DNA from: Bacteroidaceae bacterium
GTDB taxonomy: Bacteria; Bacteroidota; Bacteroidia; Bacteroidales; Bacteroidaceae
DNA length: 64,000 nt
Reading direction: 5' to 3'
NCBI GenBank assembly: GCA_045650605.1
Contig: JAZRRI010000036.1
Location: 18,755-82,754, forward strand
Part shown: piece after piece, positions 1-64,000 of the stretch
How positions within the stretch are numbered: the stretch's first letter is position 1
Layout: each line of letters opens with the position of its first letter
The notes under the pieces: model-generated
What the model saw: the letters and a program-made list of their open reading frames with translations, nothing else
Database searches by the model: none
What the model was told of the DNA's origin: nothing
Program-made: the position numbers and the translations under genes

Positions 1-158
1 GAACTGTCAAAAAGTTTCCTTGACTGTTGAATAACTGTGCTTTGTTCAAGAGGTTTGCGAAAGTAGTTGTAAAATTGATAAAAACAAAACAATTTTTCCA
101 ATAAATTATATTAATTTTACCAGCAGTAAGTTTTGTTGAATAATTAACATCAATAATA

Positions 159-1202
159 ATGAGAAAAAACAGTTTTTTGTTGGCGTTCGCGATGCTCTTT
201 GCAGTCATGTTCACTGCTCAGGCTCAGAACCAGAAAAAGTATGAGGTCTACAGTGTTGGTTTCTACAACCTTGAGAACCTTTTCGATACAATCCACGACA
301 ATGGCAAGAATGACTACGAGTTCCTGCCCGACGGTGCGAACAAGTGGGGAACATTGAAATATACCAACAAGTTGAAGAACATGGCAACGGTGCTCAACGA
401 GATGGGAACGGATGTGTTGCCTGCGGGCATGGCTGCAGTGGGTGTATCTGAAATCGAGAACTCACGCGTACTTGAGGATTTGGTTAAGCATGAGGTGCTT
501 GCTCCACGTGGTTGGGATTTCATACACATTGAGGGACCCGACCGTCGCGGTGTCGATTGTGCATTGCTCTATAATCCCAAACTTTTCAAGCCTATCAACT
601 CAAAGCTTGCACCTTATACAACCGTTGACAATGATACCACATACAAGACACGTGGTTTCCTTATTGTAAGCGGTGAGATGGGTGGCGAGGTCGTTCACAT
701 TATTGTAAACCATTGGCCATCGCGCTATGCCAAGTCGCCGGCCCGTGAGCGTGCAGGTGTGCTTGTTAAGGAACTCAAGGATTCCATCATGGCCACTATG
801 CCCGATACCAAGGTGCTCATCATGGGTGACATGAACGACGACCCCGACAACAAGAGCATGAAGACCTGTCTTGGTGCCGTGCGTGAAAGAGAGGAGATAA
901 AGGCTGCGAGCGACCTCTACAATCCATGGTGGAACATTCTGCGCAAGAAGGGTATGGGAACATTGAAGTACAAGGGCAAGTGGAACCTTTTCGACCAGGT
1001 GGTTGTCAGTGGAAATCTGCTTGGTGCCGACCGCTCTACATTGAAACTCTACAAGACCGAGATTTTCTCACGCGGATACATGTTCCAGCAAGAGGGACGT
1101 TACAAGGGAAATACCAAGCGTACACATGCCGGTGGTGTGTGGCTCAACGGTTACAGCGACCACTTGCCTGTGATAGTATATCTCATTAAGGAGGCAAAGT
1201 AA
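159..1202 (+). CDS. secreted endonuclease/exonuclease/phosphatase (EEP) family protein
   Basis: 347-aa ORF with ATG start and signal peptide MRKNSFLLAFAMLFAVMFTAQA. EEP-type motifs NHWPSR and C-terminal SDHLPV. Confidence 0.8.
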   Translation: MRKNSFLLAFAMLFAVMFTAQAQNQKKYEVYSVGFYNLENLFDTIHDNGKNDYEFLPDGANKWGTLKYTNKLKNMATVLNEMGTDVLPAGMAAVGVSEIENSRVLEDLVKHEVLAPRGWDFIHIEGPDRRGVDCALLYNPKLFKPINSKLAPYTTVDNDTTYKTRGFLIVSGEMGGEVVHIIVNHWPSRYAKSPARERAGVLVKELKDSIMATMPDTKVLIMGDMNDDPDNKSMKTCLGAVREREEIKAASDLYNPWWNILRKKGMGTLKYKGKWNLFDQVVVSGNLLGADRSTLKLYKTEIFSRGYMFQQEGRYKGNTKRTHAGGVWLNGYSDHLPVIVYLIKEAK

Positions 1203-1217
1203 ATATTGACAGGTTAT

Positions 1218-1268
1218 ACACAATTGAGCCTGAAAGTCGTTGACTTTCAGGCTCAATTGTGTTTTTCT
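1218..1268. terminator. bidirectional rho-independent terminator between convergent genes
   Basis: Perfect 20-bp stem (acacaattgagcctgaaagt / actttcaggctcaattgtgt) with 5-nt loop, followed by a T-rich run. Confidence 0.8.
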
Positions 1269-1295
1269 CATGCTGTCTGCGTGGGTGATGCTATC

Positions 1296-1907
1296 TCATG
1301 ACGAATGCAGATAGAGTGATGCTTTGGAGAAGTCGCGTTCTTTGAGGCTCTCGACGGGCATCATGAAGTTTATTGTGCCGCAGTCGAAGAAACGCAGATG
1401 CCAGCGGTCATCCTCGTCGAGCTGCAGCAACGATACCATTCCCTCGTTTTCATTCTCATACCCTTCGGTCATTGCCGGCATGCCAAGAAGCTTGAACCCG
1501 AAGGCTTCGGTATCACACTCCTCGAACTCCATACCCTCGGCGGGCAATACGGCCGGTGAACCGTCCTCCCAATAGTATTGGTGTGTGTTTAGTTTTTCAC
1601 ACTCCTCGGAGTATATAACCTTGAACTCTCTCTCTTCCCATTCTCCCATTCCGCTGCATGGAGCATCGTCCTCGCCAAGGAAATAGTCCAGGTTGGCAAA
1701 GAACCAGAGCATGCCCTTGTGCGGCAGTGCTCCTTCGGGGTCAAGGTGTGCAATATCCTCCAGACGTATCTGGCATACGAAGGTCAGCAGAAAATCCTCT
1801 TCAAGGCATGGCCAGTCGATGTTGTCGGGGAGGTCGGGGAATCCCCACCAATGGCTCTTGCCGGTGAGGTCCTCGTCGGTAGGCTTTATGTTGATGTTTA
1901 TTGCCAT
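1296..1907 (-). CDS. DUF1963 (YwqG-like) domain protein
   Basis: 203 aa. Motifs HWWGFPDLP and LLQLDEDD...FFDCGTINF are typical of the YwqG/DUF1963 family. Confidence 0.7.
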   Translation of the reverse strand: MAININIKPTDEDLTGKSHWWGFPDLPDNIDWPCLEEDFLLTFVCQIRLEDIAHLDPEGALPHKGMLWFFANLDYFLGEDDAPCSGMGEWEEREFKVIYSEECEKLNTHQYYWEDGSPAVLPAEGMEFEECDTEAFGFKLLGMPAMTEGYENENEGMVSLLQLDEDDRWHLRFFDCGTINFMMPVESLKERDFSKASLYLHSS

Positions 1908-1941
1908 AGTCTATTGTGTTTTGTTTGTTGTCATTTGAAGT

Positions 1942-3093
1942 TTATGCCCAAGCATCGTATCGGCCATCGTCATCGGGGAGTTCATCCTCGTCGTCATCGA
2001 GCTCCTCGTCATCGGGGATGGCATTGTAGGCCGGTATGTGATACATCTCAATCTCTGCGGCAAATTGTGTCAGATGTCCTCTCTTGTAAGCCTCTACTGT
2101 CTCTACAATCATCCTTTTGCTTTGGAGTCTGGCACCCAGGAGAGCATAGACATACATGGTCTCTTCGCAGTTCTCGCCGGTCACCTCTTTGCAACGGAGC
2201 ATGTCATGCATCTTCTCGTAGCAGCTTGCCATGTTGAACCGTGCGCCCTTCTCATAGTATTCCCATGCCTTGAGATAGTCTACCGTCACTCCATACTGTC
2301 CCTCTCTGTGTATGTCGCCAAGCAGCTTGTACGACATTCCTATGTTGCAGCATTCGAGGCACTCAATGATTGACTCGCGGCAACTGTCACGCTCTTCCTT
2401 GTCATCGGGGTCAATCTCATCGTATGCACTGCACAGGTTCAGTGTCATGAAATGCAGTGAAAGCATGTCGCCCTTGTCAGCGCCCTCTTCAATGGTTGAG
2501 GTATATACATCCCAGTCGGCTATCTCTCCACCGTCATCGAGTCCACGGACAATGGCAAGGTCGCTGTATGCATCAACCACACCGCCGTCTACAGCCTTCT
2601 TGTACCATTCTTCGGCCTCGCGTATATTCTTCATGGCAAGCTGTGTATCACCTTTCAGACGGAACCAGTGCGGGTTGTCGCTCTGTGCCATCAATGCATC
2701 AAGGGTCCTGTCGGCAAGGTCAATCTCCACGCTATAGCCGTAGCGGCCGAATATCAGGTTCATGAGATATACGTATGCCGCATACTCATTCTTTTTTTCA
2801 AGGGCACTCATCAGCAGCCTTTCTCCCTCCTTGGGGTTGTATGGCTCAATCTCACCACGGAAATACATGAGCGCTATCTCAACATCGGCATCAACCACAC
2901 CGCCTGCCTGTGCCTTCTTGAGCAGTCCATATGCGGTGTCCACTGAATCCTGCTCGAAACGATAGGCAAGATCCACCTTTGCCAGTTTGTAGCATGCAAC
3001 GGGGTCACCGGCCTGGGCCAGTTCATCGAGAACGTCCATGTCATCGGGATTGACATACTGCCTGACTCCCATGTCTGTATAAAATTCTCTCAT
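1942..3093 (-). CDS. Sel1/TPR-like repeat protein
   Basis: Repeated Ax(7)A/G motifs (AYGLLKKAQAGGVVDA, WYKKAVDGGVVDAY, YYEKGARFNMASCY) and an acidic C-terminal tail. Start moved to the internal ATG at 3093 (MREFYTDMG). Confidence 0.6.
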   Translation of the reverse strand: MREFYTDMGVRQYVNPDDMDVLDELAQAGDPVACYKLAKVDLAYRFEQDSVDTAYGLLKKAQAGGVVDADVEIALMYFRGEIEPYNPKEGERLLMSALEKKNEYAAYVYLMNLIFGRYGYSVEIDLADRTLDALMAQSDNPHWFRLKGDTQLAMKNIREAEEWYKKAVDGGVVDAYSDLAIVRGLDDGGEIADWDVYTSTIEEGADKGDMLSLHFMTLNLCSAYDEIDPDDKEERDSCRESIIECLECCNIGMSYKLLGDIHREGQYGVTVDYLKAWEYYEKGARFNMASCYEKMHDMLRCKEVTGENCEETMYVYALLGARLQSKRMIVETVEAYKRGHLTQFAAEIEMYHIPAYNAIPDDEELDDDEDELPDDDGRYDAWA

Positions 3094-3287
3094 ATTTTTA
3101 CTGCTTATTAGGTATATAATTGCCGTCAGAAATCTCTGTCGGGGTAGGCTACTTGGCAAATGTAACCATTATTTTTTGTTTTGCAATATTTCTTCTTATT
3201 TTTGCGCTGACAAACAATTAATTATATATAAAATGGCGATTAGTGTAGAAAGGTTTTCTGCATACTGTCGGCAATAATGTATCATAT

Positions 3288-3935
3288 ATGAGTGCAACGG
3301 AAATAAAAGCTCCGATATTTGCCGTCAGCAGGCTACGCATGGGGACAGACGGCAAGGGTGTGACTACATTGGTCACTTTTATGGGTTGTCCGTTAGGTTG
3401 CAGATATTGCCTCAACCCGCAGTGCCATGAACCGGTATATGCAGGCGACGGCATTACACCTGCCGACGGGGTGATGATGTTGACCCCACAGGAACTGTAT
3501 GACATGGTGAAGGTCGATGATATCTACTTCCAGGCAACAGGCGGCGGTATCTGCTTTGGCGGCGGAGAGCCCACGCTTTACCATAGGTTTATCATTGAGT
3601 TCAAGAAACTGTGTGGCGACAAGTGGAGTATAACAATGGAGAGTTGCCTGCGATGTCCGCAATACACCATTGAAAGCCTTGCTGCTGTGGTTGACCATTG
3701 GATAGTTGATGTCAAGTCGCTGGATGCCAATGTCTACATGGAGTATACGGGCTGTGTATCGGACGAATTGCGTAATCTGCTCTTCTTGAGTCGGCTTGTA
3801 CCACAGGAACGTGTCACGGTAAAGATACCTCGTATCCCCGGTTATAATGATGACGCTGACCTTGAGGGAGATGTGAAGAGGATTAAGGAAATTGGGTTCA
3901 ATGACGTAGCCCTTGTACAATATATAAAAAGATAA
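3288..3935 (+). CDS. radical SAM protein, glycyl-radical-enzyme activase-like
   Basis: 215 aa. The N-terminus GTDGKGVTTLVTFMGCPLGCRYCLNPQ carries the CxxxCxxC cluster in a PflA/NrdG-like context. No cognate GRE is nearby. Confidence 0.7.
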   Translation: MSATEIKAPIFAVSRLRMGTDGKGVTTLVTFMGCPLGCRYCLNPQCHEPVYAGDGITPADGVMMLTPQELYDMVKVDDIYFQATGGGICFGGGEPTLYHRFIIEFKKLCGDKWSITMESCLRCPQYTIESLAAVVDHWIVDVKSLDANVYMEYTGCVSDELRNLLFLSRLVPQERVTVKIPRIPGYNDDADLEGDVKRIKEIGFNDVALVQYIKR

Positions 3936-3948
3936 ACTTGTTTTGACT

Positions 3949-4293
3949 ATGAATGCAGGAAAAGAGAAGTGTGAGATATTGAAGGGAATAAGGAAAGCGG
4001 TTGCCGAGCAGTATGGATTGGAATATACCCCGGCAGAGTGTACGCATAAAGGTGCATGTCCGGGAACCTGCCCGCAGTGCGATGCCGAGCTACGTGATTT
4101 GCAACAGCAACTCGAAGCTAAGGGCATTGTAGATATGGATATCGATGATATTGTAGAAATACCACAAATGACCCAATCGGGCATCTTTACGACAGCGGGT
4201 CTTGTCCTTCCGACAAAGCCTGGTGAAAAAAGATTCCCGATGGATTTGCAGGGATTGCCTCCGTTGGAAGGTGATATATCATCCGAAGTGTAA
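3949..4293 (+). CDS. small Cys-rich hypothetical protein
   Basis: 114 aa from the ATG at 3949 (the ORF track start at 3943 is TTG). Motif CTHKGACPGTCPQC. Starts 13 nt after the radical SAM stop. Confidence 0.5.
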   Translation: MNAGKEKCEILKGIRKAVAEQYGLEYTPAECTHKGACPGTCPQCDAELRDLQQQLEAKGIVDMDIDDIVEIPQMTQSGIFTTAGLVLPTKPGEKRFPMDLQGLPPLEGDISSEV

Positions 4294-4373
4294 TTTGATG
4301 GAATATGTTTTGCTAAGGTCCACCAAAGTAGTGAAAAATCTAAAAGCGTGTGATAATAAAGATAACTTTAAAG

Positions 4374-4408
4374 ATTGACAGATGCCCTGCAGCAGGGCAT
4401 CTGTCAAT
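4374..4408. terminator. bidirectional hairpin terminator
   Basis: 16-bp perfect stem attgacagatgccctg / cagggcatctgtcaat with 3-nt loop, between convergent genes. Confidence 0.7.
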
Positions 4409-4426
4409 CTTTAATTGTTGCAGTTA

Positions 4427-5050
4427 TTATTTCGTGCCGAAGATTCTGTCGCCGGCATCGCCAAGGCCGGGAAGGATGTAGTTTCTTTCGTTCATCCCTT
4501 CGTCCATCGCAGCGAGGTAGATGTCAACATCGGGGTGCTGCTTGGTCACGGCTTTCACTCCTTGTGGAGATGCTACAAGGCACATGAGACGTATGTTGGT
4601 GTAGCCGTCGTTCTTCAGGCGTCTGATGGCATCGCAGGCACTGCCGCCGGTGGCAAGCATGGGGTCTGTCACAATAACAAGGCGCTCCTTGTTTGCAGGC
4701 ATCTTGTAGTAGTAGAATACCGGCTCGCAGGTCTCCTCGTCGCGGTACATGCCAATGTGGCCCACACGTGCCGATGGGATGAGTGTCAAAAGACCCTCTA
4801 CCATTCCAAGGCCGGCACGCAGGATTGGTGCAATGACAACCTTCTTGCCCGAAATCTTTGGGGCATTCATCTTCATGAGCGGTGTCTCAATCTCCTCATA
4901 TGTCAATGGAAAATCACGTGTCACCTCGTATCCCATGAGTGTTGATATCTCCTTCAACAGTTCGCGGAACTTGATGGTTGAGGTCTCTTTGTTGCGCATG
5001 ATGCTGAGCTTGTGCAGCACCAACGGATGGTCAATTATATGTAAAGCCAT
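4427..5050 (-). CDS. upp: uracil phosphoribosyltransferase
   Basis: 207 aa. N-terminus [24 protein letters not shown] and PRPP loop [13 protein letters not shown]. Confidence 0.95.
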
Positions 5051-5090
5051 AAAAAGTGTTTTTATGTTTGTTTGTAATATCCTATGGATG

Positions 5091-5098
5091 CAAATGTA
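5091..5098 (-). promoter_or_regulatory. Bacteroides-type -7 box (TACATTTG) for upp
   Basis: Minus-strand TAnnTTTG match 41 nt upstream of the ATG. It lies inside the 14-mer tgcaaatgtaatat, which also occurs upstream of the SDR gene. Confidence 0.5.
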
Positions 5099-5183
5099 AT
5101 ATTTTTTAAAAGAAATTTAAACAGTTGCTTGGTTAATCTCTCTTCTTTTCCGCGTTTTGCCTTTTAGTATTCTTGCGTTTCTT

Positions 5184-5900
5184 TTATTTTTCAAGTCTCC
5201 AGCCGTGGTCGCCGTGGTATATCATTTGCCTGGTCATTCCGCCGTCTATGCATATGTTCTCGCCTGTGATGAACCCTGCCTTGTCGCTGCAAAGGAACAG
5301 TACCATGTGGGCAATGTCCTTTGGATTGCCTACACGTCCTGCAGGCTGCTGTGTGGCATCGGGGCCATCGTATGCGGTGCCGGTGGTGTCAATCCATCCG
5401 GGTGATATGGAGTTTACCCTTGCCTTGCCGGCAAGGCTCACTGCAAGGGAGTGGGTGAGTGCGGCAATGCCGCCTTTGGCCGCTGTGTAGCTCTCGCTTT
5501 GCGGCTGGCTCATGCGGTCGCGCGACGAGGAGATGTTGACTATTGATGCTCCGGCTGCAAGGTGTGTCTGCAACAGCTTGACAAGGTAGAACGGGGCTGT
5601 GATGCCTACGCTCAGTGCATACTGGAACTCCTCGTATGTGCACTCGTCAATGCCTTTCATCAGCGGCAAGGCATTGTTTATTATGCAGTCCACCTTGTCG
5701 TGCTTTGCAAGGATTTCGGCAGCGAATGCCTCAAGCACCTCTTTCTTGGCAATGTCGCCCACATAGTGGCCGTCGCCCTCCTGCTTGTCTATAACATAGA
5801 CGGTGGCACCACATGCGCGGAACTCACCGGCAATGCATTTGCCAATGCCGTTTGCACCGCCTGTAACAATTACCACTTTGTTCTTGAATGTATGCTGCAT
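5184..5900 (-). CDS. SDR family oxidoreductase
   Basis: 238 aa. TGGANGIG cofactor motif and YTAAK active-site motif. Confidence 0.9.
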   Translation of the reverse strand: MQHTFKNKVVIVTGGANGIGKCIAGEFRACGATVYVIDKQEGDGHYVGDIAKKEVLEAFAAEILAKHDKVDCIINNALPLMKGIDECTYEEFQYALSVGITAPFYLVKLLQTHLAAGASIVNISSSRDRMSQPQSESYTAAKGGIAALTHSLAVSLAGKARVNSISPGWIDTTGTAYDGPDATQQPAGRVGNPKDIAHMVLFLCSDKAGFITGENICIDGGMTRQMIYHGDHGWRLEK

Positions 5901-5928
5901 GGTTTTTTATATATGTTTCTGTTTTTTG

Positions 5929-5936
5929 CAAATGTA
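5929..5936 (-). promoter_or_regulatory. Bacteroides-type -7 box (TACATTTG) for the SDR gene
   Basis: Minus-strand TAnnTTTG match 29 nt upstream of the ATG. Confidence 0.5.
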
Positions 5937-6100
5937 ATATAAATATCTGTATGCATGGCTAAAAAAACGGAAAACGGAAAATTGTATTATTGAGTGCTGT
6001 GTATAAAAAGGTTTTTATAGGCTATGGATATTGCTGCATAATGGTTAACTTTACCAAACTGTCAAAATGGACGGATTTTCAGTTTTTTAGTTAGAATGCT

Positions 6101-6394
6101 ATGTATCAGAAATTCATAATAACAGGTGATGGCGAACTGAGGTTCGGCAATGTATATCATCACCGCAATCTTTTGCGGTGGAATGAGGATTGTCCCTATG
6201 GTGGAGGGCTGTGGCGCATTGATGAGGAGCGCGGCGCGGTGGTGCTCTATGGCCGCTCGTTCGAGTTCGGTGCTCCGTTGTTCAATGGGCTCAAGCATGT
6301 GAACTGGGACGGCATCGACGGCAAGGAACGGCTCTTGTTCCATCAGCCGCATTGGCCCTATGAAGAGACGCTTGTTCCGGTTGGTGTATTTTAA
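6101..6394 (+). CDS. hypothetical protein
   Basis: 97-aa ORF with ATG start, followed by a terminator hairpin. No family recognised. Confidence 0.45.
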   Translation: MYQKFIITGDGELRFGNVYHHRNLLRWNEDCPYGGGLWRIDEERGAVVLYGRSFEFGAPLFNGLKHVNWDGIDGKERLLFHQPHWPYEETLVPVGVF

Positions 6395-6407
6395 TTGCTG
6401 ATAAAGC

Positions 6408-6442
6408 AATAATGCAGATAGCAGGGTGCTATCTGCATTATT
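6408..6442. terminator. bidirectional hairpin terminator
   Basis: 15-bp stem aataatgcagatagc / gctatctgcattatt with loop agggt, between convergent genes. Confidence 0.7.
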
Positions 6443-6479
6443 GTGATTGTAAGACCCTGTAAACGGGTTACTTTTATCT

Positions 6480-7721
6480 TTATTCTGTTTTATGGAACTT
6501 AAAATTTGTCGTGAGGTACATTACTGCACAAAGGAGCAGGAAGAATACCAGTGAACCCGTGAGGAGTGCATAGGTCTCCATCTGCAGCAGTATATAGTTG
6601 AGTATGTACACCAGGGCTACAAATCCGCCAAGCATGTATGCACTACGGTTCTTCAGGATGCCTTTATAGTAGAGCATCAGTGCGACGGTGGTCATTGATG
6701 CAGAAATTGTGTATGCCACACCAAAGGCGATGAACTCGGAGAATGCTATGAGCAACGAGTAGAACAACACGAGCGACAGGCCGATTACGGCATACTGGAT
6801 GGGGTTGATTTCCTTTCGTGTGAGGAACTCTACCAACATGCCGGCTACAAATACCAGAATTATGATGAGCATTCCATATTTGACAGAGCGCATTGACTGT
6901 TGGTAGGGGTTTGCCGGGTCTATAAACTTCACACCCATATCGTAGAAACTTGCACTGTTGTGTTCCGAAGCATTCCATGTTGCGTAGAATCCATCATCAC
7001 GCACCTCTCTGCTGTTAGGTAACAGCTCCCCCTGAAAGCTTGGGTGCGGATAGGCAGAACTCATGGCAAGCGATGTGTTTCCTTTGTCAGAGGGTCTGAA
7101 AAAGAGCGATTCTGTACCTTTCAGTTCAAATGAGAATGTAAAATCCACAGTGCTGCCGGCCTCTATATTATCCGGTATCAGGACTACTGCTTCATAATAG
7201 TCATTCTTTTTGTTGATGTCGAATGTGCGGTTGCCAAAAGTGAGCTGTGACGGATTACTGAAACCTTTCTGGTCGGTAATCTCAAAACAGAATAAGTTCT
7301 CTTTTGCTTTGATTGCTTTTTCAGTGACTGTAAACTCTCCCGATACAGTGACTTTAGAGTTGTACACAATCACATCATAAATGGAACGATGCAGAATATC
7401 TGTCTCTACATTAGCCTTGTAATCAAGCGTTTTACAGTTTTTGCTGTAATCCTTGGCGTAGGTTTCTTTCTCTACTTCACCTTTTACATTTGTAATCTCT
7501 TTCTCTTCAATGACATGCGAAATCAATTTAGGTGCGAACACTGTCTGCTGTTTGCCATATGAGAAGGCCACCTCTTGTATGACCTTATCCTTGGTCTCTT
7601 CACGCTCTTCAATGACTCCCGTTATCATAGCCAAAGGGATGAGCATCAACAGTGTAATCAGGGCTACAAAGCTAATCTTGATTGCAACTTGTCTTGCATT
7701 TGGTTTCGGGTCCTTTTCCAT
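6480..7721 (-). CDS. creD: cell envelope integrity protein CreD
   Basis: About 413 aa from the ATG at 7721 (MEKDPKPN). N-terminal TM, large periplasmic region and a C-terminal cluster of TMs, the typical CreD layout. The longer ORF-track start would run into the PP2C gene. Confidence 0.7.
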   Translation of the reverse strand: MEKDPKPNARQVAIKISFVALITLLMLIPLAMITGVIEEREETKDKVIQEVAFSYGKQQTVFAPKLISHVIEEKEITNVKGEVEKETYAKDYSKNCKTLDYKANVETDILHRSIYDVIVYNSKVTVSGEFTVTEKAIKAKENLFCFEITDQKGFSNPSQLTFGNRTFDINKKNDYYEAVVLIPDNIEAGSTVDFTFSFELKGTESLFFRPSDKGNTSLAMSSAYPHPSFQGELLPNSREVRDDGFYATWNASEHNSASFYDMGVKFIDPANPYQQSMRSVKYGMLIIILVFVAGMLVEFLTRKEINPIQYAVIGLSLVLFYSLLIAFSEFIAFGVAYTISASMTTVALMLYYKGILKNRSAYMLGGFVALVYILNYILLQMETYALLTGSLVFFLLLCAVMYLTTNFKFHKTE

Positions 7722-7818
7722 AGTAATTTTTTTGTTAAATGAATATTGATGTTTGTTTTTATTTGCTATTATAGAGAGTGCAGATGATGGAATTCTATCA
7801 GTGTCATCGATAATTTCA

Positions 7819-8502
7819 TTACATGACTTCATACAATATCCCACTGTAATTGTCGGTGGAGAATTTCTCGCACATGAACTTTATCACGTCGACAACATTC
7901 TCCAGCTTTTTGTTGTCTTGCAGGCGTGCTGTAAGTTTCTGTGGGGCCATGGCCTTGTACACACCATCGGTGCAAAGGAATATTCTGTCGCCTTTCTCCA
8001 CCTCGATGCAGGTGATGTCCGGGATTGCAACTTCCGGGTCCATTGAGAAGAAACAGCGTGTAACAATCTCTGTTCCCGGACGGGAGTGGTCGGTTGTCTG
8101 GTGTACAACCTCGCCATTGCGCAACAGGTAGCATCTGCTGTCGCCGCAATGTGCTATGGTTACCGTGTTATTCTCCACACTTGCCATTACGAGTGTTGTT
8201 CCCATCTCAATGGGACGTACCATTCTTGAACGGTAGTAGAGAGCTTCGCTTGCATGTGCAAACGCTGTCAATACCTTCTCTTCGCAATCACTCTTGCCGG
8301 GGTTATCCTCCCAGAAATTGCATACTGCATTGCACACAGTCTCGGCAGCAGCATCGCCCATTGCATGGCCGCCCATGCCGTCGCACACCACCAGCAGGCA
8401 GCGGTTCTCTTCGGGCATTTCAACAACACGGCATATATCCTGGTTTGCTATTCTCTTGCCGGTCTCGGAGAATATCGTATACATGTATTTTTGCTTTTCC
8501 AT
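7819..8502 (-). CDS. PP2C-family Ser/Thr protein phosphatase
   Basis: 227 aa. Motif LLVVCDGMGGHAMGDAAAE and a later CTDGV metal-binding motif. Confidence 0.85.
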   Translation of the reverse strand: MEKQKYMYTIFSETGKRIANQDICRVVEMPEENRCLLVVCDGMGGHAMGDAAAETVCNAVCNFWEDNPGKSDCEEKVLTAFAHASEALYYRSRMVRPIEMGTTLVMASVENNTVTIAHCGDSRCYLLRNGEVVHQTTDHSRPGTEIVTRCFFSMDPEVAIPDITCIEVEKGDRIFLCTDGVYKAMAPQKLTARLQDNKKLENVVDVIKFMCEKFSTDNYSGILYEVM

Positions 8503-8554
8503 GTCTCGTTTATTGGTTTATACGTTTTGTACAGTAATTTCTTCTTAAGAGAAA

Positions 8555-8594
8555 AACAAACGGCAAAATCTATCATCCGATTCTGCCGTTTGTT
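8555..8594 (-). terminator. hairpin terminator after the RyR gene
   Basis: 15-bp stem with one mismatch (aacaaacggcaaaat / attctgccgtttgtt), followed on the minus strand by a T-run. Confidence 0.55.
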
Positions 8595-8612
8595 CAGTAG
8601 GTTGTATTCAAA

Positions 8613-8903
8613 TTACTCTTTCGTAATTTTGAATCCCAGTTTTGTTATAAGTTTTAGGGTTCCAAAGGCTGTGTCGCGGTCATATGCCTTCTCCACCTCG
8701 GGCAGCTCCTCGTAGGGCACCAGGCAAGGGTGGGTCTTCAAGGTGTCGTTGCGCTCCTCGCCATAGGTCCAGCCCTGCTCCATGCGGCTCTGCGCCCACA
8801 CGTCGTGTACGTTCTTTGCAATCTTTTCTACAAGTTCATCTAACTCTGCCGGCAACTGCACGTCATTTGTGTTCACCGGCTGCGGTACATAATTCTTTTT
8901 CAT
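8613..8903 (-). CDS. stand-alone RyR (ryanodine-receptor repeat) domain protein
   Basis: 96 aa. VHDVWAQSRMEQGWTYGEERNDTLKTHPCLVPYEELPEVEKAYDRDTA matches the RyR-domain signature. Close paralogue of the RyR segment in ORF 25212-26348. Confidence 0.8.
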   Translation of the reverse strand: MKKNYVPQPVNTNDVQLPAELDELVEKIAKNVHDVWAQSRMEQGWTYGEERNDTLKTHPCLVPYEELPEVEKAYDRDTAFGTLKLITKLGFKITKE

Positions 8904-8977
8904 TGTTCTTTGTGTTATAGTTTATATTATAGAACAATTTCTGATGCGGAATCTGTCAGCGTATATAAAATTTATAT

Positions 8978-9196
8978 TTATTCTGTCAAGTCAAGAAAAC
9001 CTACAATGTCGGTGTCTGTTATCTGCTTTTTGTGTTCTACAAATTCTCCGTTTGTAAGTCTTTGGAATGTTACATCGCCATTTTCATTTGCTTTGAATGC
9101 TACCTTGAACTCTTCACGATTCTTTATCTGTTTACCATCATATGCAGTAATGATGTCTCCTTTATTGAATACAGGATGTTGTGCATCGTCCTTTAT
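8978..9196 (-). pseudogene. PDZ-domain remainder, in frame with and directly downstream of the TIR ORF stop
   Basis: 72 sense codons follow the TAA at 9199-9197 in the same frame: IKDDAQHPVFNKGDIITAYDGKQIKNREEFKVAFKANENGDVTFQRLTNGEFVEHK. There is no start codon of its own. The PDZ pattern begins before the stop (YAGVIIY). Confidence 0.6.
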
Positions 9197-10909
9197 TTAA
9201 TAGATAATTACTCCTGCATATTGGCGTTTCCCTTTTGCCAGTTCGCGAAAGAACTTTTTTGCCGAAGCTACATATTCTTTGCTTTCGGGATGGTAGCTCT
9301 GATATACCATAAGCATTGAATCCATATCAGCATATGCTACGTCCGGAGTAATGGAAGATGTTGTATGTATATTCATTGACTTCATCTCCTGACGGTTCTC
9401 TACAAGTATTGCAAGGTATGTTCCCCACCTGCGTATCTTGCCCCATTTGTTCCATTGCTTGTCATCTTCTTCCAATGTGCATTTCTCTTTAAACTGTTCA
9501 TAAATCTGTACAATTTGATTATCAAGTTCAAGCAGGCCATATTTATATTTCAAACTCTTTACAACAACCTCTTCCGCCTTAACCTTTTCTTCGCGTAAAG
9601 CAAGTTCGTGTTGCATAGCTTCAAGTTGTGCAAAGTCTTCATGCATCTGCTTTTCAAATTGTGCAAAACCTTCATGCATTCGCTTTTCAAGCCTGTCATT
9701 CTCTTTTTGTAAATCTTCCAGTTCTGCATCGGTCTTTTCAAGAATACTGCTGTATCTTGAGTGAGCGTCATAGGCAAGTTTTGATTCAGTCTTCATCCTG
9801 CTCTCATAATATTCTTTGCTTTCATCAATCTTATAGAATAGGATAGGGAAGTGTAGCCACTCTTCGTTTATTTTGTTGTATAGCTCTCTAGAATATTTGG
9901 GGAAAGCTGACAATTCGCATAGAGTGGAGAGGTAGTATGCGTTTATAGAATGTTCTAAGGCTTCAAAAAGCACAGACACAAATCTGCGATTGGAAGTGTT
10001 TGGCTCAGTTACAGCTGTACGTATTATGTTCAATGTGTTTATATAATCGGTATAATACAATGTCGCAAGTGACGGAGATATGGATATGCTTTCAGCATTT
10101 ATCCCATGTAATGAGAGTAAAAAACTGTGATATGAATTAATATCCATTGGTACTGAATCGACTTGCCAAATCTGTCTTATATTTTGTTCTACCAGATCAA
10201 TACTTGACAACATCTCTTCTTGATAAGATTTGATACGCTCCGGTCTCTGCTCATAATTGAGCATGTTATTGAATGTCTCCCAACTCTGTTTCAGGTAGTC
10301 ATTCTCTGCTGCAATGATATGTACTTGGCTTGCGTCTATTGTAAGGCATGTTGCATATTTCTTGCATACATCGCGAGACAAAACCATGAATACAGCAAAA
10401 ATTATTGCAACCAATGCCAATAGAGAGGAAATTATTATAGATGAAATTTTTATAAGTTTCTTTATTGGCAGGTGACGTTTGCTAAGCAAATATCGTTTTT
10501 GCAGTTTCTCCATTGCCATGTCAAAGTATTCGACAGAACCGGCTGCAACAGCCTGGTAGTTGCACAGCTCTTCCATACCTTGCGGCATTGGATTTGGCCA
10601 TACAAAGCCATTGAGCATTACCGGTATAATGTTTTTTTTGTGACTCATTGCGCACAACACCTCTTTGCGCACCCAGTCTTCTTCATTGCTACACCGTTCG
10701 AGAGCATCAGGGGGTAATACAATAACAAAGTCACGACATCCTTCTATTACATTGAACAATTGTTCATTGAATGGTCCCGAGCGCATAGATTCGAGGTCAA
10801 AGAATACTCTGTATCCGGCCGATTTCAAGCGTGTCGCTATCAGGTTTGCTGTTTCGTAAGAACTGCGGCGGTAGCTTATAAAAATATCATAATTATGTTT
10901 CATCGTCAT
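9197..10909 (-). CDS. TIR domain - TM - helical/coiled-coil protein (C-terminal PDZ truncated by a stop)
   Basis: 570 aa. N-terminal TIR (YDIFISYRRSSYE...RVFFD...DWVRKEV), one TM (ISSIIISSLLALVAIIFAVFMVL) and a long helical C-terminal region with an 11-aa tandem repeat. Confidence 0.85.
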   Translation of the reverse strand: MTMKHNYDIFISYRRSSYETANLIATRLKSAGYRVFFDLESMRSGPFNEQLFNVIEGCRDFVIVLPPDALERCSNEEDWVRKEVLCAMSHKKNIIPVMLNGFVWPNPMPQGMEELCNYQAVAAGSVEYFDMAMEKLQKRYLLSKRHLPIKKLIKISSIIISSLLALVAIIFAVFMVLSRDVCKKYATCLTIDASQVHIIAAENDYLKQSWETFNNMLNYEQRPERIKSYQEEMLSSIDLVEQNIRQIWQVDSVPMDINSYHSFLLSLHGINAESISISPSLATLYYTDYINTLNIIRTAVTEPNTSNRRFVSVLFEALEHSINAYYLSTLCELSAFPKYSRELYNKINEEWLHFPILFYKIDESKEYYESRMKTESKLAYDAHSRYSSILEKTDAELEDLQKENDRLEKRMHEGFAQFEKQMHEDFAQLEAMQHELALREEKVKAEEVVVKSLKYKYGLLELDNQIVQIYEQFKEKCTLEEDDKQWNKWGKIRRWGTYLAILVENRQEMKSMNIHTTSSITPDVAYADMDSMLMVYQSYHPESKEYVASAKKFFRELAKGKRQYAGVIIY

Positions 10910-10948
10910 TTTGCTTTTAATGTATTTAAATAAGTGTTGGAACCGATA

Positions 10949-11674
10949 TTACAATTCCGTCATCTCTATGTTCTCGGTACTATCCCTTAAAATAAGTTCC
11001 TTGATTCTGCTACCTCCATACTTCCACATCTTGTGGCAGAATACCAGAAATACAATTGTTAGAATGCCACTGATGGCAGGTGTTACGTCTGTTGTGAATA
11101 GTATTGAATCATATAGTCCATGAACGATGATAGGTGCAACCAATATAAGAATCTTATTCTTCAATGGTGTCTTGGGATAGAATTTGGCAAGTGAATAATA
11201 GTATCCCATAAGTATGCCGAAACAGAAATGTCCGGGCACGGAGAATATGGCGCGGCTTATACCTACCGACAGATATGATTCTACATTAGAGAATAGATAC
11301 ATAATATTCTCCAATGCAGCGAAACCAAGCGAAATGCATACTGCATATACAATACCGTCCATTTTTTCGTCAAAGAATCTGTTTTTGCGCAGCACCAACC
11401 ATAATAGGAAAAACTTGGCAATCTCCTCGGGTATTGCTGCACCAAAAAAAGAGGTACTTATAGCTCCAAGGATGGATGCCGGTTCCATGGTATATAACCC
11501 AAGAGATTCCAACGGTGTGGATATACAAAGGGAGAGCGGCGCAGCCAACACCCCAACGAAAAATGTCTTGAGCAACTGTCCCACAGGCTCGGGCGAGTTC
11601 TTGTCCTTACGGTAGATGTAGAATCCAAGGATGGCTATCGGAAGGAGAGCTGTTAGGAGAATTGTATAGTCCAT
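10949..11674 (-). CDS. PrsW-family intramembrane glutamic protease
   Basis: 241 aa, polytopic. Motifs AAIPEEIAKFF, FAALENIMY and HGLYD. Confidence 0.8.
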   Translation of the reverse strand: MDYTILLTALLPIAILGFYIYRKDKNSPEPVGQLLKTFFVGVLAAPLSLCISTPLESLGLYTMEPASILGAISTSFFGAAIPEEIAKFFLLWLVLRKNRFFDEKMDGIVYAVCISLGFAALENIMYLFSNVESYLSVGISRAIFSVPGHFCFGILMGYYYSLAKFYPKTPLKNKILILVAPIIVHGLYDSILFTTDVTPAISGILTIVFLVFCHKMWKYGGSRIKELILRDSTENIEMTEL

Positions 11675-11678
11675 AGTT

Positions 11679-13133
11679 CTAATTATTTAAGAATTCTCTT
11701 TCGTAAATATCTTTAACTTTATTTATGGTTTCATCCGATAATCCAAATGAAGAATTCAATATATCCTCATATTCTAATGTAAAAAAACATTCTTTTCCAC
11801 TTATGCTCCCTCTGTAATTAAATATAATACCATATTGGTCGTTTTGCAATATTTTTTTATAATCTCCCGTAATACTTTTTAATGATTCTTCTTTTAGTAG
11901 ATTTAACAATGATGCAAATTCTTCAAAAGATACATGATTTTCATCTATGATATAATTATATTTCAAATATGGAGTGTCCTTTTTAATGTTAATTAGAGTT
12001 CGTGATTCATCTACCTTAATAGGGCACTTCATATTTATAATTTCTATAACATTATCAATATTTATCTCCAACATGTTGTCAGAAACATTATGGTTATATG
12101 GCTCTACATTATTTGTCTCGTTAATACTTTCACGTATATTTATTGCAATAGCAACAATAGCAAGAAGGATAATAGGGGCATATATGATTCCCATGATTAT
12201 CAAAAAAAAATTTCTTCGTTTCTTTAGTTTCTTTTTTTTCTTTAATTCCTCCGATTCTATACCTAAAGCTAATGAATAACCTTCTATATTATTTGGATAA
12301 GACTTCACATCAAAATCCTCTTTTAGATAGCTCATTACATAAATATCCTTATCCGATTTTTGATCAGCAGGAACTTTAGGGAATGATATTTTGTGGGTAA
12401 ATTGTTGTCGCACATTCTCATATTTCTGAATATCATCAATAATATAGACCGTCTTTGCCAACATTTTAAACGATTGTTCTATTTCCCAAATACAACTTTT
12501 CCTATCATTGACAAGAATGTATATAGTTTGAGACTTCTCCATCAATTCCAACACATCATTTTGCCAACTATCATCATTAAGATATACTCTTGTAGCGCCT
12601 CTTGGACTATTAACTTCTTTGGTCATTCCAACAGCACATATCGGGATGTTCTGCATTACAAGTGATGTGAATTCGTATTCAGAGAAACTGTCATAAGTTT
12701 TTTCAGAAACCACAGGGTCATGACCATAATCATCTTGTTCAAATCCTCTGAGGAACAAACAATATCTATTATTCTGTTCTAAGAAATCATGTTTAGTAGC
12801 TGTGGATATATTACCAACAGCTTTAATCGCAGCATTTTGTTTTCTCAAATAAATATACATTGCAACTCCTGTTAATCCTATATTGCGGATTAAATTCCCA
12901 ACATTTTGGGGATCTTCAAAATTTGTGATTACAATGGTTGTTACAACTTCAAAAATAGCATATAGAATTAACATTAAAATCAGCATTATAATTCTATTGC
13001 GCTTAAGTTTTTTTCGTATCTCTATTGCGATATTCGCATCTGTCGTTTCATTTAATAATTGAATATCATTCTTTTCCATAAGTTTAATGACAAATGGATA
13101 CAAAACAGCTACTATCAGGGCTACTATTATCAT
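11679..13133 (-). CDS. membrane protein with cytoplasmic TIR-like LRGF domain and C-terminal periplasmic domain (paralogue P1)
   Basis: 484 aa and very AT-rich. N-terminal TMs, then CLFLRGFEQDD...RVYLNDDSW...IYILVNDRKSCIWEIEQ, then a KKKKKLKKRRN-flanked TM and a ~150-aa C-terminal domain. Confidence 0.6.
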   Translation of the reverse strand: MIIVALIVAVLYPFVIKLMEKNDIQLLNETTDANIAIEIRKKLKRNRIIMLILMLILYAIFEVVTTIVITNFEDPQNVGNLIRNIGLTGVAMYIYLRKQNAAIKAVGNISTATKHDFLEQNNRYCLFLRGFEQDDYGHDPVVSEKTYDSFSEYEFTSLVMQNIPICAVGMTKEVNSPRGATRVYLNDDSWQNDVLELMEKSQTIYILVNDRKSCIWEIEQSFKMLAKTVYIIDDIQKYENVRQQFTHKISFPKVPADQKSDKDIYVMSYLKEDFDVKSYPNNIEGYSLALGIESEELKKKKKLKKRRNFFLIIMGIIYAPIILLAIVAIAINIRESINETNNVEPYNHNVSDNMLEINIDNVIEIINMKCPIKVDESRTLINIKKDTPYLKYNYIIDENHVSFEEFASLLNLLKEESLKSITGDYKKILQNDQYGIIFNYRGSISGKECFFTLEYEDILNSSFGLSDETINKVKDIYEREFLNN

Positions 13134-13172
13134 TGGTAAAATATTTAATTTGAATGTAATTCTATATTACTT

Positions 13173-13180
13173 CAAAATTA
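13173..13180 (-). promoter_or_regulatory. candidate -7 box (TAATTTTG) for the P1-PrsW-TIR block
   Basis: Minus-strand TAnnTTTG match 40 nt upstream of the ATG at 13133. Confidence 0.4.
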
Positions 13181-13521
13181 TAAACTTCTTTCATATCATT
13201 TGGCAGGTCAGCACAGCACGAGGTTCAATGCTGATAGGGCATATTCTTAATGTTACATCTCTTTGACTGAGTTGCGGATATGCTCTGAGCAACGCTCGAT
13301 CTTTTTCTTTGGCAACATAATCACTTGCCGCAGCATTTTTGTACTCAAAGCGTCATCCTCACGCACTGGCTTCCAAAATGCAGGGCTTAAGATAAAGTAC
13401 ATTGCCATCAAGAAGCGCAATCTGCATTAGCGTTCGCTGTGCATACCAATCATTTGGTTCTGCTTTCTTTGCATCTAATGCCACTTTTCTAAGTTTATCT
13501 TCCATGTTTTAATTAATAAAT

Positions 13522-15105
13522 TCATGATTTATCGCTGATTAGAAATCCATATACCGCATTTTTCAAACCAATTTCAGTATTAGAGTATGCCTTTACGATA
13601 GTTTGTCCGCCTTTTTGGTACACCATCATGTGATTATGAACTATTTCTTCCGATTTTAGGCAAGTAGGCAATTCTTCGCCCATTTTCTCTTTAACGATAT
13701 TTAGATTAGTGATATCATCAACATAATAAATTGTTTTATCCGAGAAAACGGTATTACATTGTCTTATTTCCCAAATGCAGTTGTCATTAGGATGAACTGA
13801 AACAAGAATGTATTTTGCCAATTCCATCAAAGTTCTTGCATCGCTCATCCAACTGTCATTATCCAAATATATGCGTTTAGTTCCTTCAGGACTTTCAAGT
13901 TCTTCAGGCAGTCCGACGCTATATGTTTGATAATATCGTTTCCACGCTTTTGCCAAACTCTTTTCGTTTAGAGTAAGCTGATTAGGATTTATCTCTTTTT
14001 CATAAGAATCAAAGTTTGTATTCCCTGGTTTAGCATTTGACACGGTATCTGCTATTTTCTCCATACTAGGAGTATAGTTATCCGTTATGAATCCCCTCAG
14101 ATATAGAATGAAGTTTCTCTCCTTACTCATGAACTTCTTCATGGTCATAAAATTCATTGGTAGAGACAGAGTAGAAAGCAAGTTCAGCAATAGTCCACCG
14201 CCGCTACACAAAATGGGAATGGTCATATATTTACTAACCTGATTTCCATGAACAAGAAGAATTGCCAATAATATGATTCCAATAATGGTGATAACAATGC
14301 GTAAGACAAATCTGACAACAGAATAGCCAATTCGTATATTTACAGATTTCTTTGCGGTATTTGTACGTGACATATTCTTGGCGAATAACACTTTCACACC
14401 AAATATTGCTGCTAGTGACAACACAAGGTAAAGCATAAAAAAACCAAGGCTCTTCAACATTTTTACCATGGGAGTTGACTCCTTTGTATCTTTGTACTTG
14501 GTGACAGATGTAATGTCGTTTACTTCTGAGTCATACGTCTCGAACGAATTATCCAAATCATTTACATCAGTTTCCTCATCCAAATCAAACAACTGCTCTA
14601 TGGTCATCGTTGATCTATGGAATTCCAAATCTATGGCATTGCTTTCATCGCCAAGAATAAACGAAATAGTGTCAGGGCTGTCATGTGTGACATAAATCAT
14701 CCTCACATCTTCGAAGTTGGCAAACATTGGCTTTACCGTATTCTCTATCTGCTTGATAATCTGCCCTTCTGAAACAGAAGTATTTTTTTCGTATGTAACG
14801 AACTTCAAGAGGCTAACCTTTAGTGACCTTTGGTTCAAACTGACAAAAAACAACGGACCAATTTTGTCATATTTTCCATCCATAGAGACATTCCAAACGC
14901 ATCTACCTACGCCAGCAATCTGGTTGTCTGTAACGAAACTCATAGACATGACGGAGTCGTTCTTGAAGTAATACTCTATTATGGCTTTTTCTGTTCCCTC
15001 TACCATCTGGTCCGTTTGCCATATACCAAACCAATCTGATTGGGCATGAAGATTAATGCTCATAAAAAAGGAAAGAGAAAAAAGAATTAAGAAAAACTTT
15101 TTCAT
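13522..15105 (-). CDS. membrane protein with N-terminal periplasmic domain and C-terminal TIR-like LRGF domain (paralogue P2)
   Basis: 527 aa. Signal peptide MKKFFLILFSLSFFMSINLHAQ, three TMs, then ILYLRGFITDN...RIYLDNDSW...YILVSVHPNDNCIWEIRQ. Confidence 0.6.
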   Translation of the reverse strand: MKKFFLILFSLSFFMSINLHAQSDWFGIWQTDQMVEGTEKAIIEYYFKNDSVMSMSFVTDNQIAGVGRCVWNVSMDGKYDKIGPLFFVSLNQRSLKVSLLKFVTYEKNTSVSEGQIIKQIENTVKPMFANFEDVRMIYVTHDSPDTISFILGDESNAIDLEFHRSTMTIEQLFDLDEETDVNDLDNSFETYDSEVNDITSVTKYKDTKESTPMVKMLKSLGFFMLYLVLSLAAIFGVKVLFAKNMSRTNTAKKSVNIRIGYSVVRFVLRIVITIIGIILLAILLVHGNQVSKYMTIPILCSGGGLLLNLLSTLSLPMNFMTMKKFMSKERNFILYLRGFITDNYTPSMEKIADTVSNAKPGNTNFDSYEKEINPNQLTLNEKSLAKAWKRYYQTYSVGLPEELESPEGTKRIYLDNDSWMSDARTLMELAKYILVSVHPNDNCIWEIRQCNTVFSDKTIYYVDDITNLNIVKEKMGEELPTCLKSEEIVHNHMMVYQKGGQTIVKAYSNTEIGLKNAVYGFLISDKS

Positions 15106-15116
15106 ATGAACTTTTT

Positions 15117-16332
15117 TTATTAGTGATGCGTTAACTTTGCATCATTCTATTTTAAGTTGTTAATATATAATTATTTATATTCGTTCTTTGATTTTTTGAT
15201 TTGAATTGAGTTTATAATTTTGCCGGATAAACACTGCGAAATTATGAATAAAGGCAAGTTTGTATTCTCTCAAGTCATTGATTTCCTCCCTCGTTATGAG
15301 TTTGACAAGATTGTCAAGGTATACAATGGAGATTACCGATATAGACATTTGACAAGTTACAATCATTTGCTTCATTTGATATTCGGTCAACTTACGGGAT
15401 GTTATTCTCTTCGCGACATTTGTTTATGTCTAAAAGCTCACGAAAAATGGCTCTATCATCTTGGCTTTCGTCAAACAGTGAACGAATCGTCATTATCCAG
15501 AGCAGGAGAGAACCGCGATTATCGCATATTTGAAGAATTGGGTTCTGTACTAATTCAAATGGCTAGACCTTTATACTTCAAAGAAAAGATTCCCGATGTA
15601 TGGTTGCCCGAACAAGAAATTTTCGCTTTGGATTCAATAACTATATCTTGCAGTATAAAGCTGATGTCTTGGGCTCTTGGGAAGTATGAACGAGGAGCTG
15701 TGAAAATGCATACGCTTTTAGATTTGCGTGGCAACATTCATTTCAAAGCATTACACCGTATTCATACTAACAATGCCTATTTCATTACCAGAGCTAAGAA
15801 GAATATGAAGTACGAGGTTGTTGAAACCAACTACAATATATATGAGGAACAGGATTAAGAGGAGATTTTATTATAAACCTTACGGGGTATAACCCCCAAA
15901 AACTCTATCCTGAATCTTTTAGGCTTGTCAAATATTATGACTCCGATAATGAAGAATAATTAGAATTTATCACCAATTATCTTGATTTTGATGCCTTGGG
16001 CATCGCAAATCTTTATAGGAATAGGTGGCAAATAGAAACCTTCTTCAAATGGATTAAGGGCAACCTTGCTATTAAGACGCTTTGGGGGCACTCTGAAAAT
16101 GCAGTGAAGATACACCTGTGGGTTGCGATTTGCACATACCTTTGGTTGCTATCATCAAAGCAAAATGCAACAGTCAATACTCTATTACAGAAGTTGAAAT
16201 GTTACTCAGAGTATCCGCCTTAGAGCGAATCAATATAAGAGAATTGCTTACAAAGGCCATTGAAAAATTACTCAATCAAAACCAAAATGTCAAAGAACTA
16301 AATTTATTTGAATTTTTACGCATCAGTAATAA
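15117..16332 (+). mobile_element. decayed IS4-family insertion sequence with terminal inverted repeats
   Basis: IRs ttattagtgatgcgttaa (15117-15134) and ttacgcatcagtaataa (16316-16332) match at 15/17 positions. They enclose broken transposase ORFs. The element fills the gap between the P2 start (15105) and the STAND gene stop (16348). Confidence 0.7.
15244..16223 (+). pseudogene. IS4-family (DUF4372 + DDE) transposase, frameshifted and internally deleted
   Basis: N-terminus MNKGKFVFSQVIDFLPRYEFDKIV...HLTSYNHLL and C-terminus NLYRNRWQIETFFKWIKGNL are in different frames. The central catalytic segment after LLDLRGNI looks deleted. Confidence 0.75.
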
Positions 16333-16347
16333 TGTTTCATCATAGTT

Positions 16348-19300
16348 TTAATTTACACATGCATCTTTATTTGTGTATAACTGATGATATTTTTTATATA
16401 AAGAATATTCCTGTTCGTTTATAAATCGTTGATAAATTGTCCAATAATCTAATTCATTGGGTATTAGTTCTATGACTCTCATTGTTGTGAGATTTAAGCA
16501 TAACAATATATCAAACCCATTAAAACTGTCATAATTTAATTTTTCTCCACCTAATATTACGCCATGCCATATTCGTCCTTTATCTAAACATTCAATAAAA
16601 ACGGCTTTATTTTTCAGTTCTCCACAATATATTTCAGGTAATAAATAATTAGCAGAGACATTTGTATCACCATTTTCATCACAAATAGAAGGCTCCCAAT
16701 CATTTTTTGTAATTGTATAGTATCTAAACCCAGGTAAAGGGAATTTATATCTTGATAAATAAGCAACACCATTCCCATTAGGTTCATTTGTTTTTGCATT
16801 TATAAAATAGTATGCTTTTAGTGGACCCAGCCATTGTTCTATTGTATTTCCATATATGTCTACTCGGTTTTCAGTGGTGGTTTTTAGTATTGTATCTGAA
16901 TTATATTCTCTTTCTACAACATAATTTCTATTTGGGAAATGTTCTGTTACTTTAATTTTATGTAACTTATCTTTATTATAGTAAATCACACTATCCGTTT
17001 CTTGAAAGTATATGGAATCTTTATCAAGTCCATTATCAGCATAAACATATTCTATCCTATGCCATCTATTATAATCATCTTCATATTCATATTCATATGG
17101 TGTTTCGCCATCTAATTCATAATAGACATCTTCAATAACTCTGTTTTTGTTATCATATGTCATTTTATTAATGTATTCGTTATATATTCTCCCTCTAAAT
17201 TTTCTAGTTTCTATATTGTCCACTTTTTCGTAATTAAAAATGCCTATGGTATCTACCCCCTCGGTTTTTATTTCATCCTGAAAAACACATTCATTTTTTT
17301 TATTATATCTACTATTTCGTATTGTGGTTTTTCCATTTGCATTCTCTGAATAGTACAATATATTACCATTAGTGTCAAATCTTACTTCTATTAAATTTGT
17401 TAGCTCGTCTTTAACATTGTAATATCGATATTCTAAAGAATTTTTTGCATCATCATATAGTGTTCTGCGTATATGGAAATTGATAGAATCTGGGCAAACA
17501 GGTCCATCCTCATTCCAAAGCGACACCATTATTTCACGACCATTATTGTCGTATTCATACATTGCACGAGAATATCCATCTTTAACTGCTTTTTCTCGTC
17601 CAAATTCATCAACAGACAAAGTCTCTACTATACGATAACCATCATATTTGCAAATCTGCCCACAGTTTCCTGCATGGTCAATCATTCTTTTACCATACAT
17701 GTTCAACGAAGACGTAGAAATGCATTGGCCAAAATCGTCATACTCATAATAAGTTTGATATGCTCCATGGGCATTGGTAGATGGGTTACCATCCAAATCA
17801 AAATATTCAACGAGCATATCACGTCCATTATTATCATACGTAATTCTAATAAATCTGTAACCTGCTTTTAGAAGTTCTATGGGCAGACCTTGTCCATCGA
17901 CATAACTTCCTATAATACATTTACCCTTGAAACTTTGATTTTGTAGCTCTTTTCGAGCTCTCATATCTTGTGTGTTTTTTGAATTTTGTTCATCTTGTGA
18001 GGTCGTTTGAGGTGCATTGTAATTGAACGCATATATCAAGTTGTCATACTTGTCATAAGCTCGTTCTTGTATAACTGAATCCTTATAAACAGGGTCTTTG
18101 ATAAACTTCCACTTACAAACCATTTGCAGTTTACCTTTAATATCATCTGCCAATATACTATCCTCCATTTGTCCAGTAACAATATAAGGAGAGATGTTGT
18201 GACTTGTTGATAGATTGTTAAATCTATCTCTACATTCCATTGAGGTGTATGTTTTAGTAATGAGACCTTTTTTCTTTAGAACAAAATGGTATGGTCGGAA
18301 TGATGCACTTTTTTTACTTAAAGATTCTATACCTACAAAACGTCCCCATTGTTTTGTAATGCTTGCATATCTTTTAGAAATAGGAATGAGATATCCTATC
18401 ACATAGAATATTATACACATTAAAAGAATGATTATTCCTAGTAGAGTAATACTTCTTTGTCTTCGTAAATCTTTTAATTTTTTATTATGATTTTTCTTCT
18501 CGGCAGCTATTCTTCTTTCCTCCTTATTTTTTTCTACAACTGGGCATAATATGTCATGTACATATTCTATGCGAAGATCGCCGGCGTAATTAAATTGCCT
18601 GAGAATTTTTTTCTTATTACAGAGAATATCTAATTCCAGCTCCGAAATATTGCCATCATTTATGGCATCATATACCGTAATATTATCTCTACGCCCTTGA
18701 CCGTTCAGGAGCATATCTTCCAAATACTCAATTGTAGAATCAGAAATGTCTGATAAGGCATCATTATAGAAGTCTGATATAATTTCTCCGCCTTTCTGTT
18801 CTACAAGTTCTTTTGTAATGGTCTTTCCTTCTTTGGTTTCGTAAAGGCGGTTGAGATAAAGAGATAGTACCGCAGAGTCTACCTCTATTTCGGGTACTCC
18901 ATCAATTTTAAAATCCTTCTTTCCTGTAATTTTTTCTATAATTAGTTTGGCGACTGATTCATCGATAAGTTCCGGTACTGGGCGTAATATAATTTGAGCC
19001 GCCTGTTCCTCATTGATAGGGCGTAAACCGTATCTATTCTGTTTTAGTGATGGTATTGCGGCAGAATAGTATTCAAACTCCGAAAGAAAATCCTCTCTTA
19101 TTGTAAAAACGAAATGGATATCATTATCTGTTACATATTCGGGCAAACTATTCTCAACACCCAAATTTAAATCATCAAATATATTCTCAAGATCACTCTC
19201 TTCTCCTACTATTATCTCTTCTTGGGTATCTGATGAGATTTCAACTTTTTGTTGAAGTTCATCAGGCATAATATCATTAAGCAAATCTGCTAAATGAGTA

Positions 19301-19842
19301 AAAAAGTTTTTCTTCTTTTGGACATCATCCTGCAATGTAAATATTTCCTCAAATTGATCGAAAATTATTAATAATTTTAGACGATCTCCATTGGCATTAT
19401 GAAATGTATGTCTGTGGAAATATTCATAAAAACTTTCAGCTTCAGTATTCTTGCAGGGAATGACCTCTCTAATCAACGATTGGGCATCATTAAGGGCATG
19501 GTCTCCATTTGTAATGGAAACATCTGTTCCAAGTTCACCTGTTAGAGAATGGAGAATCGCATTTAATATAGCTTGATTAATTTGGTGTAGATAAGAATGC
19601 TCCTCCTTATGAGATAATCTTATAAGAACCGGTAAATAGCCATTCCTTCGTGCGGCGGGTAAAATACCTGCATTAAGGATAGAAGATTTACCAATACCAC
19701 TTTTTCCATACAATAAAGTATCAGTGTCATTTAATACACATTGAGACAAATCTCTAATGTCATCATCTCGACCATATAAAATTTCTCCTTCTTTATATGA
19801 TTCAAGTCCTAACCACGGATTCTTTCGTACAAACTCTTCCAT
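16348..19842 (-). CDS. transmembrane STAND-type P-loop NTPase with C-terminal YD (RHS-like) repeats
   Basis: 1164 aa. NPWLGLESYKEGEILYGRDDD, Walker A LYGKSGIGKSSILNAG and Walker B LLIIFDQFEEIF. One TM (ITLLGIIILLMCIIFYVIGYLIPI), then repeats such as ITYDNNGRDMLVEYFDLDGNP, YYEYDDFGQ and MYEYDNNGRE. Confidence 0.8.
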   Translation of the reverse strand: MEEFVRKNPWLGLESYKEGEILYGRDDDIRDLSQCVLNDTDTLLYGKSGIGKSSILNAGILPAARRNGYLPVLIRLSHKEEHSYLHQINQAILNAILHSLTGELGTDVSITNGDHALNDAQSLIREVIPCKNTEAESFYEYFHRHTFHNANGDRLKLLIIFDQFEEIFTLQDDVQKKKNFFTHLADLLNDIMPDELQQKVEISSDTQEEIIVGEESDLENIFDDLNLGVENSLPEYVTDNDIHFVFTIREDFLSEFEYYSAAIPSLKQNRYGLRPINEEQAAQIILRPVPELIDESVAKLIIEKITGKKDFKIDGVPEIEVDSAVLSLYLNRLYETKEGKTITKELVEQKGGEIISDFYNDALSDISDSTIEYLEDMLLNGQGRRDNITVYDAINDGNISELELDILCNKKKILRQFNYAGDLRIEYVHDILCPVVEKNKEERRIAAEKKNHNKKLKDLRRQRSITLLGIIILLMCIIFYVIGYLIPISKRYASITKQWGRFVGIESLSKKSASFRPYHFVLKKKGLITKTYTSMECRDRFNNLSTSHNISPYIVTGQMEDSILADDIKGKLQMVCKWKFIKDPVYKDSVIQERAYDKYDNLIYAFNYNAPQTTSQDEQNSKNTQDMRARKELQNQSFKGKCIIGSYVDGQGLPIELLKAGYRFIRITYDNNGRDMLVEYFDLDGNPSTNAHGAYQTYYEYDDFGQCISTSSLNMYGKRMIDHAGNCGQICKYDGYRIVETLSVDEFGREKAVKDGYSRAMYEYDNNGREIMVSLWNEDGPVCPDSINFHIRRTLYDDAKNSLEYRYYNVKDELTNLIEVRFDTNGNILYYSENANGKTTIRNSRYNKKNECVFQDEIKTEGVDTIGIFNYEKVDNIETRKFRGRIYNEYINKMTYDNKNRVIEDVYYELDGETPYEYEYEDDYNRWHRIEYVYADNGLDKDSIYFQETDSVIYYNKDKLHKIKVTEHFPNRNYVVEREYNSDTILKTTTENRVDIYGNTIEQWLGPLKAYYFINAKTNEPNGNGVAYLSRYKFPLPGFRYYTITKNDWEPSICDENGDTNVSANYLLPEIYCGELKNKAVFIECLDKGRIWHGVILGGEKLNYDSFNGFDILLCLNLTTMRVIELIPNELDYWTIYQRFINEQEYSLYKKYHQLYTNKDACVN

Positions 19843-19846
19843 ATCC

Positions 19847-21211
19847 TTAATCTTGATTCATTTTATGAATAATCTTTTCTGCTACGATTTCAATACCATC
19901 TTCAGTTGAGTAGAAAATAGCATTGTGCTGTTGCATTCTTTCCGGGATAGCAGCTTTATAGAAATCAAAATTGCTATCCGCCAATGGTATAATATATGTG
20001 CGCCCCATACTTATAGCGACCTCTATTGCTGTATCCCATTCATTTCTATAAACATGTGACTCTCGTTTCTCTTTTTCGATATTAGGAGTTAATATGGGAA
20101 CGAAATATTTAGCTGTTTTAATTGCTTTTCGAATTTCATCCATAAAAAGCCCACCATCTGTAAGATTGTATTTGTCATACCAGACTCGTTTCCCTTGAGC
20201 AGTTAAGGCTTTATACAGTTGTTCTGCAACTTGTGTGTCCGAGCGAGAATATGAGATAAATACATCCATATTCTCTTCAGGCTTGTTGAATTTGGTGGCT
20301 TCATTTTCCTTCAACTTCTTGTCTAAGCGGACTAAAATTTGTTCAATCACATCGGAAGTATTTTGCTTCGTGAAAGTTTCAGTACGTTCCAAGAAGTTAA
20401 TTAATGACTCATCCAATGTGTCATAGGCCAACATTCCGTGACCTAAATCTGGTTTTCGCATTGAATACCAAATAAATCTAAACAACCAATCACTGTATGT
20501 GTTGCCTAACATTAATAGATATTTATCTTTAAGTTCGTTGCATAGATTTTTCGGGCGCGCTTTGTTGTCGTTCGAAAGCCAAGAAGACACGAAATCTAAT
20601 AAATCAATATCAGTCAAGACGTATTTATGAGCACCGGCACCAACCTTTCCAAACATATAATATATTGTAGGTTTCCTCAAGTCGGCTCCATTTTTTATAT
20701 CACTATTTTCAGAAGGATTGTTATTAAACTTCATAACCCTCAACTCGTCCTTCCAAATATTTTGCATAGCCTGTTCTATTACAGGAGTAAAACTTGTCGT
20801 GATTATAAACGGGAAATGCCTAATAGACAATAGTCTGCGTAAACGTTCCGATGCCGGAAAGCGTTTAGCTGCAAAAATCTTGTCAACTTGATAATATATG
20901 TTATCAAGTTTAAAATTGAATTTATTTTTATATTCTGGGGTATATATTAGTTCTGAAAAACTATTAATCTGTTTATTAACTCCAAAGTTTTTAGCAAGTC
21001 CATCTATGATGACTTTATGCAAATTAGAACTATTGTCAATTAACAAATCTGCACCAATAACAGGGATAACATTACCATCTATTATTTGCTGTATCAGTTT
21101 ATCCCATAGAGGCTCGTCATTATTGTTGTCAAAGATGTTTGAATCAATGATATCATCGAACGAAAAATCCATCATCTCTTTATTTGGTGTATCTTGACTA
21201 AGCTTTTCCAT
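19847..21211 (-). CDS. SIR2-like domain - TIR domain fusion protein
   Basis: 454 aa. SIR2_2-like motifs GNVIPVIGADLL, FPFIITTSFTPVIEQA, YVLTDIDLLDF and LMLGNTYSDW. C-terminal TIR DVFISYSRSDTQVAEQLY...VWYD...YRNEW. Its stop lies 4 nt before the STAND gene start. Confidence 0.75.
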   Translation of the reverse strand: MEKLSQDTPNKEMMDFSFDDIIDSNIFDNNNDEPLWDKLIQQIIDGNVIPVIGADLLIDNSSNLHKVIIDGLAKNFGVNKQINSFSELIYTPEYKNKFNFKLDNIYYQVDKIFAAKRFPASERLRRLLSIRHFPFIITTSFTPVIEQAMQNIWKDELRVMKFNNNPSENSDIKNGADLRKPTIYYMFGKVGAGAHKYVLTDIDLLDFVSSWLSNDNKARPKNLCNELKDKYLLMLGNTYSDWLFRFIWYSMRKPDLGHGMLAYDTLDESLINFLERTETFTKQNTSDVIEQILVRLDKKLKENEATKFNKPEENMDVFISYSRSDTQVAEQLYKALTAQGKRVWYDKYNLTDGGLFMDEIRKAIKTAKYFVPILTPNIEKEKRESHVYRNEWDTAIEVAISMGRTYIIPLADSNFDFYKAAIPERMQQHNAIFYSTEDGIEIVAEKIIHKMNQD

Positions 21212-21244
21212 ATATGTATATTTTGATTATTCCTTAAACATAAA

Positions 21245-22216
21245 TTATATCAAAGACTCTTCAATTGTGCTTAGGAACTTTTCCAATGCTACAATATGCT
21301 TACCCGTGTAGAACTTTAATTCTCCATTTATCAACAGCCCATTCCCTATCATCCATTCTTCATTCTTGGCAAAGAATTGAAGTAGAATCATATGGAAGGC
21401 GTGTTCTGCTGTAATGTTTTCTACATTGCGGTAGTAGAAATCCGTTGGAACAAGACGATTGTATTCCTTATCCCATTCCTCATTAGTCTCGCAATCGGCG
21501 ATTGATGATTTTAATTCTTGAGCATATTGTGATAGACCGTTGAAGTTTAATTGCAAACGCTCAAAAGTTGCATCAATGGCAATGCTACCGTATACTTCTT
21601 TAAGTTTAGCGTAGAGCATATTCTCGCAAGACACGCGTACATATTCCATCAATGCACTACGATACTCAATAATATCATCTATATTGTTTCCTTGAATGCG
21701 TTCGAGTAAGGTGTTTTCCTTTGCTTTATTGAACTTTTCAAGTATATCGTTTTCCGAAATAGGGGCAGTATAGAGATTCCCATAACTTCTTGATGAATTT
21801 TTTATTCTTTCAACAAGTAGTTTAATCGCTTCCTGCATATTCACAATACCATTACTCCAAGTTTGAAGTTCTATGCTTCTCTCTACCTTAGAGATGACGG
21901 CATTTGTAATTTCATCTGTTGAATGGCTATCCAAATAGTTTTGGTATTCAGCAATCATTCTATCTTTAAGGTCATAACCCAACTCTTGCGACAGTTCATT
22001 GGATAGTTTACCCTCAACTTTTACTTTCTCAAATGAAAGATGTTTATTACAAAGAGATTCTATCTCTTGCTTACCCTGACCTATCAACCAATTAAGGTCA
22101 ATTACGCCATATAACTTTTCTGCTATTTCTTTAGCAGGAAGAGAGTCTTCCTGCAGCAAACTATACTGCAAGAAGTCTCTATTAAATCTGTTTTTCAGAT
22201 ATTCCTTTTTATCCAT
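21245..22216 (-). CDS. hypothetical protein (helical)
   Basis: 323-aa ORF with ATG start, tightly packed in the array. No family recognised. Confidence 0.5.
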   Translation of the reverse strand: MDKKEYLKNRFNRDFLQYSLLQEDSLPAKEIAEKLYGVIDLNWLIGQGKQEIESLCNKHLSFEKVKVEGKLSNELSQELGYDLKDRMIAEYQNYLDSHSTDEITNAVISKVERSIELQTWSNGIVNMQEAIKLLVERIKNSSRSYGNLYTAPISENDILEKFNKAKENTLLERIQGNNIDDIIEYRSALMEYVRVSCENMLYAKLKEVYGSIAIDATFERLQLNFNGLSQYAQELKSSIADCETNEEWDKEYNRLVPTDFYYRNVENITAEHAFHMILLQFFAKNEEWMIGNGLLINGELKFYTGKHIVALEKFLSTIEESLI

Positions 22217-22218
22217 AA

Positions 22219-22725
22219 TTATAGAGGTCTACCACAGCTTGAGCAGAAGTTTGCAGATTCTGCATTCTGAGTACCACAGCCAGTACAGAACTTGTGTCCC
22301 GTTGCCGGTGTGGTCTCTATCGTGTTGCTATTATTTGCAGCAATTACACCCTCTGCAATTTTCAATGCCTTATCATCAAGCTTTGCTTGCTCTACCATAC
22401 CCCAAATCTGAGTAATGAGAACCGGCCAGAAGAAGAGCATAGAGATTACAGTAGGAATTGCCTGCTGTCCCCAGATACCCACACCTGCTTCAAAGTTGAT
22501 ATTGCTGCCTTGGGGAAGCAAAGTAACCTTCAATGCTGTTTTCATACCCAATACAGCTTTGAATACACCGCCTTTAGTGATAGAAATATCATAGCCACCG
22601 CTGCTCAAAGCGTCCATAGACACTTCGTAGCCATCGTTCTGAAACTCCTCCTGAATACGGTTTGCAATAGTAGGTATCAAAGATGTTGAACCGTATAATA
22701 TCTTTTTAGTGCTAAAAGTTGCCAT
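22219..22725 (-). CDS. hypothetical protein with hydrophobic segment and C-terminal zinc ribbon
   Basis: 168 aa. C-terminus CTGCGTQNAESANFCSSCGRPL. 2-nt gap to the next gene. Confidence 0.55.
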   Translation of the reverse strand: MATFSTKKILYGSTSLIPTIANRIQEEFQNDGYEVSMDALSSGGYDISITKGGVFKAVLGMKTALKVTLLPQGSNINFEAGVGIWGQQAIPTVISMLFFWPVLITQIWGMVEQAKLDDKALKIAEGVIAANNSNTIETTPATGHKFCTGCGTQNAESANFCSSCGRPL

Positions 22726-22730
22726 AGTTC

Positions 22731-22988
22731 TTATTTGTTAATGTTTTGAATTGAATGAAAGTTGTACACTGCGTACAACACGCTTGTCTCTACAAGCAGA
22801 CTCTTTATCTCTTCAACCTGCTCTTTGCTGTATTTTCCCTCCATATCGTGAAGCATTGCTACAACCTTGTCAGACTGTGCTTTAATCTCCTCTTCGGTGA
22901 TTACTCCATCTTCCATAATATTTTTGAAAGATGCATTATTGACGACCATTTCGTCAATGTTCAGGATTCCTTCTTCGTTAAAAAACAT
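22731..22988 (-). CDS. small acidic hypothetical protein
   Basis: 85 aa, ATG start, 5-nt gap to the downstream gene. Confidence 0.45.
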   Translation of the reverse strand: MFFNEEGILNIDEMVVNNASFKNIMEDGVITEEEIKAQSDKVVAMLHDMEGKYSKEQVEEIKSLLVETSVLYAVYNFHSIQNINK

Positions 22989-23024
22989 AACTTTTTGATT
23001 TAATGATTATTTAATAATTGGGTA

Positions 23025-23243
23025 TTACATATCTGGACCTTTAGAAAATTCGTGTTTACAGTTCAAACAAATGTAATACACACTAGGACATACAGCTCTT
23101 CCAGCAGCTCTGGAAGGTCCTTGCGGATAGCGTGTGACAAACGATGATGTAAAAAACGTTACAGCAGCTGCACCCCATGCCAGAGCCCTTTTTCCAGGAT
23201 TTGTCGTAATTGTTCTTTCTGAACCACATTTTGGGCATTTCAT
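23025..23243 (-). CDS. small zinc-ribbon protein
   Basis: 72 aa. MKCPKCGSE...CLNCKHEF gives two CxxC pairs flanking a hydrophobic segment. Confidence 0.5.
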   Translation of the reverse strand: MKCPKCGSERTITTNPGKRALAWGAAAVTFFTSSFVTRYPQGPSRAAGRAVCPSVYYICLNCKHEFSKGPDM

Positions 23244-23258
23244 AGTATTTGATTTAGT

Positions 23259-24137
23259 TTATAATTTGGTGCCACAATGTTTGCAATATGCCCAATCTGC
23301 ACATACTGCCTTGTTGCATTTAGGACATTTCTTCCCCGATGTTTGAGTTTTCAGATTCTGCATCAAATTTTTATATTGTGTACTTTTCCCCCATGTGAGA
23401 ATTTCACGTACACGTACTGCGCTGAATGGGTGAGTCATACCAATGGTAACAGCAAGCTGCAATGTTTTATTCCATAGACCATCATTTTTTATTTGGTCAT
23501 ACTTGTCGGCTTGTAAAGCCCATTCCTGCATGTTGATTTTATTTGTAATGGATTTGGGTCCACCTGCCAATCTGGCCATTGAACGTGCAACTACTTCGGG
23601 AGAAGTAATAACGCTACCACACCTATCACAAGACAACTCTGCTTTACGACTCCAATAGAGAAGTGCATATTCAATTGGTTTTGCTATTGAACCTAAAATA
23701 CCAAGAGCGTCAAGACCCATTTTAAGATAGTCGGCTACCATCTTGTAAACAACATGGCGACACAAAATATGACCGCACTCGTGAGCCAAAATAGCATCAA
23801 GTTCTTCGTCATCCATCATCTCCACAAGTCCGGATGTTACCACAATAAAAACTCTTGTGTCTCCTGATGTGTATGCATTAGGCATTGGATCCATTTCCAA
23901 ATAGAACTCCGGCTCTTTGATGCCTAAGCGTTCACAAATAGGAGGAAGATGCCTGTAAAGTTCGGGTAACTGGGTCGGGGATAAACGAATGGTTGATGCC
24001 ATGTTCAAACCGTACTTTAACTTCTCATATCCCAACTCCAAGACTTTTTTTGCAATCGCAGGAAAACCCGGAATGCTTTCTAACTGACGCAACGCAGCTG
24101 CGTCTTCTGGATGAATAAATTCTGCAGGTTTAATCAT
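23259..24137 (-). CDS. M48-family zinc metallopeptidase with C-terminal zinc ribbon
   Basis: 292 aa. HECGHILCRH (HExxH) and C-terminus CPKCNKAVCADWAYCKHCGTKL. No obvious TM. Confidence 0.8.
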   Translation of the reverse strand: MIKPAEFIHPEDAAALRQLESIPGFPAIAKKVLELGYEKLKYGLNMASTIRLSPTQLPELYRHLPPICERLGIKEPEFYLEMDPMPNAYTSGDTRVFIVVTSGLVEMMDDEELDAILAHECGHILCRHVVYKMVADYLKMGLDALGILGSIAKPIEYALLYWSRKAELSCDRCGSVITSPEVVARSMARLAGGPKSITNKINMQEWALQADKYDQIKNDGLWNKTLQLAVTIGMTHPFSAVRVREILTWGKSTQYKNLMQNLKTQTSGKKCPKCNKAVCADWAYCKHCGTKL

Positions 24138-24143
24138 AGATAC

Positions 24144-24653
24144 CTATTTTATATATTGTTTTCTTTTTCCTCGAAGGTAAGATGCTCTTCTCCAAATTTC
24201 ATTGACAAGATTAATTTTGGATCTATTGGCAAAAGCATAGATATTTACTCCCTCTCTTACACACCATACCATACCTGATTTATTGACTTTATAATAACAG
24301 CGTACCCAAGCGCTCAAGAGAAGGATGCCAAATATCGAAATACATAATATGACACCTATGAAGTAGAGAGTAAATACTGAAGGTTGATAGATCACACCAC
24401 TGTTTACTTCTTCAATAAACGCATCAGAATAAACTATTTTCCCAAAAGGTCCATATTCCATTGAAGCGACCTTCTTGTCAGTTATACACACAAAACTTTT
24501 GGTTGTAAAAAAGACACCATAACTGCCTAAATACTCGACAGTGATAATAGTTTCATCTTCAGCCATGAAAGTTTGGAACATGGCTTTAATAGCTTCTTTG
24601 TCGCCTAGTGTCGCTTGTTTTACAATCGAACCATCAATCTGAATTTTTGCCAT
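24144..24653 (-). CDS. hypothetical membrane protein
   Basis: 169 aa. Soluble N-terminal part, then a TM (VFTLYFIGVILCISIFGILLLSAW). Confidence 0.5.
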   Translation of the reverse strand: MAKIQIDGSIVKQATLGDKEAIKAMFQTFMAEDETIITVEYLGSYGVFFTTKSFVCITDKKVASMEYGPFGKIVYSDAFIEEVNSGVIYQPSVFTLYFIGVILCISIFGILLLSAWVRCYYKVNKSGMVWCVREGVNIYAFANRSKINLVNEIWRRASYLRGKRKQYIK

Positions 24654-24672
24654 AAGATTATAGTTTAAAAGG

Positions 24673-25188
24673 TTATTTATCTTCGAAAATCCGTTTTATA
24701 AATCGCAGTATTTTATTTTGAGGTTCATTCCATTGAAGGACATCGATATATTCTCGTTCTTTAATATTATTGACCTCTTCTTTCCTTTCTCCATATAACA
24801 ATGATTTAATGTCTGCCACTAGTGCTTTTGCTTTCTGAGTAGAATATGGAGTAGCATCTATGCAATTTAAGTCGGTCATAACAAATTGCAACTTCTTGCT
24901 AAAAGAAGAATTGTCTATTTTGTATGGAATGATATATTTACCGGCATTGAATGCTAATGCGACTTCCTTTGCTGTATATATAGAATTATTGGAGTCTGAA
25001 GATGAAATAAATAAGGTTATTGTAGAATTTTCTATAGCATCAACTATATCTGCCATAAACTCACTTCCCATATGGACTTTTTCAGTGTCTAACCAATAGG
25101 TTATGGCATTTGAATCTAATAGTTGCCTTATTTCACCTACGACTGCCAGGTCTTTCCGTGAATAGCTTATAAATACATCGTATTTCAT
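24673..25188 (-). CDS. stand-alone TIR domain protein
   Basis: 171 aa. YDVFISYSRKDLAVVGEI...YWLD...IYTAKEV. Confidence 0.85.
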   Translation of the reverse strand: MKYDVFISYSRKDLAVVGEIRQLLDSNAITYWLDTEKVHMGSEFMADIVDAIENSTITLFISSSDSNNSIYTAKEVALAFNAGKYIIPYKIDNSSFSKKLQFVMTDLNCIDATPYSTQKAKALVADIKSLLYGERKEEVNNIKEREYIDVLQWNEPQNKILRFIKRIFEDK

Positions 25189-25211
25189 GTTTTTTCTTAA
25201 TAGTTACTCTG

Positions 25212-26348
25212 TTACTCATACAATGACCAGTCGATGTCGATTCTTTTACCGCATACGTCGCAGAATACCTGTTTCTTGTATATTACGCTATTGCAATGTG
25301 GACAATGGAACTCCTGCTGTGAGTTGCGTATGCGCTCTCTTAGTATTCTGTAAAGTTCAGTGTCTTCGCGCTTAATCAAATCGTAACCCAGTTTTATCAG
25401 CAGCTTGATTGTGTCCATGGCCATGTTGCGGTCGAAATCCTTTTCTTTCTCCGGCAGTTGTGAATATGGTACCATGCAAGGATTTTCTTTCTTTGCGTCG
25501 TTGCGCTCCGGGCCAAAGCTCCAACCTTGTGCAATACGTTCAACAGCCCATACTTCGTGGGCATTCTCCGCAATTGCTTCACGCAGTTCGTTCAGGTCCT
25601 CTGCCAGTTGTACATCTGTCAGGTCAATAGGTCTTGGAGTGTATGTTTTCATATCTTTTGTGTTTATGGTTACTAAATAGTTTTTTGAATCGTTCCATGC
25701 ATCGACGAATTGTTCGATGGGGTAGGTGTCCTCGCTGTTTGGTGAGTTGGGGTCATGTACAATCACGCAATTGTTGACAGTATCACAGGAGAGGACAACC
25801 ACTGTGTGGTCGGGAATTTCGCCAATCAATATGTCCTCGATAATCTCTTCGCTTCTATTCCCAAGCAACTCTCCGCCATCAACAGCAACTATTACACTGT
25901 CATTTGCATTGAGAGCATTTACTATATCGTCAATAGAGGCGTTATATTGGCGGGCAACAGCAAGGCCTTTTGCCTCTAAGTGGCGTCCTACATTATGTAG
26001 CGCAGTTCCGGTTTCTTTCTGCCAGCCATTTTTAATTGCATTTTGCAGCAGTTGTTCTTCGTCAAACTCTATATTAAACTTGCGGAGTATATATTTCTCA
26101 CACTCAAGGCTGCATAAATTCTCGCTGTTGCATGTGGCTGCAATAGCCGTCATTGGGATAGGCTCGCATTCATTGGGCTGTTTTCCCAATTCGGTGTCTA
26201 CTAATTGAGAAATACGTAGCAATTCTCTTAATTCAGCATCGTGGGGTAGTGTTTCGAGTATCTCTTTGCACTCCTGTGCGCTCGCATTTCCCTCAAGGAA
26301 TGCTGCCAACACCTCTGCCGGGATGTTATCTGCTGGTTTCTTCTTCAT
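25212..26348 (-). CDS. multidomain protein: anti-sigma-like N-terminus, papain/C39-like peptidase, RyR domain, zinc ribbon
   Basis: ATG at 26348 (the track start at 26357 is TTG). Candidate Cys in ENLCSLECEKYIL and His in PDHTVVV. RyR segment AHEVWAVERIAQGWSFGPERNDAKKENPCMVPYSQLPEKEKDFDRN. C-terminus CPHCNSVIYKKQVFCDVCGKRI. Overlaps the sigma gene by 23 nt. Confidence 0.65.
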   Translation of the reverse strand: MKKKPADNIPAEVLAAFLEGNASAQECKEILETLPHDAELRELLRISQLVDTELGKQPNECEPIPMTAIAATCNSENLCSLECEKYILRKFNIEFDEEQLLQNAIKNGWQKETGTALHNVGRHLEAKGLAVARQYNASIDDIVNALNANDSVIVAVDGGELLGNRSEEIIEDILIGEIPDHTVVVLSCDTVNNCVIVHDPNSPNSEDTYPIEQFVDAWNDSKNYLVTINTKDMKTYTPRPIDLTDVQLAEDLNELREAIAENAHEVWAVERIAQGWSFGPERNDAKKENPCMVPYSQLPEKEKDFDRNMAMDTIKLLIKLGYDLIKREDTELYRILRERIRNSQQEFHCPHCNSVIYKKQVFCDVCGKRIDIDWSLYE

Positions 26349-26895
26349 ACTTCTCAATCTCCTTTAGTGCTATTTCAGTCAAGGCTGCAATGGCACGTTT
26401 TTTTATGTTATACAAATTGTCTACATTGGTCATTAGTTCCGCAGCCACAACCTTTGGCTCGGCTTCTTCCAGGACCAATCGTCTTATTACATGGACATAG
26501 CGCTTGTTCGGCATCATTGAAAACAGGTGCTCTATATCCATTTTTGCATTTGTCGCCGCCTCATTGACGGTGTCTTCATGTATCTCATTCTCAAAAAGAT
26601 TCACTTTGGGTTCCATATCTATCATGTTATTGCGCTTTGCAATAAAGTAGCGAATAGCAATTACTTTCATCCACTGATAGATAGTGCTACGACCTTGGAA
26701 CTGTCTTAAACGATATGCATCGTTTTCCATTAGGTGCAGATAGAATTCGTTTACAAATTCATCGTAGTCAACCTCATAGGAGAATACATTACGCATTATG
26801 CTCATGAAAAGCGGGCGGCAACTCTTGAAAAAGAACTGCTGCGTCACTCGCTCGTCCCGAGCAATCAATGCTTCAATTATTTGTTGGTCGGTCAT
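26326..26895 (-). CDS. ECF-type sigma-70 family RNA polymerase sigma factor
   Basis: 189 aa. Region-2-like FVNEFYLHLMEND...WMKVIAIRYF and region-4-like RYVHVIRRLVLEEAEPKVVAAELMTNVDNLYNIKKRA. Confidence 0.75.
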   Translation of the reverse strand: MTDQQIIEALIARDERVTQQFFFKSCRPLFMSIMRNVFSYEVDYDEFVNEFYLHLMENDAYRLRQFQGRSTIYQWMKVIAIRYFIAKRNNMIDMEPKVNLFENEIHEDTVNEAATNAKMDIEHLFSMMPNKRYVHVIRRLVLEEAEPKVVAAELMTNVDNLYNIKKRAIAALTEIALKEIEKYEEETSR

Positions 26896-26901
26896 TGTTT
26901 G

Positions 26902-29430
26902 TTACTCTTTAAGATATGATGTGTACGCTGTAGGCAACACTTTTATCAACGTTTCGTCCAGTTCCATTACGTTGCAATCAATTTCTTTCAATTTGCTGTT
27001 TGAACAAATATCAAGATGAGCTAAATTCTTTTTTAATCTATTTTTCTCCATAGCAGACGAATAAAGGTCGGTAATTTTTGCTTTCATCTGTTCGTCGTAT
27101 GTTAAAGGACGGTAGCGCAGCAACAATTGCTCTAAAACCCATCTGTTGTGTTCTACTTCTCCCAATTTTTTCATCATTGAGCCTTCAAATCCTTTTGACG
27201 GGTCTGTTCCAAAACATCTGAACTTACTGAACATTGAATAGATGTTATACTGATTTGACCACATCTTTGCAGACTTTGGTTTATCGTTGGTTTTATACAT
27301 ATTGGCTCTGGGATTTTCAAAAGATTTCTTTACTTCAGAATATTTTATTTTTCCACGGTTTTCTTTTATCCACTCGTCACATCCTTTTTTGATTTTTTCT
27401 TTATTCTTGTCAGAACTTATGCTATAATAACCATTGGAGATTTTATCATAATCTTCGTCTGTCAATTTTTTATAGCGCTTTTTCATCTGCTCCCAAACAA
27501 ATTGGTCATATGCATCTCCAACTTTTTTGGAAATACTTTCTGCCATCTCTGTTAAAGAAAGATTATAGCATTTTTTTGCCATTCCAAAAGCTTTGAGTTT
27601 TTCTGAATATCTGCCTTTATAGTTTATTTGATTGAGCAGTTCGTCGTCTAATCTTTGATAAACCAATACTTGTTGTGTAGAAGTTTCTTCATATATACAA
27701 CTCGGTAAATATGTAGCAGCAGCTATTGCACGACTATTTTCTGGCAGACATATTGCAATTGTCATTTTTGCATTCATGTTTCTGCTTGCATCTTCCAGAT
27801 ATTTTTGTATAGCCGGATTTTCAACAGAACCATTTATGAACTCCCACTCAATGTCAAGGAAGTCACCGCCTAAGTACTCAAATCCAGTCGGGATGTGGAT
27901 GTCCTGTGGCTTCCATTCCAAGACTCCGTTTTCATTGATGTTGCCATATCGCCAATGTGAAAGCGCAAACAGTTCCTTGAAACGTCCTATGAAGAAGTTC
28001 TTTTCCTCTGCTGCATTCTTGTCTATGAAGGTGATTTTTGTACGTATCTGTTTATTCTCATAATTTGGATAGTGGCATAAATGTGCTGCTTCTATTGCCA
28101 TAGCCACTCCCATGCGTGACATTCCTACAATTACAAGATGTACAAAATTATTGTCATCTGGTTTTATGCCATCAAATCCTTCAAGAGGCAAATACTTGCC
28201 ATTTCCTTTAAGTTCTTGGCATACAAGAACATTTTGAGCCCACATCTCATAGTAATTGAAGGGCAGGAACTTTATTTTATCAACATTGATATCTGTTACT
28301 TGAAGAACATTGAATGAGGTCTGGTATTCGAACATAACGCGACAAACCAGTTTTTCCCCTTTCTTGAATGCTTGGGAATTTTTGATTTCGTCATTGATTA
28401 ATCTCAAACATTTCATGTTCATTGTGTCATGATACGACTCAATGTCATCGGTTCTTGTATCCTCGCCAATGACAAAAACTTCTATTGCATTCTCAATGTG
28501 TAAATATGCAATGTCATCTTTAGAAGTGCGGTTGCCATAATATATGATTATATGCTTCTGTTGCTCCTCTGTCAGTCCCGAGAAGAGTTCACGCCTGAAG
28601 CTTTCTACATCGCGTAGGGTTTGGATAACTATGTAAGGCAACTTTTTGACCTTGTTATTGACGAACAGCTCGCTGACGATTCCAATGGCAACATCGTTTC
28701 CACCAATGACTATGTAGAATTTCTTTTTTGCTCTACGTAGAAAACTCTTGTATCTGACCTCTCCTTTTAGCCATAGCTCCCTGCGTCGGTCAATCCAACT
28801 GATGAGCATTGAAATCAATAGGCCGTTAAGGAGAAGAAAACCCAATGTGGCAATAATGCTGGAAATGATACGCCCTCTGTGCGTTGTTGTCATATGTTGG
28901 TTCCCCGGGTCGATAAAATGGTAGTATACAGTCCACAACAGTGATGGGTCTTCCTGTTTTTCCTTTATAGAGTCCGGCAAGTTTGATTGCTTGAGTATGG
29001 TGCAACTCTTTTCTCCTTCATTGCATGTTATGATACCTAATGTGTCTATTCCTGAATACTCCTCTTTATATAGATTATCTTCGTAGACCAATTCTTTGCT
29101 TGATAGGCAGTGATAATCTTCTTTGGCACAATGTTTGTCGGTAATGGCGATGTTGACAAGATGAACGATTGCTGTGATTGTTACAGGTATGAACAATACA
29201 AATTTTATGACCTTGCCCAAGAAGTTTCCTCTTGTCAAAAGCCAATCACGTTTTATGGGTTTGCAGAAAACAATAAAGTACCGTATGCAGTATATGAGAC
29301 CAATAGCACCGACAATGATTTCAAAACACTGTTTCTGCCAAAAGATACCAACTACATACGTAATTATACATATGGCGAGTAATGCGATTTCTAAAAATTT
29401 CCAAATAATATTCTTTATTGTATTGCGCAT
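26902..29430 (-). CDS. CASTOR/POLLUX-like putative ion channel with two RCK/Rossmann-like domains and a divergent RyR-like C-terminus
   Basis: 842 aa. N-terminal TMs and a pore-loop-like LLWTVYYHFIDPGNQH followed by a TM. Then FYIVIGGNDVAIG and LVIVGMSRMGVAMA. C-terminus VEHNRWVLEQLLLRYRPLT...AHLDICSNSKLKEID. Confidence 0.5.
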   Translation of the reverse strand: MRNTIKNIIWKFLEIALLAICIITYVVGIFWQKQCFEIIVGAIGLIYCIRYFIVFCKPIKRDWLLTRGNFLGKVIKFVLFIPVTITAIVHLVNIAITDKHCAKEDYHCLSSKELVYEDNLYKEEYSGIDTLGIITCNEGEKSCTILKQSNLPDSIKEKQEDPSLLWTVYYHFIDPGNQHMTTTHRGRIISSIIATLGFLLLNGLLISMLISWIDRRRELWLKGEVRYKSFLRRAKKKFYIVIGGNDVAIGIVSELFVNNKVKKLPYIVIQTLRDVESFRRELFSGLTEEQQKHIIIYYGNRTSKDDIAYLHIENAIEVFVIGEDTRTDDIESYHDTMNMKCLRLINDEIKNSQAFKKGEKLVCRVMFEYQTSFNVLQVTDINVDKIKFLPFNYYEMWAQNVLVCQELKGNGKYLPLEGFDGIKPDDNNFVHLVIVGMSRMGVAMAIEAAHLCHYPNYENKQIRTKITFIDKNAAEEKNFFIGRFKELFALSHWRYGNINENGVLEWKPQDIHIPTGFEYLGGDFLDIEWEFINGSVENPAIQKYLEDASRNMNAKMTIAICLPENSRAIAAATYLPSCIYEETSTQQVLVYQRLDDELLNQINYKGRYSEKLKAFGMAKKCYNLSLTEMAESISKKVGDAYDQFVWEQMKKRYKKLTDEDYDKISNGYYSISSDKNKEKIKKGCDEWIKENRGKIKYSEVKKSFENPRANMYKTNDKPKSAKMWSNQYNIYSMFSKFRCFGTDPSKGFEGSMMKKLGEVEHNRWVLEQLLLRYRPLTYDEQMKAKITDLYSSAMEKNRLKKNLAHLDICSNSKLKEIDCNVMELDETLIKVLPTAYTSYLKE

Positions 29431-29479
29431 ATGTGGAACCGGTGTTTGTCAAAAAAAAGTAAATAGAATTCAACAAATG

Positions 29480-29487
29480 CAAATATA
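29480..29487 (-). promoter_or_regulatory. candidate -7 box (TATATTTG) at the head of the island array
   Basis: Minus-strand TAnnTTTG match 50 nt upstream of the ATG at 29430, in an AT-rich divergent intergenic region. Confidence 0.45.
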
Positions 29488-29672
29488 TATTAAAATGTTT
29501 GAAATGAAATAAAATCTTACTTATTATTCGTTTAGAGTATAATAATTTGCGCTTTACTCATTTTGTCTGTTATCAATGTTATATATTTATGAAATTCTAT
29601 TTTTTTATGTTGCTTTGCCTTTTGTTTAAGTTTTTTTAAATCTATCTTTTAAAGATTTATGGAATTTTATTG

Positions 29673-29680
29673 TAAATTTG
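29673..29680 (+). promoter_or_regulatory. candidate -7 box (TAAATTTG)
   Basis: TAnnTTTG match 20 nt upstream of the ATG at 29700. Confidence 0.45.
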
Positions 29681-29699
29681 CAACGATTACAATGTTGAT

Positions 29700-29906
29700 A
29701 TGGTAACACCTGATATAGAATACTCAACCATGGACGAGCGACGTGCTTTTGTACAGGCTCAGTGGCAGTGTATGGGAAATTGCGAGCTGTGTGGTAAGTG
29801 CCACATACTCAAGGGACGTGACCCCGAGACACTCTATGCCGACTATATCGATGGCAAGCGCTCATATATCGATGTTACATTGAGTATAAGGAACAATAAT
29901 CGTTAA
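29700..29906 (+). CDS. small Cys-rich hypothetical protein
   Basis: 68 aa. Motif [12 protein letters not shown]. Confidence 0.45.
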
Positions 29907-29926
29907 CAATTAAAAAAGTTTTTATT

Positions 29927-30103
29927 ATGGAGATAAAAGAGAAAGTATTGGCAACAATGAGAGAGGCCGGCGAGCCTTTGAACGCAGGCAAGATTGCAGA
30001 ACTCAGCGGCATTGACCGCAAGGAGGTGGACAAGGCCATGAAACTATTGAAAGAGGAGGGTGCCATTGTGTCGCCCGTCCGTTGCAAGTGGACTGTGGCA
30101 TGA
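29927..30103 (+). CDS. small winged-helix (MarR/DprA-C-like) DNA-binding protein; ORF below the track cutoff
   Basis: 58 aa read by hand: [61 protein letters not shown] at 29927, TGA at 30101. Confidence 0.55.
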
Positions 30104-30193
30104 TAGAGTCACCCATTTCCTTTATAATATCAATGGGAGCCTTTTGAAGGTTCCCATTGATTGTTTTATACGGTAGCTCTTTTTGCTACCTTT

Positions 30194-30883
30194 TTAAAAA
30201 CCGTTATAGGTGTATGCAAGCGTGAAGATACTGATTTTGCAACCGCAATTATTTTGCAATGTGCTTGCACAACTGCAGAGCGTTGCGCCGGTGGTGAGGA
30301 TGTCGTCTACCAACAGAATATGCTCGTTCTCCAATGTACGGTCTGTGTTTACCGAGAAGATATCCTTTACATTCTCCCAACGCTCGTCGCGGTTCTTGTG
30401 TGTCTGTGTTTCGTTGGCAATGTCGCGTTTCATGAGCGTTGTGTCAACCGGTATCCCGGTGATGTTGGATAACCCCATAGCTATATATTCGCTCTGGTTA
30501 TATCCTCTCTTGCGCTGTTTCTTTTTTGAAAGGGGTAGGGGAACAATGCGTGTTATGCCGTCGAAGAAACCGCTGTCGAGCAACTCTTTTGCAGCCATTT
30601 CGGCCAGGCGGGTACCCACCTCGGGAGCGTCTTTGTACTTCAGTTTGTGCATCAACGCGTTGTATGGCGACCCTTTGCGGTAGTACATGAACGATGCGGC
30701 ACGCTCAATCTCTATCTTTCCCCAGAACGTCTGCTCAATCTCCTGTTTGTGCTGCGGTTCAATCTTTGGAAGATGGTACAGGCAGTTGAGACATATGTCG
30801 CGCTCTTGTCGCGACAGTGTCTCTCCACACACGCAGCAGTGGCGTGGAAAAATGAGGTCAATGAGGTCAGAAATCCATTTCAT
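30194..30883 (-). CDS. comF: ComF family protein (amidophosphoribosyltransferase-like)
   Basis: 229 aa. N-terminal CCVCGE...CLNC zinc finger and PRT motif ILLVDDILTTGAT. Overlaps the recX stop by 17 nt. Confidence 0.85.
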   Translation of the reverse strand: MKWISDLIDLIFPRHCCVCGETLSRQERDICLNCLYHLPKIEPQHKQEIEQTFWGKIEIERAASFMYYRKGSPYNALMHKLKYKDAPEVGTRLAEMAAKELLDSGFFDGITRIVPLPLSKKKQRKRGYNQSEYIAMGLSNITGIPVDTTLMKRDIANETQTHKNRDERWENVKDIFSVNTDRTLENEHILLVDDILTTGATLCSCASTLQNNCGCKISIFTLAYTYNGF

Positions 30884-31346
30884 CGCCTTTGTACTTTATG
30901 ATTTTCATTATGAGCGCGGGTTCGTAACCGCGGCTTGCCGCGTGGCGTATTATTTTCTGCTGCGCAGCAAAGTCATTCTTGCCTTTGAGCTCGCGGCGCT
31001 TGATGTCTATGGTCTCTTGCAGTGCCTGCAAGTATGCGTCCTCGTCAATGTTCTCCAATGCCTCTTTGACGTGCTCCTGTGGCAAGTGCTTCTCGCGCAG
31101 CGCGGCTGTTATTTTTATTCGCCCCCAACGGTTGAACTTTACCTTGTCGTTGACAAATGCACGGCAATAGCGAGCCTCGTCAATGAATTTCTCTTTGATG
31201 AGCCTTGCAATGATTTTCTCCTGCTCACCATGTGGCACACCCCATGCAGTGAGCTTCATGCTCACTTCGCTAATGCAGCGCTCACACAGTGTGCAGTAGG
31301 CTGCAGCCTTGTTCAGTGCTTCACCGGGGGATAGGGGCTTTTTCAT
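30867..31346 (-). CDS. recX: regulatory protein RecX
   Basis: 159 aa. Helical repeat protein with the RecX-like pattern (AAYCTLCERCISEV...FIDEARY...). Confidence 0.8.
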   Translation of the reverse strand: MKKPLSPGEALNKAAAYCTLCERCISEVSMKLTAWGVPHGEQEKIIARLIKEKFIDEARYCRAFVNDKVKFNRWGRIKITAALREKHLPQEHVKEALENIDEDAYLQALQETIDIKRRELKGKNDFAAQQKIIRHAASRGYEPALIMKIIKYKGDEMDF

Positions 31347-31420
31347 AGTCTTTATTGAGGTTGACGAGTCAAACTTTATACATTGTTTTTATTACAGACA
31401 GAGGTGTTTTTCACAACTCA

Positions 31421-31462
31421 ACCCCTCCGCCTTCGGCACCTCCCCTAAGGGCAGGGGAGGAA
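31421..31462. repeat. CCCTCCGC...CCCCT-loop-AGGGG hairpin repeat (family B)
   Basis: acccctccgccttcggcacctcccctaagggcaggggagg. Related copies at 34968-35008 and in the 55-56.4 kb tract. Confidence 0.6.
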
Positions 31463-31494
31463 TTTGTGGCTTGCGGCTGTACTTTTTTTTAGGT

Positions 31495-31639
31495 AATAAT
31501 ATAGCAGTTGACCCAATGTTGACATTATTCGCGAATTTGTCATCCTGAACGTATGTGAAGGATCTCATAACCACGCAGAACAGAGATACTTCGCTTTGCT
31601 CAGTATGACAATGGTCGCCGGCTCAACTGCTATATTATT
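31495..31639. repeat. MITE-like palindromic element, copy 1
   Basis: Perfect 17-nt terminal inverted repeats aataatatagcagttga / tcaactgctatattatt. They enclose an inner inverted pair ttgtcatcctgaacg..gaaggatct / agatacttcgctttgctcagtatgacaa. Confidence 0.75.
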
Positions 31640-31690
31640 GCTTTTTTTTATGCTCTTTTATTGCTCCCCTGTTTTAGGGGAGCTGTCTGC

Positions 31691-32542
31691 TTACAGACTG
31701 ACGGGTTTACATTTCACAGCTCTAATCATCCTGTCATTCTCGGCAAAGTCCTTGCGCAGTTCAATGCTTGTGTAACCAAGCGCGGAAAGCATCTCCATTG
31801 TCTCCTTGCCGTGGGCGCGGTTTATCTCGAAATAGAGACGGCCGCCGGGCTTTAGTATTTGCATGCCTTTTTCGGCTATTGTGCGGTAGAATAGCAACGG
31901 GTCGCTGTCGGGCACAAACAGGGCTGTGTGGGGTTCCCAATCGAGCACGTTGCTGTGCATTGCAGGCTTTTCGTTCTCCTTTATATAAGGTGGGTTGCTC
32001 ACTATGATGTCGAATTGCTTGCCTGTAGGTTTGTATGCCAAAATATCAACCTCTTCAAATGCAACGGCGCAACCATTTGCTTTGCTGTTCTCTGCGGCAA
32101 CGGCAAGCGCATCAGTTGAAATGTCCCATGCCGTTACTTTGCTTTGCGGCAGTTTATGTGCAAGGCTCACTGCTATGCATCCGCTGCCTGTGCCAATGTC
32201 CAGTATGTTCCCGTTGCCTCTAGCTTCGCTCACAATCCACTCCACAAGTTCGCTTGTTTCGGGGCGTGGGATTAGTGTAGCCGGGGTAACCTTGAACCTC
32301 AAACCACAAAAATCGCTGTAACCGAGAATATACTGTATCGGTTCCTGCTTTTTCAAGCGCTCAATGGCATTGTCAAACAGGGTTTGCTGTTCGGCAGTGA
32401 GAGTGATGTCATCCTTCAGGTAGAACGCCATTTGCGACACGCCAAGCAACTCGGTGGCAATGATGCGAGTGAGGGCAGAAATCTCTCCGACAGTGTAGCT
32501 GCAGGAGAGATTTTTATTTATTTGCCTGGTTATCGCTTTCAT
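31691..32542 (-). CDS. prmC: peptide chain release factor N5-glutamine methyltransferase
   Basis: 283 aa. SAM motif ILDIGTGSGCIA and catalytic VSNPPYI. Confidence 0.9.
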   Translation of the reverse strand: MKAITRQINKNLSCSYTVGEISALTRIIATELLGVSQMAFYLKDDITLTAEQQTLFDNAIERLKKQEPIQYILGYSDFCGLRFKVTPATLIPRPETSELVEWIVSEARGNGNILDIGTGSGCIAVSLAHKLPQSKVTAWDISTDALAVAAENSKANGCAVAFEEVDILAYKPTGKQFDIIVSNPPYIKENEKPAMHSNVLDWEPHTALFVPDSDPLLFYRTIAEKGMQILKPGGRLYFEINRAHGKETMEMLSALGYTSIELRKDFAENDRMIRAVKCKPVSL

Positions 32543-32546
32543 CGTT

Positions 32547-33281
32547 TTAGCCGTTTATTGCACTGAATAGTTTCTCCCACTCATTGCAGAGTGCCTCGAT
32601 TGATGGGAATACAAGGTTTGCACCGGCTTGGCTTAAGACCTCATCTTTCAATGGGCCTGTGTTGGCTGCAACGGTGAAAAGACCGGCTGCAACACCTGCG
32701 GTAACGCCAAGTGGGGCGTTTTCCACTACAATGACTTCATTGGGGGCAAAGCCGCCGCGCTCAAGTGCAAGCAGGTAAGGGTCGGGGAAAGGCTTGCCGC
32801 GCTTTACGTGGAAACTGCTGATGACGTGACCTTCGGCAAAAAGGCCCGGGAAGTTGCTCTGTATGCGGTCGAGCAGTGTTGGTGTGCCGCTGCCGGTGAC
32901 AATCATTGGGGTGAGTCCACAAGCCTTTACCTTCTGCACCAGTTCAAGTGCGAACGGCATTCGTGGTGTGGGCGGGTAGGTATCGAAGATAGCACATTTT
33001 GCCTTGCAAAGTTCATCAATTTGTTCCTCGGTTGCCGGTTTGCCGAACTGGGCAAGGCTGGCGGTATTGATGGTGTCGGCACCGGTGCGGCCCTCGTTCA
33101 TATAAACATCCTCGCGCGAGAAGTCGAAACCGGCATCGGTCATCACGCGCGACCAGGCATCGGCATGGTAGGGCATGGAGTCGAACAGCACGCCGTCCAT
33201 GTCGAACAATACAGCACGCAACTGCAAGGCCACAAGGCCTTGCAGTTGCTTATAGTTTTCAATAGCTTTTATGTAATCCAT
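32547..33281 (-). CDS. HAD-family hydrolase (beta-phosphoglucomutase-like)
   Basis: 244 aa. VLFDMDGVLFDS motif I and downstream HAD motifs. Confidence 0.85.
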   Translation of the reverse strand: MDYIKAIENYKQLQGLVALQLRAVLFDMDGVLFDSMPYHADAWSRVMTDAGFDFSREDVYMNEGRTGADTINTASLAQFGKPATEEQIDELCKAKCAIFDTYPPTPRMPFALELVQKVKACGLTPMIVTGSGTPTLLDRIQSNFPGLFAEGHVISSFHVKRGKPFPDPYLLALERGGFAPNEVIVVENAPLGVTAGVAAGLFTVAANTGPLKDEVLSQAGANLVFPSIEALCNEWEKLFSAING

Positions 33282-33299
33282 TAAAGACTGTTTAGTTTT

Positions 33300-33605
33300 T
33301 TTTGTAAATCGTTTTTTTGAGATCCTTTGACAATCCTTGCTTATCGCAACCTACACGGCGCAAACTTCGCCTGCGCTACGTGTAACCAACTGCTGCAAGT
33401 ATTGTCGAACTAAAGTTTCGTCGCTCCGCTCTGTCGGGATGACAAGTGCGTTTGTTTTTAGATCCTTCGACTGCGCTCAGGATGACAATTACGCGTTTAG
33501 GAATGACAAGTACTTCACATTAGTGTCATATCGACCGTATGGGAGATATCTCTTGTATCGCGGATTTTGAGATTCTTCGCTACGCTCAGAATGACAATCT
33601 TTTCT
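33300..33605. repeat. array of same-orientation half-copies of the family A repeat plus other short repeats
   Basis: gagatcctttgacaat, tcgctccgctctgtcgggatgacaagtg, agatccttcgactgcgctcaggatgacaat, aggaatgacaagt and gagattcttcgctacgctcagaatgacaat, all in one 326-bp intergenic gap. Confidence 0.7.
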
Positions 33606-33607
33606 TA

Positions 33608-34951
33608 TTACAGTCTTGCGCGGATTGCCTTGCTCTCCTCCTCGTAACCGGGTTTGTCAAGGAGTGCGAACATGTTCTTCTTGTATGCCTCTACACCCGG
33701 CTGGTTGAATGGGTTCACGCCCAATACATAACCGCTGATACCGCAACCGATTTCAAAGAAGTAGAGCAACTGGCCAATGTAGTATGCGTTGAGCTCGGGG
33801 ATTGAGATGCGGATGTTGGGCACGCCACCGTCAACGTGTGCGAGCTGTGTACCAAGCTCGGCCATCTTGTTTACCTCATCGACATGCTTGCCTGCGAGGA
33901 AGTTGAGACCATCGAGGTTCTCCTCGTCGCTTGGAACGGTGAGTGAACTGTTTGGCTTCTCGATAGAGAGCACTGTCTCGAAGATTGTGCGCTCACCCTC
34001 CTGAATCCACTGACCCATTGAGTGAAGGTCGGTTGTGAAGTCTACCGATGCAGGGAATATACCCTTGTTCTCCTTGCCCTCGCTCTCGCCGTAGAGCTGT
34101 TTCCACCACTCGGATGTGAAGTGGAGCTTTGGCTGATAGTTTACGAGGATTTCAATCTTCTTGCCGTCGGCGTAGAGAGCGTTACGTGTAGCTGCGTACA
34201 TGGCTGCAATGTTCTCCTCAAATGGAACAGTGGGGGCGCAGTTCTTCTCCATGTCCTGTGCACCGTTTACAAGTGCCTCGATGTCGAAGCCTGCAACTGC
34301 GATTGGCAACAGACCTACAGGGGTGAGGACTGAGAAACGGCCACCAACGTTGTCGGGGATGATGAAGCTCTTGTAACCCTCTTTGTTGGCTGTGATGCGT
34401 GCTGCACCCTTAACTGCATCGGTAATGGCAACGATAACCTTGCTTGCCATCTCCTTGCCGCGCTGGTCCTCGCACTGCTTCTTCAAGAGACGGAATGCAA
34501 GCGCTGTCTCTGTTGTAGTACCCGATTTTGAGATATTGATTACACCGAACTTCTTGTCTTTGAGGTACTCTGTGAGCTCATAGAGGTAGTCCTCGCTGAT
34601 GTTGTGACCTGCGAAGATTACGCGTGGGTTTTTGCTGTCGCCCATGAGTGCGGCAAAGTTGTTGCTCAATGCCTCGATGACTGCACGTGCGCCAAGGTAG
34701 CTGCCACCGATACCTGCAACAACCACTACCTCGCAGTTCTCGCGCAGTGTCTGTGCTGTAGCGTTGATGTCGGCAATGTGCTCTGCTGTAATTGATGATG
34801 GAAGGTGCAACCAGCCGAGGAAGTCGTTGCCGGGGAGTGAACCGTCCTCAAGAGCGGCCTGTGCGCGTTTAACCTGTGGCTCAAGAGCCATAATCTGCTC
34901 ACGTGTTACAAAACCTGTAACCTTGTCAATGTTAAGTGTTATATTTTTCAT
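33608..34951 (-). CDS. pgi: glucose-6-phosphate isomerase
   Basis: 447 aa from the ATG at 34951 ([10 protein letters not shown]). The track's longer start runs into a repeat hairpin. Conserved GIGGSYLG and SKSGTTTE. Confidence 0.95.
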
Positions 34952-34967
34952 TGTTATTTTTGTTTTT

Positions 34968-35008
34968 ACCCCCTCCGCTTTGCTCGTCCCCCTAAGACAG
35001 GGGGACAA
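34968..35008. repeat. family B hairpin repeat
   Basis: accccctccgctttgctcgtccccctaagacagggggacaa, between the gpsA stop and the pgi start. Confidence 0.6.
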
Positions 35009-35031
35009 TACTTAGTGGTAGGGACAAATTT

Positions 35032-36030
35032 TTATTTGAATGAGTCTGTCAAAAGCTTAATCTCAATCACCGGTGATATGCCCTCGTAGAGTATGTTGTA
35101 CACAGCATCGATGATTGGGGTGTTTATGCGGTAGTGTTCGTTTATTTCCTTGATGCACTTTGCTGCATAGTAGCCCTCGGCAATCATCTCCATCTCAATC
35201 TGTGCATTCTTCACAGAGTAGCCCTTGCCAATCATGCTACCGAACACGCGGTTTCGGCTGAACTTTGAGTAGCCTGTTACCAAAAGGTCGCCCATGTACA
35301 CCGAGTCGTTGATGGTGCGCTCAATGGGGTGAATGACGTTGATGAAACGGTTCATCTCAATGGCTGCGTTAGACATGAGCACAGCCTGGAAGTTGTCGCC
35401 ATACTTCAAGCCACTGCATATGCCGGCTGCAATGGCGTAGATATTCTTGAGCACAGAACCGTACTCAATGCCCACAACGTCGTCGCTCACCGATGTCTTT
35501 ATGAAGCCGCTGCCAAGTTTCTTTGCAAACTGCTTTGCATGGTCGATGTTTGCACAGCCCACGGTGAGGTACGAAAGGCGCTCGAGCGCAACCTCCTCGG
35601 CATGGCAAGGACCTGCAATGGCGGCAATGTTGTCATATGGCACCTTGTATACCTTGTTGAAATACTCCGATATTATGAGGTTCTCATCGGGCACAATACC
35701 CTTTATGGCATTGACGATGAACTTGTCCTCGAGATTGGCCTTCAACTTCTTGAGGTGGCTCTTGAGGTAGGGCGATGGTGTCACGAACACCAGAATATCG
35801 CTCTCCTTGACAACCTTGTTTATGTCGGAGGAGAAGTTTATTCTGTTCGTGTCGAACTTTACCGAGGAGAGGTAGGCCGGGTTGTGTCCCAGGCGCTTGA
35901 AATCCTCGATGCGGTCATCGCGTCTAATGTACCAGTTTATGGTCTCGACATTGTTGAGCAGAATTTTGGCAATGGCCGTTGCCCAACTGCCGCCACCCAT
36001 AATGGCAACCTGTTTGTTTGATAGTTCCAT
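35032..36030 (-). CDS. gpsA: NAD(P)H-dependent glycerol-3-phosphate dehydrogenase
   Basis: 332 aa. N-terminal VAIMGGGSWATA Rossmann motif and typical GpsA C-terminus. Confidence 0.95.
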   Translation of the reverse strand: MELSNKQVAIMGGGSWATAIAKILLNNVETINWYIRRDDRIEDFKRLGHNPAYLSSVKFDTNRINFSSDINKVVKESDILVFVTPSPYLKSHLKKLKANLEDKFIVNAIKGIVPDENLIISEYFNKVYKVPYDNIAAIAGPCHAEEVALERLSYLTVGCANIDHAKQFAKKLGSGFIKTSVSDDVVGIEYGSVLKNIYAIAAGICSGLKYGDNFQAVLMSNAAIEMNRFINVIHPIERTINDSVYMGDLLVTGYSKFSRNRVFGSMIGKGYSVKNAQIEMEMIAEGYYAAKCIKEINEHYRINTPIIDAVYNILYEGISPVIEIKLLTDSFK

Positions 36031-36069
36031 AATAAATTGTTTTTAGAAACTATATAATGTTTTATAGAT

Positions 36070-36198
36070 AATATAGATGTTGACCCATGAAAGGACCTTT
36101 GGAGGTCTTGTCATTCTGAACAAAGTGAAGAAACTTAAAAAAACTAAAGATACTTCGCTACGCTCAGTATGACAAGTGCACCGGTCAACAGCTATATT
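36070..36198. repeat. MITE-like palindromic element, copy 2
   Basis: TIRs aatatagatgttgacc / ggtcaacagctatatt (15/16). Same inner pair as copy 1 (ttgtcattctgaac..gtgaagaaac / agatacttcgctacgctcagtatgacaa). Confidence 0.75.
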
Positions 36199-36222
36199 GT
36201 TACTTAATTTAACTCAGCTTGG

Positions 36223-37950
36223 TTATCCGAGTTTCTCAATCCAAGCGGCAACATCGTTCACCGATGGTACTGTGTAGCCCAACTTGAACTTCTTGTTGAT
36301 GCCGCCAATCTCCATCTGTATCTTCTGTGCATTGCCACCCTTGAGGTCATTTACAAGGTTGTAGCCGGCCTTGTGGAGCACGGGAACCCACTCCTCGGGA
36401 ACACCTATAACTGCAAATGCAGCGGCGTTGTCCTTTGGAACTTTCTTCTCGGGGCGCATCTGTGGGAAGAACAGAACCTCCTGGATTGTTGTCTGGCCTG
36501 TCATGAGCATGGCAAGACGGTCCATACCGATACCCATACCAGATGTAGGAGGCATACCGTACTCAAGCGCGCGCACAAAGTCCTTGTCGATGAACATTGC
36601 CTCGTCGTCGCCCTTCTCGCTCAGGCGCAACTGCTCCTGGAAACGCTCGGCCTGGTCAATGGGGTCGTTGAGCTCGCTGTATGCGTTGCAAAGCTCCTTA
36701 CCGTTCACCATGAGCTCGAAACGCTCGGTGAGGTCGGGGTTGTTGCGGTGACGCTTGCAGAGAGGTGACATCTCGATGGGGTAGTCTGTGATGAATGTCG
36801 GCTGGATGTAGTTACCCTCGCAGAACTCGCCGAAAATCTCGTCGATGAGCTTGCCCTTACCCATTGTCTCGTCAACCTCCATCTTCAGCTCCTTGCAGAT
36901 TGCAAAGATTTCTTCCTCGCTCTTGCCGTTGAGGTCGTAGCCAGTGAACTCCTTGATAGAGTCGAGCATTGTAACGCGGCGGAAAGGTGCCTTGAAGCTG
37001 ATGGTGTGCTCGCCTACCTGAACATCGGTCGTACCGTTCACGTCGAGCGCAATCTTCTCCAGCATCTGCTCTGTGAAGCACATCATCCAGTTGTAGTCCT
37101 TGTACGATACGTAAATCTCCATACATGTGAACTCCGGGTTGTGTGTGCGGTCCATACCCTCGTTACGGAAGTTCTTCGAGAACTCATATACACCCTCAAA
37201 ACCACCTACGATAAGGCGCTTGAGGTAGAGCTCGTTTGCGATACGCAAGTAGAGAGGAATATCCAATGCGTTGTGGTGTGTGATGAACGGACGTGCCGCT
37301 GCACCACCGGGGATTGACTGCAATACCGGTGTCTCAACCTCCATGTAGCCACGGCTGTTGAAGAACTCGCGCATTGAACTGTAAATCTTGTTGCGCTTGA
37401 TGAAAATCTCCTTCACGTCATCGTTTACCACAAGGTCGACGTAACGCTGGCGGTAACGCAATTCGGGGTCCTCGAAACGGTCGTATGCCACGCCGTCCTT
37501 GTACTTTACGATTGGCAATGGACGGATGCTCTTTGAGAGGAATGTAATCTCGTGAGCGTGAACAGTGATTTCGCCTGTCTGTGTGCGGAAGACTGTACCC
37601 TTGACACCGATGAAGTCACCGATGTCGAGCAGGCGCTTAAAGAGCACGTTGTATGTGTCCTTGTTCTCGCCCGGGCAGATGTCGTCGCGTGTGATGTACA
37701 CCTGTACACGGCCTTTAGAGTCCTGCAACTCAATGAATGAAGCCTTACCCATTACGCGGCGGCTCATCATGCGGCCTGCGATGCACACCTTGCGTGGCTC
37801 GTCCTCGTCCTTGAATTCTGCAATGATGTCTGTTGAAAAAGCATCTGTAGGGTATTCGGCTGCAGGGTATGGCTCAATACCCATGTTGCGCAGTTCGGCA
37901 AGTGCCTCGCGGCGTACAATCTCCTGTTCGCTAAGTTCTAGAATGTTCAT
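36223..37950 (-). CDS. lysS: lysine--tRNA ligase
   Basis: 575 aa. Class II motifs ([14 protein letters not shown]) and an OB-fold N-terminus. Confidence 0.95.
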
Positions 37951-37992
37951 TGTTATATTGTTTTTATATTAGTTTCTTTTAATGTGGTTCTA

Positions 37993-38019
37993 AGATACTT
38001 CACTTCGTTCAGTATGACA
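37993..38019. repeat. family A half-repeat
   Basis: agatacttcacttcgttcagtatgaca, in the lysS upstream gap. Confidence 0.6.
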
Positions 38020-38025
38020 TTGGGG

Positions 38026-38961
38026 TCATATCAGTTTCTTAAAATATTCAATTGTGTGTTCCAAGCCTTCGTCGAGCTTTATGTTGGGCTGCCAACCGCC
38101 AAGCATGCGGTTTGCAAGTGAGATATCGGGCTTGCGTTGGCGTGGGTCGTCCTGCGGTAACGGCTCGAATATAATCTTCGATTTTGAACCTGTCAGTTCA
38201 ATTACTTTCCGGGCAAGCTCCAGCATTGTGAACTCGCCGGGGTTGCCTATGTTCACCGGGCCGGTGAAATCATCGCCGGTCTCCATCATGCGCACCATAC
38301 CCTCGACAAGGTCGTCAACATACTGGAAACTGCGTGTCTGCTTGCCGTCGCCATAGATGGTGATGTCCTTGCCTTGCAGTGCCTGTACAATGAAGTTCGA
38401 TACCACGCGACCGTCGTTCGTGCTCATGCGTGGGCCGTATGTGTTGAAGATGCGTATAATCTTAATCTTTACATTGTTCTGTCGGTGGTAGTCCATGAAC
38501 AAAGTCTCGGCACAACGTTTGCCCTCGTCATAGCAGGAGCGTATGCCAATGGGGTTCACGTTGCCCCAGTATTCCTCGACCTGCGGGTGTATGTGCGGGT
38601 CGCCGTAGACCTCGCTTGTCGATGCCTGAAGAATCTTGGCTCCTACACGCTTTGCCAGTCCCAGCATGTTCATTGAACCGATTACGCATGTCTGTATTGT
38701 TTTTACAGGGTCGTGCTGGTAGTGCACAGGCGATGCGGGGCAGGCAAGATTGTATATCTCGTCTACTTCGGCGGTGTAGGGCTGTGTTATGTCATGGCGC
38801 ACAAGCTCAAAGTGGTCGTTGCCTATGAGGTGACGGATGTTGTCCTTGCTGCCGGTGAAGTAGTTGTCGAGGCAGATGACATCATTGCCGTCATTGAGCA
38901 GTCTTTCGCACAGATGCGACCCTATGAAGCCGGCTCCTCCTGTTACAAGTATTCGTTTCAT
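38026..38961 (-). CDS. UDP-glucuronate decarboxylase (UDP-xylose synthase), extended SDR
   Basis: 311 aa. [19 protein letters not shown] catalytic motif, and strong overall resemblance to the UXS family. Confidence 0.9.
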
Positions 38962-38982
38962 AAAAGAAATTATCTCCTTATC

Positions 38983-39870
38983 TTATTCAAAAACGGCATA
39001 TCCCTCGCCAATCATGTTTCCGTCAACGAAAATATATGCAAGGTAACGTCCCTCCTGCAATGTCTCTTCAATATTCCAGTAGAACACGAGTGGCACCTCT
39101 TCGCCGCCGAACTCGAAATCCCTGTACATTGAGTAGCTTATGTCGCGGTTCTCGTATTTGAATGTGTTGCTGTATCCCTTTGTCAGCGGTTCGCCGCCGG
39201 GTTGCATAATCCTCACATAGGCTCTCTTGTCGCCTGTGCTTGCGGTTATGTTCTTCGAGATGGTGCAGCTCACGCAAATCTGCTTGGCGCGTTTAATGCT
39301 TGTAGTCTCCTTGCCATTGCTGCGCAACATTGTCACGCTCACATTTGTTGCATCGAGCTGCGAAGCGAGGTCGACCTTGTGGCTGAGCTCCTTCTTCTCT
39401 TTTGCCAGTTCGTTCCTCTCCTTTTCGGCCTTCTTCTTGCCGGCGATGAGCTTGCTGTTCTCGTTCTTCAGCTCGGTGTTCTCGCGGAAGAGTGAATCAA
39501 TCTGCACCATGTAGTTCTCAAGCACTCCGCGCAGGGTCTTCAATTCCTTCTTCAGGCGCTTGATTTCGGCTGCGTTTGTAGCTTTTGTGCTCTGCAACTC
39601 TTCATACAGCTGCTGTGTGCGCAACTGCTCCTGCTCAAGCTTCACAAGCAGTGAGTCGTTGCTCAGAATCTTCTTCTTCAGCTCGTCATACTCCATCTGT
39701 GCAGCCTGCAGGTCATTGAGCATCTCCTCCTGTTCAAGGGCAATGAGTTCCTGTATCTCCTCGTGCTGCTTCTCGCTCTCCTTCAGGTTGTTCCAGATGA
39801 GTGCCAGGCCTGTTGCCAGGGCGACAACAAGCACGGCAAGAGATATTATTATGATTTTTTTCTTATCCAT
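38983..39870 (-). CDS. membrane-anchored coiled-coil hypothetical protein
   Basis: 295 aa from the ATG at 39870 (the track start is GTG). N-terminal TM, long heptad-rich region and a beta-rich C-terminus. Confidence 0.55.
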   Translation of the reverse strand: MDKKKIIIISLAVLVVALATGLALIWNNLKESEKQHEEIQELIALEQEEMLNDLQAAQMEYDELKKKILSNDSLLVKLEQEQLRTQQLYEELQSTKATNAAEIKRLKKELKTLRGVLENYMVQIDSLFRENTELKNENSKLIAGKKKAEKERNELAKEKKELSHKVDLASQLDATNVSVTMLRSNGKETTSIKRAKQICVSCTISKNITASTGDKRAYVRIMQPGGEPLTKGYSNTFKYENRDISYSMYRDFEFGGEEVPLVFYWNIEETLQEGRYLAYIFVDGNMIGEGYAVFE

Positions 39871-39885
39871 CACTTCAACCGGCGG

Positions 39886-42636
39886 TTACTTTGACAGTTT
39901 CTGTATGCTCTCCTTCAGCATTGCAATCTTCTCCATTGCGTCGGACTGCTTCTTGCGCTCAATGGCAATAATCTTCTCGGGAGCCTTGCTGACGAAGTTG
40001 GGGTTGCCAAGCTTTGCCTCAACGCTCTTTAGGAATTTCTCGTGGTATGCGAGCTCCTCCTGCATCTTTGCAATCTCGGCATCCTTGTCAATGAGTGAAC
40101 CCATGGGGATGGCGAACTCTGTTGTGCCCACGCGGAATGACACGGCAGTGTCATCGGGTGTTGCAACGCACTCCAGCGACGAGAGGTTTGCCATCTTTGT
40201 CATCACGCACTCAAGGCCTGCAACGGGCGACTCGCCCACAATCTGCAGTGCCAACGGCTCGCGTGGCGAGAGGTTCTTCTGCTGGCGTGTAGCACGTACA
40301 CCGCCAATTACCTCCTTCATTATTGCAATCTTGCCAAGGAATGCCTCGTCGCACTCTGCTGCAAGTTCCTTTGTGCTCTGTACCATGATGCTCTCGCCCT
40401 CCTTGCGCTCCTTGATGTTCTGCCACAACTCTTCGGTGATGAATGGCATGAATGGGTGGAGCAGGCGCAACAGGCTGTCGAAGAAGCCGAGTGTAGCCTC
40501 GTATGTGGCAGCATCGATCGGTGAACCGTATGCAGGCTTAATCATCTCGAGATACCATGCCGAGAACTCGTCCCAGAAGAGTGAGTATACGGTCATCAAT
40601 GCCTCGTTAAGGCGGTATTTGCCAAAGAGGTCATCGAGTGAAGCTGCTGCCTTTGCAAGTGTCTCGCCAAAGTACTTGATGGCGAGCTTGCTGCTCTCGG
40701 GCTGCTCAATCTCATTGCTTACGTTCCAACCCTTTACAAGGCGGAATGCATTCCATATCTTGTTACAGAAGTTACGTCCCTGCTCGCATAGGCTGTCGTC
40801 GAAGAGAATGTCGTTGCCCGCAGGTGCCGATAGCATGATACCCATGCGTACACCGTCGGCGCCGTAACGTGCAATCAGTTCAAGCGGGTCGGGGCTGTTG
40901 CCCAGCGACTTGCTCATCTTGCGGCCGAGCTTGTCGCGTACGATACCTGTGAAATATACGTTCTTGAACGGCATGTCACCCTCGTACTCGTAACCGGCCA
41001 TAATCATACGTGCCACCCAGAAGAAGATGATATCCGGGCCTGTCACCAGGTCGTTTGTGGGGTAGTAGTAGCTTATCTCCTTGTTGCCCGGGTCAAGAAT
41101 ACCGTTGAACAGCGAGATTGGCCACAACCATGAGCTGAACCATGTGTCGAGTGCATCCTCGTCGTGGCGGAGCTCCTCGGCAGTGATGTTTTCATAGCCC
41201 GGGATAGCCTTTGCAAGTGCAAGTGCCTCCTCGCGGCTCTCGGCTACAACAAACTGCTCCTCGGCGCCCTCGGCTACGGGCAGGAAGTATGCAGGGATGC
41301 GGTGACCCCACCACAGCTGGCGGCTGATGCACCAGTCCTGTATGTTTGCAAGCCAGTTGTTGTAAGTAGTCTTGTATTTTGTAGGGTAGAACTTCAGTTT
41401 GTCCTCCATTACCGGTGGCAATGCAATGTCGGCAAAGTGCTGCATGCGCAGGAACCACTGCATGCAAAGGCGTGGCTCAACAGCTGTGTCGGCATTACGC
41501 TCGCTGTAACCCACCTTGTTGTCGTAGTCCTCAATCTTCTCCAGAAGGTCGGCAGCAGCAAGGTCCTTGGCAATCTGTGCGCGAACCTCCATGCGGTCCT
41601 GACCTACGTACATACCTGCAGCCTCGCTGATGGTAGCGTCGGCATTGAATATGTCTATTGTCTCAAGGTTATGTGTCTTGCCAAGCATGTAGTCATTGGT
41701 GTCGTGTGCAGGGGTAACCTTCAGGCAACCTGTACCGAACTCAATCTCTACATATCGGTCCTCGATTACGGGGATAGAGCGGTTTACAAGGGGCACAATT
41801 ACGCGTTTGCCCTTGAGCCAGCTGTTCTTCGGGTCCTTAGGGTTGATGCACATTGCGGTGTCACCCATGATTGTCTCGGGGCGTGTTGTGGCAACAACCG
41901 CATAGCGGCGGCCGTTGGCATCGCGGTGCAGAATCTGGTGTTTTACTGTGGGGTCGAAAGCATCGGTTGCTGCAAGTGTCACAGCATCGGCCTCCTCGCC
42001 ATCGGTGCTGCCAGCCGCCTCGTCAACATAGTATCTCAGGTAGTAGAGCTTGCTCTTCTCCTCCTTGTAGATAACCTCCTCGTTGCTGAGTGCTGTCTGT
42101 GCCTTGGGGTCCCAGTTTACCATGCGCAGACCGCGATAGATAAGCCCCTTGTTGTAGAGGTCGCAGAAAACCTTGATTACGCTCTTGCTGCGAATCTCGT
42201 CCATGGTGAACGATGTGCGGTCCCAGTCGCACGACGCGCCGAGCTTGCGCAGCTGCTGCAGGATGATGCCACCGTGCTCGTCGGTCCACTCCCAAGCATG
42301 CTTCAGGAACTCCTCGCGTGTGAGGTCGCTCTTCTTTATGCCCTGGCCTGCAAGCTTCTTCACCACCTTGGCCTCTGTGGCAATTGATGCGTGGTCGGTA
42401 CCCGGTACCCAACACGCATTCTTGCCGAGCATGCGCGCGCGGCGTACAAGAATATCCTGAATGGTGTTGTTGAGCATGTGACCCATGTGCAACACACCTG
42501 TTACGTTAGGTGGTGGAATTACGATTGTGTAAGGTTCTCTCTCATCGGGTTCCGAGTGGAAAAGATTGTTTTTCAACCAATACCCGTACCATTTCTCCTC
42601 AACCTCTGCGGGTATGTAAGTGCTTGCTAAGCTCAT
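39886..42636 (-). CDS. valS: valine--tRNA ligase
   Basis: 916 aa. [13 protein letters not shown] (HIGH-type), KMSKS and a C-terminal coiled coil. Confidence 0.95.
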
Positions 42637-42680
42637 AGTATTTTTAGTTATTATATAATTATTCCAAATTTAGCTAACTG

Positions 42681-42688
42681 CAAAGTTA
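42681..42688 (-). promoter_or_regulatory. -7 box (TAACTTTG) for valS
   Basis: Minus-strand TAnnTTTG match 45 nt upstream of the ATG. Confidence 0.5.
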
Positions 42689-42708
42689 ACTCTTATTTCT
42701 AAATTATT

Positions 42709-42716
42709 TATCTTTG
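42709..42716 (+). promoter_or_regulatory. -7 box (TATCTTTG) for mazG
   Basis: TAnnTTTG match 20 nt upstream of the ATG at 42736. Confidence 0.5.
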
Positions 42717-42735
42717 TGGCGAAAAAAAATGAATT

Positions 42736-43521
42736 ATGCATAGTAGAGAAGAAATTTTGGAGGCTTTCGGCCGTTTTCTGGATGTTCTTGACGAGTTGCG
42801 CGAGAAGTGTCCATGGGACAGGAAACAGACAAACAGCAGCCTGCGCCCGAATACCATAGAGGAGTGTTTTGAATTGTCCGATGCTCTTGTGGCCGACGAT
42901 ACGCAGAATATATGCAAGGAACTTGGCGATGTGCTGCTGCACGTAGCCTTTTATGCAAAGATTGCGCGCGAGAAACAGCAGTTCGACATGAAGGATGTGT
43001 GCGACCGACTGTGCGACAAGCTTATCTACCGTCATCCGCATGTCTTTGGCGATGCCGTTGCCGAGACGGCCGGCGAGGTGTGCAAGAACTGGGAGCAGTT
43101 GAAGATGACCGAAAAGGATGGCAACAAGACCATCCTCAGCGGTGTGCCTGTCTCAATGCCATCGCTCATAAAGGCCTACCGCATGCAGGAGAAGGCTGCC
43201 AATGTAGGCTTCGATTGGGAAAAGAAAGAGGATGTGTGGGCAAAGGTAAAGGAGGAGATTGCGGAGATTGAGGCTGAGATGCAGTCGGGCGACAAGGCGG
43301 CAATGGAGAAGGAGTTCGGCGATTTGCTCTTCAGTCTTGTGAATGCGTCGCGTCTCTATGGCATAAACCCCGACAATGCTCTGGAACTTACCAACAACAA
43401 GTTCCGTCGCCGTTTCAACTATGTCGAGGAGCATACTATAGGGCAGGGCCGCAACCTGCGAGATATGTCGCTCCGGGAGATGGATGCACTTTGGGATGAG
43501 GCAAAGAAACAAGGGTTGTAG
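42736..43521 (+). CDS. mazG: nucleoside triphosphate pyrophosphohydrolase MazG
   Basis: 261 aa. Two MazG repeats (EExxE-type motifs EECFELSDAL and EEIAEIEAEM). Confidence 0.9.
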   Translation: MHSREEILEAFGRFLDVLDELREKCPWDRKQTNSSLRPNTIEECFELSDALVADDTQNICKELGDVLLHVAFYAKIAREKQQFDMKDVCDRLCDKLIYRHPHVFGDAVAETAGEVCKNWEQLKMTEKDGNKTILSGVPVSMPSLIKAYRMQEKAANVGFDWEKKEDVWAKVKEEIAEIEAEMQSGDKAAMEKEFGDLLFSLVNASRLYGINPDNALELTNNKFRRRFNYVEEHTIGQGRNLRDMSLREMDALWDEAKKQGL

Positions 43522-43550
43522 TTTTTATGTCAATCTTTTGACAATCCGGC

Positions 43551-43599
43551 AATAACATCACAGGAGGTTCTCGAATCGAGAACCTCCTGTGATGTTATT
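43551..43599. terminator. bidirectional hairpin terminator
   Basis: About 23-bp perfect inverted repeat aataacatcacaggaggttctcg / cgagaacctcctgtgatgttatt, between convergent genes. Confidence 0.75.
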
Positions 43600-44073
43600 C
43601 TATTCGCGTTTCTTCTCTTTGTGGACATTGTTGCGATGCTCTGTCATCTTTTTCATAAGGTCGCGCTGGAACATGCCCTCGGCATGCTGCACACGGCGCA
43701 ACTTGCAGGGTGGTAGCACCTCAAGGTATTTGTCGGTGTATTCCCTTTCCAGTTTGGCTATCTCAATTTTGGTGTCGGCCATCTTGTAGACAAAGTTGCG
43801 GCACTCCTCCTCGGTCATCTGTTCACCACGCTGTTTCCTGAAATCCTTGCGTGCATTACGCTCAAGCTCGAATTTCTTCTTCTGCAACTCGAAGAAGAGG
43901 GGGAAGAAAGCCTCGGCCTCCTCGGGTGTCAATCCGGCTTTTTCAGTTATGTATGTCTTCTGCTTTGTCTGGAACTCCTCGGGTGAAAAGTGTGGTCTTT
44001 TCTTCTGCTGTTCCTGGGCACTTGCTGTCAATGCAAGGAGCATGAGCAATGATGCAAAAAATATCTTTTTCAT
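43600..44073 (-). CDS. periplasmic Spy/CpxP-like hypothetical protein
   Basis: 157 aa. Signal peptide, then a charged helical body. Third gene of a sigma / anti-sigma-like / periplasmic protein trio. Confidence 0.5.
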   Translation of the reverse strand: MKKIFFASLLMLLALTASAQEQQKKRPHFSPEEFQTKQKTYITEKAGLTPEEAEAFFPLFFELQKKKFELERNARKDFRKQRGEQMTEEECRNFVYKMADTKIEIAKLEREYTDKYLEVLPPCKLRRVQHAEGMFQRDLMKKMTEHRNNVHKEKKRE

Positions 44074-44091
44074 ATTGTATATGGTTGGTTT

Positions 44092-44442
44092 TTATTCAAA
44101 ATCACTTTCTGTCAAATAGCAATAGAACGTGTACTCGTCTATGGTGTAGCTGTTGAGTATGTTGTCAATGTATTCGTTGTCGGCATAGAAATTGTCGCTT
44201 GTTGCAGTGTCACCGCCTGCTCTGTTCCAAGGTGCAATTAAATTGGCTGTGATGCCGAGTATTATTGCAACGGCAGCGGCATAACCAATTATGCGACTGA
44301 ACCAGCTAATCACGTGGCGCTTTTGGCGCGGAGTGGCAACGTTGTTGCCTGCAGTCGCCTTGAGAATATCTTTATTCAGCTGCTCGAAATAACCTTCCGG
44401 CACAGTGAAAACCTCTTTTTTTCTATTATGTTTATTCTCCAT
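44092..44442 (-). CDS. small single-TM protein (anti-sigma-like by position)
   Basis: 116 aa. Central TM IIGYAAAVAIILGITANLI. Directly downstream of the ECF sigma. Confidence 0.45.
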   Translation of the reverse strand: MENKHNRKKEVFTVPEGYFEQLNKDILKATAGNNVATPRQKRHVISWFSRIIGYAAAVAIILGITANLIAPWNRAGGDTATSDNFYADNEYIDNILNSYTIDEYTFYCYLTESDFE

Positions 44443-44484
44443 AAATCATCTTCTGCTTATATGATATGTTTTTTTACCGAAGGT

Positions 44485-45039
44485 TTAATCGGCTTTGTTT
44501 AAATATTCCTCAATTTTCTTCACTGCTATGTGGTACGATGCCTTCAAAGCACCCACGCTGGTGTCAAGTATGGCCGAAATCTCCTCGTATTTCATCTCCT
44601 CATAATATTTCATGTTGAATACAAGACGTTGCTTCTCGGGCAGGCGGGCAATGGCCTCCTGCAGCATGGCCTCGGCTTTGTCGCCATTGAAGAGTGTGTC
44701 GCTCTCCAGTTGTTCGGCTATTGCCCCTTCGGGTGTATCCAGCGAAATCAGTGTGTTGCGGTTCTTGTTCAGGAAAGTGAGCGCCTCGTTTATGGCAATG
44801 CGGTACAGCCAGGTCGAAATCTTCGATTTGCCCTGGAATGTCCCGATGTTCATCCATGCCTTTATGAAAGTGTTCTGTACAATGTCATCGGCATCGTCGT
44901 GCACCAGTACCATACGTCTTATGTGGCGGTATATCTCCTCGCTGTACTCCTTTACAATGGCAGAGAATGCCGCAGCTCTGAGGCTTTCGTCCTTGAGCTG
45001 TGCAACTATTTTCTCTTCATTGTATTCCTTGCCTGGCAC
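44485..45039 (-). CDS. ECF-type sigma-70 family sigma factor
   Basis: 184 aa. Region 2 (DADDIVQNTFIKAW...WLYRIAINEA) and region 4 (LPEKQRLVFNMKYYEEMKYEEISAILDTSVGALKASYH). The start codon appears to be GTG. Confidence 0.85.
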   Translation of the reverse strand: MPGKEYNEEKIVAQLKDESLRAAAFSAIVKEYSEEIYRHIRRMVLVHDDADDIVQNTFIKAWMNIGTFQGKSKISTWLYRIAINEALTFLNKNRNTLISLDTPEGAIAEQLESDTLFNGDKAEAMLQEAIARLPEKQRLVFNMKYYEEMKYEEISAILDTSVGALKASYHIAVKKIEEYLNKAD

Positions 45040-45084
45040 TGTGTCTTGTGTTTATTTCTTTTGACGGGAAAATTCTCCGTGGGT

Positions 45085-45999
45085 TTAATCTATGCAGAAT
45101 GTATCGCCCTCGTTGACGGCTGTTGTTGCCGGGAAAACTTCGCGTGCCTCCTCCTGCAGGGCGTCCGGTGTGTCGTAGCGCGAAGAGTAGTGCCCGATGA
45201 GCAGTCTCTTCACTCCGGCATCATGCGCTACTTGCGCAGCCTGTCGTGCCGTGCTGTGCATGGTCTGTGCGGCACGTTCCTTTTCGGTGTCGGCAAATGT
45301 AGCTTCGTGATAAAGCAGGTCTACATCTTTCAGCTGCATGCTGTTGTTGCAGGGGGCAGTGTCGCTGCAGTAGGCATAGCTGCGTGAGCGGTCGGCATCC
45401 TTTGTGAGCCTGCTGTTGGGGATTGTCTCGCCATCGGGGGTGGAGTAGTCTGCACCCTCCTTTATTGCTTGGCGCATGTACGTGGGTATATTGTAGAAAT
45501 TTACCATGTCGCCTATCAGGTGACGCTGCTTTGGCTTCTCGCGGAACAGGAAACCGCAGCATGGCATGCGGTGCTTCAGCGGAATGGTCTCCACCGTTAT
45601 TGTATTGTCCTCGAATATTATCTGCTGCTTTGTCGCGTCTATGCTATGGAAAAAGAGCGGATAGTTCATTCCCTTGCAGAAGAAATCTATCTGCGGCCTC
45701 ATCACCTCTTCGAGATTATGGTCGGCATATATATGCAGCGGGGCAGTGCGTCCAAGCAGTGCGAATGTCGATATAAGGCCAATGAGCCCGAAACAGTGGT
45801 CGCCGTGCAGGTGCGAAATGAAGATGTGGTTTATGAACGAGAAGTGTATGTGCTGTCTGCGAAGTTGCAGCTGTGTGCCTTCGCCGCAGTCAATCATGAA
45901 CTGCTTGTTCCCAATCTTTACAACCTGTGCCGTGGCATTGTGTCTTGTTGTGGGTAATGCTGAGCCACACCCTAATATGTGTATCTCGAATGGTTCCAT
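45085..45999 (-). CDS. rnz: ribonuclease Z
   Basis: 304 aa. Metallo-beta-lactamase motif SHLHGDHCFG. Confidence 0.9.
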   Translation of the reverse strand: MEPFEIHILGCGSALPTTRHNATAQVVKIGNKQFMIDCGEGTQLQLRRQHIHFSFINHIFISHLHGDHCFGLIGLISTFALLGRTAPLHIYADHNLEEVMRPQIDFFCKGMNYPLFFHSIDATKQQIIFEDNTITVETIPLKHRMPCCGFLFREKPKQRHLIGDMVNFYNIPTYMRQAIKEGADYSTPDGETIPNSRLTKDADRSRSYAYCSDTAPCNNSMQLKDVDLLYHEATFADTEKERAAQTMHSTARQAAQVAHDAGVKRLLIGHYSSRYDTPDALQEEAREVFPATTAVNEGDTFCID

Positions 46000-46055
46000 A
46001 GTGTCGCAAATTTACTTATTAGAGTGCTAAAAAGCAAGTACTCTATCACTATTTG

Positions 46056-46095
46056 AAATAAAAAAGTTAAGGCTGCCCATGCGGACAGCCTTAAC
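46056..46095 (-). terminator. hairpin terminator after rpsA
   Basis: Stem gttaaggctg / cagccttaac, followed on the minus strand by a T-run. Confidence 0.55.
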
Positions 46096-46121
46096 CGTAG
46101 ATATTGTGTGAATCAATTCAA

Positions 46122-47918
46122 TTATTCACCTTTACCCTCGAGCTTGCTCTTGAGTGCAGCAAGTGCGTCGATGTCGCCGAGAGTTGTTGAAGCAGCCTGG
46201 TTCTGGATTGCAGGAGCTGCCTCCTCTGCCTTCTTGCTCTTGCGAGCTGCAGCAGCGGCCTTCTTCTCAGCCTTCTCCTCCTCCTTTGCTGCATCTTCGA
46301 AGATGCGGCTGTGAGAAAGGATGATGCGCTTAGCCTCCTTGTTGAACTCGATTACCTTGAATGACAACTTCTCCTCAGCAGCAGCCTGTGTGCCATCCTC
46401 CTTAACGAGGTGCTTTGGAGTAGCGAAGCCCTCAACGCCGTAAGGCAATGAAACAACTGCGCCCTTGTCGATGAGCTCTGTGATAACACCCTCGTGGATT
46501 GAGCCAACAGTGAACACTGTCTCGAATACATCCCATGGGTTCTCCTCCAACTGCTTGTGGCCAAGGCTCAAGCGGCGGTTCTCCTTGTCGATTTCCAATA
46601 CCTGAACATCGATAGCCTCGCCAATCTGTGTGAACTCAGATGGGTGCTTAACCTTCTTTGTCCAAGAGAGGTCGCTGATGTGGATAAGGCCGTCAACACC
46701 CTCCTCAATCTCAACGAAGATACCGAAGTTGGTGAAGTTGCGAACCTTAGCAGTGTGCTTTGAACCGATAGGATACTTCTCCTCGATGCTTGCCCATGGA
46801 TCCTCCTTGAGCTGCTTGATACCGAGTGACATCTTACGCTCGTCGCGGTCGAGTGTGAGGATAACTGCCTCTACCTCTTCGCCAACCTTCATGAAGTCCT
46901 GAGCTGAACGCAAGTGCTGGTTCCAAGACATCTCTGAAACGTGGATAAGACCCTCAACGCCTGGAGCAATCTCAATGAATGCACCGTAGTCGGCCATAAC
47001 AACAACCTTACCCTTAACTACGTCGCCTACCTTGAGGTCAGCGTCGATAGCATCCCATGGGTGTGGAGTGAGCTGCTTCAAACCGAGAGCAATGCGCTTC
47101 TTCTCATCATCGAAGTCGATGATAACGACATTAATCTTCTGGTCGAGAGTTACAACCTCTGTAGGATCGTTTACGCGGCCCCAAGAGAGGTCTGTGATGT
47201 GGATAAGACCGTCAACACCACCGAGGTCGATGAATACACCGTAAGAAGTGATGTTCTTGACTGTACCCTCAAGTACCTGACCCTTCTCAAGTGTGCTGAT
47301 AATCTTCTTCTTCTGCTCCTCAAGCTCAGCCTCGATGAGAGCCTTGTGAGAAACGACAACGTTCTTGAATTCCTGGTTAATCTTAACGATTTTGAAGTCT
47401 TCTGTCTGGCCAACGTATGCATCGTAGTCACGGATAGGCTTAACGTCAATCTGTGAACCTGGCAAGAATGCCTCGATACCGAATACGTCAACAATCATAC
47501 CGCCCTTAGTGCGGCACTTGATGTAGCCACGTACAACTGCCTGCTCTTCCATAGCCTTGTTTACAAGCTCCCAAGAACGGCTTGCGCGTGCTTTCTTGTG
47601 TGAAAGGCTCAACTGGCCCTTCTTGTCCTCCAAGTTCTCGATGTAAACCTCAACCTGGTCACCAACCTTAAGGTCTGGGTTGTAGCGGAACTCGCTGATG
47701 GGGATGATAGCGTCCTGCTTGTAGTTGATGTCTACAATAACTTCACGCTTGTTGATACCGATAACGGTACCCATTACTACTTCGCGGCTTGATACCTTGT
47801 TGAGTGTGCCGTCATAGGCCTGCTCAAGCTGCTCATAAGAAAGACCTGAGATGTTCTCGCCTTTCTCGTACGACTCCCAATTGAAATCGGGTGTACCTGT
47901 TAGAATTTCGTTGCTCAT
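46122..47918 (-). CDS. rpsA: 30S ribosomal protein S1
   Basis: 598 aa. Six S1 repeats and an Ala/Lys/Glu-rich C-terminal tail. Confidence 0.95.
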   Translation of the reverse strand: MSNEILTGTPDFNWESYEKGENISGLSYEQLEQAYDGTLNKVSSREVVMGTVIGINKREVIVDINYKQDAIIPISEFRYNPDLKVGDQVEVYIENLEDKKGQLSLSHKKARASRSWELVNKAMEEQAVVRGYIKCRTKGGMIVDVFGIEAFLPGSQIDVKPIRDYDAYVGQTEDFKIVKINQEFKNVVVSHKALIEAELEEQKKKIISTLEKGQVLEGTVKNITSYGVFIDLGGVDGLIHITDLSWGRVNDPTEVVTLDQKINVVIIDFDDEKKRIALGLKQLTPHPWDAIDADLKVGDVVKGKVVVMADYGAFIEIAPGVEGLIHVSEMSWNQHLRSAQDFMKVGEEVEAVILTLDRDERKMSLGIKQLKEDPWASIEEKYPIGSKHTAKVRNFTNFGIFVEIEEGVDGLIHISDLSWTKKVKHPSEFTQIGEAIDVQVLEIDKENRRLSLGHKQLEENPWDVFETVFTVGSIHEGVITELIDKGAVVSLPYGVEGFATPKHLVKEDGTQAAAEEKLSFKVIEFNKEAKRIILSHSRIFEDAAKEEEKAEKKAAAAARKSKKAEEAAPAIQNQAASTTLGDIDALAALKSKLEGKGE

Positions 47919-47968
47919 AATTTTTTAAAAGTTAATGAGTTAGACATTATGTTGATAGAATTCGGCCG

Positions 47969-47976
47969 CAAAGGTA
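47969..47976 (-). promoter_or_regulatory. -7 box (TACCTTTG) for rpsA
   Basis: Minus-strand TAnnTTTG match 51 nt upstream of the ATG. Confidence 0.5.
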
Positions 47977-48069
47977 CAACTTTTTTGTCAAATAACTGTG
48001 TTGTGGCAATGATTTTTTTAAAAAAATATTTTTTTTTTGCTCAACATTACCGCTTTCGCATATAAATAT

Positions 48070-48077
48070 TAAATTTG
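48070..48077 (+). promoter_or_regulatory. -7 box (TAAATTTG)
   Basis: TAnnTTTG match 30 nt upstream of the ATG at 48107. Confidence 0.45.
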
Positions 48078-48106
48078 TGCTGAAACTGTACTTTATCTTT
48101 ATCTTT

Positions 48107-49405
48107 ATGTCTGATTACTGTATTTATACCGACGAATCATATCATGCGCCATGCAGAGCCTTGGTGCTCAATTACATTCATAGGACCATGGACATGTCTG
48201 TCGCGGGCGGTTCTCAAAGAGCTCAGCTCATAATTATCCCCGAAAAAGCAAATTATCCAATTGTTTCAGAGAATTATTACGATTGTGGCAAAACCGAAAT
48301 ACTTGGCTTGGATTCTGAAGATAATCTTCTCTTGCGCTGGCATAAAAGGGAGTATTCACTGCCTAAGGGAGAAATGCTCGAAACAGAGACCCTGGGTATC
48401 GATAACCCATACCTGAGTCGTGAAGAGGTGTCTATGAGATATGACTATCTCGATTTGGATGATGTCCTTGATGCTGTGGAGTATTTTTACGATGATGTCA
48501 GGGGGCGGTGCTCTTCATTAAGCCGGTATGCGATGGATGAGAGAGATATGGCTCTTGAGTTGCTGTGGCATGCCATAGAAAAAGGTAATGTGGGGCTCTA
48601 TCCCTCATACGCATTATTGAAATCGTGCAACAATTGGGCTTCGTTGACTATTACCGATACCGATACCTTTGTATCCATCATGCGTCAAGGAATAGATTCG
48701 GGTTGCTTTGCTCCACACAAAGAAGATGGAGTCTATAATCTTGCTGCATTGCTCGAGCAGAACAAGACCGATGACGTTTTCACTCTCATGCCCGAACTGA
48801 AAGGAATAATGGACAGTTTGGCCCAAGGCGGGAATAAGCTTGCAGCCAAAATTGCAGCCTACGGAATAGAATGTGCCGAAAAGACCTCGCGTCGGGACCC
48901 CGAGAAGGTAACTCCGGTATTCATCATCTGTAAAGTGGATGCCAACGGTGTAGAGTATAGCTGTAATCTTTTTATAGGTGATGAAATCAAGCCGTGCGCT
49001 GTTGTGGATTTTGATGGAACGGATGCTCTGGAGATTCTTGAAACAAGCAAAGAGTCTATTTCTTTTACGTGGTGCGGCGAGAAGTTCCGTATTGAAGAGT
49101 CTTCCTTTTATCAGCGTTTTACAACCGATTTGAGCAAATCAAGACTGAAATTGTGTTTCAGTTACCGGAACCTGTGGGAGCTTCTTAAAGAAGAGGTCTT
49201 CCATGTGTCGTATTCTCAGACGTCCAACAATCCCGATGAAAAACATCGTATAGAATCTCTTAAAAAATGTGTGATGAAACTTGTAGAGTGGCTTATTGCC
49301 GAGGGTGATGAAAAGAGTATTGAACTGCGCGAGGCACTGGAGGCCAACGAAATTTGGAGGTGTTTTGTCTGGAATGGCGAACTTAATCATATGCTCATGT
49401 GGTAA
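48107..49405 (+). CDS. hypothetical protein
   Basis: 432 aa from the ATG at 48107 (the track start at 48077 is GTG). No family recognised. Confidence 0.5.
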   Translation: MSDYCIYTDESYHAPCRALVLNYIHRTMDMSVAGGSQRAQLIIIPEKANYPIVSENYYDCGKTEILGLDSEDNLLLRWHKREYSLPKGEMLETETLGIDNPYLSREEVSMRYDYLDLDDVLDAVEYFYDDVRGRCSSLSRYAMDERDMALELLWHAIEKGNVGLYPSYALLKSCNNWASLTITDTDTFVSIMRQGIDSGCFAPHKEDGVYNLAALLEQNKTDDVFTLMPELKGIMDSLAQGGNKLAAKIAAYGIECAEKTSRRDPEKVTPVFIICKVDANGVEYSCNLFIGDEIKPCAVVDFDGTDALEILETSKESISFTWCGEKFRIEESSFYQRFTTDLSKSRLKLCFSYRNLWELLKEEVFHVSYSQTSNNPDEKHRIESLKKCVMKLVEWLIAEGDEKSIELREALEANEIWRCFVWNGELNHMLMW

Positions 49406-49471
49406 GCGCTCACAGTTGCTGCCAAACATGAAAAAGATTGGTGGGTTTCATTGATATTCTGCGATTATTTA

Positions 49472-49479
49472 TATTTTTG
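49472..49479 (+). promoter_or_regulatory. -7 box (TATTTTTG)
   Basis: TAnnTTTG match 70 nt upstream of the marC-family ATG. Confidence 0.4.
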
Positions 49480-49549
49480 CATCAATTATATGTTGTAGCA
49501 TATATATATGGTGTGATGATTGTTACATATTTAGATAAATAAGATATTT

Positions 49550-50173
49550 ATGGAAATTTTTTCGGCTTTCAACACGGTGGAGTTCCTCAGCGCCTTCATT
49601 GTGCTCTTCGCAGTAATTGACCCCATTGGCATCATGCCCATTGTGCTCTCAATCCGTGACAAGGGAAAGATAATTGACCCCGGAAAGGCTGTCTTCTACG
49701 CCTTCTCTCTCATGTTGATATTCTTCTTCGTGGGCGATTGGATACTGAACCTCTTTGGTGTCGACATCAACTCCTTTGCCGTTGCCGGTGCGCTCATCAT
49801 CTTCCTCATGGCCATTGAGATGGTGCTCGACATCGAGATTTTCAAGGACTCCTCAATAGCGGCAAACAATGCCACAATGGTTCCGTTGGTATTCCCCCTG
49901 CTTGCCGGTGCCGGTTCATTCACAACCCTGCTGTCATTGAAGGCCGAGTATGCAGGCATCAACATCCTCATTGCCCTGCTTGTAAATGCAGTGGTAGTCT
50001 TCATCATGCTCAGTGCTACAGCCCATCTGCAGCGTATGTTGGGCAAGGGCGGCATCTATTTCACACGCAAGTTCTTCGGTATAATCCTGCTTGCAATCTC
50101 GGTCAAGCTCTTTACCTCGAACCTGCTTCACTTTATAAATATGGTAAGTTCCACAACAATGGCGGAGGGGTGA
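49550..50173 (+). CDS. MarC family (UPF0056) membrane protein
   Basis: 207 aa, polytopic. N-terminus FIVLFAVIDPIGIMPI is typical of MarC-family proteins. Confidence 0.8.
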   Translation: MEIFSAFNTVEFLSAFIVLFAVIDPIGIMPIVLSIRDKGKIIDPGKAVFYAFSLMLIFFFVGDWILNLFGVDINSFAVAGALIIFLMAIEMVLDIEIFKDSSIAANNATMVPLVFPLLAGAGSFTTLLSLKAEYAGINILIALLVNAVVVFIMLSATAHLQRMLGKGGIYFTRKFFGIILLAISVKLFTSNLLHFINMVSSTTMAEG

Positions 50174-50188
50174 TTCTCCCTTTGTGAT

Positions 50189-50227
50189 AAAAAAACGATA
50201 GCCGCGGCGCGGCTATCGTTTTTTTTT
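50189..50227. terminator. bidirectional rho-independent terminator
   Basis: A-run, stem acgatagccgc / gcggctatcgt, then T-run, between convergent genes. Confidence 0.8.
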
Positions 50228-50238
50228 ATGAATGTTTC

Positions 50239-51234
50239 TTAGAATCCCTCTGTTGCATAGGTCTGCAGTGCGCCGTCCTTGTTGCTGTATATGAAGAATG
50301 CTTCAATGCTGTCCTTCCTGCACTGCTCAATGGCCTTTTCAAGCCCCATTACCATGAATGATGTTGCATAGGCATCGGCCTTGGCGCAGTTCTCGGCAAT
50401 CACCGTTGCGCTCAACAGCGAGTGCTGCACGGGGTAACCTGTGCGCGGGTCAATGGTGTGGGCATACTTCTTCCCGTTCTCAATGCGGAAATTGCGGTAG
50501 TTGCCCGATGTTGCCATGGCCTTGCCGCTTATGGCAATGATTCTCTGGTGTGCGTTGTGGCTGCCTGTGGTGTTCTCTGTCGGCTTGCTTATGCTGATGT
50601 TCCACTCCGTGCCGCGGTCATTCACACCCTTTGTCACCACTTCGCCGCCAATCTCAATCATATAATCGGTAATATTCCTGCTGTCGAGCATGCGTGCCAC
50701 CATGTCACAACCGTAACCCTTGGCTATGGCACCGCAGTCCAGCATTGTACCGGGGTTCTCTTTTACAACTTTGCCGTCAACCAGTGCCACTGTAGTGTAG
50801 CCCACCTTGCTGCGCAGTTCCTCAACTGTTGCACTGTCGGGCAGTTCGCCTTTCTTGAAACCGAACCCCCATGCGTTCACAAGCGGAGCTACGGTTATGT
50901 CGAATGCGCCGTCGGTCTTTGCCGAAATCTCCTGCGCAAGGTTGAACACTTCGGTGAACATCTCGTTTGCAGTGGTGTCCCTGTTGCTGTTGAATGCACT
51001 TATTATGGAGTTCCTGTTGAACATCGACAGCGAGTTGTCCACCTGCAACAATGTTGCCTTTATTTCCTCGTGCAAATCCTCCACGCTCTTGTATTTGATG
51101 TTGTACTGTGTACCGAAGATGTATCCGCTGTTGGTTGTGTACACCTCGGGAGTGTGGTTCCTTAGAATGTAGAATGTGCCTACAATAAGGAAAAGCAGGA
51201 ATACTATCTTTACTTTGCTCAATTTACCGTTCAT
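50239..51234 (-). CDS. apbE: FAD:protein FMN transferase (ApbE family)
   Basis: 331 aa. N-terminal anchor and ApbE-like motifs (AFDITVAPLVNAWGFG, GAIAKGY, SGNYRN). Confidence 0.85.
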   Translation of the reverse strand: MNGKLSKVKIVFLLFLIVGTFYILRNHTPEVYTTNSGYIFGTQYNIKYKSVEDLHEEIKATLLQVDNSLSMFNRNSIISAFNSNRDTTANEMFTEVFNLAQEISAKTDGAFDITVAPLVNAWGFGFKKGELPDSATVEELRSKVGYTTVALVDGKVVKENPGTMLDCGAIAKGYGCDMVARMLDSRNITDYMIEIGGEVVTKGVNDRGTEWNISISKPTENTTGSHNAHQRIIAISGKAMATSGNYRNFRIENGKKYAHTIDPRTGYPVQHSLLSATVIAENCAKADAYATSFMVMGLEKAIEQCRKDSIEAFFIYSNKDGALQTYATEGF

Positions 51235-51305
51235 TTCTTTATATAAATATTAAAAATTTTAGCAGCAATATAACTGTGGATATGTGGCTCATTTTCTTTG
51301 CGAAC

Positions 51306-51332
51306 TTCTCATTCTGACGTTAGGAAGAATCT
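51306..51332. repeat. family A half-repeat
   Basis: ttctcattctgacgttaggaagaatct. Confidence 0.5.
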
Positions 51333-51386
51333 AAAGTATACGTATTGTGTATGTGTCATATCGACCGTAGTGGAGATATCTTAGCT

Positions 51387-52079
51387 TTAAAGTGGAATAT
51401 CATATGTCAGGTTATACGTGCCTCCAAAGCGGGTGCTCTGGTTTATTCCATAGCCCGGTATGTACCACATCTTTGAGTTCTCGCCCACCTTTTCGTTCAT
51501 TCTCACCTTGTAGCGCACGCTCCAGCCCATCTTGAATCCCTTTGCAATCTCCACCTTTATTCCGGCACCAATCTCTCCCCATAGGCATGCTCCATCAACG
51601 CCCTTCAGGTCAAGTGCAACCTCTCCGCCCCATACGGGGTCGGTTATGGGCGGTGTTGCAACGTCGTACTTGAAACCGGTCCATCCAATGCGCACCAGTC
51701 CATAAATGTAGTGCTTTGGGTTGGGGTTGTCCTTTTTTGTGAGGAAATTGTAGTTGAAGCCGGCTCTGTAGTATGGCGCATTAGTGCGGTATTTTATGCC
51801 GCTGCTCTCGTCGGTGGTATTGCACCATGCCCATCCGAACTCGGCAACGGGGTAGAGGCGGTTGCCAAAGTTCAGTTCGGCTGCAGCCTCAGTGCTTATG
51901 CCTTCGCCAATGAGCGACTGTGCACAACCGAATATGTCGGCTGAGAAGCCAAACCCCTTGAATGCAAAAAACTCTCCAAGGTTCACCTGCTCCCTTTTCT
52001 CCTTTTTGTCCTGTGCAACGGTGTCAAGCGGCGAAAACAACAGTATGCTACTCAGTAAAATATAGCTTAATATTCTCAT
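51387..52079 (-). CDS. predicted outer-membrane beta-barrel protein (DUF6048-like)
   Basis: 230 aa from the ATG at 52079 (the track start is TTG). Signal peptide, alternating beta-strand pattern and an aromatic-rich C-terminus. Confidence 0.55.
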   Translation of the reverse strand: MRILSYILLSSILLFSPLDTVAQDKKEKREQVNLGEFFAFKGFGFSADIFGCAQSLIGEGISTEAAAELNFGNRLYPVAEFGWAWCNTTDESSGIKYRTNAPYYRAGFNYNFLTKKDNPNPKHYIYGLVRIGWTGFKYDVATPPITDPVWGGEVALDLKGVDGACLWGEIGAGIKVEIAKGFKMGWSVRYKVRMNEKVGENSKMWYIPGYGINQSTRFGGTYNLTYDIPL

Positions 52080-52545
52080 TATTGTCAAAGTTGACGTTGG
52101 TCTCGTTCACTGCCAACGAGTCAATTATAACATTTGTGGATGTGGTGGTTGTGAGCCTGTGGTGCATTATCACACCGCACTCCATCGATTGGTAGATGGG
52201 TATGTTGCTGTGCCCTATGTACAGCGTGTCGCTGTAACGGTCAAGGAAGTCCATTATCACCGTGTCGCAGGTGGCTGTGTAGCTCATTGGCAACTTAATC
52301 TCCTTGGCATTGGTAACATGGTTTACAACAATGTAGCTTTCTCCGTTTACCATCATGGACACCGTCAAGGCATCGGGGAGTGCATACTCCTTTTCTGTTC
52401 CGTCGCTGCCAATGGTATAGAATTTTATGCGGTTGTATGCAACGTTCTCCAGTGCACAGTCATAACCGCTGTCACATCCGGCAAACAGCATGCAGCACAA
52501 TGCCAGGGATGCGGATATCAGTCGTGCGGCTACAGCTTTCATCAT
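52048..52545 (-). CDS. lipoprotein (DUF6452-like)
   Basis: 165 aa from MMKAVAARLISASLALCCMLFAGCDSG (lipobox AGC). The long track ORF upstream overlaps the GT2 gene out of frame and is rejected. Confidence 0.6.
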   Translation of the reverse strand: MMKAVAARLISASLALCCMLFAGCDSGYDCALENVAYNRIKFYTIGSDGTEKEYALPDALTVSMMVNGESYIVVNHVTNAKEIKLPMSYTATCDTVIMDFLDRYSDTLYIGHSNIPIYQSMECGVIMHHRLTTTTSTNVIIDSLAVNETNVNFDNNENIKLYFTE

Positions 52546-53492
52546 ATCTCCTTTGAAATGTTGTATTTGTTCCTCTCTTGTGACGAGCGGCTCACAAGCT
52601 CGGCAATGAAGCCTGTGAGGAAAAGCTGTGTGCCCAGAATCATCATTGTCAGTGCAATGTAGAAGTAGGGCGAGTCGGTCACCAGTCGGCTTGGCTCGCA
52701 GTTTGCGAGGGCAATAATCTTTGTCGTGCCTACTATTATGGCCGATACAAAGCCAATCATGAACATGAGCGTGCCCCATAGACCGAATATGTGCATTGGT
52801 CTGCGGCTGAACCTTGAAAGGAACCACAATGATATGAGGTCGAGGTAACCGTGGAAGAAACGGCTTATACCGAACTTGCTCTTGCCATATTTTCGCGCCT
52901 GGTGATGCACCACAAGCTCACCAATCTTCTCGTAACCCGCATTCTTTGCAAGGTAGGGGATGTAGCGGTGCATGTCGCCATAAACCTCAATGTTCTTCAC
53001 TACCTCGTTACGGTAGGCCTTGAGGCCGCAGTTGAAGTCGTGCAGGTTCTTTATACCCGACACCTTTCGTGCCGTCGCATTGAACAGCTTTGTGGGTATT
53101 GTCTTGCTCAGCGGGTCGTATCGCTTCTGCTTGTAGCCCGATACAAGGTCATACCCCTCCTCGGTAACCATCCTGTAAAGAATGGGGATTTCATCGGGGC
53201 TGTCCTGCAGGTCGGCATCCATTGTAATCACAACATCACCCTTTGCGCGCTCAAAGCCGCAGTACAGGGCGGGCGACTTGCCATAGTTGCGGCGGAACTT
53301 TATGCCGTGTATGCAGTCGTTCTTCTCCTGCAACTGCTCAATGACATCCCATGAGTCGTCAGTGCTGCCGTCGTTTATGAATATTATCTCATATGTGAAG
53401 CTGTTCTCCTTCATCACACGCTCAATCCACGCAGTGAGCTCGGGCAGCGATTCGGCCTCGTTGTAGAGTGGTATAATAACGGATATGTCCAT
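52542..53492 (-). CDS. glycosyltransferase family 2 (polyprenol-phosphate sugar synthase-like)
   Basis: 316 aa from the ATG at 53492 (MDISVIIPLYNEA; the track start is TTG). DGSTDDS and DADLQD motifs and two C-terminal TMs. Confidence 0.85.
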   Translation of the reverse strand: MDISVIIPLYNEAESLPELTAWIERVMKENSFTYEIIFINDGSTDDSWDVIEQLQEKNDCIHGIKFRRNYGKSPALYCGFERAKGDVVITMDADLQDSPDEIPILYRMVTEEGYDLVSGYKQKRYDPLSKTIPTKLFNATARKVSGIKNLHDFNCGLKAYRNEVVKNIEVYGDMHRYIPYLAKNAGYEKIGELVVHHQARKYGKSKFGISRFFHGYLDLISLWFLSRFSRRPMHIFGLWGTLMFMIGFVSAIIVGTTKIIALANCEPSRLVTDSPYFYIALTMMILGTQLFLTGFIAELVSRSSQERNKYNISKEI

Positions 53493-53505
53493 ATGTCGTA
53501 TGCTG

Positions 53506-54033
53506 TTATCGTTGGTTCTTTCTTGCAAATGTTGCTATTACGGGTGGTATTATCACGGAACTGAATATGTTGTTGCTCAGCAATTGCCATACTAAATCTG
53601 TTGAGGTGAGCTGTGAAAGCTCGTCCTGCAGGTTTTCCAACCCTGCTTTCTCTTCCACGGCAATGCCCGGGGTAGCTATTATCTGGGACAGTATGTTGTT
53701 CATCTCCATCAGCAGTTCCCCTTGGTCAATTAAGTTGAAGAATATGTAGTTTGTGAGTGTGCTGAAAAGTGTGGCACAGATGTACATGCACGTGAGGAAT
53801 ACCCATGCCTGTGGGAACTCCATGCGGTCTCCGCACTCGCTCTTGCGGTAGCCTACAACGAGCCTGCATGCAATGAACGGCGATGCAAAGAACAGTGTCA
53901 TTGCAACCAGCGAGAATAACGGGCTGGTGTACGACTTGAAGAGCAATATATACATTATTGCCCAAACGATACCCAAATAAGTACCGCACCTCATTGCATT
54001 GTGGTAGAACCCTTTTAAATTATTCTGCTCCAT
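53506..54033 (-). CDS. DUF4199-like small membrane protein
   Basis: 175 aa from the ATG at 54033 (MEQNNLKGFYHNAMRCGTYLG). Four hydrophobic segments. The upstream part of the track ORF is antisense to the nucleotidyltransferase gene. Confidence 0.6.
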   Translation of the reverse strand: MEQNNLKGFYHNAMRCGTYLGIVWAIMYILLFKSYTSPLFSLVAMTLFFASPFIACRLVVGYRKSECGDRMEFPQAWVFLTCMYICATLFSTLTNYIFFNLIDQGELLMEMNNILSQIIATPGIAVEEKAGLENLQDELSQLTSTDLVWQLLSNNIFSSVIIPPVIATFARKNQR

Positions 54034-54195
54034 TTTTCGGCTTTGTAACACCTTGCGAAGATACGAATAAGTGAGCGAAATAATGTCAAGCTTGCTTGAA
54101 TATTTCAAAGCGAGTGCATAAAATATTTCCCTTATTCCTTTTTTTGCACTATTTTCGTGACACGAAAGGAAAACAACAAACATATAATAGACACT

Positions 54196-54993
54196 ATGAA
54201 AGCAATGATTTTTGCGGCGGGGCTTGGAACCCGTCTTAAACCGCTTACCGACACGCTTCCCAAAGCCCTTGTCCCCGTGTGCGGCAAACCGCTCATTGAG
54301 CACGTGGCACGCAAACTGTTCTCTGTAGGCATTGACGAGGCGGTGGTGAACATACACTATTTTGCCGACAAGGTAGAGCAGTGGGTCGATGGTGAAGAGT
54401 GGATTGTAACCGACAAGAGCGAAAAGAGCGAAGGCAAGATGCTGGTGGAGATTAGTGACGAGCGCGAACTGTTGCTTGAGACGGGCGGAGCAGTGCTCCA
54501 TGCGCGCCGCTATCTTGAGGGTTGTGGACGTTTCCTCATCCATAATGTCGATATCCTCTCGAACTGCGATATACAGTGGTTCGAGCAGCAAGTGAAGGAG
54601 GATGCCCTTGCATCACTGCTTGTGAGTGAGCGCAAGACAACACGTTTCCTGCTTTTTGAGCCCGATACCATGCGCATGGTTGGCTGGATGAATACCGACA
54701 CCGGGGACTATAGCGTAACATCGCCCGACATTGTTCCTGCCGAGTGCCGTGCATTGGCATTCTCGGGTATCCACATACTCAGCGACAAGGTGCTTGCATT
54801 GATGGAGGAGTATGTCTGCGAGAAAGGCCTGCCGGTCGACGAGGTGAAGGGCACCCGTTTCCCAATCATGAGTTTCTATATGTGGGCTGCAGCAAAGTAT
54901 CCAATCTATGGCGTAGTTGCCAAGGATTTGCAGTTCATTGATGTGGGCAAGCTGGATGCCTTGAAGCCCGCCGAGGAGTTTATTAAAGGTTAA
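54196..54993 (+). CDS. sugar-phosphate nucleotidyltransferase family protein (MurU-like)
   Basis: 265 aa from MKAMIFAAGLGTRLKPLTD (G-x-G-T-R-x signature). Confidence 0.8.
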   Translation: MKAMIFAAGLGTRLKPLTDTLPKALVPVCGKPLIEHVARKLFSVGIDEAVVNIHYFADKVEQWVDGEEWIVTDKSEKSEGKMLVEISDERELLLETGGAVLHARRYLEGCGRFLIHNVDILSNCDIQWFEQQVKEDALASLLVSERKTTRFLLFEPDTMRMVGWMNTDTGDYSVTSPDIVPAECRALAFSGIHILSDKVLALMEEYVCEKGLPVDEVKGTRFPIMSFYMWAAAKYPIYGVVAKDLQFIDVGKLDALKPAEEFIKG

Positions 54994-56122
54994 AGGTGAA
55001 AACGGAAAGCTTGTGCAAGTGAGTGAAAACCAAGTTTACTTGAGTTTTTACAGCGAGCGTGAACAGGTTCAAGCGCACGCAGTGCGGTTAAAACTGCGAA
55101 CTTGTCATCCTGAGCGTAGTCGAAGGATCTATTAAAAAATCGACGGGCGGACACGGCATGCCGTGTCCCTACAAACCGCACACACCCGTTGGGGAGGGGT
55201 CTGCCCGCCCCAATGAAAACATCCACCGCTGCGTTTTTCGAACTCCCTCCGCTGCGCTCGTCCCTCTTTGCGAAAGAGGGACAGTTTTTTTCGTGTGCCC
55301 GCCCAAAACTCGCGAAACAAACAAAAAACTCTCCCTCTTTGCGAAAGAGGGAGTACGGCTTTAGCCGGGAGGGAGTTCAAAATCAATGGGCGAACACAAC
55401 CGCGGAATCTCCAACTCCTTCCCCCTGCGGGTACTTGCCTTTGGCGAAGTTGCTTGCGTTCGTTGTGCAATTGCAAACAAGTTTGCATTGTACTCACTTA
55501 CTCGCAACATTCCTCTTGCACAAGAGGAAGAGTATTAACCACGTACGTGAACGACAAAGCATAACGCAACAGCACCCACCGTAGGGGCGGGGTCTGCCCG
55601 CCCAAAAACCGCGGACTGGAACAATTGTCCCTCTTAATGAAGAGGGACGAGCGTAGCGGAGGGAGTTCGATAACCCGCCATCCAAAAACTCGCTTTCGCT
55701 CGTCGTCAAATTCTACAGCAGCCCCCAACCTTAATTGTTCACTTGTATTTTTCTTCAACTCTTTCTCTCTGTACTTTTTTGAAAAAAGTACCAAAAACGG
55801 GGCAGCTGTGTCCGGCATTCGGTGCTAAAAGTTGACAACATTGCCTTCTCGCACCCCGTGCGGTGCAAACTACGCCTGCACTGCGCACGACTATATGCTG
55901 TCAATGTTGTCGATTTGCGGAGCAAATTCAAGAGTCGCTTTGCGACATCTTTCGGTCGGTGCGCACTTCGCTGCTCGCTGCTTGTCGCAATGCTTGGGGC
56001 GGCAAGAACTCGCTGCGCTCAAACATCATGCCACCTGTTTCCAAACATTGCTCGGCTGCTCACTGTGCCTCCCAACGCTGCCCTCCCGCCGTTGGCGGGG
56101 AATTACCTTTTGCACGGCATTT

Positions 56123-56403
56123 TCGAACTCCCTCCGCTGCGCTCGCCCCTCTTTGTCGAAAGAGAGGCAGTTTTTTTCGCGTGTTCGCCCGATAACCGCA
56201 CGCCCGTAGGGGCGAACCGGTGTGTTCGCCCACCCAATGAAAACGCCTACCGCTGCGTTTTTCGAACTCCCTCCGCTACGCTCGCCCCTCTTTGTCGAAA
56301 GAGAGGCAGTTTTTTTCCGCGTGTTCGCCCGATAACATCGCCTACCGTACGGGCGGGGTCTGCCCGCCCAATGAAAACACCCACCGCTGCGTTTCTCGAA
56401 CTA
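56123..56403 (+). repeat. tandem direct repeat, period ~134-139 bp, about 2 units
   Basis: The unit starts tcgaactccctccgct(g/a)cgctcgcccctctttgtcgaaagagaggcagttttttt... at 56123 and 56262, with a truncated third start at 56396. A related single copy starts at 55238. Confidence 0.8.
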
Positions 56404-56610
56404 CAGAAAAAGACATTAATCTGCTACTACCCGGCAACTGGCAGCCACTGGCAGTTAATGGCAGAAAATAACACGCTACTGACAATTAATAGCCGCTACT
56501 AACGGGTACTACCTGCCAGTAGCGGCTAATTTATTGAATGTACTTTGTCGGAGGCTTACTTATAATGGATTCTTCGCGTTGTCAGGAGTGACAAATTTGC
56601 GGTTTTTATG

Positions 56611-56789
56611 CGGACACGGCATGCCGTGTCCCTACAGTTGATACATAAAACTCGCGCGAGGTTTTTCTCGCGCGAGTGATAATTATAGGTTAATGCTCAA
56701 CCTTTCTGTTTTCAAGTTCCCTCTCCTTGGGAGAGGGTTAGGGTGAGGCCCTTTATTCCCTTCCCTTTGGGAGAGGTTAGGGTGAGGCC
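56611..56789 (-). repeat. composite 3'-flank module (F x2, GC hairpin, palindrome C) after T9SS cargo gene 1
   Basis: Palindrome ggacacggcatgccgtgtcc+ctac (56612-56635). Hairpin actcgcgcgag-gttttt-ctcgcgcgagt (56650-56677). Two copies of ccctc(t)cc.ttgggagagg(g)ttagggtgaggcc (56719-56750, 56758-56789). Confidence 0.7.
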
Positions 56790-56790
56790 A

Positions 56791-59700
56791 TTACTTAACC
56801 AAAACCTTTTTGCCGTTTACAATGTAGATACCTGGCTTGGTGATAGTCTCAACCTTGCGGCCGGTGAGGTCGTAGATGACTTCTACATTTCCGTTTTCAC
56901 CTTTCACATCTTCAATTGATGTCTGGTCCTCATTGTATACTACAAGGTTGATTCTGATGTCCTCTGCTGGGCTTTTACCAGTGACTTCACTTACTATGCA
57001 TTCGCTTGGAATGGTTATATAGTAATCTCCATTTATGGTTATAGCAGATTCCAATACGATTGTCAGGATTTCGCCTGCCAATGTCCAGTTACCCATGCCA
57101 GCCGGGAATATGTCATTTTCTGCATTGTATATGGGGAATTGATCGGATGACAGTATGCCTTCAAGTCTTATGGCCTCGCTGAATGTGATGCTGATAGTTT
57201 TAAGCTCTGTAGTGTATGAATTGGGAGAGTAGCTGAGTATAGATGGAGGGTTTGAAACTCCGTAAAGCGATGGATAGACTGTGGCATCAGTCGCGTTTTC
57301 TTCTCTTACGACAACTATTGCACTGTTCTCATATGCAAGAACAAAACCTTCCTTTTTCATCTTTGCAACACCGTCCTCAATGGTAACGCTCCATGCGCTG
57401 TTGTGGTATGTGGTGGATGTCTTTATCTCATCCTTTGTGCCTATTGCTGTTGCTGTCAGGTACAGGCCGTTTGCATCCTTGATGTAGAACTCTCCATTGC
57501 CTGCAGGCTCAAAGCTGTATGCATAGTAAGCAGCATCGGTTACGTTATCGCCATTGATGCTTGTCTGCTTGGTTGGGAGCACACCGTTGCTGAATGGCTG
57601 TGCAATGGCATTGTTTGCTACAATGAAATATTTTCCGCTTGCCATGACATTTGCCTTGGGATATGCAGCCTCTTCGCTTATGATATACTCGGCGCTTGAA
57701 GATGCACTTACATAGGTTTTATCGCCATATGTGAGCTCTACAACAACCTTTAGTGTGCAGCTCTCGCTGATGGTGATGGTACCGTCTGTCTCCTCGTCCT
57801 CAACTGTGGGTTCGTTGCCATCGGTTGTGTAGTAGTATGTAATATCTGTTACGCCCTTAATGTCAGCTGTAACAGAGTGTACATTTACTGTCTGCTCACC
57901 AATATATACACCGCTTTCAGGGGTGATGACAGGTGCCTCGAGCTTGTTGTCTCTTGGGTAAACCTTAATGCCGGTGATGAACATGATACTTGAGTAGTTG
58001 CCACCGTTAGAACCTATAACAAGCTCGTAGACATTACCAGCCTCCTGGTTGTCGGCTGCAATTTCGTATGTGTATGTCGCTGTCGAACCAACGCAAGCTG
58101 TACTTACAGCGCTCTTGCCAACATATACATTCATGTCAACATTGGGATAACTGCTTGCCGAAGGGTGACCCACAACCTCAATTTTCTCAACAGCAAAGTC
58201 AAATGCAGGGAGAACAATCTTTGAACCCGGCTTTGCGATGCGCAAGTAACCGTTTTCATAGTAGAACTCACCTTTGTTTGCTGTCGGGTCAATTGTAATG
58301 CTCTTCTCACCGTCGGTGTATGTTTCTTTAGTCTTCACACCACGGAAGTTGACCATGTCGTATCCGGGGATTCCCCATGCATTGTTTGCAAAGTCGAATA
58401 CTGCTGTTTCGTTGAGAGATGTCGGAGCTGCTACCTCTGCAATTGTCCAAGAGAATACCTTCTCACCTGTCAAGCCCTCAATATTGCTGAGATCGAGAGT
58501 ATATGTACCTGGCTCTGTGATATCAATAGGCTCGTAGCTCATCATATCAACTGGGACATAAACGCCTGACATAGATACGAAGTAGAATGTCTTCTCGCCG
58601 CAAGTTACAGGGAAATAGTCTGCAGCCATACCGTTGCTGAATGTGATTGAGATAGCATCGAGGCTCTCCAATACACTGCCTGGAGCCGGGAGAATCTCTG
58701 TGATAGAGAACTCCTCAATAATTGGGTCACCATATGTGTAAGTCTTCACTGCCTCCTCGTTGGCCTCACCGTTTACAGTGTAAGCACCAGCAGGGAGTGT
58801 GAATGTATAGTCGCCCTTAGCGAACTCGAAGCCCTCGGCAAAGAACTCCTCGAAGACATACTCAATGTAGTAAGCATTGCTCCACTCATCATGGTACCAA
58901 TTGAGTGTAGAGGTGTAAACAGTTTCACCAAAAGTGATTGTAGCAACCTTTGTGTCGTCAACCTCTACAGACTCAGCATTTGCAATAGTAATCATTGCTG
59001 CTGTAGGCATGTACCATACCTGGTCAAGGTATGACTCCCATGTGTCGAAGTCGCGTGAAATCTCCAACTGTGGCTTGCGGTATGTGAAAGTGCTCTTTGC
59101 ATACTCTTCATTTGCAACACCGTCAACAGTGAACAGGCCGGCAGGAACATTGATAGTGTAACGACCCTCAGCGAACTCACCGTCGAATGCCAATGTGATG
59201 TACTGTGTGTTACCTGATTTCTCTACTGTAACAGCTGCTTCGTAAACAGTCTCACCTGTTGTCATTGTAGCCTTTACATCGTTGTTGATGACAACATCGC
59301 TCTTTGCATACTTCACGGTGATTACAAACTCGCTAAAGTCAGCAATGTTCTCAAATGTCTCGTTGTAGCAGAAACCTTCTTCGGCAGAAGGTGAAATCTC
59401 AACAGCTTTTTCTGCAACAGTGAACTCAAACTCACCGCCCTTGTACTCCTTGGTACCGTCAGCGTTGAAGATAACACCAGGAAGAACGACTACCTTGTAT
59501 GTACCAGGAGTCTCGATAGCTGTAGCTGAATAAGGAGTAGCAAAGTCATTGCTTGTACCGTTACCACCCATACACTTGTTGAGCTTGGCAACCTCGTTGC
59601 CTTCTGCGTCAAGGATGTAACCATAGTCGCCGCTCAGTTCGGTTGTGTATTTCTTAACAACCTCATCGAAGTTAATCTTCACACCCTGCAACTTGTACTG

Positions 59701-60771
59701 GCCGTTGATGGCTGTCTCAAGAGGGCTTCGGTCTGCGCTTACAGCCTCAAGAGCCTCAAGTTCTGCTGCAGGCTGCAACATTGCAAGAGCTGCTGTCGGG
59801 TCGAATTCCGTAGCCTCGATGAATGTAACCGCGTTGCCGGCATCAATGGCGCTCCAACTGTCAATAATCATTTGGTTGCTACCGCCAAGGTTGATGTATT
59901 TGTCGGTGTAACCCTTGAAATTCACGCGTACTCTGCAGTCACCCATAATTGAGGCATCGGCAAGCTCAATGGGCTCGGCAATGCCGGCAACAAGTGAACG
60001 GTCTGAATTTACAAACTTCTGTGCGCCTACGCTGTAGAGGTAGTAGTTTTCGCCATCGATGCTCAAAACTGCAAACTGCTGGCTTGCATCCTGTGAATCG
60101 GAGTTTGTGCCAAGGCCTGCATCATTGGTAGAGCAGAACTGTGTGTAGTTACCCTCGGTGTCCATCTGAACAGCCCAACCGCCGCGGCTTGTAGTGGTAA
60201 CGGTGTAGCACTTGTTCTGGTCGAATTCGGTGAGTTCGTTGGGGTAGTCAACAACAACAACTGTTGAAGCCTCGTGGTCAAGTATCTTGTAACAGTTGCC
60301 CGCGTCTTCTGTTGTCCAGCTGTTGACAAGGATTCCTGATCCTGTTTGGCCTGGATTCTGAGAGTTCAAGCCATTACCCGCAATACACAACTTCCAGTTG
60401 TATGTATTGTTTGCAGATGGAGTGAGCTCCAAAGCATCAACTGCGGTATCTGACCAAGAACCGTCTTTTGTCACATACTTGGCTGCGCCTACACTGTAAA
60501 GGTAGTAGTTGCCGTCAATCTGTTCAATCTTGAACTGCTGGTTTGCATCGTTCCAGTCTTTTGTAACTGTTGATGTACCAAGGTCCTTTGCTGTGCTGGT
60601 AGAGATACCGGTAGCGTTTGCAATTGTATTGTTCATCAAGAAGCAGCGTGCACTCTCAATGAAATACGTCTTGTCGTTGCTCAGCTGGTCTAAGCTGGTA
60701 ACGGTCACCTCCTGTGCTGTTGCTGTTACAAAAGCAACAACCAGTGACAAGAAAAATGTAAATTTTCTCAT
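56791..60771 (-). CDS. large secreted T9SS cargo protein (repeated lectin-like and Ig-like domains, Fn3-associated domain, Por C-terminal sorting domain)
   Basis: 1326 aa. Signal peptide MRKFTFFLSLVVAFVTATAQ. Duplicated N-terminal modules (QQFKIEQIDGNYYLYSVGAAKYV / QQFAVLSIDGENYYLYSVGAQKFV). Repeated YT..(V/L)PAG.(F/Y)TV(D/N)G.ANEE modules. APVITPESG...YYTTDGNEPT. C-terminal VIYDLTGRKVETITKPGIYIVNGKKVLVK. Confidence 0.85.
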   Translation of the reverse strand: MRKFTFFLSLVVAFVTATAQEVTVTSLDQLSNDKTYFIESARCFLMNNTIANATGISTSTAKDLGTSTVTKDWNDANQQFKIEQIDGNYYLYSVGAAKYVTKDGSWSDTAVDALELTPSANNTYNWKLCIAGNGLNSQNPGQTGSGILVNSWTTEDAGNCYKILDHEASTVVVVDYPNELTEFDQNKCYTVTTTSRGGWAVQMDTEGNYTQFCSTNDAGLGTNSDSQDASQQFAVLSIDGENYYLYSVGAQKFVNSDRSLVAGIAEPIELADASIMGDCRVRVNFKGYTDKYINLGGSNQMIIDSWSAIDAGNAVTFIEATEFDPTAALAMLQPAAELEALEAVSADRSPLETAINGQYKLQGVKINFDEVVKKYTTELSGDYGYILDAEGNEVAKLNKCMGGNGTSNDFATPYSATAIETPGTYKVVVLPGVIFNADGTKEYKGGEFEFTVAEKAVEISPSAEEGFCYNETFENIADFSEFVITVKYAKSDVVINNDVKATMTTGETVYEAAVTVEKSGNTQYITLAFDGEFAEGRYTINVPAGLFTVDGVANEEYAKSTFTYRKPQLEISRDFDTWESYLDQVWYMPTAAMITIANAESVEVDDTKVATITFGETVYTSTLNWYHDEWSNAYYIEYVFEEFFAEGFEFAKGDYTFTLPAGAYTVNGEANEEAVKTYTYGDPIIEEFSITEILPAPGSVLESLDAISITFSNGMAADYFPVTCGEKTFYFVSMSGVYVPVDMMSYEPIDITEPGTYTLDLSNIEGLTGEKVFSWTIAEVAAPTSLNETAVFDFANNAWGIPGYDMVNFRGVKTKETYTDGEKSITIDPTANKGEFYYENGYLRIAKPGSKIVLPAFDFAVEKIEVVGHPSASSYPNVDMNVYVGKSAVSTACVGSTATYTYEIAADNQEAGNVYELVIGSNGGNYSSIMFITGIKVYPRDNKLEAPVITPESGVYIGEQTVNVHSVTADIKGVTDITYYYTTDGNEPTVEDEETDGTITISESCTLKVVVELTYGDKTYVSASSSAEYIISEEAAYPKANVMASGKYFIVANNAIAQPFSNGVLPTKQTSINGDNVTDAAYYAYSFEPAGNGEFYIKDANGLYLTATAIGTKDEIKTSTTYHNSAWSVTIEDGVAKMKKEGFVLAYENSAIVVVREENATDATVYPSLYGVSNPPSILSYSPNSYTTELKTISITFSEAIRLEGILSSDQFPIYNAENDIFPAGMGNWTLAGEILTIVLESAITINGDYYITIPSECIVSEVTGKSPAEDIRINLVVYNEDQTSIEDVKGENGNVEVIYDLTGRKVETITKPGIYIVNGKKVLVK

Positions 60772-60996
60772 AAACGTTGGTTTTAGTTAATAGATAAAAA
60801 TTTGTGTCAGATTGTAATGCGAAAGGGTGTTTTGGCATGTTTTTGTACATAAAAAACATATACACCTCCTCTAAATTTACAAAATTAGGAAAATATATCC
60901 GTATTAATGGTATGTTCTGCAATTTATTTCTTGTATTCTCTTTTGTGGAGTGGATAAATCCGCAGTGTCAACGCTTTTTCCTTGTCCGCGATGGGC

Positions 60997-61112
60997 GGGA
61001 CACTACGTGCCGTGTCCCTACTGGTGGGGTGTAAAAAACTTGCACGAGAACAACTTCTCGCGCAAGTAGTATTTAGAGTTTTAACCTCTCCCTTTCGTTA
61101 GGGTGGGGTGAG
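60997..61112 (-). repeat. second copy of the composite module (degenerate palindrome C, GC hairpin, family F)
   Basis: ggacactacgtgccgtgtccctac (60998-61021), acttgcacgaga-acaac-ttctcgcgcaagt (61038-61067) and cctctccctttcgttagggtggggtgag (61085-61112), in the same order and orientation as 56611-56789. Confidence 0.65.
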
Positions 61113-61432
61113 TGTTTAGTTACTTTACAAGTACCTTATAACATAATTGGGCAAGGAATTCTCCCTGCCCAATTGTTTTCTTTGCCAGTTGGCTCGCTTT
61201 TTTTCAGCGACCCGCAGGGCACGACCTGCAGCCGTGCTGCCCGCGACTATTGCTCTCACGAAACCACTTCGTTCGCTGTAAAACATTAAAGCAAGCTTTA
61301 TGTTTCACTCACTTAATCGTGGTTTTCGCTAAAAAGCTCACCGATAGCAAAAAGTTACTTTACAAGTACCGCTGCGCTTTGCGCGAACTGCTTTCCGTTC
61401 GTTGCAAAACATCATGCGAGCTTGTGTTTTAC

Positions 61433-64000
61433 TCACTTAACCAGCACTTTCTTGCCATTGATAATGTAGATACCGGATTTTGTGATTTCTACAATGCGAC
61501 GGCCTGAAAGGTCGTAGATAACATCGTTCTCAACTTCTGCATCAACATCCTCAATGCCCTCTGGAACAGAAACCTCGAATGTGAATGTTTCACCGGCGAA
61601 CTCCTCACCGTCAGTAGCCTTGATAAGACCTGCAGGAATTGTGAATGTATAAGTACCTGGATTTGTAATCGTAGCATTCATTTCGAATACGAATGTCACC
61701 TTATTGCCGTCGATAGTAGCAGCGCTTACCCAAGCAGTAGCAACCACACCATTGTTAGCATCCTTCAACTTGATGTACTGTGCAGGACCGCTTGTGCCAC
61801 CAGTACCACCAGTACCGTCTGTGCCACCAGTTGTACCGTTAGTACCACCAGTTGCATCTGTGCCGTTAGTACCGCCAGTACCGTCTGTGCCACCTGCAGC
61901 CTGGATGAACTCGATAGCCTTGTTGAACTCGATAGTGATAGAGTTGAAGCTCTCAACAACCTCGTCAGCAGCTGGTGTCTGTGAAACTACAGCCAAAGCA
62001 ACGGGCTCAACACCGGCAACCTCTGTTACAAGGAATGTAGAACCAGCATCAGCGCCGCCTGTCCAATAAGCAAGCTTGTTCTCACGGTTGTTCATTCTGT
62101 AGTTAGTGCCATGCTGAGCAATGAAGAAACCATTTTCAGCAAATGTACTTGTGCTTACATCCCAGTGTGTGTTGTTACCCGCAGGAACTGCAGTTGCATC
62201 AACGAGAATTGGGAATGTATTACCATCGTTTCCATCAGGGTTTGCTGATGAAAGAATCTTGCCTTCACCTGCGAGCTTGTTCACAATCTGGTAACCTGTG
62301 AAAGGATTACCTACGAAAGCCCATGCATATGCATCGAGGTTCTCCTCTGGGAGAGACTCAACATTCAAAGGTATGTACTCCTGACCCTCAGCATAGTAAA
62401 GATAGTCTGGTTCGTTAGCATGGATAGTCATGTGATACCATTTCTCAATCTCGCCGTAGCTTGCAGCAGGAGCGAATGGCAACTGTGCAAGGTCGAGTTC
62501 GCAAATGATTTCGTAAGTAGCAGTCTCTGTAGCAGTCTCAGGAAGAACAGTCTGTGTTGCAACACCATAAGGCAATGTAACAGCAGGCATAGCAGTACCC
62601 TTGGCAACAGTGAATGTCTCGGTCTTTACAGTCTCGCCATTGTGTGTGTAGTTGTATGTGATATCAACCTCAGACAATACATTCAAATCCTCCACGCTTA
62701 CTTCGTAGAACTCAACAAACCAAACAGATGCAGGATTGGCATCGTTCCATGAACCGAGCTTGCGACCACTGTAGTGTACCAAAGACAAATTGTCGGGGTT
62801 GTTGTTTGAAATCATTGCACTGCCCTCAGTTGGAGTAGCAGTTTTGCCTCCAAGTGTAACGCTCTCTGTTACGATTCCAAGTGCGCTTGGTTCAGCGGCC
62901 AAGTTCTTCTGATTCTGCCATGGAGCCTGCCAGTACGCCTTCTTGTTTGCTGTTGCAATAGTAATAGAACCGTCGTCGGCCTTCTCTACGTACCAAACAT
63001 ATGTAGCCTCGTTGTTTGCACCGGCAGTAGGAGCCTTTGTTGCAATTGAAACAGCTGAGTTTACATTCTCATAATCAGCCTTGATATATCCAAGGTCACC
63101 TGAACCTGCAGCATCAGCGTTCACCTGCTTCAACAAGTAGTAACCAGTCTCGATTTCTGCAGGATTTGTAATCTCAGTTGGAACGTTGTTCAAACCTACA
63201 ACGAGTCCGTCAACAGTCGGAACCTCCGGCTCTGGCTCAACAACTGTTGCTTTAACAGTCCAAGAGAATGAACCCTCGCAAACACCACCCTCAAGCTTTA
63301 TTTGAGAGAGGTCGAGTGTGTATGTGCCTGCCGCTGTGATTGGTTCGGCAGGAGTAAATACAGCCTTGCTCCAAACATTGGCATCGTCAGAAGTTGTAAG
63401 CTTTATAACATTGTTGTTCTCATCAACAAGGTTAACTGTATAGAAATCCCATGTAGCAGGATCCTGTGACAATATAATGTCTTCTGTAAACTTGATTTCA
63501 ATCTTTTCAATAGCCTCTACCTCGGCACCGTTTGCAGGAGTAACACTTTCAATCTCGAACACCTTTGCTGCAGGAGCCGCTATTGTGAACTGTGCCGAGA
63601 TAATCTCCTCGCTTGGCTTGCCGTTTACTGTAAATGCGCCTGCGGGAGCATAAACCATATAAGTACCAGGAGTGCTGAATCCATCAAACTGGACAGCTAC
63701 AAGCTGCATGCCGTTACTCAAGAGGTCGCCGAACATGATGCCTGAAGCCTCGGCAACTGCACCGCCTATAGCTGGGTCAAAGATGCATACCTTTGGAGCA
63801 TCTGCAGCCTCGGCAAGAACAGCGTTGTTGTCGCTTGCTGCAAAAACAACAAAGCCGAGTTTGCTTACGGTTCCCTCCAATGGGCTTGGGTTCATGGAGT
63901 CATCCAATGCATATATGTCGAATGTTACAGCCTCTGGCTCTGGTTCAACTGCTGTGATCTCACGCTCGGTAAGGAGGAGGGTAGAACCGGCGTCATTGTC
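61433..64000 (-). CDS. T9SS cargo surface protein, paralogue of 56791-60771 (5' end outside the window)
   Basis: The frame stays open to position 64000 (the apparent start at 63907 is an internal TTG). Shared modules (GTYMVYAPAGAFTVNGKPSEE, GTYTFTIPAGLI). Gly/Thr-rich linker. C-terminal VIYDLSGRRIVEITKSGIYIINGKKVLVK. Confidence 0.85.
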   Translation of the reverse strand, partial: DNDAGSTLLLTEREITAVEPEPEAVTFDIYALDDSMNPSPLEGTVSKLGFVVFAASDNNAVLAEAADAPKVCIFDPAIGGAVAEASGIMFGDLLSNGMQLVAVQFDGFSTPGTYMVYAPAGAFTVNGKPSEEIISAQFTIAAPAAKVFEIESVTPANGAEVEAIEKIEIKFTEDIILSQDPATWDFYTVNLVDENNNVIKLTTSDDANVWSKAVFTPAEPITAAGTYTLDLSQIKLEGGVCEGSFSWTVKATVVEPEPEVPTVDGLVVGLNNVPTEITNPAEIETGYYLLKQVNADAAGSGDLGYIKADYENVNSAVSIATKAPTAGANNEATYVWYVEKADDGSITIATANKKAYWQAPWQNQKNLAAEPSALGIVTESVTLGGKTATPTEGSAMISNNNPDNLSLVHYSGRKLGSWNDANPASVWFVEFYEVSVEDLNVLSEVDITYNYTHNGETVKTETFTVAKGTAMPAVTLPYGVATQTVLPETATETATYEIICELDLAQLPFAPAASYGEIEKWYHMTIHANEPDYLYYAEGQEYIPLNVESLPEENLDAYAWAFVGNPFTGYQIVNKLAGEGKILSSANPDGNDGNTFPILVDATAVPAGNNTHWDVSTSTFAENGFFIAQHGTNYRMNNRENKLAYWTGGADAGSTFLVTEVAGVEPVALAVVSQTPAADEVVESFNSITIEFNKAIEFIQAAGGTDGTGGTNGTDATGGTNGTTGGTDGTGGTGGTSGPAQYIKLKDANNGVVATAWVSAATIDGNKVTFVFEMNATITNPGTYTFTIPAGLIKATDGEEFAGETFTFEVSVPEGIEDVDAEVENDVIYDLSGRRIVEITKSGIYIINGKKVLVK
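61787..61897 (-). repeat. imperfect short tandem repeats encoding a Gly/Thr-rich linker
   Basis: Reiterated (ggt/agt)acc(a/g)cc-type units on the plus strand encode GGTDGTGGTNGTDATGGTNGTTGGTDGTGGTGGTSG. Confidence 0.75.

Follow-up and report, generated by a model that had tools for sequence, protein, structure and literature searches.

RyR domains (PF02026) encoded by phages bind or cleave 2'cADPR and 3'cADPR, and the phage RyDEP residues for these ligands are H75, W78, H100, and D117 (PMC13232231, 2026 preprint). An independent 2026 preprint described RyR Tad (10.64898/2026.06.04.730250). In animals, RyR Repeat12 binds ATP, ADP, and drugs. The window analysed here, a stretch of 64,000 nucleotides from a Bacteroidaceae bacterium, contains an AT-rich island (about 8.55-29.43 kb) that is one modular accessory system widespread in gut Bacteroidales. 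This gene system is conserved yet unnamed, and it pairs TIR enzymes repeatedly with RyR domains. No PADLOC model described it, the only matches being domain-level ones to TIR and PP2C, and the searched literature described it nowhere. The proposal of the earlier note that this was a conflict-type locus with no named counterpart was thus borne out, and the recurrent RyR domains are its most distinctive feature.

All long open reading frames from 29430 down to 7819 were on the minus strand, and the co-directional island read from the sequence earlier stood with one exception, a degraded IS4-family transposase on the plus strand (15220..16230; DUF4372, 1.2e-30; broken reading frames), which was the IS relic already recognised. 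The GC content was 0.31-0.42 over 9-30 kb versus 0.45-0.54 in the flanks, where housekeeping genes were found on the left (SDR, UPRTase) and on the right (ComF, RecX, PrmC), so the island was AT-richer than its surroundings, as had been claimed. The low GC, the IS relic, and a patchy distribution in 263 species gave the system its accessory character. The reported spacing of -23 to +36 nt between 29430 and 16348 was reproduced, but it covered 11 spacers among 12 genes rather than 13 genes. Analysis with profile HMMs placed the three TIR domains, the SIR2-like domain, the STAND NTPase, and the PrsW, M48, and PP2C calls above the Pfam cut-offs, whereas the suggested PDZ domain gave no match and the YD repeats were visible as motifs only. 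The hydropathy of the island proteins was consistent with the membrane tethering of the modules that had been predicted, and this topology suggested that the locus may sense the envelope.

The C39-RyR gene was found in 263 species-level genomes, nearly all of them Bacteroidales. The sigma gene lay directly upstream of it in 89 of 89 related loci, and the channel-like gene usually also preceded it. The gene order A - Sig - C39RyR - M48 - p85 - p168 - (p323) - TIR/STAND - PrsW - TIR(TM) - RyR96 recurred in several Bacteroidales families at different chromosomal sites. The invariable sigma/C39-RyR coupling and the recurrence of this order indicated one system and not chance adjacency. Conservation of the gene neighbourhood, which the earlier note had set beforehand as a test, was found across Bacteroidaceae, Rikenellaceae, Muribaculaceae, Paludibacteraceae, and others. 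The conflict-type locus was therefore co-conserved, but the NADase set was not its constant part, which consists of the channel-like protein, the ECF sigma, the C39/RyR protein, and the small RyR protein. A constant 5' module (channel-like protein A, ECF-type sigma, and C39-RyR protein) was followed by a semi-conserved middle (soluble M48 protease, p85, p168, and p323) and a recurrent 3' module (PrsW protease, TM-anchored TIR, and 96-aa RyR protein), while a hypervariable slot carried the variable cargo of extra TIRs, the SIR2-like-TIR and nSTAND1 pair, LRGF membrane proteins, and the IS relic. TIR genes were present in 30 of the 41 well-covered loci (73%), with 0-5 per locus, and they occupied fixed slots in the C39-RyR/M48 and PrsW/RyR96 intervals. 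Their density was 1.43 per 10 kb downstream of the RyR core versus 0.17 per 10 kb upstream. The other 11 loci (27%) had no TIR in cis and ran straight into housekeeping genes, so the RyR core can exist without a local TIR.

The first gene encoded A, an 842-aa membrane protein and putative gated channel effector (26902..29430, minus strand). Hydropathy revealed four hydrophobic helices. The protein also contained the motif LWTVYYHFIDPGNQHM, which resembles a pore helix, as well as RCK-like Rossmann domains in tandem and, at the C-terminus, a helical, divergent RyR-like domain. The earlier description of this protein as channel-like agreed with its AF2 model (pLDDT 84.8), whose fold was like that of an RCK-gated pore-loop channel of the GsuK/Slo type; Foldseek matched it to GsuK (4gx2_B) at 1e-7, as well as Slo1, CASTOR, and MthK, and A also matched a phage K-channel protein. 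None of the 1163 homologues of A was annotated, and the pore motif was conserved across the family. Ion conduction by A is putative, because its pore contains DPGNQ in place of the K+ signature TVGYG. The C-terminus of A was the third of the three RyR domains claimed earlier. Two were canonical by Pfam, but this one gave no direct Pfam or hhalign match (hhalign E 0.37) and a poor AF2 model in isolation, and it was tied to RyR transitively via intermediate family members. Its H, W, H, and D residues were invariant, and one member of the A family (L082) contained an additional canonical RyR domain.

The second gene encoded a 189-aa sigma-70 family factor of the ECF type (26326..26895, minus strand). 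The ECF call stood in that TIGR02937 (6e-10) was matched over profile positions 5-163 of 165, but the score of 39 bits was below the cut-off of 42.9, and the best PDB profile match was FliA sigma region 4 (E 0.4). The start of the C39-RyR gene (25212..26348, minus strand; 378-381 aa, 378 from ATG) overlapped the sigma gene by 23 nt. In its product, an N-terminal region of anti-sigma-like helices was combined with a papain-like C39_2 peptidase, RyR Repeat12 (Pfam RyR, 2.9e-34), and a C-terminal Zn ribbon, and hydropathy detected no TM segment. The N-terminus is a putative anti-sigma, judged from motif resemblance and the coupling of the two genes. The papain/C39-like assignment held in part: C39_2 scored 22.1 bits against a cut-off of 24, but the Cys, His, and Asp were invariant and homologues (1377 in all) carried PF13529. 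PDB profile matches were to Repeat12 of RyR1-3 and to 3NRT at 1e-36. The invariant residues were C79, H181, D199, H264, W267, and D306.

In the middle of the locus, a stand-alone TIR of 171 aa (24673..25188, minus strand; TIR_2, 2e-19; ThsB_TIR, 22.3 bits) filled the C39-RyR/M48 interval, a variable slot that contained TIR genes in many relatives. It was followed on the same strand by a single-TM cargo protein of 169 aa (24144..24653), no relatives of which were detected in related loci, and by the soluble M48 Zn-metalloprotease (23259..24137; HECGH; Peptidase_M48, 7e-22) with a C-terminal Zn ribbon, whose 292-aa orthologue occupied the same position in most loci and which belonged to the semi-conserved core. 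The next minus-strand genes encoded a 72-aa Zn-ribbon protein (23025..23243) with Zn-ribbon matches and occurrence in seven related loci; p85 (22731..22988), a small acidic helical protein of the semi-conserved core with a conserved, EF-hand-like EDGxITxEE motif; p168 (22219..22725; Zn_Ribbon_1, 1.2e-7), also semi-conserved across loci, which combined an alpha/beta domain with a hydrophobic helix and had a Zn ribbon at its C-terminus; and p323 (21245..22216), an all-helical protein found in 37% of loci.

The next gene encoded a SIR2-like and TIR protein of 454 aa (19847..21211, minus strand; SIR2_2, 1.8e-7; C-terminal TIR_2, 2e-19). Every member of its family lacked the catalytic Asn and His that are canonical for SIR2, and ITTSF and YYMFG motifs were present in 9/9, so its earlier designation as a SIR2 NADase effector is doubtful. 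The adjacent nSTAND1 NTPase (16348..19842, minus strand; nSTAND1, 2.3e-25; AAA_16, 6e-8) contained Walker A GKSGIGKSS, Walker B LLIIFDQFEE, one TM helix at 465-483, and a YD-motif-rich C-terminal region of about 680 aa that was predicted to be extracytoplasmic. The processing of leader peptides is the classical role of C39 peptidases, and together with the YD-like motifs this would fit a locus for interbacterial antagonism of the bacteriocin type, in which C39 processes a secreted peptide and YD-repeat proteins are surface toxins. We consider this very improbable, since the locus contained no ABC exporter, double-glycine peptide, Rhs core or toxin tip, or immunity gene, the C39-like domain was fused to RyR in a cytoplasmic protein, and the fusion of the YD-motif region to a cytoplasmic STAND NTPase was a sensor-like arrangement. 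Two further cargo genes encoded LRGF-domain membrane proteins. One, of 527 aa (13522..15105, minus strand), had a signal peptide and TM helices, with the LRGF domain in the cytoplasm and another domain in the periplasm. The other, of 484 aa (11679..13133, minus strand), came from a family without annotation in which R, D, E, E, R, C, W, and E were invariant. The reading of the LRGF domains as TIR-like was not confirmed (hhalign local P 0.004, probability 8.5%); a Pfam domain was found in 0/63 homologues, and no PDB relative was detected.

The SIR2-TIR and nSTAND1 genes travelled as a cassette, present as the same pair in L006, L025, L044, L053, L057, and L059 and absent from the closest relatives, L004 and L010. 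Such mobility would be expected if the island were a stack of independent defence systems whose adjacency implies no functional coupling, with this self-contained sensor/effector pair, the LRGF proteins, and the TM-TIR with PrsW as examples. GC was lowest (0.31-0.35) in the central cargo, which was also marked by the IS relic, and cargo varied between close relatives at the same chromosomal site. However, hosts that are distantly related had taken up cargo again and again in the same operon, at a place bounded by the conserved 5' and 3' modules; a single domain type, TIR, predominated in this cargo and is biochemically linked to the core RyR domains (PMC13232231); and the genes were co-directional and tightly spaced or overlapping. 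We therefore regard mere stacking as rather unlikely.

The conserved 3' module started with a PrsW-family intramembrane metalloprotease (10949..11674, minus strand; PrsW-protease, 1e-38), and the order PrsW - TIR(TM) - RyR96 was also found in L004, L010, L011, L045, L047, and L050. The TM-TIR protein of 570 aa (9197..10909, minus strand) consisted of an N-terminal TIR (TIR_2, 1.5e-14), a TM segment at 158-176, and a coiled-coil-rich C-terminal domain of about 390 aa, a topology resembling that of a Toll-like receptor; orthologues of 590-645 aa came after PrsW in relatives. RyR96 (8613..8903, minus strand; RyR, 3.2e-37), a stand-alone RyR Repeat12 of 96 aa, was present in at least 56% of loci. 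Its residues H33, W36, H58, and D75 were equivalent to all four ligand/catalytic residues of RyDEP, with the same spacing, and were conserved in 41-42/42 homologues, while the C39-RyR protein kept H, W, and D as invariant residues. The enzymes of the locus look active from their motifs, with the TIR Glu, PrsW EExxK/H/HxxxD, M48 HExxH, and C39 Cys/His/Asp all present.

Given the RyDEP and RyR Tad preprints (PMC13232231; 10.64898/2026.06.04.730250), the RyR domains of the locus are best understood as receiving or quenching cADPR-type signals made by the TIRs, whose own role would then more likely be to generate a signal than to deplete NAD as terminal effectors. Because animal Repeat12 binds ATP, ADP, and drugs, the ligand could also be an ordinary adenine nucleotide. 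The core might instead be a regulon for nucleotide or energy state or for envelope stress, in which RyR and RCK domains sense ATP, ADP, NAD+, or ions, a proteolytic cascade of PrsW and M48 acts on sigma/anti-sigma, and the TIR, SIR2, and STAND genes are accreted NAD-depleting effectors. Minimal loci (A - Sig - C39RyR - RyR96) without any TIR were consistent with this, as was GsuK, the closest structural relative of A, having been crystallised with NAD and ADP bound. PrsW and ECF factors also have a precedent, as PrsW acts on RsiW and SigW in Bacillus, and a TAnnTTTG motif of the housekeeping type lay upstream of A, where no ECF promoter could be recognised. Such a regulon is possible but unlikely in our view. 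The rise in TIR gene density, at least 8-fold in several Bacteroidales families, was specific to the region downstream of the RyR core, the TIRs held their fixed slots, the anti-sigma-like protein offered no TM segment for PrsW action, and the patchy, low-GC, cargo-swapping pattern was one that conflict systems typically show, unlike housekeeping regulons.

We hold with moderate confidence that the locus is one modular system in which an ADPR-derived signal passes from TIRs to RyR receptors and on to channel and sigma outputs. The TIR modules would convert NAD+ to ADPR-derived signals of the cADPR-isomer type when switched on by fused or adjacent sensors (extracytoplasmic domains, STAND NTPase), and cleavage of the TM-TIR protein by PrsW may be another trigger. 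With the RyR domains as the common receptor, binding to A would gate an ion-conducting pore, and the resulting membrane depolarisation or ion flux would lead to growth arrest or abortive infection. Binding to C39-RyR would cause the ECF sigma to be released or proteolytically freed for a transcriptional arm. The free RyR96, with the full RyDEP His/Asp dyad, may buffer or hydrolyse the signal and thereby set a threshold or reset the system. The initial stimulus would most likely be a phage or other envelope-level attack. Because TIR and RyR are paired and phage RyR domains bind TIR-made cyclic ADP-ribose signals, the system is probably a new branch of immune signalling in bacteria, with an ion-channel-like protein and a sigma-factor switch as its end points.

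The IS4-type relic sits inside the variable region of the island. Downstream of RyR96, a terminator-like hairpin of 17 bp followed by a T-run (8554..8595, minus strand) is the probable 3' end of the transcription unit of the system. The PP2C phosphatase (7819..8502, minus strand; PP2C_2, 9e-18; PADLOC PDC-M21C, 8e-10), previously counted as a component, is probably a neighbour gene, since it lay 3' of this strong hairpin, had a host-like GC, and accompanied only 7% of loci.

Homologues of C39-RyR, the 381-aa protein (378 aa from the ATG) encoded at 25212-26348 on the minus strand, numbered 1377, and a scan restricted to a single genome for each species detected such a protein in at least 263 species-level genomes. 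The 80 loci fetched around such homologues were all from MAGs, mostly from herbivore and human guts, and nearly all were labelled Bacteroidales, with lineages including Bacteroidaceae, Alistipes/Rikenellaceae, Muribaculaceae, Paludibacteraceae, Barnesiella, and Paraprevotella. When 89 related loci were searched with a profile for each protein of the window, the gene order proved to be strongly kept. The sigma gene adjoined C39-RyR in all 89 loci, and a gene for an A-type channel-like protein was directly upstream in 73% of them. The recurring downstream order was M48 (292 aa), p85, p168, sometimes p323, one or more TIR genes, optional STAND cargo, PrsW, TM-TIR (~600 aa), and RyR96, in which the optional cargo was either a SIR2-like-TIR protein with an nSTAND1 protein or TIR-STAND fusions. 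This order was found at different chromosomal sites. L004, L010, and L011, three close relatives in which the locus occupies the same chromosomal site, kept both ends but had a different middle, so the STAND/SIR2-TIR/IS/LRGF block of the window was regarded as cargo. The constant core is marked by recurring RyR domains and the cargo by recurring TIR domains. To our knowledge, the cellular role of bacterial RyR-type domains was previously unknown, and this conserved operon, in which TIR genes surround RyR or RyR-like domains borne by a channel-like protein and by a putative sigma-factor switch, is the first host-side context found for them. One locus outside the usual hosts, L075 (JAZTXF010000146.1), came from a MAG labelled Gastranaerophilaceae (Melainabacteria-type); here three TIR genes separated the channel-like gene from the sigma gene. 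This locus was either transferred horizontally from Bacteroidales or binned in error.

The ORF map agreed with the earlier note that the minus-strand genes run unbroken from 29430 to 7819, the sole interruption being a plus-strand IS remnant. The spacers of -23 to +36 nt between 29430 and 16348 were also reproduced, but this part contained 12 genes instead of the 13 counted previously. The central region was AT-rich, as had been noticed, with a GC content of 0.31-0.42 over 9-30 kb vs 0.45-0.54 on either side. The IS relic proved to be a frame-broken IS4-type transposase remnant at 15220-16230 on the plus strand (DUF4372, 1.2e-30). It consisted of the DUF4372 N-terminus and C-terminal fragments, had the LRGF genes on one side and the STAND gene on the other, and indicates that the cargo region has undergone insertion in the past. 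Housekeeping genes flanked the locus, with SDR and UPRTase to its left and ComF, RecX, and PrmC to its right; no tRNA was found within the window, and neither a tRNA nor an integrase was found at the island borders. A terminator-like hairpin with a 17-bp stem was located at 8595-8554, 3' of RyR96, and the extent of the system was placed at ~8.55-29.43 kb, with the PP2C and CreD genes as neighbours. The PP2C phosphatase assignment was confirmed by Pfam, but the gene was rejected as a component of the system because it was beyond the terminator, had a host-like GC content, and co-occurred in 7% of the 41 loci covered for 8 kb or more downstream. The CreD-family inner-membrane protein gene (6480-7844, minus strand) overlapped the PP2C stop by 26 nt. 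Both L010 and L050 also had CreD after the locus and L013 had it nearby, and a vWA protein followed PP2C in its place in L004, L012, and L023.

Three RyR-type domains had been proposed from the sequence. Two of them were clear, in the 381-aa protein (117.6 bits) and in the 96-aa stand-alone protein RyR96 (8613-8903, minus strand; 127.1 bits) vs a gathering score of 27.4, and their PDB profile matches were RyR1-3 and 3NRT. The third, at the C-terminus of protein A, had no Pfam match, and direct profile-profile alignment with RyR96 using hhalign was not significant (E 0.37). A non-iterated RyR96 HMM matched the C-termini of other A-family proteins with E values of 6e-5 to 7e-4 in a set of 205 proteins, and the iterated search (jackhmmer) reached an iE of 4e-11. 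The invariant residues of this C-terminal domain were H761-x-x-W764, H805, and D818/D825; folded alone, it gave a pLDDT of 55, too low for a fold search. An A-family channel-like protein of L082 (11965-14475) had a canonical RyR domain (iE 2e-36) in place of its N-terminal helices, which is independent evidence for RyR domains joined to the A channel family.

Two independent preprints from 2026 reported that phage PF02026 (RyR Repeat12) proteins bind the TIR-made cADPR isomers 2'cADPR and 3'cADPR as well as cADPR with nanomolar affinity, or cleave such isomers (PMC13232231; 10.64898/2026.06.04.730250). In the phage protein RyDEP, a His/Asp dyad cuts the ribose-ribose bond, a Trp stacks on the adenine, and a second His contacts the phosphates (PMC13232231). 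Residues H33, W36, H58, and D75 of RyR96 were invariant in 41-42 of 42 homologues and were identical to those of the RyDEP pocket in kind and spacing. C39-RyR kept the pocket H, W, and D, and its second His was replaced by Asn or Thr; the A C-terminus, with the invariant residues given above, kept H, W, H, and D. Like the phage anti-Thoeris proteins RyDEP and RyR Tad (glycosidase or sponge), RyR96 is a small, stand-alone member of PF02026. Unlike them, the RyR domains of the locus were host-encoded within TIR-rich operons and were also fused to a peptidase/anti-sigma-like protein and, putatively, to a channel-like protein, which points to a receptor or regulator role instead of immune evasion. 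RyR96 homologues with 64-67% identity were also present on two human-faeces scaffolds labelled "UNVERIFIED Bacteriophage sp." (L090, MT837259.1, 11061-11354; L091, MT836850.1, 7046-8496), one of which had an A-family gene after the RyR96 homologue; either bacterial DNA contaminated the virome or phages carry a copy of the host RyR module. Another family, missing from the window, comprised 730-800-aa proteins with a canonical C-terminal RyR domain and an unassigned N-terminal part and was found in L020, L038, L045 (3119-5437), L050, L073, L083, and L087. Its genes were usually between those of PrsW and TM-TIR, and in L087 the gene occupied the position of the channel-like gene.

Protein A (842 aa; 26902-29430, minus strand) had been described as channel-like, and the AlphaFold model, built on 44 homologues with a pLDDT of 84.8, agreed with this description. 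Its predicted fold consisted of a transmembrane pore domain and tandem RCK gating-ring domains, and it matched GsuK, Slo1/BK, CASTOR, and MthK (Foldseek E 1e-7 to 1e-5, probability 1.0), among which GsuK is an NAD/ADP-binding RCK channel. In a viral structure library, the best match of the full model was a phage potassium-channel protein, and no RyR match was found. Unlike these channels, protein A had no sequence-level relatives of known function, carried extra N-terminal helices and the C-terminal RyR-like domain, and had a conserved DPGNQ in place of the TVGYG selectivity filter. The segment LWTVYYHFIDPGNQHM at the pore-helix/filter position was strongly conserved. PDB profile searches with A, p168, and the LRGF family returned nothing useful beyond zinc ribbons.

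The 189-aa protein encoded next to C39-RyR (26326-26895, minus strand) had been called an ECF sigma factor. It matched NCBIfam TIGR02937 (sigma70-ECF) end to end (6e-10, profile positions 5-163 of 165), but with a score of 39.0 bits, below the cut-off of 42.9, and it matched no Pfam family, Sigma70_r2/r4 included. The C39-like peptidase call on its partner was similarly divided: the window protein scored 22.1 bits vs 24 for PF13529, but most C39-RyR homologues contained PF13529, and residues C79, H181, and D199 were invariant. A bacteriocin/C39-exporter reading was rejected because the ABC transporter and leader peptide were missing. The PrsW and M48 proteases were both confirmed by Pfam. As in SigW-RsiW-PrsW modules, the ECF-type sigma gene was translationally coupled to the next gene, and PrsW was in the same locus. 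PrsW elsewhere cuts a membrane anti-sigma factor at the outer face. Unlike in those modules, the sigma partner here was cytoplasmic and combined a RyR domain with a Cys peptidase, PrsW adjoined the TM-TIR gene and not the sigma pair, and no RasP/S2P was found. C39-RyR, M48 (23259-24137), and p168 (22219-22725), all on the minus strand, ended in similar C-terminal CxxC...CxxC zinc ribbons, which suggests that they share a docking partner; a separate 72-aa zinc-ribbon gene was present at 23025-23243 on the same strand. The small protein p85 (22731-22988, minus strand) contained a conserved E-D-G-x-[IV]-T-x-E-E resembling the second half of an EF-hand loop, and the first loop positions were not conserved; a link to Ca2+ is speculative.

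The three TIR domains of the locus were confirmed by TIR_2 matches in the 171-aa protein (2e-19), at the C-terminus of the 454-aa protein (2e-19), and at the N-terminus of the 570-aa TM-TIR protein (1.5e-14). The 454-aa protein (19847-21211, minus strand) also contained the expected SIR2-like fold (SIR2_2, 31.8 bits vs 24.5), but not the expected catalytic residues. We take the catalytic motifs of SIR2 NADases of the ThsA/DSR type to be TTNYD, with the Asn, and HG, with the His; all nine aligned family members (the window protein and eight homologues in related loci) instead contained ITTSF and YYMFG(K/R). The missing catalytic Asn and His make NADase activity of this domain doubtful, and it may be a nucleotide-binding regulatory domain fused to TIR. 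The STAND NTPase call was upheld in the 1164-aa protein by nSTAND1 (PF20703, 90.4 bits vs 27.1) and by GKSGIGKSS and LLIIFDQFEE. The YD repeats were visible as motifs, with nothing beyond the motifs confirmed, and the PDZ domain was not recovered. The two LRGF membrane proteins (527 and 484 aa) shared a genuine domain (29% identity, 8e-18) in which R, D, E, E, R, C, W, and E were invariant, but an hhalign comparison with aligned TIR sequences did not confirm its description as TIR-like (local P 0.004, probability 8.5%, 53 columns). None of the 63 LRGF homologues contained a Pfam domain, and no PDB relative was found.

In the 41 loci whose downstream sequence extended to 8 kb or more, TIR genes (0-5 per locus) were present in 73%, RyR96 in 56%, p85 in 54%, p168 in 51%, PrsW in 29%, STAND in 27%, and LRGF in 17%, the shares of the 3' genes being underestimated with 10 kb downstream fetched per locus. 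The density of TIR ORFs per 10 kb was 1.43 downstream of the anchor vs 0.17 upstream, and the upstream ORFs came mostly from permuted copies of the system. The 11 loci without TIR (27%) ran straight into housekeeping genes, which showed that a minimal system of A, sigma, C39-RyR, and RyR96 exists. The make-up of the locus, its conservation, the folds, and the conserved residues are observed; for the locus as a whole, we infer from them that the TIR modules, many of them wired to extracytoplasmic domains or a STAND NTPase or located beside PrsW, would produce ADPR-derived signals to be received by the RyR domains. Protein A would act as the membrane effector through ion flux, C39-RyR would hold the ECF sigma factor until ligand binding releases it or C39-RyR cleaves itself from it, and RyR96 would buffer or hydrolyse the TIR signal. 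The main rival assigns the same parts differently: the RyR and RCK domains would sense ordinary adenine nucleotides, and the TIR proteins would be autonomous NADases. The minimal loci without TIR are its best support. Carried further, the reading in which RyR receives TIR-made signals would make the locus a Bacteroidales counterpart of the animal cADPR-ryanodine-receptor axis, in which TIR-made cADPR isomers are read by Repeat12 on an RCK channel and on an anti-sigma/peptidase switch, the free RyR is a signal hydrolase, and the ancestral job of Repeat12 was to gate ion flux by TIR-derived nucleotides in immunity; taken jointly, these proposals are possible but rather unlikely.

In outline, the locus resembled Thoeris (ThsB TIR plus a ThsA-type effector; types I-VI) in its several TIR proteins with the catalytic Glu, and the candidate downstream proteins bear a small-molecule-binding domain family now known for 2'/3'cADPR binding. 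Several Thoeris types have membrane-acting effectors. Unlike Thoeris, the locus comprised 10-18 genes vs 2-4, added an ECF sigma factor, three proteases, and a STAND NTPase, and had RyR Repeat12 as the candidate sensor, whereas SLOG, Macro, and the other known ThsA sensors were missing; in addition, 27% of the RyR-core loci were without TIR. The 171-aa TIR protein matched ThsB_TIR at domain level only (22.3 bits vs a cut-off of 21.2), and the NCBIfam model of Thoeris type III ThcB4 was likewise matched at domain level only, far below its cut-off (32.8 bits vs 220). PADLOC (PADLOC-DB v2) gave no full-length component match, its hits being TIR domains, including weak ThsB matches to TIR portions only, and one PP2C (PDC-M21C). 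The combination of an nSTAND1 NTPase with TIR effector domains and the variable N-terminal effectors were shared with the nSTAND1/TIR conflict systems (Kaur, Burroughs, Iyer & Aravind 2020/2021); unlike in those systems, the STAND protein here was membrane-spanning, had an external repeat domain, and was optional cargo only. RyR, PrsW, and M48 were not mentioned in this context in the searchable part of that paper or in a systematic TIR-system survey (10.64898/2025.12.03.692087). Full-text literature searches did not turn up any account of a host RyR-TIR operon, in line with the earlier note, which knew of no named system with this composition. On the basis of the domain-level PADLOC matches, the lack of a match to typed Thoeris models, and the silence of the literature, the locus was filed as a putative new form of TIR-based signalling immunity and not as a member of Thoeris; the candidate novelties are the sensor domain, the channel-like effector, and the transcriptional arm.

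If the inferred coupling is true, the locus would provide a new sensor domain for TIR immune signalling and two new outputs, an RCK channel and ECF sigma release. It would also provide a testable evolutionary origin for the cADPR modulation of animal ryanodine receptors and a reason for phage RyR-domain decoys. The hosts are Bacteroidales that abound in the gut and rumen, a group with poorly mapped phage defences.

Upstream of A, a k-mer search found the housekeeping TAnnTTTG motif (Bacteroidetes-type) alone and no ECF-type promoter. This motif was ~57 nt from the gene and at comparable distances in many relatives. A scan with the sigma-70 consensus, which is not applicable to Bacteroidetes, fared no better than shuffled sequences (88 found vs 78 expected). 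In the window, two small divergent genes were located upstream of A (29700-29906 and 29927-30103, HTH-like), and a NusG-like gene was missing. In the related loci, a NusG-like gene was often found 5' of the A-type gene. Pfam NusG identified a NusG-family (UpxY-like) gene directly 5' of the channel-like gene in L001 (6258-6824), L006 (6746-7321), and L007 (1748-2323), and elsewhere, for example in L022, L025, L035, and L039, an unlabelled ORF of ~190 aa occupied this position. The NusG-like gene at this position hints at operon-specific antitermination.

Follow-up and report, generated by a model that had tools for sequence, protein, structure and literature searches.

A survey of TIR domains published in 2020 found no bacterial homologues of SARM1 (PMC7075850). 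Two preprints from 2026 describe phage proteins with a ryanodine receptor (RyR) domain, RyDEP and RyR Tad, that bind or cleave the 2'/3'cADPR made by TIR proteins (PMC13232231; 10.64898/2026.06.04.730250). The locus described here, part of a window of 64,000 nucleotides from a Bacteroidaceae bacterium, has points of contact with both reports, and differs from the closest known systems in the way its parts are put together.

The gene at the center of the locus belongs to a family whose existence appears to contradict the absence of bacterial SARM1 homologues reported in that survey. Like human SARM1 and C. elegans TIR-1, its TIR domain has Box 1 (DIFISYRR), the BB-loop region (FFD-E-x-x-x-G-x-F) and the catalytic Glu in DWV-x-KE; unlike them, the protein opens at its N-terminus with the TIR domain, continues through a membrane helix and a helical region to a PDZ-like domain, and is devoid of ARM and SAM domains. 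A literature search found no description of this TIR-transmembrane-PDZ architecture. The resemblance to Thoeris-type TIR signaling, with its phage RyDEP and RyR Tad proteins, lies in a TIR gene adjoining a gene of the PF02026 family. Unlike the phage proteins, the RyR protein of the window is encoded by the host beside the TIR gene, and is not a phage counter-defence.

The gene is also interrupted. An earlier note, made from the sequence of the window, pointed to an in-frame TAA within a PDZ domain, and offered a recent nonsense mutation, an error of sequencing or assembly, or stop-codon readthrough as possible explanations. The features that bear on these explanations, in window coordinates, are the following.

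10499-10891, minus strand: SARM1-type TIR domain as judged by sequence (residues 7-137; catalytic Glu kept in DWVRKEV)
10382-10456, minus strand: predicted single transmembrane helix (about residues 152-176; from hydropathy and flanking charge)
9224-10381, minus strand: all-helical region after the membrane segment, probably extracytoplasmic (helices from the model of orthologue P0002)
9200-10909, minus strand: truncated ORF (570 codons when counted from the first ATG, or 568 from 10903, where translation probably begins)
9197-9199, minus strand: premature TAA stop (ancestral codon GCA, Ala, residue 572 of P0002)
8981-9223, minus strand: PDZ-like domain at the C-terminus (fused residues 563-643), interrupted by the stop; the 72-codon remnant, presumably untranslated, occupies 8981-9196
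8978-8980, minus strand: TAA, the original stop of the full-length gene (aligns with the stops of L001 and L010, two related contigs)
8613-8903, minus strand: downstream gene for a 96-aa RyR-domain protein (PF02026, 127 bits; same strand as the TIR gene, 74-nt gap)

From TIR domain to PDZ-like tail

Assignment of the N-terminal domain as a SARM1-type TIR domain, and putative NADase, is based on sequence and modeled structure. Pfam TIR_2 is matched at 54.7 bits against a cut-off of 28, and a phmmer search of the PDB returns the human SARM1 and C. elegans TIR-1 chains as the strongest matches by far (E 5e-27), the sole other match being a weak one to the TIR domain of IL-1RAcP (1.8e-5). Using Foldseek, the TIR domain in the model of P0002 aligns with SARM1 at 38% identity over about 135 residues, with a TM-score of 0.84-0.90 and an rmsd of about 1.7 Å. 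The DWVRKEV of the window aligns with DWVHKEI in SARM1, in which E642 is the catalytic Glu; in P0002 numbering, W77 and E81, the catalytic residue itself, are invariant in 67 homologues.

A single hydrophobic segment follows, flanked on its N-terminal side by a K/R-rich stretch, from which we infer an N-in topology: the TIR domain would be cytoplasmic, and approximately 465 C-terminal residues, including the PDZ-like domain, would lie outside the cytoplasm. The P0002 model places helices throughout residues 147-559 (continuous over 147-215), with pLDDT mostly above 85 and low at 400-470. Residues 177-560 are helical and confidently modeled save for a coiled-coil stretch of variable length, which in the allele of the window contains a near-repeat (MHEGFAQFEK / MHEDFAQLEA) and shows indels relative to L001.

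The minus-strand ORF of 570 codons (10909 to 9200) takes in everything from the TIR domain through the single transmembrane segment and the helical region to half of the first strand of the PDZ-like domain, ending in ...KGKRQYAGVIIY (...YAGVIIY) ahead of the TAA at 9199-9197. Past the stop, the same frame reads IKDDAQHPVFNKGD...DIVGFLDLTE, remaining open for 72 codons (9196-8981; full translation IKDDAQHPVFNKGDIITAYDGKQIKNREEFKVAFKANENGDVTFQRLTNGEFVEHKKQITDTDIVGFLDLTE) until a second TAA at 8980-8978. The earlier note had the interruption, its coordinates and its sequences exactly right. Its 570-residue ORF keeps its frame, but probably not its start: the orthologues begin at the second Met (MKHNYD, 10903), as does P0001, the database copy of the protein (568 aa, a single sequence from one 88-kb NCBI contig), and so the real product is probably 568 residues long. 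The same note had observed, correctly, that the downstream piece has no start of its own. The tail holds neither ATG nor GTG in frame, its lone TTG stands four codons before the end, and the tail region has no listed minus-strand ORF that reaches 40 aa; re-initiation to yield a separate PDZ protein was rejected for lack of a suitable start codon.

Read across the stop, the C-terminus resembles a PDZ domain. The Pfam PDZ_2 match covers fused residues 563-616, spanning the stop at residue 571, and scores 26.3 bits with the 98-residue C-terminal fragment and 20.5 bits with the full fused protein, where the Pfam cut-off is 27. Among the tails of the family, 13/25 match PDZ_2 and 10/25 match PDZ_6 at E<0.01. 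When a profile of family tails was compared with PDB sequences, the matches were almost exclusively PDZ-containing chains—DegQ, DegP, Lmo2051/Lin2157 and RseP homologues, with a best E of 5e-7—and the lone exception, 4zv1 (AncQR), was weak (E 0.022). These alignments begin at a Y-A-G-V motif that lies upstream of the stop.

Structural models place the stop within the same domain. In the AlphaFold2 model of P0002 (pLDDT 84), the tail forms strands at 568-573, 587-591, 613-620, 623-630 and 637-641 and a helix at 599-608, with pLDDT of about 88-91, and Ala572, the residue at the stop site, falls within strand 568-573; a model of the tail by itself agrees on the strand that contains the site. The top Foldseek matches to the tail model are nearly all PDZ domains, at moderate similarity (E about 5e-3, TM 0.5-0.6). 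Y-A-G-V directly precedes the first strand, with G567 invariant and Y565 at least 90% conserved in 67 homologues, and we take it to be the equivalent of the carboxylate-binding loop (x-hydrophobic-G-hydrophobic) before the peptide-binding strand of DegS and DegP. Sequence and models together argue for a divergent PDZ-like domain with the stop inside its first strand; truncation is predicted to remove the four strands and the helix that come after, and to cut the first strand itself. The earlier note had put the stop in this strand, and would have abandoned the idea had profile searches found no PDZ similarity across the junction. Such similarity was found by Pfam, PDB profile, AlphaFold2 and Foldseek alike, but it is that of a divergent domain, as its sub-threshold Pfam score attests.

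The best profile and fold matches of the tail are PDZ domains of the HtrA/DegS/DegP, RseP and Lmo2051 type. With these it has in common the Y-A-G-V ahead of the first strand, a similar arrangement of GD-I-I and the helix and, presumably, an extracytoplasmic location. Unlike them, it is attached to a TIR effector and not to a protease.

The stop codon among orthologues and DNA relatives

An open frame behind a stop codon has little meaning by itself in this window. Stop-free stretches of at least 64 codons follow 10 of the 51 long frames, mostly where the next gene happens to lie in the same frame, and the 72 stop-free codons seen here are not significant as evidence. The case for a truncated gene therefore rests on homology, and it is a useful caution that comparison with orthologues alone gave the open frame its meaning.

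For that comparison, a protein search with the fused translation gave 733 matches, in Bacteroidales, of which the best 120, including P0001, were examined. The other 119 listed homologues are 607-655 aa in length and cover 96-100% of the fused query; all 119 have a sense residue at the stop site (Ala or Gly in most, Thr in one and Val in one) and then run on for about 72 residues, closing with a conserved ...D-I-V-G-F-L-D-L-T-E. Over its whole length the tail can be aligned with the C-terminus of each full-length homologue in the list. The earlier note had reasoned that its reading would fall if the orthologues all terminated at this position and had no PDZ-like frame beyond it; those listed do the opposite. 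In the nearest cluster, represented by P0002 (85% identical) and comprising 18 members, 15/15 of those listed are 643-644 aa long, and the truncated protein was seen once among about 15 billion proteins. Neither Ser (TCA) nor Glu (GAA), the codons intermediate between GCA and TAA, was seen at the stop site among the homologues.

At the nucleotide level, the codon was compared in the four nearest relatives, which come from independent samples: L001, a Logan contig and the source of P0002; L010, a contig from a JGI metagenome, located by a scan with an NNN wildcard at the codon; L002; and L007, a Bacteroidaceae MAG. Flanking PrsW, RyR, PP2C and CreD genes of L007 are 87-99% identical to those of the window in protein and 94-97% in DNA, from which we take it to be the same species or a sister species. 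Over all 72 residues, the tail of the window is 97% identical to those of L001 and L010, 85% to that of L002 and 68% to that of L007; more distant loci are at 41-59% over 71 residues. All four relatives read GCA where the window reads TAA. The change, private to the window, is a tandem GC to TA on the minus strand (G to T at 9199 and C to A at 9198). In L001 and L010 the surrounding sequence is identical to that of the window for about 30 nt on the 5' side and more than 140 nt on the 3' side (TATGCAGGAGTAATTATCTAT before the codon and ATAAAGGACGATGCACAACATCC... after it), while L002 and L007 are more diverged there.

The TAA allele is known from one assembly. The wildcard scan of JGI metagenomes returned one contig, which reads GCA; no second contig turned up when the truncated protein was looked up by exact match; and a scan of species-representative genomes returned no copy of the allele of the window. 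The allele is marked by the 31-mers GGAGTAATTATCTATTAAATAAAGGACGATG and ...TATGCAATA..., and a product of readthrough would be distinguished by the tail peptide IKDDAQHPVFNK.

The remnant itself is undecayed. It has acquired zero frameshifts and zero additional stops, and differs from L001 by four synonymous and two non-synonymous changes (pN/pS 0.12), which is indistinguishable from the 0.14 obtained between the intact tails of L001 and L002. One of the two replacements also occurs in L002 and L007, and is put down to recombination, with a breakpoint about 165 nt 3' of the stop. The tail shows nothing to suggest that selection on it has relaxed and, as its pN/pS is that found between intact alleles, the stop is either very young or an artefact. 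By our arithmetic, an adjacent pair would arise by chance with a probability of about 0.07 among the five differences in the 285-nt L001-like segment, which is mildly unusual; the doublet suggests one multinucleotide event, a two-step path via Ser or Glu, or a consensus artefact. Templating by a nearby near-repeat, TATTCAATAAAGGAG, 30 nt downstream, was considered and found unconvincing, as it accounts for the G to T change and not for C to A.

Competing accounts of the stop

The best explanation, and in our judgment a probable one, is that the TAA is a genuine and very recent nonsense mutation private to this lineage. This was the first of the options in the earlier note, as a recent mutation or variant allele, and it is strongly favored by a stop that is private and orthologues that are intact. 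A tandem GC to TA substitution would have turned the Ala codon GCA to TAA, cutting the protein within the first β-strand of its PDZ-like domain. In its intact form, the protein would consist of a cytoplasmic N-terminal SARM1-type TIR NADase, a membrane helix, a long extracytoplasmic helical region and the PDZ-like domain; the mutant product, of 568-570 aa, would keep all but the last. Because the PDZ-like module is presumably the input or regulatory end, the truncated allele would most likely no longer respond and would have lost its function, as a pseudogene in the making, with the 72-codon tail as an untranslated remnant too young to have decayed. Alternatively, losing a regulatory domain could leave the TIR domain deregulated.

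Loss of this kind fits a dispensable, fast-turnover gene of conflict or defence located in a variable, TIR-rich island. Decay within the family is seen at a further locus as well, L008, whose copy is missing the TIR N-terminus together with the PDZ tail. In these respects the gene is much like ordinary bacterial nonsense pseudogenes, with one premature stop in a conserved frame, intact orthologues, a recognisable remnant, a variable island as its setting and an independently decayed copy elsewhere. It is unlike them in that the change is a tandem two-base one and in that the remnant is undecayed, making the event extremely recent or artefactual. Annotation as a pseudogene or truncated allele, and not as a recoding event, is due.

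An error of sequencing, consensus or assembly, such that the organism has GCA and an intact gene of 641-643 aa, is the alternative that survives best, and we regard it as unlikely while granting it real weight. In the protein collection there is one instance of the truncated protein, which comes from a lone 88-kb NCBI contig; the tail is entirely undecayed; and two adjacent mismatches in a segment that is otherwise about 98% identical may betray a local consensus error or the capture of a minor variant. Yet a clean dinucleotide substitution devoid of an indel is atypical of short-read consensus assemblies, the site is neither a homopolymer nor a repeat junction, and none of the other flanking genes compared with L007 is truncated. 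An assembly chimera at the stop was rejected: L001-like and L007-like segments do make up a mosaic in this allele, but they meet some 165 nt 3' of the stop.

More improbable is a real mutation with a selected outcome, whereby a PDZ-less variant made up of TIR domain, membrane helix and helical region would be constitutively active, deregulated or a decoy. The truncated ORF does retain its TIR domain, catalytic Glu, membrane helix and helical domain intact, a doublet change could reflect selection for a stop, and the family is mosaic and diversifying. Against this, the 119 listed homologues include no full-length member that is PDZ-less, and the only other tail-less copy, that of L008, is a decayed one that has lost its TIR N-terminus as well. 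The models predict, moreover, a cut in mid-strand as opposed to at a domain boundary, which would leave an unpaired hydrophobic end, and toxicity would be expected of an NADase that is constitutively active.

To programmed readthrough or recoding, in which the TAA allele would yield a short TIR protein alongside a full-length TIR-PDZ one, we attach next to no credence. Its sole support is that the downstream frame is open and encodes the remainder of a real domain. The stop is missing from 119/119 listed homologues and from the four nearest DNA relatives, and the intact alleles have the same flanks around GCA; since L001 and L010 pair the same downstream sequence with a sense codon, no dedicated readthrough signal has evolved. 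TAA is the standard and commonest terminator in the window, and serves as the original stop of this very gene. UAA is generally the least leaky of the bacterial stop codons. An alternative code or a suppressor was rejected: TAA ends 36 of the 51 long frames, in keeping with a normal code, and the window contains no tRNA gene of any kind, and hence no gene for a suppressor tRNA.

The RyR-domain neighbor and the surrounding island

The stop itself matters little, being an ordinary event that adds one more decaying accessory gene. The gene that it disables is of greater interest, as one of a large family in Bacteroidales that is yet to be characterised, with a TIR domain at 38% identity to that of human SARM1 and a consistent link to RyR-domain genes; the pairing of TIR and RyR is a more interesting lead than the stop. 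A RyR-domain ORF occurs within 8 kb in 10 of the 11 distinct related loci with enough flanking sequence, directly downstream in most. The RyR protein of the window is close to a solved B. thetaiotaomicron protein, the "putative ryanodine receptor" 3NRT, and to Repeat12 of animal RyR. Its His33, Trp36, His58 and Asp75 have, by our own count, a spacing (+3, +25, +42) equal to that of H75, W78, H100 and D117 in RyDEP. Host RyR-domain proteins occur either standalone or fused to C39-like peptidases.

It is conceivable, although we hold the idea tentatively and would put it at rather less than an even chance, that these genes constitute an undescribed, Thoeris-like module of Bacteroidales for envelope sensing. 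A membrane-bound SARM1-type TIR protein with an extracytoplasmic helical and PDZ-like sensor would be joined in this module by host RyR proteins that bind, buffer or hydrolyse a cADPR-type signal made by the TIR enzyme. PADLOC system models matched nothing beyond the TIR domain itself, and assignment to a known defence system was rejected accordingly; our literature search found no description of host TIR-RyR pairs. If such a module exists, its parts would be the closest bacterial relatives of the TIR domain of animal SARM1 and of ryanodine receptor Repeat12, hinting at a common bacterial origin of the animal cADPR-RyR connection, and the allele of the window would be one in which nature has knocked out the sensor end. 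A host TIR-RyR pair would also offer a testable bacterial model for the long-debated link between cADPR and the ryanodine receptor.

The genomic setting is one of rapid change. Relative to L001, identity of the window gene rises from about 68% in the TIR part to about 95% in the middle and about 98% at the 3' end, and relative to L007 the flanks are conserved while the central TIR gene has diverged to 43% amino-acid identity, a pattern that points to a hypervariable mosaic between conserved flanks. Islands such as this turn over quickly, and loss of the TIR gene is therefore unsurprising. Nearby, 13.5 kb of the window (11663-25212) is absent from L007. The genes of this segment specify an nSTAND1 NTPase, an M48 peptidase and two proteins with TIR domains, a SIR2-TIR protein and a small one; the segment is bounded by a gene for a Peptidase_C39_2-RyR fusion.

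A SARM1-type TIR domain beside a RyR-domain gene

Two features of the window define the association considered here:

10499-10891, minus strand: SARM1-like TIR domain
8613-8903, minus strand: RyR-domain (PF02026) gene, which immediately follows the gene encoding this TIR domain

The TIR domain shares 38% identity with that of human SARM1 (phmmer E 5e-27), and SARM1/TIR-1 are by far its strongest matches in the PDB. In the model of the full-length orthologue P0002, the TIR domain superposes on SARM1 with Foldseek TM values of up to 0.90. A 2020 survey of TIR proteins reported that it found no bacterial SARM1 homologues (PMC7075850).

The immediate order, with RyR downstream of TIR, recurs at most related loci, and a RyR-domain gene lies within 8 kb of the TIR gene at 10 of 11 distinct loci; this arrangement was noted in the window and in L003, L007, L010, L011 and L014-L018. 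Recent work on phages showed that their RyR-domain proteins bind or cleave cADPR isomers made by TIR enzymes (PMC13232231; 10.64898/2026.06.04.730250). From sequence, the His/Trp/His/Asp ligand residues appear conserved in the window RyR protein. The SARM1-type TIR and RyR genes may constitute a host TIR-RyR signalling pair, of which we found no description in the literature.

Envelope-related neighbors and a variable island

Genes for a PrsW-family intramembrane protease, a PP2C phosphatase and a CreD inner-membrane protein flank the TIR-RyR pair (6480-8502 and 10949-11674, both minus strand), neighbors that hint at an envelope-related context. PrsW lies near the TIR gene again in L002, L004, L007, L016 and L017, as does CreD in L007 and L011. 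The L011 locus additionally carries a TPR protein gene followed by a ThsB-type TIR gene. In L011 the RyR gene that follows the SARM1-type TIR gene (8063-8215) was called at just 50 aa, and is possibly a truncated remnant.

A 13.5-kb segment (11663-25212) is missing from L007, a closely related MAG locus, and appears to be a variable island of defence or conflict genes. The segment and its boundary comprise:

11679-13133 and 13522-15105: two large membrane proteins, no Pfam match above threshold
16348-19842: nSTAND1 NTPase
19847-21211: SIR2-TIR protein
23259-24137: M48 peptidase
24673-25188: small ThsB-like TIR protein
25212-26357: Peptidase_C39_2-RyR fusion gene, bounding the segment

The fusion gene adjoins the small TIR gene, creating a second TIR-RyR adjacency in the window.

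Variation and decay within the TIR family

The coiled-coil region differs in length across the family (proteins of 607-655 aa). In the window allele (9600-9700, minus strand) it contains a near-repeat, MHEGFAQFEK/MHEDFAQLEA, where L001, the closest allele, reads ARADTISAVMQSNTRKD; a two-codon insertion also distinguishes the window allele from L001 (KYKYG versus KDD). Both differences preserve the reading frame.

One further family member, at L008 1842-3302 (Bacteroidales MAG JAZUST010000142), is a copy that has decayed independently. It begins within the TIR domain, without the DIFISYRR box, and lacks the PDZ-like tail because unrelated sequence follows straight after YHPESKDYVA.

Follow-up and report, generated by a model that had tools for sequence, protein, structure and literature searches.

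The pair of adjacent genes analyzed here lies in a 64,000-nucleotide stretch (hereafter, the window) of a contig of a Bacteroidaceae bacterium. Both genes are on the minus strand. Their features, in window coordinates, are the following:

19847..21211, minus strand: gene A, encoding a 454-aa SIR2-like/TIR fusion protein (ORF list and translation; stop codon included)
20342..21118, minus strand: SIR2-like domain of gene A, residues ~32-290, predicted to be catalytically inactive (Pfam SIR2_2, alignments to KomC and ThsA)
20792-20794, minus strand: codon of S140, the position of ThsA N112 (alignment)
20651-20653, minus strand: codon of F187, the position of ThsA H152 (alignment)
19862..20272, minus strand: TIR domain of gene A, residues ~314-450 (Pfam TIR_2, solved structures)
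20039-20041, minus strand: codon of E391, candidate catalytic Glu of the TIR domain (conservation, TIR-1 alignment)
19843..19846, minus strand: 4-nt spacer GGAT from the gene A stop codon to the gene B ATG (sequence reading)
16348..19842, minus strand: gene B, encoding a 1,164-aa protein composed of an nSTAND1 NTPase, a transmembrane helix, and beta repeats (ORF and translation; stop codon included)
18523..19821, minus strand: nSTAND1 NOD module of gene B, residues 8-440, predicted to be cytoplasmic (Pfam PF20703, Foldseek)
19681-19707, minus strand: Walker A motif GKSGIGKSS (motif, conservation)
19345-19374, minus strand: Walker B motif LLIIFDQFEE (motif, conservation)
18379..18450, minus strand: single predicted transmembrane helix, ITLLGIIILLMCIIFYVIGYLIPI, residues 465-488 (hydrophobicity, AlphaFold2)
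18007..18378, minus strand: conserved juxtamembrane beta domain, residues 489-612, predicted to be extracytoplasmic (AlphaFold2 strands, motif)
16687..17886, minus strand: YD/RHS-like beta-hairpin repeat array, residues ~653-1052, putative sensor (YD motifs, AlphaFold2, Foldseek)
16351..16686, minus strand: C-terminal small beta domain and terminal helix, residues 1053-1164, a "short" tail variant (AlphaFold2)

The ORF list and the sequence confirmed the gene coordinates given in the first-pass annotation and the distance of 4 nt between stop and start; on the coding strand, the junction reads ...GAT TAA ggat ATG GAA.... Junctions are equally tight in relatives with called genes: L001 has a 4-nt gap, L004 and L006 have gaps of 11 nt, and in L002, the two genes overlap by 11 nt. 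Since both ORFs are long, lie in DNA of 31-35% GC, and have significant profile matches and more than 1,100 homologs, they are not chance features.

The N-terminal half of gene B belongs to a STAND NTPase, as was suggested from its motifs, all of which were found at the expected places (NPWLGLESY..GEILYGRDDD at residues 8-28, GKSGIGKSS at 46-54, and LLIIFDQFEEIF at 157-168). The NOD module matched Pfam nSTAND1 (PF20703) with an E-value of 2e-25 and 90.4 bits versus a cut-off of 27.1, and the Foldseek partners of this half were Apaf-1, CED-4, RPP1, Avs4, and Cdc6/ORC. The Walker residues are intact and invariant across 39 homologs; 1,148 homologs were found at E<=1e-3 among the scored candidates. 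The full-length AlphaFold2 model of gene B had a mean pLDDT of 73.7; pTM values of the models were only 0.50-0.59.

In gene A, residues 135-253 matched Pfam SIR2_2 (E 1.8e-7, 31.8 bits versus a cut-off of 24.5), and residues 317-414 matched TIR_2 (E 2e-19, above the gathering cut-off). In the alignment with KomC, TTNYD faces TTSFT of gene A, while in the profile alignment with ThsA (6lhx), TTNYD faces TTTFD and YKMHG faces YHLFG of the family. Among 75 homologs, position 140 is occupied by T in 60, by S in 14, and by N in none; at position 187, F, L, or M is present and H never occurs. Judging by these alignments, neither the catalytic Asn nor the catalytic His is kept anywhere in the family, and the SIR2-like domain has probably lost its activity. 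The solved structures nearest to the TIR domain are SARM1/TIR-1, AbTIR, PdTIR, and related TIRs. Residues E391, W392, and A395 are kept in 73 of 73 aligned (ungapped) homologs, and a profile alignment with Caenorhabditis elegans TIR-1 places the Glu of WVHKE on E391. The register of the catalytic Glu is ambiguous, as a single-sequence alignment sets SARM1 E642 against A395, and the PdTIR alignment gives another register. The TIR domain with its invariant E391 is the likely sole enzyme of gene A. Gene A had been described as a SIR2-like-TIR effector; the TIR part of this description stands, but since the SIR2-like half has no catalytic Asn/His dyad, the protein is most likely a TIR effector to which a degenerate SIR2 module is attached.

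The single transmembrane helix proposed for gene B is real and family-wide. Residues 465-488 form the only strongly hydrophobic segment of the protein (Kyte-Doolittle 19-mer score of 2.91), AlphaFold2 places the helix at residues 459-485, and a helix is found at the same position in about 112 of the 120 best homologs and at nearly all genome loci. In nearly all relatives, it sits ~385-400 aa past Walker A, including those with WD40 propellers behind the helix. The helix is also present in the WD40 versions of the NTPase family, so the membrane span is ancestral and not special to gene B.

The periplasmic location suggested for the repeats also found support in sequence comparisons. By hydrophobicity and flank charge, a crude measure of topology, the N-terminal flank of the helix is more positive than the C-terminal one at 61 of 71 loci, which favors an N-in/C-out orientation; in gene B of the window, the two flanks are each positive (7 versus 4 K/R residues). 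Residues 489-612, together with the first YD repeats, are homologous to proteins with Sec signal peptides that adjoin the NTPase at three loci (L008, L010, and L012; BLASTP E 1e-20 to 1e-24), and ectodomain homologs behind Sec signal peptides are also present in P0135, P0210, P0225, and P0231. In 127 of 144 representatives, ectodomain homologs come after a transmembrane helix, the proteins being Ser/Thr kinases (zf-HC2 + Pkinase proteins among them), TIR proteins, and other STANDs. These homologs, which in other proteins come after a Sec signal peptide or after the helix of a Ser/Thr kinase or TIR protein, indicate that the C-terminal sensor arm of gene B probably lies outside the cytoplasm.

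The C-terminal region after the helix comprises 676 aa and is all-beta. The juxtamembrane domain has the conserved motif P-V-S-x-R-Y-A-S-T-T-K-x-W-G and is followed by a linker (residues 613-652) of low confidence in the AlphaFold2 model. The repeat array, whose YD-type motifs include YDNNGR, YEYDDFGQ, and YEYDNNGRE, was modeled as ~30 antiparallel strands with a pLDDT of mostly 80-92. Its top 16 PDB matches in Foldseek were all Rhs, Tc BC toxin, or teneurin shells, with E-values down to 1e-10 and a probability of 1.0, yet with TM-scores of only 0.11-0.21 and an rmsd of 25-30 Å. Sequence relatives of the array form 1,783 representative clusters at E<=1e-3, and some of them pass Pfam RHS_repeat; gene B itself had no RHS/YD repeat match in Pfam or NCBIfam. 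A search of gene B for the RHS core/aspartyl-protease motif DPxG[LWF] gave no hit, and no C-terminal toxin domain was found. Structure prediction thus agreed with a YD/RHS-like C-terminus, the resemblance being one of modeled fold and transitive homology only, not of Pfam assignment. About 650 aa of YD-type repeats had been expected; the motifs and the fold were confirmed, but the array occupies only ~400 aa (residues 653-1052).

The tail of gene B is without the PDZ-like extension of close relatives. Synteny with the 92%-identical gene of L001 ends 36 nt ahead of the gene B stop codon, and the L001 gene runs on into a tail of ~170 aa; natural short-tail variants also occur elsewhere (e.g., P0007 and P0021). 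Divergence is faster in the sensor half than in the NOD half; P0008, for instance, shares 72% identity overall but 59% in the C-terminus, and P0030 and P0044 reach 90-92% identity over the NOD only.

The search for homologous gene pairs had been set beforehand as a test capable of refuting the proposed pairing. Of the best 80 among 465 confirmed genome loci, 78 have a full-length SIR2-TIR homolog on the same strand as the NTPase gene and directly upstream of it. The pair spans at least five phyla (Bacteroidota, Proteobacteria, Acidobacteriota, Verrucomicrobiota, and Planctomycetota), and the two proteins also co-vary, their identities to the window proteins being correlated across loci (Pearson 0.98). 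SIR2-TIR and NTPase are the only gene families common to all 80 loci, and in Alistipes (L002/L007), the pair stands alone with integrase-like genes on either side; therefore, no third effector is obligatory. No PADLOC model, including those for Avs, matched the NTPase, and literature searches returned no description of a SIR2-TIR gene paired with a membrane-spanning STAND, in agreement with the initial impression that this architecture is absent from described Avs/STAND systems.

On balance, and with modest confidence, we interpret the pair as a two-gene NLR-like conflict module, probably an anti-phage, abortive-infection one, with a receptor spanning the inner membrane. Gene B would consist of a cytoplasmic nSTAND1 NOD, one helix, and an extracytoplasmic part made up of the juxtamembrane beta domain, the YD/RHS-like array, and the small terminal domain. 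Gene A, with its TIR fused to a SIR2-like domain devoid of the catalytic dyad, would be the cytoplasmic partner. The ectodomain may bind an envelope-located cue, such as a component of a phage or other invader or a damage product. Binding or clustering of the ectodomain would be signaled via the helix and lead to NTP-dependent oligomerization of the NOD beneath the membrane. The oligomer would then physically recruit and cluster the gene A protein, in which the degenerate SIR2 module is probably a docking or regulatory part. Active sites would arise from the clustering of the TIR domains and cleave NAD+, resulting in its depletion or, less likely, in the production of a signal, and growth would stop. 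A conflict role is also in keeping with the low-GC island around the pair, which is rich in TIR proteins.

Oligomerization-driven activation is the accepted model for Avs/AVAST, bNACHT, and the TIR-STAND-TPR "TIR-NLR" of P4 satellites. The Avs and bNACHT proteins resemble the window pair in the STAND NTPase core, the C-terminal repeat sensor, and the TIR or SIR2 death effector, and Avs4 was among the Foldseek matches of gene B. However, each of them is one cytosolic polypeptide, with the effector at the N-terminus and a mostly TPR-like sensor that binds phage proteins intracellularly, whereas in the window pair, the effector is encoded by a separate gene, a helix is inserted between the NOD and the sensor, and the latter is a beta-hairpin YD-like array. 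In the plant TNL resistosomes RPP1 and ROQ1, the STAND oligomer is a platform for TIR clustering, which parallels the proposed action of the pair; RPP1 is also a Foldseek match of gene B. The TIR domain of gene A is most similar in sequence to SARM1/TIR-1, and its invariant Glu aligns with the catalytic Glu of TIR-1. Unlike in SARM1/TIR-1, RPP1, and ROQ1, it resides on a separate polypeptide and is fused to a degenerate SIR2 fold.

The nSTAND1 conflict systems described by Kaur, Iyer, Burroughs, and Aravind (eLife 2021, PMC8195603; eLife 2020, PMC7159879) belong to the same PF20703 clade. According to the portions of these papers considered here, they likewise combine a variable sensor with modular effectors. 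WD40 variants also occur among the relatives of gene B. Their effectors are joined via EAD or Death-like adaptors (bDLD3/EAD10, EACC1) (PMC8195603, PMC7159879), while no EAD was detected in the window pair with Pfam. The same portions of the two papers mention neither a SIR2-like/TIR partner gene nor a helix between NOD and repeats nor YD repeats, and "SIR2" and "RHS" each have 0 occurrences in the text of PMC7159879. Thoeris (ThsA SIR2-SLOG and ThsB TIR) also combines a SIR2 fold with TIR, and gene A could be aligned with the ThsA profile and gave weak NCBIfam/PADLOC matches to ThsB-type TIRs. Assignment of gene A to Thoeris was rejected because the NCBIfam scores were far below the cut-offs, the equivalents of N112 and H152 and the SLOG domain are missing, and the partner is a STAND NTPase; moreover, both domains are fused in gene A. 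By analogy only, gene B can be compared to Toll-like receptors, PknB-type Ser/Thr kinases, and anti-sigma factors, which have an extracellular repeat ectodomain, one helix, and a cytoplasmic signaling module. Its YD(-PDZ) ectodomain type recurs on Pkinase, zf-HC2, and TIR proteins of bacteria, and a TIR-TM-ectodomain protein is encoded at 9197-10909 of the same island, but the cytoplasmic module of gene B is a STAND NTPase, and we know of no characterized STAND NTPase that is a single-pass receptor.

A possible, although rather less probable, alternative retains the architecture and topology and assigns the pair a role other than anti-phage defense. What the ectodomain monitors would then be envelope integrity, attack by other bacteria (e.g., T6SS or contact-dependent toxins), or kin/self, and through the TIR domain, cells of dense gut communities would be driven into growth arrest or altruistic death. 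This alternative differs from the favored one in the trigger only. YD-repeat and PDZ ectodomains typically serve in binding at the surface and in the sensing of periplasmic peptides, relatives of gene B end in PDZ (the tail of P0001), and the Ser/Thr kinases and zf-HC2 modules with the same ectodomain type are general envelope-signaling devices. The island around the pair encodes the membrane-associated proteases PrsW and M48; in two distant relatives, it adjoins housekeeping genes near pgi, unlike a mobile defense island. On the other hand, the TIR + STAND combinations described to date are immune or conflict systems, the fast divergence and the swapping seen in the sensor half are in keeping with an arms race, and some neighbors in other genomes match defense families such as MADS, AriA, and QatD (few, single-protein PADLOC matches).

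It is unlikely that the TIR domain acts as a Thoeris-like signal generator, in which case the STAND-activated enzyme would make a cADPR-type nucleotide acting on other proteins, e.g., on the degenerate SIR2-like domain as a ligand-binding module or on RyR, Zn-ribbon, and multi-TM proteins of the island. Many new TIR signaling systems have been reported in the recent literature, a SIR2 fold that kept the nucleotide pocket and lost the catalytic residues could bind a nucleotide, and genes for recurring partners surround the pair in the window, L001, L006, L008, and L013 (PrsW, further TIR proteins, a C39-like/RyR protein, and proteins of 189 aa and of 842 aa, the latter with 4 TM). However, these partners are not among the families conserved over the 80 loci, and the Alistipes pair does without them. 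Besides, SLOG, Macro, and other known signal-receiver domains were not detected with Pfam, PADLOC, and NCBIfam, and the TIR domain is nearest to the NAD+-consuming SARM1/TIR-1 type.

More improbable is that the hydrophobic segment is a mere membrane anchor or a buried oligomerization helix, so that all of gene B would be cytoplasmic and act as an ordinary membrane-tethered cytosolic NLR-like sensor. Paralogs lacking the helix (P0029, P0031, P0033, P0034, and L011) share the tail domain with the helix-bearing ones and have YD-like repeats of a similar kind, so this repeat type is not confined to one compartment; L011 is likewise paired with SIR2-TIR. In other STANDs, WD40 and YD-like repeats function in the cytoplasm, and the positive charge on both helix flanks of the window protein would suit such a location. 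Nevertheless, a lone 24-residue hydrophobic helix within an otherwise soluble protein has to cross the membrane unless it does not insert at all, its position and positive-inside bias are consistent across phyla, and the homologous ectodomains come after the helix of receptor-type kinases or after Sec signal peptides of the cleavable type. Finally, although its top Foldseek matches and YD-motif hairpins are those of T6SS Rhs effectors, Tc BC toxins, and teneurins, gene B is hardly an RHS/YD polymorphic toxin or teneurin-like surface toxin with incidental NTPase similarity, a reading already contradicted by the short array with its low TM-scores, the lack of a closed cocoon, plug, RHS core autoprotease motif, toxin domain, and PAAR/VgrG context, the bona fide STAND half with invariant Walker motifs, and the conserved TIR partner; the array would serve as a receptor ectodomain rather than a toxin container.

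In the favored interpretation as an NLR-like conflict module, the pair may serve in immunity as a receptor that detects invaders from the periplasmic side.

The first-pass annotation had proposed that two adjacent genes encode a translationally coupled SIR2-like-TIR effector and a membrane-spanning STAND NTPase carrying a YD-repeat sensor. Both ORFs, their spacing and the quoted motifs were found as described, and the three Pfam domains of the two products all scored above their curated cut-offs.

19847-21211, minus strand: gene A, SIR2-like/TIR gene, 454 aa (ORF).
16348-19842, minus strand: gene B, nSTAND1 NTPase gene, 1164 aa (ORF).

The junction reads TAA-ggat-ATG, leaving a 4-nt spacer between the genes, and it was equally tight in the relatives' loci with called genes (one 4-nt gap, one 11-nt overlap and two 11-nt gaps). 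Pairing was assessed in the best 80 of 465 confirmed genome loci encoding NTPase relatives, which spanned Bacteroidales, Beta- and Gammaproteobacteria, Acidobacteriota, Verrucomicrobiota, Planctomycetota and other groups; the nearest relatives are Bacteroidales. In 78 of these 80 loci tblastn detected a full-length SIR2-like/TIR homologue immediately 5' of the NTPase gene and in the same orientation, so the concern that the two genes might never be adjacent elsewhere does not hold. Clustering of all ORFs from the 80 loci identified the gene A and gene B families as the only ones found in every locus; the remaining recurrent "families" were antisense ORFs within these two genes. The identities of both proteins to their window counterparts co-varied, a check proposed together with the original claim (Pearson 0.98 across the 80 loci), with no resolution among distant loci (Spearman 0.06 in the subset below 35% identity). 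In Alistipes (loci L002 and L007) the pair stands alone, with integrase-like genes on either side. The gene pair is a conserved, self-contained two-gene module, widespread and not unique to the window. This cassette occurs in culturable taxa, Bacteroides ilei and Alistipes among them, and in many Proteobacteria.

One lineage carries gene A in a different form. At 8689-9989 of locus L004 and 815-2115 of locus L005, the SIR2-like half (216 aa) and the TIR half (194 aa) were called as separate genes and lie in different frames; the NTPase of this lineage is 44% identical to that of the window. The separate-gene arrangement recurs on at least 8 contigs and is thus a form of gene A that has been split or frameshifted.

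In the gene B product the NOD comes first, from residue 8 onwards, and the putative effector is encoded by a separate gene. Residues 9-352 matched the Pfam family nSTAND1 (PF20703; 90.4 bits versus a cut-off of 27.1, E 2e-25), which was recorded on essentially all NTPase homologues; the clade was named by Kaur et al. 2021 (PMC8195603). The Walker A motif GKSGIGKSS was located at residues 46-54 and the Walker B motif LLIIFDQFEE at 157-166, and residues G46, G49, G51, K52, S53, D162, E165 and E166 were unchanged in 39 full-length homologues. In the AlphaFold2 model of the full-length protein, built from an alignment of 39 homologues (pLDDT 73.7, pTM 0.50), the alpha/beta NOD module reaches approximately residue 440. 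A Foldseek search against the PDB showed similarity of the N-terminal half to Apaf-1 (3j2t), CED-4, RPP1 (7dfv), Avs4 (8dgf) and Cdc6/ORC with probabilities of 0.98-1.0. The Pfam match, the invariant Walker motifs and the NOD-type fold matches bear out the proposed STAND identity.

The gene A product contained a TIR_2 domain (residues 317-414, 70.7 bits versus a cut-off of 28, E 2e-19), and PDB sequence matches placed it nearest to SARM1/TIR-1 and the bacterial TIR NADases AbTIR and PdTIR. The TIR motifs were almost invariant in 75 homologues, with E391-W392-x-x-A395 present in all 73 ungapped sequences. In the family-profile alignment E391 falls opposite the WVHKE Glu of Caenorhabditis elegans TIR-1, while the single-sequence SARM1 alignment and the PdTIR and AbTIR alignments gave shifted registers; E391 is the best candidate for the catalytic Glu expected in the alpha-C region of the TIR domain.

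The N-terminal part of the same protein matched SIR2_2 (residues 135-253, 31.8 bits versus a cut-off of 24.5, E 1.8e-7), and the SIR2-like family profile matched ThsA (E 7e-5). The catalytic Asn and His of ThsA are N112 and H152, and their motifs are visible in the aligned 6lhx sequence. At the positions of the catalytic motifs TTN[YF]D and hK[LI]HG the window protein has TTSFT and YMFG, and the GAGxS loop reads G-P/A-E/D in the family. In both the KomC alignment and the ThsA profile alignment, S140 lies opposite the catalytic Asn of TTN(Y)D, a position occupied in the family by T (60 sequences) or S (14) and never by N, and F187 lies opposite the His of (K)xHG, where the family has F, L or M and never H. 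The reading as an active SIR2 NADase was rejected, as the catalytic residues are missing family-wide. Of the "SIR2-like-TIR effector", the TIR half was retained, and the SIR2-like half proved to lack the catalytic Asn and His. The SIR2 fold is kept and its catalytic dyad lost across all phyla, and for this reason the domain is probably a docking or regulatory module and no second NADase. Recognition of a degenerate SIR2 fold as a possible adaptor may be useful to annotators.

The NOD is followed by a long helix (residues 432-485), the second half of which coincides with the sole strongly hydrophobic segment of the protein (465-488, Kyte-Doolittle 2.9), as indicated by AlphaFold2 and hydropathy. 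Exactly one hydrophobic segment at the same position was present in about 112 of the 120 best NTPase homologues, and nearly all genome loci encoded a hydrophobic helix about 385-400 aa past the Walker A motif. Since verrucomicrobial NTPases with WD40 propellers behind the helix also carry it, the predicted membrane span is ancestral to this nSTAND1 subfamily and no peculiarity of the YD version.

The net positive charge was greater on the N-terminal than on the C-terminal flank of the helix in 61 of 71 loci and lower in just 4, and in the window NTPase both flanks are positively charged. In our judgement, the strongest support for an N-in/C-out orientation is comparative and comes from exported or receptor-linked homologues of the predicted ectodomain. 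In loci L008, L010 and L012 the genes immediately 3' of the NTPase encode classical N-terminal Sec signal peptides (e.g., MKKALLFLLLAAGITVAEAQQL) on proteins containing a domain homologous to the juxtamembrane-plus-YD region of the window (BLASTP E 1e-20 to 1e-24). Moreover, of 144 additional proteins representing the repeat module (P0121-P0264), 127 had a hydrophobic helix ahead of the repeats, and a rough local classification of their N-terminal modules gave 62 STAND NTPases, 24 Ser/Thr kinases, 13 TIR domains and 4 with a signal peptide only. The kinase assignment was confirmed by Pfam for P0154 and P0161, the latter also with zf-HC2. An N-in/C-out topology is established for receptor-type bacterial Ser/Thr kinases and for zf-HC2 anti-sigma modules. 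In addition, the YD-like module was observed on a patatin-like protein, on at least two kinds of STAND NTPase and on others; the module often ends in a PDZ domain.

The downstream Sec-signal proteins number one or two genes per locus and are 367-1629 aa long. None of them had a Pfam match. They are closer to the window ectodomain than the neighbouring NTPase's own ectodomain is, and may act as secreted co-receptors or decoys, or supply a pool from which sensors are exchanged.

L008, 11491-18207: Sec-signal-peptide proteins 3' of the NTPase gene.
L010, 11540-about 14200: Sec-signal-peptide proteins 3' of the NTPase gene.
L012, 11577-16795: Sec-signal-peptide proteins 3' of the NTPase gene.
L013 and L015: also with Sec-signal-peptide proteins 3' of the NTPase gene.

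Paralogues without the transmembrane helix were found as well (P0029, P0031, P0033, P0034 and locus L011; maximum 19-mer hydrophobicity 1.43 in P0031), with similar repeats and a tail domain shared with helix-bearing proteins. L011 is likewise preceded by a SIR2-TIR gene. Given the shared repeats and tail and the SIR2-TIR pairing of L011, the YD-like sensor type evidently serves on either side of the membrane, which suggests cytoplasmic and envelope versions of one system. These paralogues are 1654-1689 aa long (L011 at 1070-6031); the NOD is nearly identical to that of the window in the four P-series proteins and about 49% identical in L011. A charged coiled coil takes the place of the helix, YD-like repeats extend over about 1200 aa behind it, and the C-terminal tail domain is that of the helix-bearing P0004.

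Beyond the helix, AlphaFold2 predicted antiparallel strands from residue 487 to 1141 and a terminal helix. In the models a conserved juxtamembrane beta domain (489-612) and a linker of low confidence precede a YD-like array of about 400 aa (653-1052), and a small terminal domain closes the protein; the array claimed earlier is thus present, with a shorter extent than the supposed 650 aa or so. With a separate model of residues 487-1164 (pLDDT 77.5, pTM 0.59), the top 16 Foldseek matches in the PDB were without exception YD shells (Rhs, Tc BC, teneurin or SGS1), with E-values between 1e-10 and 1e-5 and probabilities of 0.99-1.0. The similarity was local only (TM-score 0.11-0.21, rmsd 25-30 A); single-layer OspA sheets ranked next. 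We read the model as a genuine YD-type hairpin sheet without the closed Rhs cocoon.

Only the fold search and an exhaustive HMMER search were informative for this region. The 676-aa C-terminus had no Pfam match up to E 10, RHS_repeat (PF05593) included, and no NCBIfam match, the YD repeat TIGR01643 included, and a PDB sequence search returned nothing useful. The HMMER search recovered 1783 representative clusters (50% identity) at E<=1e-3, many of which matched query region 160-330 from 5 to 16 times. Among six relatives scanned with Pfam, RHS_repeat was passed by two, P0164 (46.8 bits) and P0161 (32.1 bits), and two ended in a PDZ domain. The "YD/RHS-like" label is supported because of the fold matches and, through transitive homology only, the relatives passing RHS_repeat; the window protein itself matches neither the Pfam nor the NCBIfam profile. 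An RHS polymorphic toxin was ruled out: a motif search found no RHS core autoprotease motif DPxG[LWF] and Pfam no C-terminal toxin domain in the NTPase, the N-terminus is of the STAND type, and the hairpins cover only about 400 aa. The YD(-PDZ) family on kinases, TIR proteins and STAND NTPases is largely missed by Pfam, and its description may help annotators.

The sensor half diverges faster than the NOD half: from P0008 to P0015 the overall identity to the window NTPase was 72-56% and that of the C-terminal part 59-51%. In six proteins (P0030, P0035, P0036, P0038, P0040 and P0044) an identity of 86-92% to the window was confined to the NOD, past which came WD40 repeats or a YD array that had diverged strongly. 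The window and L001, the locus of the closest relative, are collinear until 36 nt before the NTPase stop; the downstream genes differ, and the L001 NTPase runs on for about 170 aa as a PDZ-like tail. Such a pattern is what diversifying pressure on a sensor, or the exchange of cassettes, would be expected to leave. Single-linkage clustering merged 107 of 119 C-termini via shared repeats, too coarse a result for a count of sensor types. Directly beyond the NTPase gene, where the synteny with L001 breaks, lies an ORF with a domain that forms the N-terminal part of an IS4-type transposase.

15220-15858, plus strand: ORF with a DUF4372 domain (Pfam, E 1e-30).

Truncation of the NTPase 3' end by this transposase fragment was unsupported: P0007, P0021 and P0024 naturally end at the same place, and no remnant of a missing tail was found downstream of gene B.

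The pair is located in a low-GC island, all genes of which are on the minus strand.

About 8900-29430, minus strand: low-GC island (0.31-0.40 versus 0.48-0.50 in the flanks; GC, ORFs).
8987-10909, minus strand: TIR-TM protein, 570 aa, with TIR_2 (residues 9-107), a helix (158-176) and a coiled-coil/unknown C-terminus (Pfam, hydropathy).

Besides these, the island encodes an 842-aa protein with four TM segments, a 189-aa protein, a C39-like protein with RyR and Zn-ribbon domains, a 171-aa TIR_2 protein, a 169-aa single-TM protein, an M48 peptidase with a Zn-ribbon, three small (Zn-ribbon) proteins, an unknown 323-aa protein, two multi-TM proteins and PrsW. Two TIR proteins are therefore present in addition to gene A, and one of them, the TIR-TM protein, has a TIR-helix-ectodomain layout like that of a Toll-like receptor. 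Much of the set recurs around the pair in the Bacteroidales loci L001, L004, L006, L008 and L013 and does not recur in the loci of other phyla. The flanks are housekeeping (CreD and PP2C on one side; ComF-like, PrmC, HAD, PGI, GpsA and LysRS on the other), and in L004 the pair likewise adjoins pgi. No tRNA genes were found in the 64-kb window, hence none at the island borders. Applied to 117 ORFs near the pair in about 19 other loci, PADLOC gave scattered single-protein matches to the defence families MADS (components), AriA, QatD, PD-T4-6, SoFic and HEC-06, which lend modest support to a defence context.

The TIR-TM ORF has an in-frame stop at 9197, beyond which about 65 more in-frame codons form a PDZ-like tail (FNKGDIITAYDGKQI...GFLDLTE). 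The stop is either a nonsense mutation, making the gene a pseudogene, or a sequencing error. Window positions 9502-8987, which span it, share 34% identity (E 2e-33) with the extended C-terminus of the L001 NTPase (P0001), and this common tail connects the TIR-TM protein and the NTPase variants. A cassette swap was also observed between 24138-25161 of the window (the 171-aa TIR_2 and 169-aa single-TM proteins) and 4260-5703 of L001 (a 478-aa TIR_2+Sel1 protein) within islands otherwise 92-97% identical. The set of genes that separates the NTPase from PrsW is exchanged between the two as well.

In the proposed mechanism the pair would resemble a STAND of the NLR/Avs type, with TIR as its executioner. 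An envelope-located cue would be bound by a periplasmic ectodomain, and this binding or clustering would permit NTP-dependent oligomerisation of the NOD. The oligomer would recruit the gene A protein via the SIR2-like module, and the clustered TIR domains would consume NAD+, bringing growth to a halt. Envelope stress or an attack by other bacteria could be the trigger instead of phage, the TIR domain could be a signal generator instead of the terminal effector, and the helix could be a mere anchor.

The pair with its proposed periplasmic sensor was compared with known systems. Avs proteins are single cytosolic polypeptides with an N-terminal effector, a STAND module and a C-terminal, mostly TPR, sensor, whereas gene B has its effector in trans, a helix and an all-beta sensor. 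None of the PADLOC-DB v2.0 families matched the NTPase at E<=0.01 and none matched the six neighbouring proteins, apart from partial TIR-only matches on the gene A product; given this result, the effector in trans and the predicted membrane-spanning receptor, Avs membership was ruled out. Thoeris combines a separate ThsB TIR sensor with a ThsA-type effector carrying a signal-binding domain (SLOG, Macro, etc.). Pfam and NCBIfam detected no SLOG or Macro domain in the gene A product, and the NCBIfam Thoeris model scored 32.6 bits versus a cut-off of 220. Without a signal-receiver domain, with a dead SIR2 and with a STAND partner, the pair was excluded from Thoeris. The papers searched describe the nSTAND1 clade, a TIR-NLR system and new Thoeris types, and the SIR2-like/TIR plus TM-STAND pair is not among them. 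A literature search of main texts, with few subscription journals covered, turned up no account of the pair or of any STAND-helix-YD architecture, and together with the PADLOC result this agrees with the first-pass remark that the architecture is not one recognised from described Avs/STAND systems.

Tentatively, and with somewhat more doubt than confidence, we propose that the pair represents a widespread undescribed class of transmembrane NLR-like receptors, in which a cytoplasmic STAND module, one helix and a rapidly diversifying periplasmic YD-repeat or WD40 sensor would fire a separate TIR enzyme docked via a dead SIR2 fold, the YD(-PDZ) ectodomain superfamily also feeding Ser/Thr kinases and stand-alone TIR proteins. 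To our knowledge, characterised bacterial STAND/NLR-like defence proteins all sense phage proteins in the cytoplasm. The high interest of the gene pair is due to the fact that NLR-type sensing would here shift outside the cytoplasmic membrane, a surveillance topologically similar to that of Toll-like receptors and plant receptor kinases. The compact two-gene cassette in culturable taxa makes this question directly testable. If the NOD is inside and the sensor outside, NLR-type, TIR-executed immunity would also be run from the periplasm, and such a Toll-like-receptor/NLR hybrid would spot invaders at the envelope, before or without their entry into the cytoplasm.
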